This document shows positions 1-36,032 of a stretch of DNA of 36,032 nt, piece by piece. Below the pieces are notes generated by a model, which ran no database searches, was not told where the DNA came from, and saw nothing but the letters and a program-made list of their open reading frames with translations. Source of the DNA: Minisyncoccota bacterium (lineage in GTDB: Bacteria > Patescibacteriota > Minisyncoccia > UBA6257 > JAKLIH01); contig JAQVPP010000002.1 in the NCBI GenBank assembly GCA_028702045.1, positions 1-36,032 of the forward strand. Reading direction: 5' to 3'. Each line of letters begins with the position of its first letter. Within the stretch, counting starts at the first letter, position 1. The translations under genes were made by a program, and so were the position numbers.

Positions 1-1344
1 GATAATGAAGAAATATATATTTTATTTAATCAAGACAAAAAGGGAGTATATAAAACTGGAAATACTTTAGAAATAATATATAACCTAGAGGAAAATAAAA
101 TTCACTCCATTAATCAACCAAAATTAAGTTTTTTTAATAAACTTAAAAATTATTTATTTGCTTCTTTTAGTATGATAGAAAAATTAAGTAATTTCTTAGG
201 AGCACCAATTGGCTTTACTCCAGAAAATGGCGTTGTTCAGGTTTATGATAACGGAGAAATTTTTAGATATTTAAATAACCCATTAGAATCTTCAGACACA
301 ACCAATTCTGATAATATTATCGTCAGACCAGATAAGACAGAGGTTTTAAAAACATTAGACTATTATTTGCCAGTTGAATTAAATATATCTAGTCCACATT
401 TAAGATATCTAGAGTATGGTATTGGAAATAGTTTTGTTGCCAACACTTATGATTTTAGTGTGCCTCAAAACCACAAGTACGCCCAAACATATTATTTAGA
501 AGACTTTCACGATGTAGACGAGAACCCAAGTGGACGCCCAAGTAGTAATGTTTTTTGATGAAAGAATAATGCTTGGCATTTTACAGAAAAAGGCTATACT
601 GCTGAATACAGTACATTAGCAATAAATAAATATATTAAAGAAAATCCTTGCACAGGCATAAAGCAAATTCCTTTTTATGTAATGTATTTAGAATGTCCAC
701 ATATTTCAGCACAAAGCTTTAGCGATAAAATATATGAAATTAAAAGTACTTGCTGCAGTGATTGATATAGATTTTTAAATGAAGATATCAGTAAAGCAAA
801 TCTTTATTCTGATCCTTGATATTTTGATGATAATTTAGTAAAAGACTCTATATCGCAAATAGGAGCAGATACCAGAAAGGATGATGCAATGTGCATAACG
901 CGTTCTCCCGTATCAAATTCATCCACAGCAGCTAGTGATGGCTATCAATATGAAGGAGAATATGGCAAGTGTGTACGCCACAGGGCAGAAAGGTGAATAA
1001 GCACAAACTATTGCACCTGGAAAAGAGAAATAGTTCCAGTAAATATAGATTGCAAGTATACACCTATTACAAAAGAATATATTACCACAACAACCAAAGG
1101 TATTTTATATCATGATAAATATATTTGGAAGTGTGACAACCTTACCAAGAAGTGTTACATAACTGAATCTGGAAATTATTTATCCAGAGAACAATGTGAA
1201 GAATATTGTCAAAAAGATTTTTTAGATAATTCAAATCTTTACTCTTTTGGATCAAATTCTCACTACACAAAGCAAGTTAATTTACAAATTTTAAATCAAG
1301 ATGGAAAAGTTTTTGAAAAAGTTTTTCATATTTTGCAAGATTAA
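1..1344 (+). CDS. C-terminal part of a Cys-rich secreted/surface protein, function unknown (5' end lies outside the window)
   Basis: Hand translation shows frame 1 open from nt 1 to TAA at 1342-1344 when the five in-frame TGA (556, 559, 763, 817, 994) are read as Trp. The track ORF 172-558 is only a fragment. It carries a 4-Cys module, WKCDNLTKKCYITESGNYLSREQCEEYC (1126-1212), also present in the giant pilin downstream. Confidence 0.6.
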
Positions 1345-1346
1345 AA

Positions 1347-1375
1347 TTGACAAACAACTTTTTATCTTTTAAAAT
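1347..1375 (+). promoter_or_regulatory. sigma70-type promoter upstream of pilB
   Basis: TTGACA (1347-1352), a 17-nt spacer, then TAAAAT (1370-1375), about 20 nt upstream of the pilB ATG. Confidence 0.5.
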
Positions 1376-1396
1376 TAATATATTAAATAAAAAACA

Positions 1397-3106
1397 ATGG
1401 GATTATCTCTTCAAATTTTAAAACCAATTTTATTAGAAAGTAAACTAATTAATGAACAAGAATTCAACGATGCATTAGACATATCAAAAAGAACTGGACA
1501 AGATGTTGCTGATCTACTTATTTCTCAAGGTTACTTAACTAAAGAATATTTAACTGAGCTAATATCTCTGTATCTTAAAATACCAAAAATAAAATTAAAG
1601 GGTAGATCAATTGATCCAAAATATCTAAACATGCTTACCGAGCAAATAGCTCGCTCTAAAAAAGCAGTTGTGTTTGGTGAAGAGGGTATGCACTTGCAAG
1701 TTGCTTTAGTTGATCCATCTAACTTAGATTCTGTTCGTTTTTTAGAAAGTTATCTTAATAGGCCAGTCAAAGTATATATTACTACAGAAGAAGAGTTGCG
1801 AGAAGTATTTTCATATTACAGACAACAACTTACTGAAAAATTTAAATCAATTACAGAAAAAAATGTTAAAGAAGCAGCCAAGCTAAAGAGTCTATCTCCT
1901 GATAAAGCTGCCGTAGAATTACCAATAGTTTCTTTAGTAGATACTCTTATTGAATATGCTGCATCATTAAATGCAACTGATATCCATATTGAAATTATGG
2001 CTGATTTTGTCTTAATTCGTTTTAGAATAGATGGTCTTCTAAAGGAAATAATCACATTACCAAAAGAAACCCATCCAGCTATATTAGCTAGAGTTAAGAT
2101 TATGGCTAATATGAAAATTGATGAGCATCAGCGTCCACAAGATAGTAGGTTTAAGTTTAAGCAAGGCGATGATGTCTTTGATGTTCGTGTGTCTGTCTTA
2201 CCTACATATTTTGGAGAAAAGATTAACATGCGTTTGCTTTTAGGAGCCTTAAAGCCTCTAAGTTTATTTGAGCTTGGTATGAATGAGAAAGTTGCAGAAA
2301 CAGTTGTGGCTAATATTAAAAGAACTTACGGTATGATACTTGTTACAGGTCCTACTGGTTCTGGTAAAACCACTACCCTGTATTCTATTTTAAGTATTTT
2401 AAATAAACCAGAAGTAAATATTGTTACTGTAGAAAATCCAGTTGAGTATGAATTAAAGTATATCAATCAAGTTAATGTTAATCCTCAAGCTGATTTAACA
2501 TTTGCCACATCTCTTAGATCTATTTTGCGTCAGGATCCTGATATTATCATGGTCGGAGAAATCCGTGACTCAGAAACCGCCAATATTGCAATTAATGCCG
2601 CACTTACTGGACATTTGGTTTTATCTACTCTTCATACCAACGATGCTGCTACAGCTATACCTCGTTTAATTGATTTAGGTGTTCCTCCTTTTTTAGTTTC
2701 AGCTACTGTTAATTTAATTATTGCTCAAAGACTTGTCAGAAGGATTTGCAAAGACTGCGTAGCTAGTTATGATATTACTCCAGAAGTTAGCAAATCAATT
2801 CTTAATCAATTACAGGCTATAGATGAAAATCACACAGAGGCAGATGTACCTACTTTATTATATAAAGGACTTGGTTGTTCTTCTTGTGGAGGCAAAGGGT
2901 CCAAAGGAAGAGTAGGTATTTATGAAGTTTTAAATGTTTCTGATGACATGAGAGGGTTAATTCAGGAAGATAATTTTTCTTTAGAAAAATTAAGAAACCT
3001 ATCTAGAACAGAAGGCATGAAAGTTTTATTTGAGAATGGATTAAAAAAAGCAGAACTAGGATTAATTTCTTTAGAAGAATTGTTTAGGGTTGTACGAGAA
3101 AGTTAA
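1397..3106 (+). CDS. pilB: Type IV pilus / type II secretion assembly ATPase (PilB/GspE family)
   Basis: Walker A GPTGSGKTT, Asp box NIVTVENPVEY, Walker B DPDIIMVGEIRD, His box TGHLVLSTLHTND, and a tetracysteine cluster CKDC...CSSCGG. The N-terminal domain is T2SSE_N-like. Confidence 0.93.
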   Translation: MGLSLQILKPILLESKLINEQEFNDALDISKRTGQDVADLLISQGYLTKEYLTELISLYLKIPKIKLKGRSIDPKYLNMLTEQIARSKKAVVFGEEGMHLQVALVDPSNLDSVRFLESYLNRPVKVYITTEEELREVFSYYRQQLTEKFKSITEKNVKEAAKLKSLSPDKAAVELPIVSLVDTLIEYAASLNATDIHIEIMADFVLIRFRIDGLLKEIITLPKETHPAILARVKIMANMKIDEHQRPQDSRFKFKQGDDVFDVRVSVLPTYFGEKINMRLLLGALKPLSLFELGMNEKVAETVVANIKRTYGMILVTGPTGSGKTTTLYSILSILNKPEVNIVTVENPVEYELKYINQVNVNPQADLTFATSLRSILRQDPDIIMVGEIRDSETANIAINAALTGHLVLSTLHTNDAATAIPRLIDLGVPPFLVSATVNLIIAQRLVRRICKDCVASYDITPEVSKSILNQLQAIDENHTEADVPTLLYKGLGCSSCGGKGSKGRVGIYEVLNVSDDMRGLIQEDNFSLEKLRNLSRTEGMKVLFENGLKKAELGLISLEELFRVVRES

Positions 3107-3116
3107 AAAAATAAAT

Positions 3117-4325
3117 ATGTTATTTCACTACAAAGCATTTAATCAAAATAATATTCTAGTAGAAGGAGAGATAGAGATGAACACAAAGCAAGAAGTGTTA
3201 ACTTTTTTATATAACCAAAACTTAAAGCCAATTAATATCAAGACTCTTGAAAAAAAGTTTGAGCTAAAGAACCTTGAGATTTTTGCTAAAAAAATTACTC
3301 TTAAGGATAAAGTTTTTTTATTCAAATACTTGGCCTTGATGTTAAGCGTAGGTACAGACTTGGTTGCAGCCATGAGAATATTATTAAGTGATTATACAAC
3401 AGGTCCAATACATGAGTTCTTACTTGAAGTAAAGAATAATCTTGAAAAAGGTTTACCTTTTAGTTTAGCCTTTGAGCAAAATCCTACTCAATTTTCTTTA
3501 ATTACAGCTAACCTAATCAAGGCAGGAGAAAAGTCAGGTAACTTACAAGAGGTTTTTGAGAAATTATCATATACCCTTGAGAAAAATTCAGACTTGCAGA
3601 CAAAAGTTAAATCATCTCTTAGTTATCCAATTATTTTAATTGTTATGTGCGTAGTTTTAGTCTATGCTTTACTTGTTTTTATTTTTCCTCAAATGGGATC
3701 TATTTTTAAGAAAAATGATATGGAAATCCCAGCCTTAACAAAATTCATGATGACCTTATCTGATTTTTTAAATGCTAACATGGTAGTTGTTACTATTTTG
3801 ATGATTCTAGTCCCTATAATATTATTCATATATTTTTCCAAAACTAGTTCAGGTAAAAAGACATTAAACACTATTGTTAATTTTGTAAAACCAATTAGGA
3901 TTTTACTTGAAAAAATTATCTTACAAAGATTATGTTCTACTCTTGCATCTTTGATTAAGTCTGGTATGCCTATTATTACAGCTTTGCAGATTACAAGTAA
4001 TACGCTAGGTAATATACGCTATGAGGAAGCCATGAAAAGAATTGTTTTAAAAATTACTCGCGGTACATCTATTGGAGAATCATTTAGAGCTGAGCCTGTT
4101 TTTCCAAGTAGTTTGGTTAACTTGATTTCTATTGGAGAAAAGGCAGGAAGTACATATAATATATTAATTACTTTAGCTGACTTTTATGAAAAAGAAATTG
4201 ACGCATCACTTAAGTCTTTGGTTTCTTTAATTGAGCCTACCATCCTTATCTTTATGGGAGTTATGGTAGGAGGTATTGCTATATCGGTCGTCATGCCAAT
4301 GTATAAAATAGTAGGAACATTCTAA
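3117..4325 (+). CDS. pilC: Type IV pilus platform protein (PilC/GspF family)
   Basis: Polytopic membrane protein with two GspF-type repeats. The N-terminus MLFHYKAFNQNNILVEGEIE... is typical of PilC. I prefer ATG 3117 over the TTG at 3090 used by the ORF track. The stop overlaps the next ATG (TAATG). Confidence 0.88.
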   Translation: MLFHYKAFNQNNILVEGEIEMNTKQEVLTFLYNQNLKPINIKTLEKKFELKNLEIFAKKITLKDKVFLFKYLALMLSVGTDLVAAMRILLSDYTTGPIHEFLLEVKNNLEKGLPFSLAFEQNPTQFSLITANLIKAGEKSGNLQEVFEKLSYTLEKNSDLQTKVKSSLSYPIILIVMCVVLVYALLVFIFPQMGSIFKKNDMEIPALTKFMMTLSDFLNANMVVVTILMILVPIILFIYFSKTSSGKKTLNTIVNFVKPIRILLEKIILQRLCSTLASLIKSGMPIITALQITSNTLGNIRYEEAMKRIVLKITRGTSIGESFRAEPVFPSSLVNLISIGEKAGSTYNILITLADFYEKEIDASLKSLVSLIEPTILIFMGVMVGGIAISVVMPMYKIVGTF

Positions 4326-4990
4326 TGAAAAAAGCATTTACACTTGTAGAAATGACAATTACAGTAATTATCTTAGCCCTTATTATCACGGGTACTTTTA
4401 CATTACTCTTTAAACCAATGAGTGAATTTTATTTAAAAACTCAAACTGAAAACTTTGAAGAATATTTTGCCTTTATTCAAAACAAGAATTTAGCTGAAGC
4501 TAATCCAAATATTAATTCACACATGACCTTAAAAATAGATAATTCTAGTTCTGATTATTATCAAGCTAAACTTATTTCAACTATAGGATCAACTACTACT
4601 GATATTGATGTTTTAGATATTCAGTACTTTGCTGGCTTTAGCCAATTAATCAAACCAGCTCCAAGTAGTAGTATGACATTTAACTTGTGTTCTGGACTAT
4701 CTAATAATAGTAAAATTAATTTCTGTGATTCATCAAATGATATAATATGTGATGAAGATTATTATTTTGCCATAAAAAGTAAAATGTTTGACATTTTTTA
4801 TGTGGTTTTAATTAAGACTCCGTCACAAAAAGCTTGTACTCCAGAAGTATATATTAATAAAATTGATGATTTTTCAGTTTGTTCTGAATCAGTTAGTTAT
4901 GTTTGTGGAACAGATGGGTTGACATACAAAAATGAGTGCTATGCAGGGTTAAATAAGTTAGAAGTAGATTATGAAGGAGAATGTGAATAA
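4325..4990 (+). CDS. Type IV pilin-like protein with a C-terminal Kazal-like domain
   Basis: Class III signal and N-terminal helix MKKA|FTLVEMTITVIILALIITG, with Glu at +5. The C-terminus CSESVSYVCGTDGLTYKNEC....GEC fits the Kazal core C-x7-C-x6-Y-x3-C. Confidence 0.8.
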   Translation: MKKAFTLVEMTITVIILALIITGTFTLLFKPMSEFYLKTQTENFEEYFAFIQNKNLAEANPNINSHMTLKIDNSSSDYYQAKLISTIGSTTTDIDVLDIQYFAGFSQLIKPAPSSSMTFNLCSGLSNNSKINFCDSSNDIICDEDYYFAIKSKMFDIFYVVLIKTPSQKACTPEVYINKIDDFSVCSESVSYVCGTDGLTYKNECYAGLNKLEVDYEGECE

Positions 4991-7823
4991 AATAAAAAAA
5001 AGTTTTTCATTAGTTGAGATTTTAATCGCAATGATGATTTTAATTATTTTTATAGTACCCATAGCTACCATATCACTCATGTCAAAAGAAAAAATAGCTG
5101 ATTTTGAAGATCAAAAACAATTATATAATTTAGCTGTTGCTCAAATTGATGCTAATAATAAAAATATAGATACTGATGGTTTTGATTTTGAAAATCATCA
5201 CTTAAACTTTAACTACCTATATGTACCAGGATCTTCAAATAGGTTGGCTCAATATGATAGAATAGGTTTTTTAAATGATGATCCTGTTCTTAACTTAACT
5301 TTTGATGGTGCTCAAAAAATAGATGATGTATATTATGTTCGTGATGACAAGGCTACTATTAAAGGAACCTTATCAGTTACCGCTTCATCAACTACAACAG
5401 ACACTACAGGATATGAAACAGATTTTGACGATACTTCTGTAATTGAGAAACATCTAAATGAACCACAACCATATTATATAGGAGGAGGAGATAATTGTAT
5501 GTCAGGTCATTGCTTATTATTCTATGGAGATGTAACAAATGAAATAGCTTCTTTAGTTTCATTTAATAATGTTATTGGATGAGATCAATTTAATGAAGTT
5601 TCTTTTGAATTTTATTTCAAGCTTGACGAGGTTAGGGAAATGGAAATAGTTGGTAAAAATAATTTATCAATAGGAGTCGCCTCTAATTCAAAACCATATT
5701 TCACATCTCAGTTTGTTACTTATGAGGAGGAAGGTACAACTACAACCAATGTTATAGGGACTAGTACAACCACCCTATTAGAACCAATTTTTTCTACTCA
5801 AACAATTCTTGGTACAACCACCTTGCAAGCAGATACTTGATATCACTATGTAGCTACCTATGACTATATTAGTGAAAAATTAAATATATATCTTAATGGT
5901 GTTTTAGAAAATTCAGAAGCTTATTCTGGTGATTCTGATTTTAGTTTAATCTCAGGTGACTTTTCTTTTGGAGGAACTCCAACCAAAGCATTCAAAGGTG
6001 TTCTTGATGAAGCTAAAGTATATGATTATTCATTAAGTGGTGAAGAAGTTAAGAACCACTACAACTTTTATGAAAGAAATAAAGGACTTCTTCTATACGA
6101 ATCATTTGATAGAGGGTTTAATTCTGCAAGTTATGAAGTTTTGCCTGAGATTGGTGATATATCCAGTGATGGACTACTAACAGGAGCCTTATTTAAGCTA
6201 TATAACACTAATTTATCTGATCATCAACAATTTGGTCATGCTATTGATTTTAACCACATTACAGGCACAGTCTATCCTACTTATGGTATTTTAGAATCAT
6301 CAGAAAGTAGTTTTAATTCAAAAATATCTACAAATGAATGATCACGTATGTTTGATTCTGATAATATTACTATGGAAATGTGAATCAGACCTACTACCAT
6401 AGATAATACTAAAAAAGGGTTAATCTCTAGAGGATATGAGAGTGGTGGATCATATACTATTAGCCAAGAAGCATATATCCAAAATGGATATTTGAATTTT
6501 TCAGTCAAAACAGATCAAGAAACAAATACCCTTACAGGCCTAACTCAGTTGCAGGCAGATACTTGATATTTAGTTTCTTTCTCATATGATGGACAAAGTC
6601 AAGCGATATATATCAATGGTGTACTTGATCAAGAAACCGTAACCACAGGAGATCTAATAGGGGGCCCATCTGGAGATACTATTTTTTACTTAGGTTACTC
6701 AGGGCAAAATTCTGAATATTTTTATGGAGATATTGATGAGCTTAGGATATATAATAGAGGATTAAGTGGCGATGATATTATCAACAGATTTAAAAAAGCA
6801 TACTCATATTATAAAAATGTACATCCAGTTTATCAAGTAGAGGATAGTTCCAAATATTTTTTCCAGAGAAACATGTTAACAGGATGTGTGGTCACAAATG
6901 ATGACACTTGTTCCCCTATATCTAATCCAATTGCTGGTATTTTTCACAACCCAGCCTTACTCTATACAATAGATATTGCTAGATATGGCGATGGAGTTGA
7001 TTTAGATTATTTAGATTTTCATCAAATTATTACAAACCATAGTTCTTTTGGTGTGCTTATGTATGAGAATGTACACTGGTCTAAAAACTCTAATTACTCA
7101 GGAACAGTATTAAACTATAAGTGTGATGCATCCAGTCAAAGGTGTTTTCCACGTCATGATGGACAATTTACAGATCTTGCAGAGTGTAATAGTTTATGTG
7201 CAGCATCCCAGTCAGCCGAGCCACCATATACATGTTCAGGATCTCAGTGTGTCATAGCCGATCCACAGCCAGGGCAGTATTCTACAGTAGAGGAATGTGT
7301 CACCGCTTGTGATATTGCTCCTCCAGCAGGTGCTAATGCATGTACTAATTTCTATTACTCAGATGATAATAAGGTTTGCCAGTCTGAAAATATTTCTTTT
7401 GGCGATTCTATTAGTTTAAACAATGTTGGACTTAGTGGATATATGATTTCTCAAACTTTTGATTTTGAAAAACCAACATCTATTTTAGCCTATTCGCTTG
7501 AGGGAGAGTTTGATCCTGCTCTTGTAAAAATTCAATTTGATTGTAAAGATGATATTGTTGATGCCTCAGGAGTAATGATTAGTGATGAAGCGTGACTATA
7601 TACAGGATCTTCAGATTATGAAACATGTTCAATTTCGTCATTCTACTCTATTGCACTAGAGAATTTTGGTGGGGCAGGTAATGCTAAGTTCCACCCAATC
7701 AAATCATGTTGAAGAACATATGAGAGGGAACCATCTTTTTGTAAATTTATGAGATTTAAATTAATCTTTGAGCCAGGTGCTGGTAGTATATCTAAGGTAG
7801 TATTTAGGATAGCTCAACAATAA
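4971..7823 (+). CDS. Giant pilin-like protein (~950 aa): pilin N-terminus, two LamG/concanavalin-like domains and Cys-rich C-terminal modules
   Basis: Track ORFs 4971-5582, 5640-5840, 6141-6341 and 6873-7595 share one frame. They are joined only by TGA (5580, 5838, 6339, 6381, 6564, 7593, 7710), with no TAA/TAG until 7821-7823. The N-terminus is KKS|FSLVEILIAMMILIIF. The start may instead be GTG 4983, preceded by AAGGAG. LamG signatures occur twice: LQADTWYHYVATYDY...FKGVLDEAKVYDYSLSGEEV and LQADTWYLVSFSYDG...FYGDIDELRIYNRGLSGDDI. Confidence 0.8.
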
Positions 7824-7880
7824 TTTTTTAACAAATTTTTTAATTTTTTGGGTAATTTATTCAATATATTTCACCCACTG

Positions 7881-8864
7881 TTACTTTAAATCCAAAGTGC
7901 GACAGTTAGTATTAAAAAAGACTTCATTTGGTGTTTTGTAATTAAAACACTTTCTTGGTCTGTTATTTAAAAGGTTTTGTGCTTTTTTAACTTTAGTTAT
8001 TGTTAGTGTATCATATTTTGTTTTTTTAGGAAATCAATCTCTAATTAAACCATTAGTATTTTCATTAGTACCTCTTTGTTGTGATGAATAAGTATCGGCA
8101 AAATATACATTAATATCCAAGTCTTTTTCAATTAATTCGTAGTCACTAAATTCTTTTCCATTATCATATGTTATTGATTTAATATTAATATTTTTAAGAG
8201 ATTTAATTGTTTGTTTATATATGGTTTCTTTTTCATGGTTACTTAACAAATCTATTATTGTATATCTTGTTTTTCTATCAACATAAGTTAATAAACAAGC
8301 TGATCTAGGATGAAGGACCATAGTATCTCCTTCAAAATCACCAATCCTTAATCTTTTATCAATAACTTTTGGTCTATCATGTATAGATTTCTTATTACTG
8401 TCCTTTTCCCTTGCTTTAATGCGTATATTAGTCCCATATCTTCTGCGAAACTTATTTTTCTTATGTCTTAGGTATTGTCATAATTCTTTACGTGTATATA
8501 TGTACTTATATATCGTAGGATAAGATATATATCATTTATTATTGGTTTCTATATTCCACCTATTAGCTATCTGATCAGGAGATCATTTAAGCTTTAAATG
8601 TTTTAAAATATATGTCTCTAGTGTTTTATTGTTTAATATCTTATCCAGCCTATAATTGGCTTTTAGTCTTTTATTAACATATCTTTTCTTTGATAAACTA
8701 CTGTTATATTTTCCTTCCTTAATCCCTCTTTTAATTTCTCTATGAATAGAACTTCTGTGCTTATTAAACATTTTTGCTATCTCTGTTACCTTAGGGGGAT
8801 TAGCTAAATTTAAAAGATACTGTAGACTATCTTTTTGTTCTGTGGTAATATGTGTATAGGTCAT
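7881..8864 (-). CDS. IS30-family DDE transposase (327 aa, intact under TGA=Trp)
   Basis: Track ORFs 8583-8864(-) and 8034-8321(-) plus the gaps form one frame with four TGA and a TAA stop at 7881-7883. It has an N-terminal HTH. IS30 hallmarks are present: SPDQIANRW, GDFEGDT, TYDNGKEF, QQRGTNENTNGLIRDWFPK and NNRPRKCFNYKTPNEVF. Confidence 0.88.
7885..7918. repeat. Left terminal inverted repeat of the IS30-like element
   Basis: tttaaatccaaagtgcgacagttagtattaaaaa matches the reverse complement of 8922-8957 (tttaaactcgaagtgcgacactttagtaatttaaaaa) with a few mismatches and indels. Confidence 0.65.
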
Positions 8865-8921
8865 AAATTTTAGTTTAAAGTTTTTGTTAATTCATAAATA
8901 CTTTACCAAATTTATGGCCTT

Positions 8922-8957
8922 TTTTAAATTACTAAAGTGTCGCACTTCGAGTTTAAA
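8922..8957. repeat. Right terminal inverted repeat of the IS30-like element
   Basis: See the left IR. The shared core is AAGTGCGACA, flanked by TTTAAA at the outer tip. Confidence 0.65.
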
Positions 8958-8972
8958 TTCGCCCGCTTTCAT

Positions 8973-9001
8973 TTGACAATTTAATATTTTTATGTTCTAA
9001 T
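8973..9001 (+). promoter_or_regulatory. Candidate promoter for ORF 9062
   Basis: TTGACA (8973-8978), a 17-nt spacer, then TCTAAT (8996-9001), just outside the right IS end. Confidence 0.4.
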
Positions 9002-9061
9002 TTATTTAGTCATCATCGCACATTAAAAAGTTTAATTATATACTTTAGAAAGGAGCATATC

Positions 9062-10345
9062 ATGTTCAAGAAATTAGTTATTGTTTTTGTTGTCGTAAAT
9101 TTTTTATTTTGTCATTTTTGTCATAATGCGATTTCTTCTTTAGGGGTTGACGTTCCGTCAACAATCAAAGAAGACATCTATGTTTTGAATTACGATAAAG
9201 AGATAGATACATTGTATCTTATGCCATCAACATCGCATAATATTTATTATGCAACTTTTTTCAACTGTTCTTCAAATTCTTATTTTTTTAAAATTAAATC
9301 AAACTTAGAAACAATGAAGTCACTACTTAATAAAGAGATACAAAAAAACACGCTATCGCCTATATACCCTCGCACAAAACATCCAATCTTTTTTTATGTA
9401 TCTAATTTTTCTTACGATTTAAGATTAGGGTATCTCGTAATTGAAATTTTTTCTCTAGGGGGAGAAAAAATAAAAGAGTTTAGTATAAAAAAAATTATAA
9501 TTACAAAAGGCACTGCAGATGTCGCCTTAGATAAACCCGATTTTGCTATAAAGAGTACAGACTCAATTGGGATTATCAGTAATATATCTAATAAAGATAT
9601 CAATATTTTAATTAATATTATTAAAAGAAACAATGTTTTTTTTAAAAAAATACACTTAACACCCCAAGATAAATATTTTTTTACTTATAATAGATACAGA
9701 GAAGAGTTTAGTATTGTCATTTCTAGTAATAATTGGATGACGCATTCTTCATATTATCTATCTTTAAATAAAAACATTGATCAAAGCCAAACAAGTACTA
9801 TAACCGAAGATAAAAGTATTTATTGGACACAAAACAAAAAACATAACATAATAGGTTTTTTGTCCTTTGAAAACGTTGTGACAATTTTTTGTTATTCAGA
9901 AATAAGTAATAAAATAAATATACGTTTAAAAATCAACAATACATCATATTTATCGCAAGAATATAAAATTAAACAAGGTTGGAATAAAATAAACTTACCT
10001 TGTAAAAATAGTCTTGTAGAAAGTGATATTATTTTAAATATAAACTCAAAAGAATATATGGTGGAAAAGGTTTATATTGAAAATTTTATTAATGAAGATA
10101 AAATAAACTTTAAATTTAATAATAAAATAAGTTATAAAACCAACGTAAAGGGTTATGTAAGATTTATGATTTTAACCAAACAAAATGGTATTATATACTT
10201 AGAAGAATTATGGCCAAATAACTCTTATGTCCCTTCGTATCACAGGGAGGAGAAAATAATTAAAACAAAAAGTGATTATCATGAAGTAGTTATAGTAGAA
10301 TTGACTACTTCGTTAGATATGATCAAACCAACCCTCAGTGAGTAA
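9062..10345 (+). CDS. Orphan secreted/membrane-anchored protein (427 aa), Asn/Lys/Ile/Ser-rich, no recognisable domain
   Basis: Long uninterrupted ORF. It has a strong SD (AAAGGAG 7 nt before the ATG) and an N-terminal hydrophobic signal MFKKLVIVFVVVNFLFCHFCHNA. It has its own hairpin terminator. All four Trp codons are TGG and there is no TGA. Confidence 0.7.
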   Translation: MFKKLVIVFVVVNFLFCHFCHNAISSLGVDVPSTIKEDIYVLNYDKEIDTLYLMPSTSHNIYYATFFNCSSNSYFFKIKSNLETMKSLLNKEIQKNTLSPIYPRTKHPIFFYVSNFSYDLRLGYLVIEIFSLGGEKIKEFSIKKIIITKGTADVALDKPDFAIKSTDSIGIISNISNKDINILINIIKRNNVFFKKIHLTPQDKYFFTYNRYREEFSIVISSNNWMTHSSYYLSLNKNIDQSQTSTITEDKSIYWTQNKKHNIIGFLSFENVVTIFCYSEISNKINIRLKINNTSYLSQEYKIKQGWNKINLPCKNSLVESDIILNINSKEYMVEKVYIENFINEDKINFKFNNKISYKTNVKGYVRFMILTKQNGIIYLEELWPNNSYVPSYHREEKIIKTKSDYHEVVIVELTTSLDMIKPTLSE

Positions 10346-10365
10346 AAACTGGGGGTTTTTATTTT
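10331..10365 (+). terminator. Rho-independent terminator after ORF 9062
   Basis: Stem accctcagt / actgggggt (one G-U pair), an 8-nt loop containing the stop codon, then a T-run (tttttatttt). Confidence 0.7.
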
Positions 10366-10419
10366 ACTTTTTTATTTTTTTAATATATAATTTTAATAGT
10401 AAAAAATAATTTTTTAAAA

Positions 10420-12108
10420 ATGAATTTTAAAAAAATAAAAGCAATTACTTTGGTTGAACTTTTAATATATATTGCACTTAGTATTATAGTAAGTTTAATT
10501 TTATTACAAGCAACTAATTTAATTTTAAATAAAAAAAATATTAATGATGAAATTAAAGAAAATGTAGAATCAATAGAAGCAAGAAAAGCATCTGCATTAT
10601 TATCTCAATATGTTAAAAAACCAATTACAGCAATACCACCATTTATAAATTTACCTCCGTCTCCACCCAATACAGATCCTAGTATAAGTATCCCCATATT
10701 TAACCCATGAGGAGAGTTTGGGCCCATTGATGTAATTATTGGTCCATCTACTGGGAATGGATGTTATTGCATATATTGTACAGTAGCAATGTATGGAAAT
10801 CCACCTGGTGATATTTTTTTACCAACAGCCAAGCAAAATACACCAAAAATTATAGAAACTTGTTATGCGTCATCTAACTTAGTAATAGATTCTTCTCAGT
10901 CTAGCCAAGGGCTTAAAAATGGTATAGCTTGATCAGATTGTCCCCCTATGGAAGATCAGTCTCATGATTTAAAATTAACAAATTTAATAGCTGGAGCCAA
11001 AAATACATCATCTACAGAAGAAGCAATTGAATATTTAGAACAAGAGAAAAAAACATTAGGGTGTTATGAATCTAAAGTTAAAGAAGAAAGATTTGAAGAT
11101 AATATTTCAGTATGTGATTCTATTGATCAAAAAATTCAAGAAATACTACATCTAGATAAAGTTATTGATGATGAATGTCCCTATTGTGTAAATATGAAAA
11201 TTATTTGAATTCCTTGGCCAAACCCACCAAAACTTCCTGGCGGACCAGGACAAGGGAAAGGAGAAGAGTATTATGTTTCAAGTATTGGCACTTCTCCAAT
11301 AGACAATTTTAATAGATTTGCATGATCAAGTAATGTTGGATGAATAGATTTTTCAGGAGTAAGAACAAGTAAAAATAGTTTTGATTTAAATGGTTTTGCC
11401 ACAGTAGTAAGTAATAATAGTAAAATTTCTTTAAACTGCGAAAACACAAATTCTTGTAAAAACTCAGATTACAAAGTTAGTGTTAGTGATCAAGGTGTTT
11501 TGCATGGGCATGCCTGGGGGGGAGACACTCTAGGCTGAATTAGTTTTAATTGTCAAGAAGGGGGTCAAGATGGCGAAAATATATGTGATACATCTCTTTA
11601 CGGAGTATATATAGAACCACAAACAGCCAAGTTTAATGGTTACGCTTGATCAGAAAATATTGGCTGAATTAGTTTTGACTGTTCAACGGGGGGTACTGGA
11701 ATGACAAATGTCTGTAGTTCCTCTGACTATGGAGTACAAATGTCATATTTAAAAGAAGGATATATTACTTTAGGATTTGACGAAGGCTCATACACTATTC
11801 CTTTAGAGGGGTATAACAAATATGATATAGACTCAGTTTCCAACACTACAGCTACAAATGATGGAGTATTTACTTTAACTAGTATTTCAGGTAGTAACTT
11901 TATGACAGGTGCCTTAGTATACTTATATAATAAGGACTACGGTAATGTATACTCAATCAATACACCTACATACAACTCAAATGAGATGATATCAAATATT
12001 CAATTTGATTTAGAGGATAAGCCTACAGGATATTACTCAGCTATATTTGTAAATCCTAATGGCGATTATGGAATTTTAAACAATGCAATCAATGTCACAT
12101 CAAACTAA
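10420..12108 (+). CDS. Pilin-like protein (562 aa) with Pro-rich linkers, three AWSxNxGWIxF repeats and a C-terminal Ig-like (IPT/TIG-like) region
   Basis: Track ORFs 10420-10710, 10948-11208 and 11701-12108 share a frame joined by TGA (10708, 10930, 11206, 11323, 11341, 11536, 11647, 11665). The N-terminus is MNFKKIKA|ITLVELLIYIALSIIVSL. The C-terminal stretch FTLTSISGSNFMTGALVYLYN...GYYSAIFVNPNGDYGILNNAINV resembles IPT/TIG, but that call is weak. Confidence 0.78.
11308..11715 (+). repeat. Three tandem coding repeats with the motif A-W-S/G-x-N/D-x-G-W-I-x-F
   Basis: FNRFAWSSNVGWIDF (11308-11352), HGHAWGGDTLGWISFNC...C (11500-11586) and FNGYAWSENIGWISFDC...C (11632-11715). At DNA level, ggctgaattagtttt recurs at 11533 and 11662. 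Most of the Trp codons are TGA. Confidence 0.8.
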
Positions 12109-12694
12109 AAAAGCTATGTCAAATATCTTTTTAGTAATCTTTATAGGAGCGTTACTCTCTCTTATATTTGCAGGTTTTATTTTAATCAATACAACCAATA
12201 TTGCAAAAATAGAAAAAGATATTGCCAGACTAAAAATAAAAAATAAAGTTTCATCAGGAGCAGTATTTGCTTTTGTCAATTTTTTACAAAATCAAAATGA
12301 TATTGATGACGCACTTGATACAAACAACGAGCTCCAGTTTTTAAACAGAGATGACGAATTATCTGTGTTAAGTGGTACAGAGATGTACTTTGATGCTAGT
12401 AGTGTTCCACCTACATATCCAAGCTATGAAGGAGGATATTTAGAAGATATATCTACCCAATCAGGACTTATTCCAGAAGATGGATATTGTACAGATGGGT
12501 GTTTGCGTGTATATAGTCTAGGTATGCCATATCAAGAAAAGAGATCTACTTTTGAAATTAGTGATTACTATTTTTTCTATCCACTTACAGCAACCAATAC
12601 AGATCCCCAAGCCATCTCTCCATTACAAAATGGAATATATGCTCCTAATATTTCTGATATCCGTTTGCCAAACTTTAACTTTACTTTTAACTAA
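12083..12694 (+). CDS. Membrane-anchored pilus-associated protein, hypothetical (PilX/minor-pilin-like position)
   Basis: ORF with a single N-terminal TM, NIFLVIFIGALLSLIFAGFILI, sitting between a pilin gene and pilM. The start is either ATG 12083 (overlapping the upstream gene) or ATG 12116. Confidence 0.6.
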   Translation: MQSMSHQTKKAMSNIFLVIFIGALLSLIFAGFILINTTNIAKIEKDIARLKIKNKVSSGAVFAFVNFLQNQNDIDDALDTNNELQFLNRDDELSVLSGTEMYFDASSVPPTYPSYEGGYLEDISTQSGLIPEDGYCTDGCLRVYSLGMPYQEKRSTFEISDYYFFYPLTATNTDPQAISPLQNGIYAPNISDIRLPNFNFTFN

Positions 12695-12731
12695 AAGTAC
12701 TTTATAATTTATATGTTTATATTATTAGTTT

Positions 12732-14360
12732 ATGAAAAAAATTTCCTTTTTAAATAAATTTAAAAAATACTTATCGCCACAAGAAAATGCTGGTGCTTTT
12801 GAAGTAAATGATAAAACAATCAAGTGTTTTTATTTTGAACCAAATACATATAAGATATCATATTATGATATTGAGCAATTAAAGCCTGGCACAATAGAAA
12901 AAGGGGAAATAAAGAATTTACCAGAATTTGAAAAAACTTTATTAAAAATCAAAAATAAAAGAAAAAAGTTTTTTAAAAACAATCCATATATTATCTTATC
13001 TCTTCCAGCTGAAAACTTTTTCACAACAGTCATAGAGGTTCCTAAAGATACACTCAACTTTTCTAATTTAGAAGATACTGTTAAGTTAAATATAGAGAGT
13101 ATAACTCCTATCCCTTTAGAGGAAGGATATCTAGACTGGGAGTCAATAGAAGAAGAGGGTTCTGAAAATCTATCTATCTTTACTGGTATTGGGAAAAAGT
13201 CATCTATTGATATTTATCTTTCTTGTTTTTATAAAAATGGATTCAAAGTATTGGCTGTAGAAAAGCCAGCCTTAGGATTATCTAGGTTTGTTTTTAATTA
13301 TTCAAATATAAAAGTTCCATACTTACTCGTAAACATAGATAGAGATGGAGTAGATTTTTTAATAGCTGATGATAAAAAAATATATTTCTATGATTTTGAT
13401 GAGTGATCAAAAATTACTCAATTTCCTATTCAACAATTTTTAAATACCAGTGACCTTACTGCATACTATACAAGAAAAATAAATCAAATACTTAGTCATC
13501 ATGAAAATAAGAATCATATCAAGGTTCAAGGTTTTTATTTTTTCAGCTTAGTTCCTAATATCAAGCAATATTCCATTACCTTTATCCAAAACACATTCAA
13601 ACTACAGTTTATTCAAAATCAACTTCCAGGTAATATTCAAAAATTATCAGAAGAGTGAAACGGGGTAATAGGATCAGCTTTTAGAGGACTTATCCCAAGG
13701 GCCAAAGATACTATCATAAGCATGATGGCCATAGGCACAGAAGAAGAGTATCAGCAAACTAAATTGTTCAGATTCGTATATATGTGAGCTCGTTTTATTT
13801 CTATTTTATTTTTGTCTAGTGCAATAATCTTTTGATCACTAAATACTTTTGTTTTCCAGAAATTAAACAAGCCTCAAGAAATAACTCAAACATCACAACA
13901 ATCTAAGCTATCTCAAGATAAGGTTGCCCTAGAGGAACAGCTAGAGTTATTTAATTACTATGTTCCAAGATTAATCAATGTATACAAGGAGCAACCAAAG
14001 TACAGTGAGTATTTTTCTGATATACACTTACTAGCTAGTCAAAACAATATTGATATTTTAGAAATATATTATGGAGGAAATATTACCAATATTACCATCC
14101 AAGCCAAATCAACTTCAAAAAAATCAATAACAAATTTTAAAAAGGATCTAGAAACTTTAGAGAATTTTACCTATGTATCCTCACCAGTAGAGTCCATATC
14201 AAATGAAAATGGAAAATACTTCTTTACAATTAAGATAAGCTATGGAAAAGATGCACCAATAGTACAATCTTCTCAAGAAATTAGTCCAACCAGCACCATA
14301 GATATACAGACAACCACTACAAAAAGCAAAGAAACAACAATATTAACCTTACCAGAATAA
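12732..14360 (+). CDS. pilM: PilM-PilN(-PilO-like) fusion protein (542 aa)
   Basis: Track ORF 12732-13406 continues in frame through TGA at 13404, 13656, 13785 and 13833 to TAA at 14358-14360. The N-terminal half is PilM/actin-like (LSLPAENFFTTVIEVPK, LDWESI, VLAVEKPALGLSRF, LLVNIDRDGVDFLI). A TM follows (WARFISILFLSSAIIFWSLNTFVF), then a coiled, PilN/O-like periplasmic tail. Confidence 0.65.
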
Positions 14361-14447
14361 TGAAAATATTAATCAAATATAAAACAAAGATATTTCCTAA
14401 AACCAAGTCTTTTAGGGTAAAAAGGAGTGAAGATATATGGCAGGGTA

Positions 14448-14475
14448 TTGACAAATTTTTAAAAAATGATATAAT
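14448..14475 (+). promoter_or_regulatory. Near-consensus extended -10 promoter upstream of rpoB
   Basis: TTGACA (14448-14453), a 16-nt spacer, then TGaTATAAT (14467-14475). It lies about 220 nt upstream of the rpoB ATG. Confidence 0.6.
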
Positions 14476-14647
14476 CAAAAAGAATAAAATATTAGGCATA
14501 TCTTTTAAGTATGAAAAAGGTGAGCCTAAGAGCCAAGTAGGAGAAAGGGTGATAAATACCATTTCAAAGGGCTTAAAAATTTCGCAAAAATTTTAAACTT
14601 TTTATCATAAAAACTTTTATCCTAAAATCTTAAAATTTATATACAAG

Positions 14648-14675
14648 ACCTTTCTAAAAAGGTTATTTTTGCTTT
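14648..14675 (+). terminator. Terminator-like hairpin / possible attenuator in the rpoB leader
   Basis: ACCTTT-ctaa-AAAGGT (6-bp stem) followed by tatttttgcttt. It ends about 22 nt before the rpoB start. Confidence 0.4.
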
Positions 14676-14697
14676 AAAAAATTTAAAGTTAGAACTT

Positions 14698-17600
14698 ATG
14701 AATTATTCACAAACAAGAAATTTGCAAAAAAAGAATTTTGCTACAATTCCTAATGATTTTATTACACAATCATTACTTGAATTTCAGTTAAATAGTTTTA
14801 AGGAATTTCAAGAAATGGGAGCCAAAAGAATATTCAACGATGTATTTCCTATCTATGATTATAGTAAGGAACTATTTCAGTTAGAATTTGTTGACCTATT
14901 TTTTGAAGAACCAAAAATATCTGTTGAAGAAGCCATTGAAAAAAATGGATTCTATACTTCTTCTTTAAGAGGTATTTTTAGGCTCACTAACTTAAAAACT
15001 AAAGAGAAAAAAGAGCAAGAAATATATTGTGGAGATATTCCTGTTTTAACAGACAGAGGTACTTTTGTTATTGATGGAAATGAAAGAGTTGTTATTTCTC
15101 AATTATTAAAGTCTCCAGGTGTTATTTTCACAACCAAATTCTCACCTCACTTAAATACTAATGCAACTGTTTGTTCCCTTACTCCAGAGCGTGGAGCTTG
15201 ACTTGAGTTTACTACAGAATCATCAGGTATAATTACAGCTAAAATAGATAGAAAAAAGAAAGTTCCTTTTACTGTAATTTTAAAAGCCTTTGGCGTAAAG
15301 GATAATGATGAAATAAAGCAATTATTCCAATCAGTAGATACAGGAGTAATATCTTTTATTGAAAAAACTTTAGAAAAAGATACAACTACAGATACCAAAG
15401 AAGCTATTCTTGAGATTCACAGAAGAATGAAACCAAGAGAGCATCAAGCTTATGATAACGCTCTTGATTATTTTAATAGTAATTTTAAGAGATTTGATAG
15501 ATATGATTTAAGTAGAGTTGGTAGATACAAGATGAACAAGAGATTAGGTTTTAAAGATTTATCTCCAGCAGAATTAGAAAATAGAGATAATAGATTATTA
15601 ACTTTAAAGGATCTTATTGAATCATCCAAAACTTTAATTCAAATGAATAATGACTTATCATCTAAGAGTGATGTTGTTGATCATTTAGGGAATAGAAGAG
15701 TTAAGCCAAATGGTAAATTACTTGAGGCAAAACTTTATCAATCATTAATTCAAATTAAAAGACAAGTTCAAGATAGAATGGCCCTATTAGACCATGCTAC
15801 ACTAACAGCTGCTCAACTTATTAGTCCTAAAGTAATATCAGCTAACTTTACTAGTTTCTTTAAGATATCTCCTCTTTCACAAATAGTTGATCAAGTTAAT
15901 GTATTATCTGAATTATCACATAAAAGAAAATTAACCAGTACAGGTCCTGGTGGTATTAAATTAAAAACAAAATCAGGTGCAGAGATTAGAGATGTACATC
16001 CAAGTCATTATGGAAGAATCTGTCCAATCAACACTCCAGAAGGACAAAATGTTGGATTAGTTTTAGCTTTATCAATATACTCTAGATTAAATGAATTTGG
16101 TTTTATTGAAACTCCATACTATAAAGTAAAGAATGGAAAAATATCAAATGAAATAGTTTGATTAAATGCCCTAGAAGAAGAAGATCATATTATAGCTAGA
16201 GGAGACATTGATCGTGATAAAAATAATAAAATTATTCACGAATATGTTGAGTCAAGATACAAAGGAGAACCAGTTTTAAAACCAAGAGAAGAAATAGATT
16301 TAATTGACGTTGCTCCTAATCAATTATTATCAGCTACTACAGCCTTAATTCCATTTATCCAACATGATGAGGCTCACAGAGCCCTTATGGCTACTTCCAT
16401 GCAAAAGCAGGCCTTACCTTGTATTAATATAGAAAAACCATATGTTGCTACAGGTCTTGAGGAAAAAATAGCCAGAGATTCAAAAAGATTAATCTTAGCT
16501 AAACATGATGGAAAAATAGAAGAAGTAGATTCAAAACATATTGTAGTAAATATTGGTAAAGGAAATAAAGATATTTATTTGCTAGACAATTTTGTTAGAA
16601 CAAATAAAAAGACATTCCTTCATCACAAACCTATTGTTAAAAAAGGTGATTCTGTTAAGCAAGGTGATATTTTAGCTGATAACTCTTCTACAGAGGATGG
16701 ACAACTAGCTTTAGGAAATAATATCAGAATTGCTTTTATGCCATGATATGGTTATACATTTGAAGATGCCTGTATTATTTCTGAAAAGATGTTAAAGGAA
16801 GATAAGTTCACTTCTGTCTATACAGAAAGATTTGAAATAGAGCAAAAAGAAACAAAACTAGGTAAAGAAGAGTTAACTAACGATATTCCTAATGTTTCAG
16901 AAAAACAATTAGCTAATCTAGATGAGGAAGGTATTATTGTAGAAGGAGCAGAAGTTATTCCTAAAGATATTTTAGTAGGAAAAGTTTCTCCAAAAGGAGA
17001 ACTTGAGCTTACTCCAGAGGAAAAATTAATGAAAGCAATTTTTGGTAAAGAATCCAAGGATATCAAAGATACTTCTTTAAGATTAGAGAATGGTAAAAAA
17101 GGAAGAGTTATCCATACCAAAGTATTAACCAGAAAAAATGGAGACAAATTAAAAGTAGGTGTAATTAAAAAGATTTTAATTGAAATTGCTGAATTAAGAA
17201 AATTAAAAACAGGAGACAAATTAGCAGGAAGACATGGTAATAAGTCTATTATTGCTTTGATTGCTCCAGAAGAAAATATGCCATTTACTAAAGATGGTAA
17301 ACCAGTTGATATCATTATTTCATCTTTGAGTATTCCTAGTCGTATGAACATAGGACAAGTATATGAGTCTCAACTAGGTATTATTGCTAAAGAAAAGAAT
17401 TTCCAAGCAATTACTCCTTCATTTAATCATGTTAGTGCTCAATATATCCAAGAAGAGCTTAAAAAACTTAACCTAGATATTGATGATACAGGAAAAGTTG
17501 ATTTATTTGATGGTATTACAGGAGAAAAGTTTAGTGAAAAAGTATTAGTAGGTATTAAATATTTAATGAAACTTGATCACATGGTTGATGACAAGATTCA

Positions 17601-17916
17601 TGCTCGTTCAGTTGGTCCATATGCCTTAATTACTCAACAACCACTTAAGGGTAGAACTAACGAGGGAGGTCAGAGATTAGGAGAGATGGAGGTCTGAGCT
17701 TTAGAGGCTTATGGCGCAGCCAAGACTCTTCAAGAATCTATTACAACCAGATCAGATGATATTGTTTCAAGAAGCTTAGCTTACTCATCTATATTAAAAG
17801 GTGAAACTATCCAACCACCTGTTTTGCCAGCAGCTTTTGATGTTGTCTTAAGCGAATTAAAAGGTCTTTGCCTAAATGTCAAGATAAAATATATCGAGGA
17901 ATATAAAAATCAATAA
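14698..17916 (+). CDS. rpoB: DNA-directed RNA polymerase subunit beta (1072 aa)
   Basis: Four track ORFs (14698, 15427, 16387, 16789) share one frame joined by TGA at 15199, 16159, 16744 and 17695. At least three of the four sit on Trp positions conserved in RpoB (RGAW-LEF, FMPW-YGY, GEMEVW-ALEAYGA). The stop is TAA at 17914-17916. Confidence 0.97.
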
Positions 17917-17932
17917 AAATTAAATTTTTATT

Positions 17933-21560
<3,628 letters not shown>

Positions 21561-21577
<17 letters not shown>

Positions 21578-22766
21578 TATAAAGAAAGCCAAGAAATTTA
21601 TTTACCTAGATAATGGTGCGTCAACCCCTATTGATCCACAAATTTTAAGGTTACTCAGTAGAACACTTAATAAGTTTTATGCTAACACCAAGTCCATACA
21701 TCAAAAAGGACAAGAAGCTAAAGATTTATTAGAAAAATCAAGAGAAGGTTTTGCCGAAAAACTTAAAACTTCTCCTGGAGAAATTATTTTCACCTCATCA
21801 TCAACAGAAAGCAATAACTTAGCATTAAAAGGTGTAATTAACTTTACTTCAGAAAAAAAACATTTAATTATTTCCAATATTGAACATTCTTCAACAACTA
21901 AAGCAGCCAAATATCTAAAAGACTTAGATCACGAAGTATCAATAGCTGTTGCAGATAAAAATGGATTAATTGATTTAGATCATTTTAAATCATTAATTAA
22001 AGAAAATACTCTTTTAGTCTCATTTAATTATGTTAATCACGAATTAGGTACTATACAACCAATTAGTGATATAGTTAAAATAATTAATCAAGAAAGAAAA
22101 AAGAGAGTTAAAGAAGGAAACAAAACTCCTATCTATCTTCATATTGATGCCACTCAGGCCTTTGGTCACATGCCAATTAACATAAAAGATATGGGAATTG
22201 ACTTGCTTACTGCATCATCTCACAAAATATATGGCCCAAAAGGAGCAGGGCTACTCTATGTCAAAAAAGGAGTAAAGATAAAACCACTCTTTCACGGAGG
22301 AGAACATGAGTTTGGTATTCGTGCAGGTAGCGTAAATTTACCAGCTATTTATGCTTTTTACAAAGCTTATGAGTTAGCTTTGCAAAGAATGAAAAAAGAT
22401 GATCAAAAGTATAAAAAAATGAAAAAGCTCATAATAAAAGAAATTACAAAAAAAATACCAGAATCTTTTATTAATGGAGATCCAAAACTTCAATTAAATA
22501 ATGTTGTTAATGTCAGATTTAATAATGTAGAAGGAGAGACACTAGCCTTTACTCTAGACTACAATAATATAGGAGTATCTACAGGATCTGCTTGCGCAAT
22601 AAATTCAATTTCAGACTCAACCTTATTTTCTATAGGACTTCGTCCAAATGAAATCCAATCATCAATAAGAATTAGCTTGGGAAGATTTACTTCTCAACAA
22701 GATATAGACATATTTTTAAAGATTCTTATTAAGTGTGTAACTAATTTAAGAAAAATATCTAAATAA
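21561..22766 (+). CDS. nifS: Cysteine desulfurase (class V aminotransferase, NifS/IscS type)
   Basis: PLP-lysine motif SSHKIYGPKGAG and active-site loop STGSACA. Length 401 aa. The start overlaps the rpoC end by 17 nt. Confidence 0.9.
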
Positions 22767-22770
22767 TTTT

Positions 22771-23268
22771 ATGCAATATAGTAACAAAGTTTTAAAATTT
22801 TTTAAAAGACCTAAACACTCTGGACAAATGAAAAATCCAGACACAATAGGTACAGCAGGTAGCTTACACTGTGGTGACACTATGGCTATCTATCTTAAAA
22901 TTGCAAAAAATAAAAAGAATCAGGAATTTATTAAGGATGTCAAATACAAGACTTTTGGATGTGTAGCGGCCATAGCATCTTCAGAAGCTTTAGCTAGAAT
23001 AATTAAAAAGAAAACTTTAAAAGAATGCCTTGAGTTAAAAAATAATGATCTTGTTTATGAACTACATGGTCTTCCAGATATTAAGATTCATTGCTCATTA
23101 ATTGGTATAGATGCTTTAACTGATGCAATATATCTTTATTATTCTAAAAATCACCCAGAACTAATTACCAAAGAACTTCAGGATAAAGAGGATGAGATTA
23201 ACAGGAAAAAACAAATCTTAGAGACAAGATATAAAGAATGATATGATAAAGAAATGAATGATTTTTAA
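22771..23268 (+). CDS. nifU: Fe-S cluster scaffold protein (NifU N-terminal / IscU type)
   Basis: Three cluster-ligand Cys contexts: SLHCGD, KTFGCVAAIASS and KIHCS. It reads through TGA at 23239 to TAA at 23266-23268. Confidence 0.88.
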
Positions 23269-23271
23269 TAG

Positions 23272-23300
23272 AAAAGGAGGTTTTTCAACCTCCTTTTTTT
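23272..23300. terminator. Bidirectional rho-independent terminator between convergent genes
   Basis: Perfect 11-bp stem aaaaggaggtt / aacctcctttt, loop tttc, with an A-run and a T-run on either side. Confidence 0.85.
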
Positions 23301-23310
23301 GTTCATTTTT

Positions 23311-23733
23311 TTACTCCTTTTGTATTTGGTCTAATTGACCAAATAAGAAATAATCAAAATTATTTCTTGTTAAATTCTTTATCTTAAAGATAAAGGTAAC
23401 ATTTTTTGCCCACCCATCTTTAAAATTAATTCTTACAGAAAATAAATTTATTTTTACTTCTACTAACACCACAGGTATGTGATATGCAAGACAAACCTGT
23501 AGAGTTTTTCCTTCTTGTTTTACAATATATGGACTTTTTAAGCGCTCAAAGGCGTAAAAAAAATCCCTTTCTACAATAGATTTGTTTTTTGAAATCTTGG
23601 TCTCGTAAATATCTATTAAAATAAATAATACCCACGAGAGCATGGCCAAAATTAAAAAAATATAGCTATTAAAAATAACGCTTTCTATTGAAAATATTAC
23701 TATTAATATCGAAAACATTTCTGATATTTTCAT
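23311..23733 (-). CDS. Hypothetical 2-TM membrane protein (140 aa) with a beta-rich C-terminal domain
   Basis: Intact ORF translationally coupled to the upstream gene (TAATG overlap, GAAAGGGG before the ATG). Two N-terminal hydrophobic helices. Trp codons are TGG only. Confidence 0.6.
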   Translation of the reverse strand: MKISEMFSILIVIFSIESVIFNSYIFLILAMLSWVLFILIDIYETKISKNKSIVERDFFYAFERLKSPYIVKQEGKTLQVCLAYHIPVVLVEVKINLFSVRINFKDGWAKNVTFIFKIKNLTRNNFDYFLFGQLDQIQKE

Positions 23734-24146
23734 TACAAACCCCTTTCTTCATTTAGAATCTTTTCTAGATTCTCTAAATTTGTTAGCAAAATTTCTTTGC
23801 TGTTTTTGAAATTTTTATCTTTGCTAACATAAATTTTATTAGACCCTATTTTTATATACGAAATTATTTTCCAATTAAAATCTTTATCATCATAATTTTT
23901 AACGACAAATAAATTGTTTTTTTCATGTTCAATAATTATACCTTTATAAGGATAATATATTTGTTTGGATACTTGTTCCATAATTTTTTTATATTTTCTT
24001 GAATAAACAACTAAACAAGAAATTAAAAAAATGGATAAAACTAGAAGCAAAAATTTAAACCACAATGGAAATCCCGCCACGAACCCCACAACTAATGCTG
24101 CAAGATTCAAAGAAATTAGAGTAGTAAATGTATCTATATTGTTCAT
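23733..24146 (-). CDS. Hypothetical 2-TM membrane protein (137 aa), same architecture as its downstream neighbour
   Basis: Intact ORF with a strong SD (TAGGAGG 6 nt before the ATG). A candidate promoter lies on the minus strand (TTGTTC-17-TATGGT with TG). It has two TM helices followed by a ~90-aa soluble domain. Confidence 0.6.
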   Translation of the reverse strand: MNNIDTFTTLISLNLAALVVGFVAGFPLWFKFLLLVLSIFLISCLVVYSRKYKKIMEQVSKQIYYPYKGIIIEHEKNNLFVVKNYDDKDFNWKIISYIKIGSNKIYVSKDKNFKNSKEILLTNLENLEKILNEERGL

Positions 24147-24237
24147 ATAATCCTCCTAAGATGTTGATGTTCTATTACAACCATACCACATTTTATTATT
24201 TTGAACAAGGTCTTTAGTATTTTTTACTTATTTCTTT

Positions 24238-24266
24238 TTGACTTTTATATTTTTTTAATATATAAT
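24238..24266 (+). promoter_or_regulatory. sigma70-type promoter upstream of lysS
   Basis: TTGACT (24238-24243), a 17-nt spacer, then TATAAT (24261-24266). Confidence 0.55.
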
Positions 24267-24289
24267 AAAAATAAAATAAAAAAATAAAA

Positions 24290-25723
24290 ATGAGCCGTTT
24301 TGATGAAATAAGAAGTGAAAGATTGAGAAAAATAAAAGAACTTAGAGAGTTAAATATTAACCCATATCCAGAAAAATCAAATAGAACTCACAAGATTATT
24401 GATATAAAATCAAATTTTTCAAATTTTTTAAACTCACAAGAATCTATTAATATTTCAGGAAGAATCATGTCTTTAAGAAAGATGGGGTCTTTGAATTTTT
24501 TAAATTTAAAAGATGAGTCTGATAATATACAAGTAGTTATCCAAAAAGATAGTTTATCAGAAGATAAGTTTAATATTTTTAAAAAATATTTTGATATTGG
24601 TGATTTTGTTCAAATATCAGGAACTGCTTTTAAAACAAAAACAGATGAGCCAAGTATCTTCTTAACTGATTTTTTAATTTTATCTAAAAGTTTAAGTCCA
24701 TTACCATCAGAATTTTATGGATTAAGTGATGAGGAAGAGAAAATTCGTAAAAGATATCTTGATTTAATCATGAATAGTGAAGTCAAAAAAAACTTTGACA
24801 TGCGCTTTAAGATTATTAAATTAACCAGAGATTTCTTAGCAGAAAATGGCTTTATAGAGGTAGAAACTCCTATTATCCAGCCTCAATACGGTGGTGCATT
24901 AGCTAAGCCCTTTAAAACTCATTTAAATGCCTTAGATATGGATGCATATTTAAGAATAGCCCCAGAACTTTACCTAAAAAGGCTATTAGTAGGAGGTTAT
25001 GAGAAAATTTTTGAAATAGGGAAGTGTTTTAGAAACGAGGGAATAGATAGAGAACATAATCCAGAATTTACAATGCTTGAGCTATATCAAGCCTATGCAT
25101 CTAAGGAAGACTTGATGAAACTTCTTGAGGATTTAGTTAAGTATCTTTGTGATAAACTTAATATTAATTTAAATTTCAAATATCCTTTTCCTAAGATAAC
25201 ATTTAATCAATTTATTTTTGACAAATCACAACTTGATTTTGATAAAGATGATATCTCTAAGTTTGTTGATTTTCTAAAATCAAAAAATGTAGAAGTAGAA
25301 GATAATGTATCCAAAGGAAAACTAGCTGATGAAATAATTAAGTTATACAGAAATGAACTTAAGGATCCAGTATTTTTAATTAATCATCCTCTAGAGATTT
25401 CTCCTTTAGCTAAAGAATATTGTGAAGATAACACTAAGGCCTCCAGGTTCCACTTATTAATTAATGGTATGGAGATATCTAATGGTTTTTCTGAATTAAA
25501 TGATCCTGTTGAGCAAAGAAAAAGACTAGAGCAACAACAAAAAGAACTATCACAAGGTGATTCTGAAGCTCATCCTCTTGATGAAAGTTTTATCGAAGCC
25601 ATAGAGTATGGTATGCCACAAGCAGCTGGTCTAGGTATTGGCATTGCTCGTATCATATCAGTATTTACGCAAACTTCCTCAATTAAAGATGTCTTACCTT
25701 TTCCGTTTATTAAAAATAATTAA
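24290..25723 (+). CDS. lysS: Lysine--tRNA ligase, class II
   Basis: An OB-fold N-terminal region followed by class II motifs: FRNEGIDREHNPEFTMLE and GMPQAAGLGIGIARI. Confidence 0.93.
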   Translation: MSRFDEIRSERLRKIKELRELNINPYPEKSNRTHKIIDIKSNFSNFLNSQESINISGRIMSLRKMGSLNFLNLKDESDNIQVVIQKDSLSEDKFNIFKKYFDIGDFVQISGTAFKTKTDEPSIFLTDFLILSKSLSPLPSEFYGLSDEEEKIRKRYLDLIMNSEVKKNFDMRFKIIKLTRDFLAENGFIEVETPIIQPQYGGALAKPFKTHLNALDMDAYLRIAPELYLKRLLVGGYEKIFEIGKCFRNEGIDREHNPEFTMLELYQAYASKEDLMKLLEDLVKYLCDKLNINLNFKYPFPKITFNQFIFDKSQLDFDKDDISKFVDFLKSKNVEVEDNVSKGKLADEIIKLYRNELKDPVFLINHPLEISPLAKEYCEDNTKASRFHLLINGMEISNGFSELNDPVEQRKRLEQQQKELSQGDSEAHPLDESFIEAIEYGMPQAAGLGIGIARIISVFTQTSSIKDVLPFPFIKNN

Positions 25724-25728
25724 CTATT

Positions 25729-26976
25729 ATGCTTGATATTAAATATATAAAAGAAAATACAGACTTGGTTAAAGAAAATCTCAAAAAAAGAAATTTCGAT
25801 ATTTCTTTAATTGATAAAGTATTATCAATATATGAGGAAAAAAATAATATTTTACAAGAATTTGAATCTTTAAAGCACAATAAATCAGAAACAGAAAAAG
25901 AATTTTTAAAAACAAAAGATGATTCTCTAAAAGAAAAACTTTCTTCTTTTAAAGACAAGGAAAAAACTCTTGAAGAAAATTTAAAAACAATTTCAGATAA
26001 ATACACAGATCTTTTAAAAACTATTCCTAACCTTGTATCACAAGATACAAAGCCAACTAAAGATGAGGAGATTTTAAAACAAATGGATCCAGTTCAGTTT
26101 GATTTCACTCCACTTACTCATGATGTTTTGGGTAAAAATCTAGATTTAATTGACACAGACACTGCAGGTAACACATCAGGTACTCGTTTTAGTTTTTTAA
26201 AAAATGATCTAGTCTTACTTGAGTTTGCTTTGATTCAGTTTGTATATGACAAAATTATACAAAAAGATTTAAGCTTTATACCAATCCTTCCTCCATTTTT
26301 TATAAAAAAAGAATTTTTAGAGAAAACTGGATATGTAAATAATCAAGATGAATTAGAAGATGTGTACAATGTAAGTGATGATCTTTATCTAATCGCCACT
26401 TCAGAACATATCATAGAAGCATATTTAGCTAACACAACTTTTAAAAAAGAAGAATTACCTAAGAGGTTTTTATCTTTCTCTACTTGCTTTAGAAAAGAAG
26501 CTGGTTCCTATGGTAAAGACACAAAGGGAATATTAAGATCTCATCAGTTTGATAAGATAGAGATGATTTGTATAACTACCAAGGAAAACGCAAAAAAAGA
26601 ACATGATTTAATGAGAACAATTGAAGAACAAATTGTTTCAGACCTAGATCTTGAGTATAGAACACTAAGACATGGAGCTCAAGACTTAGCAGACCCTCAA
26701 TATGAAAGTTATGACATAGAGACATATATGTATGGCCAACAGGAGTACAGAGAAACCCACTCATGCTCTAATTGTACTGATTATCAATCAAGACGCCTTA
26801 ATATTAAGTATACAGACAAGGATAAAAAAGAATATCCATATATCTTAAACGGCACTGCTATAGCTTTAGGTAGAATCATCATAGCTATTATGGAAAAACA
26901 TCAGACAAAAGATGGTAATATAGAAATACCAAAAGTTCTACAAAAATATTTAAATAAAAAATTAATCACAAAATAA
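25729..26976 (+). CDS. serS: Serine--tRNA ligase
   Basis: N-terminal coiled-coil arm. Motif 2 is CFRKEAGSYGKDTKGILRSHQFDKIE and motif 3 is LNGTAIALGRIIIAIMEKHQ. Confidence 0.93.
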   Translation: MLDIKYIKENTDLVKENLKKRNFDISLIDKVLSIYEEKNNILQEFESLKHNKSETEKEFLKTKDDSLKEKLSSFKDKEKTLEENLKTISDKYTDLLKTIPNLVSQDTKPTKDEEILKQMDPVQFDFTPLTHDVLGKNLDLIDTDTAGNTSGTRFSFLKNDLVLLEFALIQFVYDKIIQKDLSFIPILPPFFIKKEFLEKTGYVNNQDELEDVYNVSDDLYLIATSEHIIEAYLANTTFKKEELPKRFLSFSTCFRKEAGSYGKDTKGILRSHQFDKIEMICITTKENAKKEHDLMRTIEEQIVSDLDLEYRTLRHGAQDLADPQYESYDIETYMYGQQEYRETHSCSNCTDYQSRRLNIKYTDKDKKEYPYILNGTAIALGRIIIAIMEKHQTKDGNIEIPKVLQKYLNKKLITK

Positions 26977-26977
26977 A

Positions 26978-27739
26978 GTGAGAAATCGTTCTCAAAGAAT
27001 AAAGCAAAGTAAATTTCTAAACAAGACATTAATTATTTTTTCAATAATTTTTATTCTTCTTTTAATATATATTTTATTTTTTTCTCCTGTTTTTCATATT
27101 AAACAAGTTTTTGTACATAACTTAGGTAATACTCCTTCTGAAAAATTCAAAAATGAGATTACTCTTTTTTTAAGAAATTATCACAACTCTTTTGTTGAAG
27201 AGATATTATATGATAATCTTAACTTCCCAAACATCTTGTTTTTCAATACAAAATATTTAGAAAAAGATCTTTTATCTCATTTTCCCAATATTTCTAAAAT
27301 CAAAATCACTAAAAATATATTTTTTAAAGATTTAAATATTGTTTTAAATGAAAGAGTTCCTGTATTATCTGTAAAAGATAACACAAACACTGCTTGTATT
27401 GATTCTTTTGGATATATTTTTTGTAACTGCCCTGAATCTGATTTACCCAATATTCACATAGACAAGATAAAGACAAATATCTTTTATTTTAAACAAAATG
27501 AAATTGAAATTTTCCAAGATTTGCTAAAAGAAAATCCTGAGTTAAATATTGCATATTCCAAAACAACACCAAAATCCTTTAAAATTTTAAACTTTGATGA
27601 TAAAATAGATATATTATTACCTTTAAATGAAAATGCTGTTTTGGCCTACAGAGCAGCAGTTCAGTATTATGTAGTTAAGCAATCAAACATGTCAATACTT
27701 GATGCAAGGTATTATCCAGAAAAACTTTACTATAAATAA
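26978..27739 (+). CDS. ftsQ: FtsQ/DivIB-like cell division protein (GTG start)
   Basis: A basic N-terminus, a single TM (LIIFSIIFILLLIYILFF), then HIKQVFVHNLGN..., resembling the start of a POTRA domain. The architecture fits FtsQ but sequence similarity is modest. Confidence 0.5.
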   Translation: MRNRSQRIKQSKFLNKTLIIFSIIFILLLIYILFFSPVFHIKQVFVHNLGNTPSEKFKNEITLFLRNYHNSFVEEILYDNLNFPNILFFNTKYLEKDLLSHFPNISKIKITKNIFFKDLNIVLNERVPVLSVKDNTNTACIDSFGYIFCNCPESDLPNIHIDKIKTNIFYFKQNEIEIFQDLLKENPELNIAYSKTTPKSFKILNFDDKIDILLPLNENAVLAYRAAVQYYVVKQSNMSILDARYYPEKLYYK

Positions 27740-27745
27740 TCTATT

Positions 27746-29404
27746 ATGAAAAATATATTAATTGCTACAGCTTGACCATATGTAAATGGAGATTTGCATA
27801 TAGGACATACAGGAGGCTACTTACTTCCAGCAGATATTATTGCTCGCTATCACAGATTAATTAAGAATAATGTTTGTGTTGTTTCTGGTGCAGACTGTCA
27901 TGGCACGCCAGTAACAGTAGAAGCAGAGAAAACTAATATATCTCCACAAGAGATAGTAGACAAGTATTACCCAACTCACTTAGAGATATTTGATAAGTTA
28001 AATATTAATTTTGATATATATACTAAAACTACTACAGATAATCATAAGCAAACAGTCCAGGATGTTTTCTTAACTTTACTTAACAAGGGATACATATTCA
28101 AACAATCATCTGTTCAGTTTTTTAGTCAAAAAGAAAATAAATTCTTACCAGATAGATATGTAAAAGGTATATGTCCATTTTGTAATCAAGAAACTAGTGC
28201 TGATCAATGTGATAACTGCAACAAAATTATAGAAGCAAGTGAACTAAAAGATCCAATAAGTAAATTAACCAATAGTCCTGTTATTTTAAAAGAAACAGAG
28301 CACTATTACATGGACTGATCTAAGGCTGAAGATTTTCTTAAACAGTATTTTAATGAATACAAAGATAATTGGAAAGACTGGGTCCAGTCTGAAACAAAGG
28401 CTTGACTTGATCAAGGGCTAAAGCCTTGACCAATCACAAGAGATATGGACTGAGGCATAGAGATTCCCAAAAATGATATTCCAGAAGACCTTCTAATAGA
28501 TAACATAGAAAACAAGAGAATATATGTTTGATTTGAGGCTGTTATTGGCTATCTTTCAGCTACCAAAGAATTACTAAAAGATAAGTATACTGATTTTTGA
28601 TTTAGCAAAAATTGTAAGCAATACTATTTCATGGGTAAGGATAATTTAGTCTTCCACACATTATTCTGGCCAGCACAACTTCATTTATATAACCCAGATA
28701 TCAATTTACCTGATGTTTTGAGTGTTAATAATTTCCTAAACCTTGAGAATAAGAAGTTTTCCAAAAGCAAAGGGATTACTATTAGCAATATATACATGGT
28801 AGATACTTATGGCCTAGACCAAACTCGCTTTTATTTAGCTTCTATTTGTCCTGAGGCAAATGATGCTAACTTTATGTGAAAAGATTTTCAGCAAAAAATT
28901 AATGATGTCCTTAACTCAAATTTTGGCAACCTGGTTAACAGAATTTTAAAGTTGTTTAAGGATTACGAAATACCTAATATACCTGCCAGCGATGAAGTAA
29001 TTAATAAAATAAAAGAAACAAAAGATAAGGTATGTACTTCTCTTGAAAAAGTTGAAATTAAAAATTATGTTAATAATTTTTGTTCATTAATTGATTTTTC
29101 AAATAAATATTTATCAATTAAGGCTCCATGGAAAAATAAAGATAATATTGATGAATTTAATCAAACAATGATAGATTGTTTCTATCTTTTAGTTGCTATT
29201 GATATTTTTATCAAACCTCTATTAATTAAAAGTTCAGAAAAAATAGAACAAATGTTAAATATACAAATAGATTATTGAAAAGATGATATTATCTCTCAAA
29301 TTAAAGATAATATTAAACAAATTAAAAGAACAGATGACATTCAACCTATTTTTTCAAAAATAGAAGATGATCAAATTAATCAAGAAATTGATAAATTAAA
29401 TTAA
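27746..29404 (+). CDS. metG: Methionine--tRNA ligase (552 aa)
   Basis: ATG 27746. The HIGH motif is LHIGH and the KMSKS motif is KFSKSKG, with a Cys knuckle CPFC...CDNC. Three track ORFs are joined by about nine TGA, several at Trp positions typical of MetRS (AW-PY, DW-GIEIP, YVW-FEA). Confidence 0.93.
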
Positions 29405-29410
29405 GCTTAT

Positions 29411-29439
29411 TTGACAAAAAATTATTATTTTTATAAAAT
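29411..29439 (+). promoter_or_regulatory. sigma70-type promoter for the 29463-30170 two-gene cassette
   Basis: TTGACA (29411-29416), a 17-nt spacer, then TAAAAT (29434-29439), immediately after the metG stop. Confidence 0.5.
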
Positions 29440-29462
29440 TAATTAAAATATATATAATTATT

Positions 29463-29741
29463 ATGAGTCAAACAAAATTTTCAAAAAAAATTCCATTAAC
29501 TCTAGAAAATATAGAAAAAATACCCAACAACAAGCCAGGTATTTACCGTATCTTAAATAAAAAAGAAGATATTATTTTATTTTGGAAAATAAAAAACGGA
29601 GGAATGAAAGAGGATATATGGAACCATAAAGGAACAAACAATGAAGGTGTCTTTTTCCAATACAAAATAGCTCTTAATAATAAAGAGGCTGACAAAATGC
29701 AACAAGAAGAACTAAAAAAATGAAAACCTGTTTTTGAATAA
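29463..29741 (+). CDS. Small GIY-YIG-like domain protein (92 aa), apparently degenerate
   Basis: KPGIYRILNKKEDIILFWK..KEDIWNH....FFQYKIALNNKEADKMQQEELKKW-KPVFE follows the GIY-(x10)-YIG ... W..H ... E..lI..ykP layout, but YIG is replaced by LFW/FWK and the catalytic Arg is not evident. It reads through TGA 29721 to TAA 29739-29741. Confidence 0.45.
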
Positions 29742-29750
29742 TCTATACAA

Positions 29751-30170
29751 ATGACTAATATTAAGGATATAAAAGAATTATTTTTAAAAGCATCCTATCA
29801 TTACTCATATCAACATCCCAAAACCCATGAAACAGAAAAAACTGAAGCTTTTTTAATTCAATGCACCTTATTAGAAGGTGTTTTGTACAATTTGGCTTTA
29901 AAAAATATTGAAAAAAGATTCACTAATTTATATAAAAAAAGAGAAAAATATTATTCATTAGATAATATCATTAGCGATCTTTTTTTAATAAAAATTATTT
30001 CAAAAGAAGATTTTAAAAAACTTGAAGAATTTAAACATGACAGAAATAAGTATTTTCACAGTATTTTAAAAAATAATTCTAAAATTAGAGAAAAAGAATT
30101 AGGGGAAAAATATTCTCTATATAAAACAATAACCTGGAAAATGATTGAAAAATTAGAAAATCAAAAATAA
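29751..30170 (+). CDS. All-helical 139-aa protein with an Rx4H motif (HEPN-like)
   Basis: ISKEDFKKLEEFKHDRNKYFHS contains R-N-x3-H (30042-30059), placed where HEPN domains carry their Rx4-6H RNase motif. Size and predicted helical content fit. There is no further support. Confidence 0.45.
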   Translation: MTNIKDIKELFLKASYHYSYQHPKTHETEKTEAFLIQCTLLEGVLYNLALKNIEKRFTNLYKKREKYYSLDNIISDLFLIKIISKEDFKKLEEFKHDRNKYFHSILKNNSKIREKELGEKYSLYKTITWKMIEKLENQK

Positions 30171-30172
30171 TT

Positions 30173-31264
30173 ATGAACACTGATTACAGAAATTGAATAG
30201 AAATAAACCAACAAAACCTTCTTCATAATTTTCATATTTTTAAAAAATTATCCAAAAATAAAATAGGAGGAGTTATTAAGTCTAACGCATATGGGCATGG
30301 ATTTTTAGAAATTGCCAATATCTTAAGCAAAGCAAATATTGATTATTTTATAGTAGATTCTATAGCTGAAGCTGTTTTTTTAAGAAAAAATAAAATTCAA
30401 AAACCTATTCTTATTTTAGGTTATACAAAAAAAGATTCTTTTAAAAAAGCTTCTATAAATAATATTGAATTAACTATTTCTTCTTTTGAAAATTTAACTA
30501 ATGCAATTAATTTTTCAAAAAAACATAAACTAAATATTCATATCAAACTAGATACTGGTATGCATAGACAAGGTTTTCAGGAAACAGATATACTTAAGTT
30601 AAAAGAAATTTTAAATACAAAACCAAATAATCTTAATATTACAGGTATATATTCTCATTTACTCAAGGCTAGCTCTAAAAAAATTTCTATAAAACAAAAC
30701 AATCTTTTTAAAAAAATGTTAAACATCCTTAATCTTAAAGATATATTAACTCATCTCATAGCCACAGAGGCCACTTTTCTTTATCCTAATATGAGATATG
30801 ACATGACACGTATTGGCCTTGGCCTATATGGAATATATCCTTCTCTTGAAAAAAAGAAAAAATTTGAAAAAGTTTTTAAATTAAAACCAGTACTTTCTTG
30901 GCATACTATTATTTCTGAAATTAAATATGTGAAAAAAGGAGAGACTATAGGGTACAAAGGCACTTATACATTAACAAGAGATTCAAAAATAGGCATATGT
31001 CCCATAGGTTACTGGCATGGATATACCAGAAAATTATCTAACTTGGGTTATGTGTTAGTTAATAATAAAAAAGCTAAAATACTAGGTAATATCTCTATGG
31101 ACATGATTTGTATTGATCTTACTAATATTGATTGCTCAGTTAATGATACAGTAACCCTAATTAATGAAGAAATATCTATTGAAAAATTATCAAAACTATC
31201 AGATAACTATACTTATGAATTTGCAACAAGGCTTAATCCAAAAATTAAAAAAATAATTAAGTAA
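30173..31264 (+). CDS. alr: Alanine racemase (363 aa)
   Basis: ATG 30173 gives MNTDYRNW-IEINQ...GGVIKSNAYGHGF, the PLP-Lys motif. The C-terminal ISMDMICIDLT motif is present. The track ORF 30560-31264 is the 3' part. Confidence 0.88.
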
Positions 31265-31266
31265 AT

Positions 31267-31959
31267 ATGTGAAAAAAACCAAAACAACATGTTTTAGTTA
31301 TTGCCAATACAATAGATGAGGAATTTGATTATCTAATGTTTTTATTAAAAGATATGGATTTTTTTAATCAATATGGATATGAAGTTGCACTTCCTGATCA
31401 TCCATTTTTTTTAAATATTTCTAAAAACCCTTCTTTATTAAAATCTTTAAACCTAGAAGAAGTCAAAAATATATTCAAAAAAGAAATATATGACCCAACT
31501 TTTTTTGAAAAAGGAATAAAAAAAATTAATGAAAATATTGAATTAATTGAAAAAGCTATCCAGAGAATGAAAAAGTTAAAAAAATGAAAATTCAAAATTT
31601 TTAAAAAATATAAAGTGAAATTAACAGCATTTGGTGCTGGTGGATCATATATTTTTCAGTGTGGTATCGTGCTAATAACATTAAATGAAAAGGGAGAATT
31701 TTATCAAAACCCATGAAATACTATTATTCATGAAATAGTTCATATTGGTATTGAAAAAAGTTTAGTAAATAAATTTAAATTAACGCACACTGAAACAGAA
31801 ACAATAGTTGATGCAATTTGTGCAAATTATTTAGGCGACATGTTAATTGACTATAAGCTTGAAGGTTTATCAGACAAAAAATTATTTAACCTTATTAATA
31901 AAGACAATCTTATGGAACTTCCTCGTATTATTAAAGAATATAAAAAACTAAAAATATAA
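31267..31959 (+). CDS. Hypothetical protein (230 aa) with an HExxH metallopeptidase-like motif
   Basis: ATG 31267, with TGA at 31270, 31585 and 31714 read as Trp, and TAA at 31957-31959. It contains NTIIHEIVHIGIEKS. Confidence 0.55.
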
Positions 31960-31973
31960 CAAATAAGTTTTAT

Positions 31974-32005
31974 TAAAAAAAGAGGATTTTTATCCTCTTT
32001 TTTTA
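31974..32005. terminator. Bidirectional rho-independent terminator
   Basis: An A-run, stem agaggat / atcctct with loop tttt, then a T-run. It sits between convergent genes. Confidence 0.75.
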
Positions 32006-32036
32006 ATTTCTTAATCAAACAAATTCAAAAAATCAT

Positions 32037-32246
32037 TTATCAATCCTCCTTTATTGAGCATGGATATATATTTATTAAAAAACATATAATTACTACAATT
32101 AAACCACTAATAAACCAAACAAGCCACAACGAGAAGTCTAAACAATGCGACAAAATTTCATAAAAAGCATAAGTTATTCCTAATAATAAAATAACTTTAA
32201 ATATATTTCTTATCAGTTTTCTTATCAGTTTATATAATAAAGACAT
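32037..32246 (-). CDS. Tiny 2-TM hydrophobic protein (68-69 aa), unknown function
   Basis: SD GGAGG 8 nt before the ATG, and a minus-strand promoter TTGTAT-17-TGgTATAAT. The ORF ends in a TGA-TAA tandem (TGA 32040-32042, TAA 32037-32039). Confidence 0.5.
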
Positions 32247-32340
32247 TATACTATCCTCCGTAAATTTTAAGATTCTAGTATTATTATACCATATAATGCA
32301 ACGTCATACAAACAACAAATATAAATATTTACAATTCTTT

Positions 32341-32368
32341 TTGATTTTTTAAAATAATTTGATATAAT
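32341..32368 (+). promoter_or_regulatory. Extended -10 promoter upstream of trxA
   Basis: TTGATT (32341-32346), a 16-nt spacer, then TGaTATAAT (32360-32368). Confidence 0.5.
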
Positions 32369-32394
32369 ATATATACAAATTTAAACAAAGTAAT

Positions 32395-32721
32395 ATGAAA
32401 GAAATAACAAACAATGAGTTTGAAACTGAAGTTTTAAATTCAAGTGAAATGGTTTTAGTTGACTTCTGGGCACCATGATGTGGTCCATGTCAAATGATTA
32501 CTCCAATTCTAGAACAACTAAGCCAAGAAAATATAATCAAAGTAGTTAAGGTCAATGTAGATACTGCAGATAATCAAGTTTTAGCTGCTAAATATAAAGT
32601 ATCCAGCATCCCTAATATGTTCATTTTTAAAAATGGAGAAATAGTAAAACAACTATTAGGTTATCATAGTCTTGATCAAATAAAACAAGAAATAGAATCT
32701 ATCAATGAAGCAAATAATTAA
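32395..32721 (+). CDS. trxA: Thioredoxin (108 aa)
   Basis: VDFWAP-W-CGPCQM active site, in which the WCGPC Trp is the TGA at 32476-32478. The track ORF 32494-32721 is the 3' part. Confidence 0.93.
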
Positions 32722-34414
32722 AACAGAATTATTAAATATTTGTAACACTCTAAAAGAAACTGAATTTAAAAATTTAAATACAGACGCTATTTCTTTTGAA
32801 ATAAATTATGGAACAAGTTTTGGTGATTACTCATCCAATATTTGTTTTTCTATTTCAAAACAAATAAATATACCTCCTAAAGTTGTAGCAGAAAAAATAA
32901 TTAACTTATTTAGTCAAAAACAATATTTTTCTGAAGTTTTTGAAAAAAATAACTTCTTAAATTTTAATATTAATAGGAATTTTTTAAACAAATATATATT
33001 AAGTTTCCCAAAAAATAAAATATCTTATCCAAAAACAAATAAAAAAATACAAGTTGAGTTTGTTTCAGCTAATCCAACAGGCCCACTTACCATAGCTAAT
33101 GCTCGTGGAGCCTTCTATGGTAATGCTTTAGCTAATATTTTGAAATTTACAGGGAATGATGTTACTAAAGAGTATTATGTAAATGACAAAGGTAATCAGA
33201 TTTTTCATTTGGGTGTTACTCTTTTAAAAATACTAAACATCGATCCACAAGTTGAGTACAGCGAAGATAATTTATACAAAGGAGATCACTTAACTGAATT
33301 AGCTAAAGAAGTAAAAGATGCTGCGCTAAAATATGAGAAAAAATTAAAAGATATTCCAGATCTTGATAAAAATACTAAAAGAACATTAGTTGAAATAACA
33401 ATTGGACGCTTAGCAGCAAATATTAATTTAGAAAAAATTAAAAAAGCACTTAATAACCAATGCAATATTCATTTTGATAACTATTTTTGTGAAAGTTTTT
33501 TATGATCAACAGATACTTTTAGTTTCCTTCTTAAACAAAAACTTATTTACGAAAAAGATAAAGCCTTGTTTTTAAAAACAACTCTATTTAATGATGACAA
33601 GGATAGAGTAGTTATGAGAAGTGATAATACTCATACATACTTTTTCACTGATATTGTTTACCATTTAAATAAGTTTGGTGCTAATATCAAAACTCTTTCA
33701 GATAGTTTTCCTAATTCATACAAGAAATTTGTTAACAGAAAATTTGATAAAGTTATAGACATATTTGGAGCAGATCATTACTCAGAAGCAAATCAACTAA
33801 AGACAATGATGGAGTACTTTAAGTCCAAACAAGTTATTGACCTACACTCCAATCTTGATATTCTTTTAATGCAGTTCTTAACTTTACAAGGAGGAGAGAA
33901 GATGTCTAAAAGAAAAGGTAATTTCAATACTCTAGAGGATTTCGTAAACACTGCTTCTCTTGATGCAGCCAACTTCTTTATTTTAGAAAGAAGTATAGAC
34001 AAGCATCTTATATTTGATATGAATTTAGCTAAAGAACAATCTGAAAAAAATCCAGTCTTCTATACTCAATATGCATATGCACGTATATGTAGTATATTAA
34101 AAAAGAATTTTTTCAAATTTAATATCTATAAGAATCTAGATATATTACAAGAACCAGAGGAAATAAAATTAATGAAATTAATTATCAAATTACCTGATTT
34201 AATTGAAGAAGTTTCCAATAATTACCAGATTCATTTATTAACCTCATACTTAATTGAATTATCTAAAACATTCCATGCATTTTATACTAATCACAATATA
34301 TTAAAATCTAATTTCAAACTAAAACAAGCTCGCCTTAATTTGATTAAGTCAGTGAAGACTGCTTTCGAGATTTGTTTTAATTTAATCAACATAAAACCTA
34401 AACAAAAAATGTAA
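32705..34414 (+). CDS. argS: Arginine--tRNA ligase (569 aa)
   Basis: VEFVSANPTGPLTIANARG (HIGH-region variant), GEKMSKRKG (KMSKS) and a C-terminal DALR-type anticodon-binding helix region. Two track ORFs are joined by TGA at 33503. Confidence 0.92.
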
Positions 34415-34416
34415 TA

Positions 34417-36032
34417 ATGAAAGAAAAATTTGTCATAATAGATGGTAATGCCTTAGTTCACAGGGCTTACCACGCCATTACATCACTAGTTTCCCCACAA
34501 GGCAAACCAGTTAACGCTGTATATGGTTTTTTTATGATACTTTTTTCAGCTCTTAAAGAATTAAAGCCAAAATATATAGTTGCTACTTTTGATGTAGCTA
34601 AAAAAACTTTTAGGCACGAGGTTTTTAAGGACTACAAGGCCACTAGAATCAGACAGCCAGACAATCTATATGACCAAATACCTTTAGTTAAGGAATTACT
34701 TAATAAACTAAATATCCCTATTTATGAACAAGAGGGTTATGAGGCTGATGATGTAATAGGATCACTGGTTAATCAAATTAATGGTGACCTAGATATTACT
34801 ATAGTTACTGGAGATCTAGACTTACTTCAACTTTTAAAAGAAAATGTGACTATCTGAACTTTAAAAAAAGGAATCAAAGATAGTATTATCTATGACATAC
34901 CTAAATTCAAGGAAAGATACAACATAGAAGTAGAACAGTTTGTTGATTATAAAGGAATCAAAGGAGATCCATCAGACAATATACCTGGAGTAAAGGGACT
35001 TGGTGACATTTCTGCTCAAAAATTATTAAAAAAACATTATTCAATTGAAAATATCATCAAAGAAGGAGATCAGATTGTAAATGATCCGCTTATTCCAGAT
35101 AAGGAAAAAAAGATTTATCTTAAATTTTTAGAACATAAAGATGAAGCCCTGTTCTCTAAACAATTATCAACAATTATTACCAATCTTGACCTTAATTTTA
35201 AATTAAATGATTCTTTATTTTTTATAGAAAACCCACAAGAAGCTATGTCTGCTTTTAGGCAATTTGGTTTTATTTCATTAATTAAACAGATTCAGGAAAA
35301 CTTCATCAATACGCAGCCTACCCAATCTTCACAAAATACAAGTTTTTCAGAAATTTCTTCTCTTGAGGAAATTAGTGACTCTTCTGATACCATATATTGT
35401 TACCTAAACAGTAGTGGTAAGTATTTAGAAAGAACTTTTGACTATTTCTATTTTTTGATTAATGATGTTTATTATAAAATAAAAAAAGAAAATGTTTCTT
35501 CTTTTGATTTACAAAACTTATTTAAAAATAAAATTATTATCACTTTTGATGCTAAAGTTCTTTATCAGGAATATGAGTTAAACGATTTTGAATTTGAGGA
35601 TTTAAAAATATATGAGTGATTAATTAATAGTGATAAGAGTAGTTTTGATCTAAGTTACTTAAGTAAAAAATATACTAGTACATTAAGTAATAATATAGAA
35701 GATATATTTATTAATATTAATGATATTTATGAACATATCAAGCAAGAAATAAACAAATCAAATCTTCAAGATATTTATGATTTTATAGATAGTCCATTAA
35801 TTAAAGTATTAGCTTTAATGGAAAAAAATGGCATATCTCTTGATATTATGAAATTAAATGAGCTAATTGATAAAATTACTCCGCAAATAGAAGAAACTAA
35901 AAAAGAAATTTTCAAATTATCTAATAAAGAAATCAACCTAAAGTCACCTAAACAAGTTTCAGAACTATTGTTTCAGGACTTAAAGATACCAATGTCAAAG
36001 TTAAAAAAGACTAAAACCAAACAAATCTCAAC
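34417..36032 (+). CDS. polA: DNA polymerase I, N-terminal part (3' end outside the window)
   Basis: 5'-nuclease motifs IIDGNALVHRAYHA, GYEADDVIGSL and IKGDPSDNIPGVKGLG. It reads through TGA at 34855 and 35617. The polymerase domain begins at ...INLKSPKQVSELLFQDLKIP. Confidence 0.92.

Follow-up and report, generated by a model that had tools for sequence, protein, structure and literature searches.

A low-GC Minisyncoccia lineage, probably sister to the recoded family JAKLIH01, in which UGA appears to encode tryptophan

Introduction

A switch of UGA from a stop to a tryptophan codon has been reported in the Patescibacteriota family JAKLIH01 (NAR April 2026, PMC13092985), where Codetta support came from 150-303 Pfam columns, UGA stops stand at 0%, RF2 is absent in four of four genomes and a tRNA(UCA) is found in two of the four. 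Sister families of JAKLIH01 are already sparing with UGA stops, at 4-10% (PMC13092985). In May 2026 the gTranslate preprint (10.64898/2026.05.24.727570) confirmed this recoding, with prfB missing, and added a recoded genus of Minisyncoccia, GCA-2747955, which mostly carries tRNA-Trp(UCA), lacks prfB and includes three genomes that still use code 11. Classical users of table 4, namely Mycoplasmatales/Entomoplasmatales, Hodgkinia, Zinderia, Nasuia, Stammera, Organicella, Pinguicoccus and the Eggerthellaceae MGR clade, share the reassignment, low GC and small genomes, and there RF2 is lost and tRNA-Trp(UCA) is usual. Absconditabacterales and BD1-5 are low-GC Patescibacteriota that have likewise taken UGA from the stop set, but they belong to class JAEDAM01 and read it as Gly.

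Here we describe a 36,032-nt stretch of DNA (the window), which we judge with roughly 90% probability to be chromosomal DNA of a low-GC Minisyncoccia bacterium, sister to JAKLIH01 (order UBA6257), that reads UGA as Trp genome-wide (table 4). Like JAKLIH01, it uses TGA for Trp while retaining TGG, shows no UGA stops and has TAA as the dominant stop; both have low GC (31% in JAKLIH01, 28% in the window), genes around rpoBC and at the type IV pilus are arranged alike, and RpoB/RpoC TGA positions, including lineage-specific ones, are shared. The window resembles GCA-2747955 in having UGA-to-Trp inside Minisyncoccia, but its best matches are all JAKLIH01-like and thus give no evidence of membership in that genus. 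Classical table-4 users belong to other phyla, whereas the window comes from a CPR bacterium that has alr, a cell-wall gene, along with a locus for type IV pili; relative to the UGA-to-Gly change of JAEDAM01, its UGA-to-Trp is an independent event. Since publications of April and May 2026 already describe UGA-to-Trp in JAKLIH01, the code change itself is of a known kind; what is new is a deeper-branching lineage with UGA as Trp, whose RpoB is 58-59% identical to the published clade.

Results

The window has a GC content of 28.4%. Under table 11, rpoB, rpoC, metS and other genes fall into fragments and the longest ORF is 572 aa, whereas limiting stops to TAA and TAG yields ORFs of up to 1218, 1097 and 952 aa. 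Calling ORFs with TGA as sense and cutting them back to start codons gave 27 genes, which together take up 95.8% of the window (Table 1). Such ORF lengths and coding density appear only when TGA is sense, which supports a sense assignment; RpoB, RpoC and MetRS match the lengths of their homologues, covering 98-100% of them. In-frame TGA occurs 57 times, spread over 16 of the 27 genes, against 28 in-frame TGG (about 2:1), and the called genes of the window hold no in-frame TAA or TAG. All 26 complete genes terminate with TAA and none stops at TGA, a count from 36 kb that leaves room for rare UGA stops elsewhere. The nifS-like gene, lysS and serS are intact in either code because they contain no Trp codons. 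No tRNA gene was found in the 36-kb window, nor a release-factor gene among its 27 genes.

Table 1. Features of the window, with in-frame TGA and TGG codons and supporting matches
Feature	Coordinates	Strand	TGA and TGG codons	Matches and remarks
Gene of unknown function, 3' part, 447 aa	1..1344	+	five TGA	intact only with TGA as sense; no Pfam match
pilB (T2SSE ATPase) and pilC (T2SSF platform)	1397..4325	+	neither TGA nor TGG	Pfam T2SSE 1e-122, T2SSF 4e-49
Pilin-like LamG protein, 950 aa	4971..7823	+	seven TGA	Pfam Laminin_G_3 in two stretches (6.5e-41), N_methyl
IS30-family insertion sequence	7885..8957	-	transposase (8864 to 7881): four TGA, 8585, 8534, 8480, 8036	23-nt terminal inverted repeats; Pfam rve, HTH_38
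Pilin-like protein g10384, 562 aa	10420..12108	+	eight TGA	
PilM-like pilus assembly protein, 542 aa	12732..14360	+	four TGA	Pfam PilM_2 3.7e-8
rpoB, 1072 aa	14698..17916	+	four TGA: 15199, 16159, 16744, 17695; zero TGG	
rpoC, 1214 aa	17933..21577	+	six TGA: 18020, 18227, 18269, 19307, 19583, 20666; two TGG	
nifS-like cysteine desulfurase	21561-22766	+		Pfam Aminotran_5
nifU/iscU-like scaffold gene, 165 aa	22771..23268	+	TGA 23239	Pfam NifU_N 2e-33
Two small ORFs	23311-24146	-	TGG only for Trp	
lysS	24290-25723	+		Pfam tRNA-synt_2
serS	25729-26976	+		Pfam tRNA-synt_2b/Seryl_tRNA_N
metS, 552 aa	27746..29404	+	nine TGA: 27773, 28316, 28403, 28427, 28451, 28529, 28598, 28877, 29276; four TGG	
Small hypothetical protein, 92 aa	29463..29741	+	one TGA	64% identity in closest relative L074
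Alanine racemase, 363 aa	30173..31264	+	TGA 30194	Pfam Ala_racemase_N 3e-49, Ala_racemase_C 2e-34
Hypothetical protein, 230 aa	31267..31959	+	three TGA	no Pfam match
trxA, 108 aa	32395..32721	+	TGA 32476	
argS, 569 aa	32705..34414	+	one TGA: 33503	PDB ArgRS match E 5e-54
polA 5' part, leaves window	34417..36032	+	TGA 34855, 35617	Pfam 5_3_exonuc_N, 5_3_exonuc, DNA_pol_A

The best homologues of RpoB (n=120), RpoC (n=117) and MetRS (n=113), recoded relatives being left out, were aligned with MAFFT, and the residue opposite each TGA was tabulated. Of the 19 TGA columns, 15 have Trp as their most frequent residue, against a background of 1.1% W-majority columns overall (P about 1e-26); none of the 19 is Gly-majority, compared with 7% of all columns. 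The four RpoB columns read W 120/120, W 66 (Y 53), W 76 (F 43) and W 120/120, and PDB RpoB alignments place W opposite all three TGA sites within their span. Eight of nine MetRS columns are W-majority (W in 78-113 of 113), as are three of the six in RpoC (115/117, 117/117 and 64/117). TGG is likewise found at invariant Trp columns (RpoC 448; MetRS 209, 212, 308 and 462). The TGA of trxA corresponds to the W of the WCGPC active site, PDB thioredoxins reading FWAPWCGPC against FWAPxCGPC in the window (x = TGA).

The four non-Trp columns are MetRS 228 (R 113/113) and RpoC aa 99 (R 110/117; Arg/Lys 117/117), aa 459 (L/Y/F) and aa 912 (N 94/117). The first two are conserved Arg positions and may represent Arg-to-Trp replacements; the MetRS site (TGA 28427) is an invariant Arg in the Patescibacteria-type enzyme and Trp in E. 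coli-type MetRS. The argS TGA falls in a variable, uninformative stretch, and that of alanine racemase lies opposite Tyr in the sole PDB alignment reaching it.

TGA and TGG exchange both within the window and between it and its relatives. The LamG protein carries TGA at its repeated LQADT-W-Y sites (5838 and 6564). A repeat of the form A-W-(S/G)-x3-G-W-I-(S/D)-F occurs three times in g10384 (FAxSSNVGxIDF, HAWGGDTLGxISF and YAxSENIGxISF, x = TGA), with TGG in one copy at the position that is TGA in the two others. In codon-level pairings with eight related loci, window TGA lies opposite TGA 105 times, TGG 24 times and TAT 11 times, and window TGG lies opposite TGA 21 times and TGG five times; TGA is never paired with GGN in these loci. 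Across 13 relatives the four TGA positions of rpoB hold either TGA or TGG; a standard-code locus (L001) reads TGG, TAT, TGG and TGG there. RpoC aa 99 and aa 912 are TGA in every JAKLIH01-group relative covering them, as opposed to AGA and GAC in L001.

These results bear out the sequence-only reading, which had proposed from several dozen in-frame TGA in essential genes that TGA is read as Trp, with TGG used as well, in a table-4-like rather than table-25 code. The positions it had singled out in rpoB (15199, 16744 and 17695), rpoC (20666) and trxA (32476) are each in-frame TGA, the frames are whole only with TGA as sense, and the Trp identities it had assigned by eye hold for RpoB and TrxA. 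It had also matched rpoC 20666 (aa 912) to a Gly; the column is variable, with N in 94 of 117 homologues, R in 13, K in four, G in two and D in one.

The organism was placed by single-protein NJ trees (50 bootstraps) of RpoB, RpoC and MetRS, which are AT-rich and fast-evolving here, and compositional attraction among low-GC lineages possibly affects such placement. All three proteins fall with Patescibacteria/Minisyncoccia at 50-53% identity; the best RpoB matches are Patescibacteria, and RpoB identity to Patescibacteria overall is 50-59%. In the RpoB tree the window joins two recoded groups, A and B, in 50/50 bootstraps; these are monophyletic in 49/50, with the window branching outside both, and RpoC and MetRS join their nearest groups in 50/50. 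RpoB is 58-59% identical between the window and the recoded clade, compared with 64-68% between A and B. One group A member comes from GCA_022705625.1, which is JAKLIH01 sp022705625 (PMC13092985 Suppl. Table 2). Among the 120 best matches from a search of 5.8 billion proteins, no standard-code sequence fell inside the recoded clade.

Gene order supports the same neighbourhood: pilB-pilC-pilin-LamG-...-pilM-rpoB-rpoC-nifS-nifU is common to the window and its recoded relatives, PilM_2 genes lie upstream of rpoB in the relatives, in synteny with the PilM-like gene, and g10384 has homologues of 36-38% identity at the equivalent place in JAKLIH01 loci. The trees and gene order support placing the window in class Minisyncoccia (formerly Paceibacteria/Parcubacteria), probably as sister to the recoded clade holding JAKLIH01, and its lineage may be a separate genus or family, ranks that GTDB assigns from bac120 and relative evolutionary divergence. 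The organism presumably lives as an episymbiont and not inside host cells. The earlier view that it is neither a Mollicute nor an insect endosymbiont stands, and Pfam backs the alanine racemase and a type IV pilus locus (PilB, PilC, a PilM-like protein and N-methyl pilin-like proteins); the protein it had called FtsQ-like gave no Pfam match.

Discussion

The steps by which UGA would be decoded are taken from the published JAKLIH01 analysis and from table 4 elsewhere. A tRNA-Trp whose anticodon is UCA would read UGA, or tRNA-Trp(CCA) would do so by wobble or superwobble; release factor 2 would have been lost, with RF1 terminating at UAA (and UAG). The reassignment may have come about by codon capture, after UGA stops had become depleted under AT pressure.

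That the ordinary tRNA-Trp(CCA) does all the work, by C34-A wobble or superwobble and possibly with a modified anticodon arm, and that no tRNA-Trp(UCA) exists in this lineage, seems to us unlikely, though it is the strongest of the competing readings. RF2 loss alone would permit such decoding, code-4 bacteria without tRNA(UCA) exist (Stammera, Zinderia), and just half of the four JAKLIH01 genomes have one; no tRNA-Trp of any kind was found in the 38 related loci scanned, which are rpoB neighbourhoods where it is not expected. Against this, the JAKLIH01 genomes without tRNA(UCA) are incomplete MAGs, and tRNA-Trp(UCA) is present in most code-4 bacteria and in most of 22 recoded Minisyncoccia genomes. 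With TGA outnumbering TGG as it does in the window, near-cognate decoding would be strained.

It is improbable that the window lineage gained UGA-to-Trp independently of JAKLIH01, as a convergence of two low-GC sister lineages. The change has arisen repeatedly in bacteria, including in both JAKLIH01 and GCA-2747955 within Minisyncoccia (gTranslate), the scarcity of UGA stops in JAKLIH01's sister families is in keeping with it, and the RpoB identity of the window to the JAKLIH01 clade is barely above that of the clade to standard-code outgroups (54-59%). However, the window and the JAKLIH01 clade are monophyletic in 100% of bootstraps, with no standard-code sequence inside among the 120 best matches, and they have TGA in common at sites that are non-Trp in all outgroups, RpoC aa 99 and aa 912. 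TGA positions common to the sister clade, including these two that are Arg and Asn in outgroups, lead us to regard a single reassignment, ahead of the split of the window lineage from JAKLIH01, as most likely.

The remaining alternatives have next to no probability. A Gly assignment of TGA, known as table 25 from the classic recoded CPR lineages Absconditabacterales and BD1-5, would suit a low-GC CPR host and the one RpoC column where Gly occurs in 2/117 homologues and, according to the sequence-only reading, in E. coli, but it is scarcely credible when the invariant W of WCGPC and of GEMEVWALE is TGA, TGA swaps with TGG and never with GGN, and the nearest relatives are Minisyncoccia rather than JAEDAM01. 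In-frame stops are common in some bacterial genes in the general literature, yet an account by pseudogenes, assembly or sequencing errors, programmed read-through or selenocysteine, with no code change, can be set aside: identical TGA positions are kept in relatives assembled independently (NCBI, ENA, JGI), which excludes error or pseudogenes, and the TGA columns are Trp rather than Cys/Sec, at sites that are not rare but lie throughout 16 genes, with no other in-frame stop among them. A source among the classical table-4 users (Mycoplasmatales/Entomoplasmatales or insect endosymbionts), to which low GC and the many Mycoplasmataceae rpoB loci drawn by a pattern-based genome scan might point, is dismissed by RpoB identities of 35-43% to Mycoplasmataceae, with Mycoplasma at about 40%, a Patescibacteria-like RpoB length of about 1070 aa, the synteny of the pilus locus with JAKLIH01 and the presence of alanine racemase.

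Within the preferred reading, a table-4 Minisyncoccia sister to JAKLIH01, the window also differs from JAKLIH01 in some details. TAG stops number 0/34 in the window and its closest relative, compared with about 13% in JAKLIH01-group loci. The IS30 element is not found in the relatives' syntenic loci; the window's pilus locus carries both this element and an orphan gene as insertions.

Reading of TGA in the window

The window has a GC content of 28.4% over its 36,032 bases, and under table 11 its longest ORF reaches 572 aa, with rpoB, rpoC, metS and several other genes fragmented. When stops are limited to TAA and TAG, ORFs extend to 1218, 1097 and 952 aa, and 27 genes, trimmed to their start codons, account for 95.8% of the sequence. 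These genes hold 57 in-frame TGA codons, spread over 16 of them, and 28 TGG codons; TAA ends all 26 genes whose end falls inside the window. Pfam supports NifS and NifU as neighbors of the RNA polymerase genes, as well as LysRS, SerRS and the 5' part of PolA. It also agrees with the sequence-only reading on an alanine racemase and on type IV pilus genes, which include PilB (T2SSE), PilC (T2SSF), a PilM-like protein and N-methyl pilin-like proteins, one of them with two LamG domains. The label "FtsQ-like" found no Pfam match for its ORF. Trp codons of either kind are absent from eight genes, which tables 4 and 11 read alike.

Features of the window and their coordinates
Feature	Position	Description
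Trp-codon-free genes	1397-4990, 12083-12694, 21561-22766, 24290-27739	PilB (569 aa), PilC, pilin-like g4307, g12080, NifS, LysRS, SerRS, FtsQ-like ORF
N_methyl pilin-like protein	4325-4990	C-terminal Kazal-type serine-protease-inhibitor domain (Kazal_2, E 1e-5, above gathering score)
IS30-family insertion sequence	7885-8957	23-nt terminal inverted repeats; within the type IV pilus locus
Orphan ORF	9062-10345	427 aa; adjoins the IS30 element
Pilin-like protein	10420-12108	three copies of A-W-(S/G)-x3-G-W-I-(S/D)-F with Cys-rich spacers
TGA at RpoC aa 99	18227	in the motif VRRERMGHIEL
TGA at MetRS aa 228	28427	

On the sequence comparisons presented here, TGA in the window is shown to be a sense codon that specifies Trp, and not a stop. 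RpoB, RpoC and MetRS, in which every TGA was written as X, were aligned to their 120 best matches from a search of 5.8 billion proteins, and columns were counted using only homologues that are not themselves recoded. Trp is the majority residue at 15 of the 19 TGA columns, compared with 1.1% of all columns (P ~1e-26), while Gly is the majority at none of the 19, compared with 7% of all columns. The RpoB of the window has no TGG, and its four TGA columns hold Trp in 120/120, 66 (Tyr in 53), 76 (Phe in 43) and 120/120 homologues. MetRS has a Trp majority at eight of nine TGA columns, with at least 106 of 113 homologues in seven of these. Three RpoC columns hold Trp in 115, 117 and 64 of 117 homologues, and the remaining three hold R/K, L/Y/F and N. 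TGG likewise occupies invariant Trp columns (RpoC 448; MetRS 209, 212, 308 and 462). The sequence-only reading, which proposed TGA = Trp and cited positions 15199, 16744, 17695, 32476 and 20666, proved correct in that each of these is an in-frame TGA, and the TGA of TrxA is the W of WCGPC. In PDB alignments, Trp lies opposite each of the three RpoB TGA sites covered; those of ArgRS and Alr are uninformative, as the ArgRS site falls in a variable region and the Alr alignment either begins past the TGA site or pairs it with Tyr.

A second, independent line of evidence comes from pairing codons with those of orthologues in eight related loci. TGA of the window lies opposite TGA in 105 cases, TGG in 24 and TAT in 11, and TGG lies opposite TGA in 21 cases and TGG in five; no TGA was paired with GGN. 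Within the pilin-like protein at 10420-12108, one copy of the threefold repeat has TGG where the other copies have TGA. This protein matched no Pfam family, and loci of the family JAKLIH01 encode homologues of 36-38% identity at the corresponding place. Taken together, the TGA columns and the interchange of TGA with TGG indicate that the two codons are synonymous, as in table 4. The reading of TGA as Gly (table 25), which the sequence-only reading had also set aside, is rejected because Gly dominates none of the columns and TGA never faces GGN. A pseudogene or read-through origin of the in-frame TGA codons was also weighed and rejected.

TGA sites outside Trp columns

The sequence-only reading had expressed doubt over rpoC 20666, which it lined up with a Gly of E. 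coli and B. subtilis. Some Gly does occur there, but the column is variable and is not a Gly column (N in 94 homologues, R in 13, K in four, G in two and D in one), and the site is TGA in all relatives that cover it. At RpoC aa 99, Arg is found in 110 of 117 homologues and Lys in seven; TGA is present in the window and in 11/11 relatives of the JAKLIH01 group, and the preceding Glu is replaced by Lys. At MetRS aa 228, all 113 Patescibacteria-type enzymes have Arg, the codon in the closest relative is CGA, and the E. coli-type MetRS has Trp in this column (GLQQWDISRD). Both sites would be explained by CGA-to-TGA transitions, that is, Arg-to-Trp replacements made possible by a code in which TGA is Trp.

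Placement of the window and age of the code change

Among the 120 best RpoB matches, Patescibacteria (labeled "Paceibacterota", "Minisyncoccia" or "Pacebacteria") show 50-53% identity, and a separate top set of 13 proteins shows 57-59%. Mycoplasmataceae RpoB is just 35-43% identical, and a Mollicute origin is thus rejected, in line with the sequence-only reading. The 13 relatives form group A (P0004-P0013, 81-100% mutual identity) and group B (P0001-P0003, 74-79% mutual identity and 64-68% to A), and none of their contigs that were looked up gives its database protein under table 11. Throughout the 13, the four RpoB Trp sites are TGA or TGG, with TGA at all four in two loci (L066 and L067). 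The group A protein P0009 comes from GCA_022705625.1, which is classified as JAKLIH01 sp022705625, family JAKLIH01, order UBA6257, class Minisyncoccia (PMC13092985, Suppl. Table 2). Group A loci share the gene order of the window, pilB-pilC-pilin-LamG-...-pilM-rpoB-rpoC-nifS-nifU.

Neighbor-joining trees (50 bootstraps, one protein each) of RpoB, RpoC and MetRS group the window with recoded Patescibacteria. In the RpoB tree the window, A and B are monophyletic in 50/50 replicates, and A and B in 49/50; the window and its nearest group are monophyletic in 50/50 in both the RpoC and MetRS trees. The window is a new member of the JAKLIH01-type recoding that branches more deeply. A scan of a genome collection with exact peptide patterns from the window RpoB yielded no close relative and picked up mainly loci of AT-rich Mycoplasma and of archaea; its best match was a standard-code Patescibacteria locus (L001, 50% RpoB identity), whose codons are TGG, TAT, TGG and TGG for the RpoB Trp sites and AGA and GAC for the two lineage-specific RpoC sites. 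The sharing of TGA where no outgroup has Trp speaks for a code change that took place before the window lineage and JAKLIH01 diverged, and these shared derived sites favor a single origin of the reassignment.

The sole close relative of the window found is an 8.9-kb ENA contig (L074), syntenic with 23-34 kb of the window, with a GC content of 25%, 20 TGA and four TGG. Its proteins are 62-91% identical to those of the window (81-91% for housekeeping enzymes), and TAA ends eight of its eight genes, bringing the two contigs to 34/34. In contrast, TAG makes up ~13% of stops in JAKLIH01-group loci (85 TAA, 13 TAG), a share under which 0/34 has P ~0.009; TAG may thus be nearly unused in this branch. 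The absence of TAG ends raised the alternative that TAG is also reassigned. No in-frame TAG occurs anywhere in the window or L074 genes, and with TAG as sense the total ORF length hardly grows (32.3 to 35.4 kb), so this alternative found no support and was rejected. We tentatively propose, at somewhat less than even odds (about 0.4), that the window and L074 form a deep-branching lineage, perhaps of family rank, that lies outside the JAKLIH01 genera described so far, already has lineage-specific TGA codons in common with them, and has moved further than they have, with TAA-only ends nearing a single-stop-codon genome. In that case, UGA-to-Trp reassignment would be older in Patescibacteria, and spread over a wider clade, than either set of 2026 authors describes.

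Decoding mechanism

Decoding would involve a UGA-reading tRNA-Trp and the loss of RF2, probably after a small, AT-rich genome had become depleted in UGA stops. In families sister to JAKLIH01, UGA accounts for just 4-10% of stops (PMC13092985), and against these already low levels the window branch offers a comparison for a test of codon capture. The window contains no tRNA genes, and a search for tRNA-Trp(UCA) in 38 loci (12 from the JAKLIH01 group and L074, 26 from metagenomes) found no tRNA-Trp, only tRNA-Ser.

Relation to previous reports

Natural code changes are rare among bacteria. In the 2021 Codetta survey, UGA = Gly alone was known in CPR bacteria, and a 2025-26 Eggerthellaceae preprint gives three phyla for UGA = Trp; the literature consulted lists five, Patescibacteriota counted, and this is the first phylum known with three tables (4, 11 and 25). 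For JAKLIH01, UGA = Trp was supported in NAR in April 2026 by 150-303 Pfam columns, by the absence of both UGA stops (0%) and RF2, and by a tRNA(UCA) in 2/4 genomes (PMC13092985). The gTranslate preprint of May 2026 reports as recoded 12 JAKLIH01 genomes, 10 GCA-2747955 genomes and one further Minisyncoccia genome, mostly with tRNA-Trp(UCA) present and prfB absent (10.64898/2026.05.24.727570). The sequence-only reading is therefore right about a phenomenon already published in 2026, and the window supplies a further data point, not a new discovery. A deeper sister branch that uses an identical code and has derived TGA sites in common aids the dating of the event. Table-11 gene callers shred the genes of such genomes (the window rpoB would fall into five pieces), so that completeness and taxonomy are mis-estimated, and for this reason JAKLIH01 genes had to be re-called (PMC13092985).

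Possible other recoded contigs and the pilus locus

When metagenome contigs were scanned for TGA in the GEMEV-W-ALE motif of RpoB, 53 loci came up, of which seven are group-A-like, seven group-B-like (14 JAKLIH01-like) and ~30 Mollicutes-like; none is a close relative of the window. One metagenome contig, L116 (Ga0210059_1006776, 1-6004, GC 25%), encodes a 1300-aa RpoB ORF with eight TGA, the GEMEV-W-ALE site included, and no TGG. Its RpoB is most similar to that of Patescibacteria of the Sungbacteria and Portnoybacteria type (53-54%), and since it is distant from both the window (43%) and JAKLIH01 (49%), it may represent a separate recoded lineage. Four short metagenome contigs of 58-64% GC (L095, L106, L123 and L126) have TGA at the invariant RpoB Trp codon, which may stem from an error in sequencing, from pseudogene decay or from recoding in a GC-rich organism (e.g., Hodgkinia).

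The IS30 element of the window is missing from the syntenic loci of relatives, and the four in-frame TGA codons of its transposase show that the element is itself adapted to the altered code. The orphan ORF beside it has no Pfam match and no counterpart in the loci of relatives. It lies where the GC content of the pilus region is lowest (25.7%) and contains four TGG and no TGA (P ~0.012 given a 2:1 ratio of TGA to TGG), and it may have been acquired recently from a donor with the standard code.

Follow-up and report, generated by a model that had tools for sequence, protein, structure and literature searches.

We identified a pilus operon on the forward strand of the window, i.e. the whole stretch of 36,032 nucleotides that was analysed. 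The operon comprises an assembly ATPase of the PilB type (T2SSE; its N-domain is MshEN; 1397..3106, +), a PilC-type platform protein of 402 aa, as in relatives (T2SSF; 3117..4325, +), a modular pilin of 221 aa (4325..4990, +; stop codon TAA at 4988-4990), a second modular pilin of 950 aa in which a prepilin signal is accompanied by two lectin-like domains (Laminin_G_3) and a C-terminus rich in Cys (4971..7823, +), a pilin-like protein of 562 aa with a KAITLVELL signal and GWISFNC-type repeats (10420..12108, +; NCBIfam matches weak and below threshold), and a PilM-like assembly protein (12732..14360, +). The latter is the last pilus gene before rpoB, an order also found in sister-clade loci, and the operon encodes three pilin-type signals in all. 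The ATG of the 221-aa pilin gene, which we refer to as the Kazal pilin gene, overlaps the pilC stop codon (TAATG), and translational coupling of this gene to pilB and pilC is predicted from the sequence. Its 3' end is in turn overlapped by the 950-aa pilin gene, which contains seven in-frame TGA (Trp) codons. TGA is clearly read through in the genes of the window; in MetRS, 4 out of 7 such codons fall at Trp positions that the two best PDB homologues both conserve, and a reading of UGA as Gly (code 25, Gracilibacteria/SR1) was rejected since TGA in this gene never aligns with Gly. Motifs of RpoB and RpoC, set against the E. coli sequences, also agree with UGA encoding Trp rather than Gly. The Kazal pilin open reading frame (4325-4990, +) lacks an in-frame TGA, so its translation is independent of the choice of genetic code. 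Scanning the window for Rfam families and tRNAs gave no match, and neither a prepilin peptidase nor a major pilin was recognised within these 36 kb.

A preliminary description of this locus, made from the sequence, had taken the 221-aa product to be a type IV pilin, a reading upheld both by its signal motif (TIGR02532) and by its pilB-pilC-pilM context. The class III (prepilin) signal (4325..4408, +) consists of MKKA followed by FTLVEMTITVIILALIITG, with predicted cleavage of the leader M-K-K-A before F5, Phe at +1, Glu9 as the +5 Glu, and a hydrophobic alpha1-N helix extending to about L28. This N-terminus matches TIGR02532 at 17.3 bits (cut-off 16.3) and Pfam N_methyl at 19.7 bits, slightly under the cut-off of 21.2 that sister orthologues pass at 22.2-22.8 bits; it has the make-up of a class III signal, though with Ala at -1 instead of the usual Gly, and A4, F5, T6, L7 and E9 are invariant in an alignment of eight orthologues. 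Linkage to PilB, PilC and PilM genes, whose order is kept in relatives, likewise identifies the product as a pilin. The remainder of the pilin module, residues 29-179 (4409..4861, +), closes with a conserved motif, C-x-P-x-x-Y-I, and carries four conserved cysteines (C122, C134, C142 and C171), all of which are invariant in alignment with sister-clade orthologues at 26% identity. Cys171 lay within the stretch earlier read as Kazal-like; it belongs instead to the pilin module, being conserved in orthologues without a Kazal domain. Modelling of the full-length protein with AF2 was poor (3 sequences; mean pLDDT 39.7), yielding a helix at residues 3-58 followed by beta strands, and a PDB sequence search with residues 1-170 found no match. 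The pilin and Kazal modules are joined by a linker, I180-V185 (4862..4879, +), delimited by low pLDDT (<50 for construct residues 14-19, i.e. protein residues 178-183) and by the end of the orthologue at locus L085, which stops at the equivalent of residue ~179 (...C-K-P-T-V-Y-I-Q-E) without an extension.

Residues C171 to E221 are encoded by 4835-4987 and read CTPEVYINKIDDFSVCSESVSYVCGTDGLTYKNECYAGLNKLEVDYEGECE, within which codons 4901-4939 translate to VCGTDGLTYKNEC. In this C-terminal ~50 aa of the pilin the preliminary description had seen a Kazal core, C-x7-C-x6-Y-x3-C, and the sequence is exactly as read there. The domain itself runs from C186 to C220 plus E221 (4880..4987, +), as delimited by Pfam, AF2, Foldseek and alignment with GmSPI-2, and its spacing is confirmed as C186-x7-C194-x6-Y201-x3-C205-x14-C220 (C2-x7-C3-x6-Y-x3-C4...C6). 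Profile searches, which had been proposed as a check, placed both Pfam models above their curated thresholds for the whole 221-aa protein (Kazal_2 25.8 bits, cut-off 22.8; Kazal_1 23.9 bits, cut-off 21; residues 186-220), with scores of 30.9 and 31.2 bits, respectively, for the Kazal domain alone and E-values of 2-3e-7 for the 51-aa stretch alone. An exhaustive phmmer search against 1.84 billion representatives returned 1348 matches at E<=1e-3. Among the matches listed, all except a close relative (P0001) align with the C-terminal part of the query alone, their end points lying at residues 206-221, and a pilin N-terminus occurs in none of the 149 other proteins; the short matches that were inspected correspond to tandem Kazal repeats. 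PDB sequence matches of the domain comprise agrin, ovomucoid, follistatin, GmSPI-2 and LDTI, and a search of word-indexed proteins with the C-terminal 53 aa gave no candidate. These sequence comparisons indicate a resemblance to Kazal domains far above chance.

The fold was likewise borne out by modelling. AF2, supplied with an alignment of 80 sequences, predicted the Kazal module with pLDDT >90 over residues 185-221, and the best 50 Foldseek matches of this model in the PDB are all Kazal domains, the top ones being GmSPI-2 (4hgu; TM 0.83, rmsd 1.1 Å, 42% identity) and LDTI (rmsd 0.5-0.9 Å; 0.5 Å for 1an1). The model contains the beta-hairpin, short helix and C-terminal strand of the fold, and its predicted secondary-structure elements (193-195, 200-201, 204-209 and 214-217) match those of GmSPI-2 almost residue by residue (PMC4169406). 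The four Kazal cysteines are invariant in the 80-sequence alignment, and N203, Y201, T200, D197, G195, A207 and G218 match columns at least 90% conserved among these repeats. The TY-x-N-x-C motif is present as T200-Y201-K-N203-E-C205, of which N203 corresponds to the loop-supporting Asn (Asn33 of OMTKY3). Taken together, sequence and model indicate that the C-terminal extension is a genuine four-cysteine Kazal fold. The third disulfide of classical Kazal domains, C1-C5, is absent: as noted in the preliminary description there is no Cys 2-3 residues past C205, and beyond C5 the domain also lacks C1. GmSPI-2 and 480 out of 618 related repeats are also without C1-C5, and its absence therefore excludes a classical Kazal domain only, not membership of the family. 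The term "atypical" used earlier thus holds relative to classical Kazal domains and does not hold for the layout as such, C-x7-C-x10-C-x14-C being both that of GmSPI-2 and the commonest among the environmental Kazal repeats retrieved.

GmSPI-2, a wax-moth silk protein whose loop spans 7 residues and whose only four Cys form two disulfides, is a strong inhibitor of subtilisin and proteinase K (PMC4169406). Its disulfides are Cys5-Cys24 and Cys13-Cys39, and its P1 residue is Thr7, two residues past Cys5 (PMC4169406). Given a gapless alignment (query 2-38 to chain 3-39), this register predicts disulfides C186-C205 and C194-C220 (C2-C4 and C3-C6) and a P1 residue at Glu188 (codon 4886-4888) in the Kazal pilin. 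The predicted reactive-site loop in the same register, C186-S-E-S-V-S-Y-V-C194 (4880..4906, +), spans seven residues between cysteines, of which S187, E188, V190, S191, Y192 and V193 are invariant in four orthologues, and S189 is Thr in two. Relative to the family consensus, Tyr192 stands in for a Pro whose conservation is at least 90%, and Val190 takes the place at P2' that usually belongs to Tyr, Trp or Phe. An Asp or Glu at P1 was found in 42% of the related environmental Kazal repeats, which could mean that the whole subfamily is no classical inhibitor family. In the OMTKY3 P1-variant series, acidic P1 residues are reportedly a poor fit for the majority of S1 and S8 proteases. Proteases of the subtilisin family are also inhibited by another Kazal domain with two disulfides, found in Phytophthora (PMC1236909); a literature search for functional studies or activity data on any prokaryotic Kazal domain found none.

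Comparison with other genomes and assemblies revealed how the fusion is distributed. Proteins from three other assemblies, encoded in a syntenic setting, show 98% and 88% identity to the Kazal pilin, such that the pilin-Kazal fusion is seen in four independent assemblies. Amino-acid identity remains at 98% at a dS of 0.26, with dN/dS of 0.04-0.10 for the Kazal pilin and 0.07-0.17 for its Kazal part (dS up to 0.5), values that indicate strong purifying selection, and the Kazal and pilin parts have equal GC3. Sister-clade orthologues occupy the same operon slot, next to PilC proteins 51-52% identical and with gene order kept to rpoB. In common with the Kazal pilin they have the pilin module, four cysteines included, and end either at C-x-P-x-x-Y-I or in an unrelated extension, so that the slot pilin after pilC ranges from 168 to 749 aa across sister clades. 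The Cys-rich extension of the sister orthologues, ~50 aa long, was considered as a degenerate Kazal domain and rejected (no Pfam match; hhalign probability 2%); we treat it as unrelated to Kazal or unclassifiable by sequence. Scans of GTDB species genomes with the Kazal pilin found nothing, and a scan with PilB yielded 80 loci, all with identities of 49% or less and none with a Kazal motif near the pilus genes. A metagenome scan added a single further close homologue, along with an unrelated single-Kazal secreted protein. These sequences show the Kazal module to be a graft onto the pilin. As sister orthologues in this slot have no extension or an unrelated one, we regard the protein as a modular, probably minor, pilin that bears a Kazal module in the present clade. 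It is a modular pilin sensu Raynaud et al. 2021: the L085 orthologue ends where the pilin module ends, others carry different extensions, and the Kazal domain by itself gives a confident fold.

The concept of modular pilins is already established (PMC8179133), and what stands out here is the kind of module, not a pilin fusion as such. The surprise expressed in the preliminary description is therefore warranted for a Kazal module and not for fusion to a pilin. Among the 264 architectures of the modular-pilin survey, adhesin, carbohydrate-binding and peptidase modules are named, and its searched text names no Kazal domain and no protease inhibitor, its searched supplementary text no Kazal domain (PMC8179133). 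Also, a full-text literature search found no paper joining Kazal and pilin in the sense of such a fusion, in agreement with the earlier statement that no described example was known to its author. In Streptococcus sanguinis, the modular minor pilins PilB (vWA) and PilC (lectin) form a tip complex (PMC8179133, PMC9934059). Like these, the Kazal pilin begins with a pilin module that a short linker connects to a functional module at the C-terminus, for display by the filament, its gene adjoins one for a lectin-type (Laminin_G_3) modular pilin, and the module varies between orthologues. It differs in that the module is a Kazal domain of 36 residues and the organism an uncultured, ultra-small, Patescibacteria-like bacterium.

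With GmSPI-2, the Kazal pilin domain shares four identically spaced cysteines without gaps, two disulfides (predicted here), the 7-residue loop and the secondary-structure elements, whereas its fusion to a pilin, its P1 Glu and its activity, which is putative, set it apart. With classical Kazal domains (ovomucoid third domain, SPINK1) and the non-classical LDTI it has in common the C2-x7-C3-x6-Y-x3-C4 core, the Asn that braces the loop, a fold of beta-hairpin and helix, and disulfides C2-C4 and C3-C6 (again predicted here); unlike classical Kazal domains it lacks C1 and C5 and hence the third disulfide, and the N-terminal segment is replaced by the linker. Also similar are environmental multi-Kazal proteins of four-cysteine type, secreted or lipoproteins (e.g. 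P0018, P0064 and P0116), with 50-59% identity over the domain, the same C-x7-C-x10-C-x14-C layout, a frequently acidic P1, and a common tail (...Y-A-G-L-x-x-[LV]-x-V-x-Y-E-G-E-C); these differ in that their Kazal domains are arranged in tandem and preceded by an ordinary or a lipoprotein signal. A few environmental four-Cys Kazal proteins bear the JGI label 'putative hemolysin'. A conceptual parallel is offered by the cellulosomal serpins of Clostridium thermocellum, which reportedly bear a dockerin (work of Kang et al., 2006, in Mol Microbiol). In both cases a serine-protease inhibitor, putative in the pilin, would be attached to an extracellular nanomachine in a presumed protective role, but the inhibitor family (serpin), the mode of attachment (dockerin-cohesin) and the machine differ, and there is no homology.

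The explanation that we favour, at about an even chance, is a minor modular pilin whose Kazal domain acts as a standard-mechanism inhibitor shielding the pilus tip. Here residues 1-179 would form the pilin module, with the leader cut before F5, the alpha1 helix inserting into the filament and a globular head holding two predicted disulfides; a 6-residue linker would then lead to the C-terminal 36 residues as a two-disulfide Kazal domain. Assembly by the PilB, PilC and PilM machinery would place this domain outside the cell, and the pilus thus probably displays an inhibitor or protease-binding module extracellularly; presenting an inhibitor away from the cell, as proposed in the preliminary description, would be its putative function. 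We infer that the protein is most likely a minor pilin, with a tip complex with the two neighbouring large modular pilins being probable. Inhibition by the standard mechanism is proposed since the canonical architecture is kept, i.e. the 7-residue loop, the predicted C186-C205/C194-C220 clamp, N203 and the Tyr of TY-x-N-x-C. The domain would act in a substrate-like manner, binding a serine protease tightly through P1 Glu188, a residue that would point to an S1 enzyme with a preference for Glu, or to an S8 enzyme akin to subtilisin, as the putative target. Such binding may protect the pilus tip and its adhesins against host or community proteases.

Many eukaryotic Kazal-like domains, such as those of follistatin, agrin and SPARC, are non-inhibitors. 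The module could accordingly be a small disulfide-stabilised binding or capping module of this kind, a reading that we consider possible if somewhat unlikely, with adhesion to a host-surface ligand, contact with the lectin pilin or a protease-resistant subunit end as possible roles. It would account for the atypical loop (Ser at P2, Glu at P1, Val at P2', and Tyr for the near-invariant Pro), and the presence of other C-terminal modules or none in the sister slot is suggestive of interchangeable small binding or capping modules. The characterised modules of modular pilins are also mostly adhesive (PMC8179133, PMC9934059). Conversely, the closest structures by fold and full-domain sequence are bona fide inhibitors (GmSPI-2, LDTI, infestin and ovomucoid), the domain retains the loop length, the two predicted disulfides that clamp the loop and the Asn that braces it, and the loop residues are nearly invariant under purifying selection, all of which argue for the inhibitor.

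A different departure from the favoured explanation concerns the position of the protein in the filament. If the Kazal pilin were the major subunit in this clade, the whole shaft would be Kazal-coated instead of bearing a single tip copy. Minor-pilin status is not secure, because this clade, unlike its sisters, has no canonical pilin upstream of pilB: none was found in the window or at locus L001, whereas all sister clades examined possess one. Furthermore, the gene is the first pilin gene past the platform gene, like comGC in Com operons, and its conservation at a dS of 0.26 is very strong. Against this, sister orthologues coexist with the canonical pilins upstream of pilB (Gly at -1; TIGR02532 36 bits) and vary in length as is typical of minor modular pilins, the only family resemblance of the Kazal pilin, itself sub-threshold, is to the minor pilin ComGD, and a major pilin may be encoded elsewhere in a genome of which the window covers 36 kb. 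On balance we regard a major subunit as unlikely.

The operon might also encode a short pseudopilus, T2SS-like or for Com-like DNA uptake, that scarcely extends past the envelope, with the Kazal domain acting in the cell wall zone instead of at a distance, for example by guarding the machinery against proteases of the cell itself. The homologue of 98% identity is labelled a PulG-type pseudopilin by JGI, the operon pilins weakly match ComGD, ComGE and ComGF below threshold, and the PilT retraction ATPase is absent from the window. However, the window contains neither a secretin gene nor any other gene specific to T2SS, the 950-aa lectin-type pilin and PilM fit an adhesive pilus, and the relatives are Patescibacteria, in which type IV pili have been described as key for host interaction and motility (PMC13293708); a pseudopilus is thus improbable. 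That a chance arrangement of cysteines or a chimeric assembly accounts for the Kazal resemblance, as the shortness of the domain (36 residues) might allow, is vanishingly unlikely and effectively refuted already by two Pfam models above curated thresholds, 1348 significant matches in an exhaustive search, a confident fold model with Kazal-only matches, and four independent assemblies under purifying selection.

For Patescibacteria/CPR cells, type IV pili are the main means to reach and hold hosts, and odd pilins are numerous in these organisms. As a more speculative extension, which we consider a long shot, the Kazal domain might serve as a protease-trap adhesin, at the tip or along the whole shaft, that locks onto a serine protease on the surface of a host or prey cell, the attachment receptor being disarmed in the process. 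If true, an ultra-small epibiont would attach via its host's own protease, and the module in this slot would act as a determinant of host range across sister clades. Returning to the favoured explanation of a tip-shielding inhibitor, the hypothesis is accessible without cultivation, the module amounting to 42 residues, and the sister pilins with other modules or none provide a natural experiment on module swapping. A pilin with a protease-inhibitor fold would, if true, add a functional class to modular pilins, which in the survey literature comprise adhesins, lectins, DNA binders and peptidases so far, and would provide a first functional handle on the prokaryotic Kazal domains that are abundant in metagenomes.

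The C-terminus of the 221-aa protein encoded directly after pilC (4325-4990, +) is a Kazal domain, as indicated by four lines of evidence: profiles, exhaustive sequence search, PDB sequence matches and predicted fold. The open reading frame was identical to that read in the preliminary description, which had proposed a Kazal-type protease-inhibitor-like domain fused to a type IV pilin; both the profile and the predicted-fold checks agree. Against Pfam, the whole protein scored 25.8 bits for Kazal_2 (cut-off 22.8) and 23.9 bits for Kazal_1 (cut-off 21), and the 51-aa stretch from C171 to E221 (4835-4987) reached ~31 bits by itself (E 2-3e-7). Run against 1.84 billion representative proteins, phmmer returned 1348 matches at E<=1e-3; among the matches listed, all except a 98% homologue (P0001) are confined to the query's C-terminal part and end at 206-221, and the short proteins inspected among them are tandem Kazal repeats. 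PDB chains matched by sequence were agrin, ovomucoid, follistatin, the wax-moth silk inhibitor GmSPI-2, LDTI, rhodniin and PSTI. Further, an AlphaFold2 model of residues 165-221, generated from an 80-row alignment of Kazal repeats, showed pLDDT >90 for residues 185-221, and its best 50 Foldseek PDB matches were all Kazal domains, headed by GmSPI-2 (4hgu; TM 0.83, rmsd 1.1 A, 42% identity) and including LDTI (rmsd 0.5-0.9 A). As a structural statement, it is very likely that this pilin carries a genuine Kazal fold.

The core spacing was recovered in full (C186-x7-C194-x6-Y201-x3-C205-x14-C220; 4901-4939 translates to VCGTDGLTYKNEC). The description of the domain as an atypical Kazal lacking the fifth cysteine (C5) was correct insofar as no Cys occurs 2-3 residues after C205; a first cysteine (C1) at C171 and the oddity of the arrangement did not stand. 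C122, C134, C142 and C171 are invariant in orthologous pilins, including one, from sister locus L085, that stops just past C-K-P-T-V-Y-I-Q-E without any extension. C171 is therefore ruled out as the first Kazal cysteine and belongs to the pilin module, leaving a four-cysteine Kazal domain without C1 and C5. This spacing is common and is also that of GmSPI-2: the 149 best environmental matches contain 618 Kazal repeats without C5, 480 of them with identical spacing. Two Kazal layouts were observed among the listed phmmer matches P0003-P0151, one with four cysteines (PVCG[VTSA]DG) and one with an extra Cys pair (upstream x-G-x-C and PVCGCDG); a few of these proteins carry the JGI label 'putative hemolysin'. 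On another metagenome contig (L084, 273-1226), a 317-aa secreted coiled-coil-rich protein ends in a single four-cysteine Kazal domain, a further example of one such module carried by an unrelated extracellular protein.

The N-terminus (MKKA/FTLVEM, then ~20 hydrophobic residues) upholds the assignment as a type IV pilin, passing TIGR02532 of NCBIfam (17.3 vs 16.3) while narrowly missing Pfam N_methyl (19.7 vs 21.2), which its orthologues pass. In a low-confidence full-length AF2 model, strands come after a long N-terminal helix. The gene is third in an operon, after those for PilB (1397-3106) and PilC (3117-4325), and the pilC stop overlaps its start codon. It is followed by a gene for a 950-aa pilin (4971-7823, +). 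This protein has a prepilin signal and a pair of Laminin_G_3 (concanavalin-like lectin) domains, its Cys-rich C-terminal region repeats ...E-E-C-x-x-x-C motifs, and the Streptococcus sanguinis lectin pilin PilC is its analogue; owing to seven TGA codons, standard-code ORF calling fragments the gene. Between this gene and that for a 427-aa protein lies an IS30-like transposase ORF (7884-8996, -; code 4), assigned by eye from helix-turn-helix and DDE-type motifs, and no transposase gene was found at the corresponding position in sister-clade operons. A 562-aa pilin-like protein without a Pfam match (10420-12108, +), a 203-aa protein, PilM (12732-14360), rpoB and rpoC follow. Repeats of the type (A/G)W(S/G)xN(I/L)GWISF(N/D)C...Y(K/G)V in the 562-aa protein also form the C-terminal module of the pilin after pilC in sister locus L094 (6261-7187). 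Overall, the protein is conserved, is encoded inside a pilus assembly operon, and consists of a pilin module joined by a linker of six residues to a Kazal fold with four cysteines.

GmSPI-2, which shares the four-cysteine layout, has disulfides Cys5-Cys24 and Cys13-Cys39, seven residues between its first two cysteines and Thr7 at P1, and strongly inhibits subtilisin and proteinase K (PMC4169406). HMMER aligned the two without gaps (query 2-38, chain 3-39), so that C186, C194, C205 and C220 fall on Cys5, Cys13, Cys24 and Cys39, and P1 corresponds to E188. Predicted secondary structure (strands 193-195, 200-201 and 214-217; helix 204-209) is nearly the same, residue by residue, as the published one of GmSPI-2. 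N203, the counterpart of the loop-bracing Asn33 of ovomucoid third domain, sits at a position with at least 90% conservation in the 80-row family alignment. The loop deviates at Y192, where Pro is near-invariant, and at V190, where P2' is usually aromatic. Asp or Glu occupies P1 in 258 of the 618 repeats without C5, and this frequency (42%) is unusual for classical serine-protease inhibitors. The module could instead be non-inhibitory and serve in binding or capping, a reading we consider possible but doubtful. We propose that the subunit would be processed and enter a pilus, its most likely site being a tip complex shared with the adjoining large modular pilins. The loop C186-S-E-S-V-S-Y-V-C194 would engage a serine protease as standard substrate-like inhibitors do, Glu188 occupying the S1 pocket. 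With Glu at P1, ovomucoid third domain strongly inhibits the Glu-specific Streptomyces griseus protease and is weakened against most other enzymes, so the partner would most likely be a glutamyl endopeptidase or a subtilisin-like enzyme that tolerates this residue. Such inhibition may guard the tip of the pilus, with its lectin adhesin, against host or community proteases. We judge the complete chain, from pilin through tip display and protease inhibition to protection, to be evenly balanced between right and wrong.

PilC relatives show a gap between 92% and 52% identity, beyond which they are named Candidatus Paceibacterota, Parcubacteria or Minisyncoccia. These sister loci (28-31% G+C, many in-frame TGA) keep the gene order as far as rpoB, and always encode a pilin directly after pilC, of highly variable size and C-terminus: 168-197 aa without extension, 242-247 aa with a ~50-aa Cys-rich extension (L087 2429-3172, L089 11238-11966, L090 2141-2869, L091 4489-5229), 308 aa with GWISFNC repeats, or 749 aa with large Cys-rich modules. 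The ~50-aa extension (C-x5-C-I-N-x-x-x-Y-x-N-x-C ... C-S-C) faintly resembles the Kazal core; it was rejected as Kazal, having no Pfam match and an hhalign probability of 2%. Kazal motifs were absent from all 80 loci linked to PilB in GTDB species genomes, and from additional sister loci as well; judged from these sequences, the Kazal part is evidently a lineage-specific graft. Modular pilins, a concept developed for S. sanguinis PilB and PilC, number over 1,200 in one survey, with 264 architectures (PMC8179133), and S. sanguinis minor pilins form a glycan-binding complex (PMC9934059). The pattern in this slot is characteristic of a modular minor pilin in which lineages swap the effector module. 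That the Kazal pilin is instead the major pilin seems unlikely, and would concern its role in the filament, being compatible with both an inhibitory and a binding or capping module. In its favor, the window's clade has no canonical pilin upstream of pilB (window 1-1396; L001, another locus of the clade, 1-3681), unlike the sister loci, where one or two with Gly at -1 occur (TIGR02532 36 bits). The regions upstream of pilB encode a Cys-rich protein in the window and a PG_binding_1 protein in L001; in L085, L092, L094 and L096, canonical pilins are accompanied by a ~206-227-aa multi-pass membrane protein directly upstream of pilB. A short pseudopilus in place of a long pilus is improbable.

At 98% and 88% identity, the same protein recurs in three further assemblies (a JGI metagenome, a Logan run and a second JGI sample), with the PilB-PilC-pilin-LamG context and all eight cysteines conserved. 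The pilin part has a dN/dS of 0.02-0.09 (dS up to 1.3), and the Kazal part one of 0.07-0.17 (dS up to 0.5). GC3 is equal in the Kazal and pilin segments (0.167 and 0.168), so the module did not arrive recently from a foreign source. Chance similarity or a chimera is extremely improbable.

The window (28% G+C) uses TGA as a sense codon; the Kazal pilin ORF contains none, so its translation is code-independent. TGA-containing genes include metRS (27746-29404), rpoB (14698-17916) and rpoC (17933-21577). Four of the seven TGA codons of MetRS fall at positions where the two best PDB homologues share a conserved Trp, and none falls at a Gly, which rules out Gly; across 20 genes of the window we counted 50 in-frame TGA against 20 TGG, all stops being TAA or TAG. 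By these alignments and counts, TGA is read as Trp (code 4). UGA-to-Trp reassignment in Patescibacteriota was first reported in a May 2026 preprint (bioRxiv 10.64898/2026.05.24.727570), and, given the PilC affinity to Paceibacterota/Minisyncoccia, the window probably derives from the Minisyncoccia lineages described there. At least one related NCBI assembly (L089; GCA_028691405.1, JAQUZI010000005.1) seems to carry a standard-code annotation, leaving fragmented genes: HrcA is called at 102 aa and DnaJ at 79 aa, and once TGA is translated the ORFs regain full length, each with 1-6 in-frame TGA.

Both modular pilins and Kazal homologues from prokaryotes are already known, separately. A full-text literature search returned no paper connecting Kazal with pilins, and the searched text of the modular-pilin papers does not mention Kazal; the sole public trace of the fusion is the automatic JGI annotation of the 98% homologue as 'pseudopilin PulG' with PF07648. 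To a pilus specialist, the type of module would be unexpected and the principle expected. The clade is tiny and uncultured; nonetheless, the Kazal module is easy to assay in vitro.
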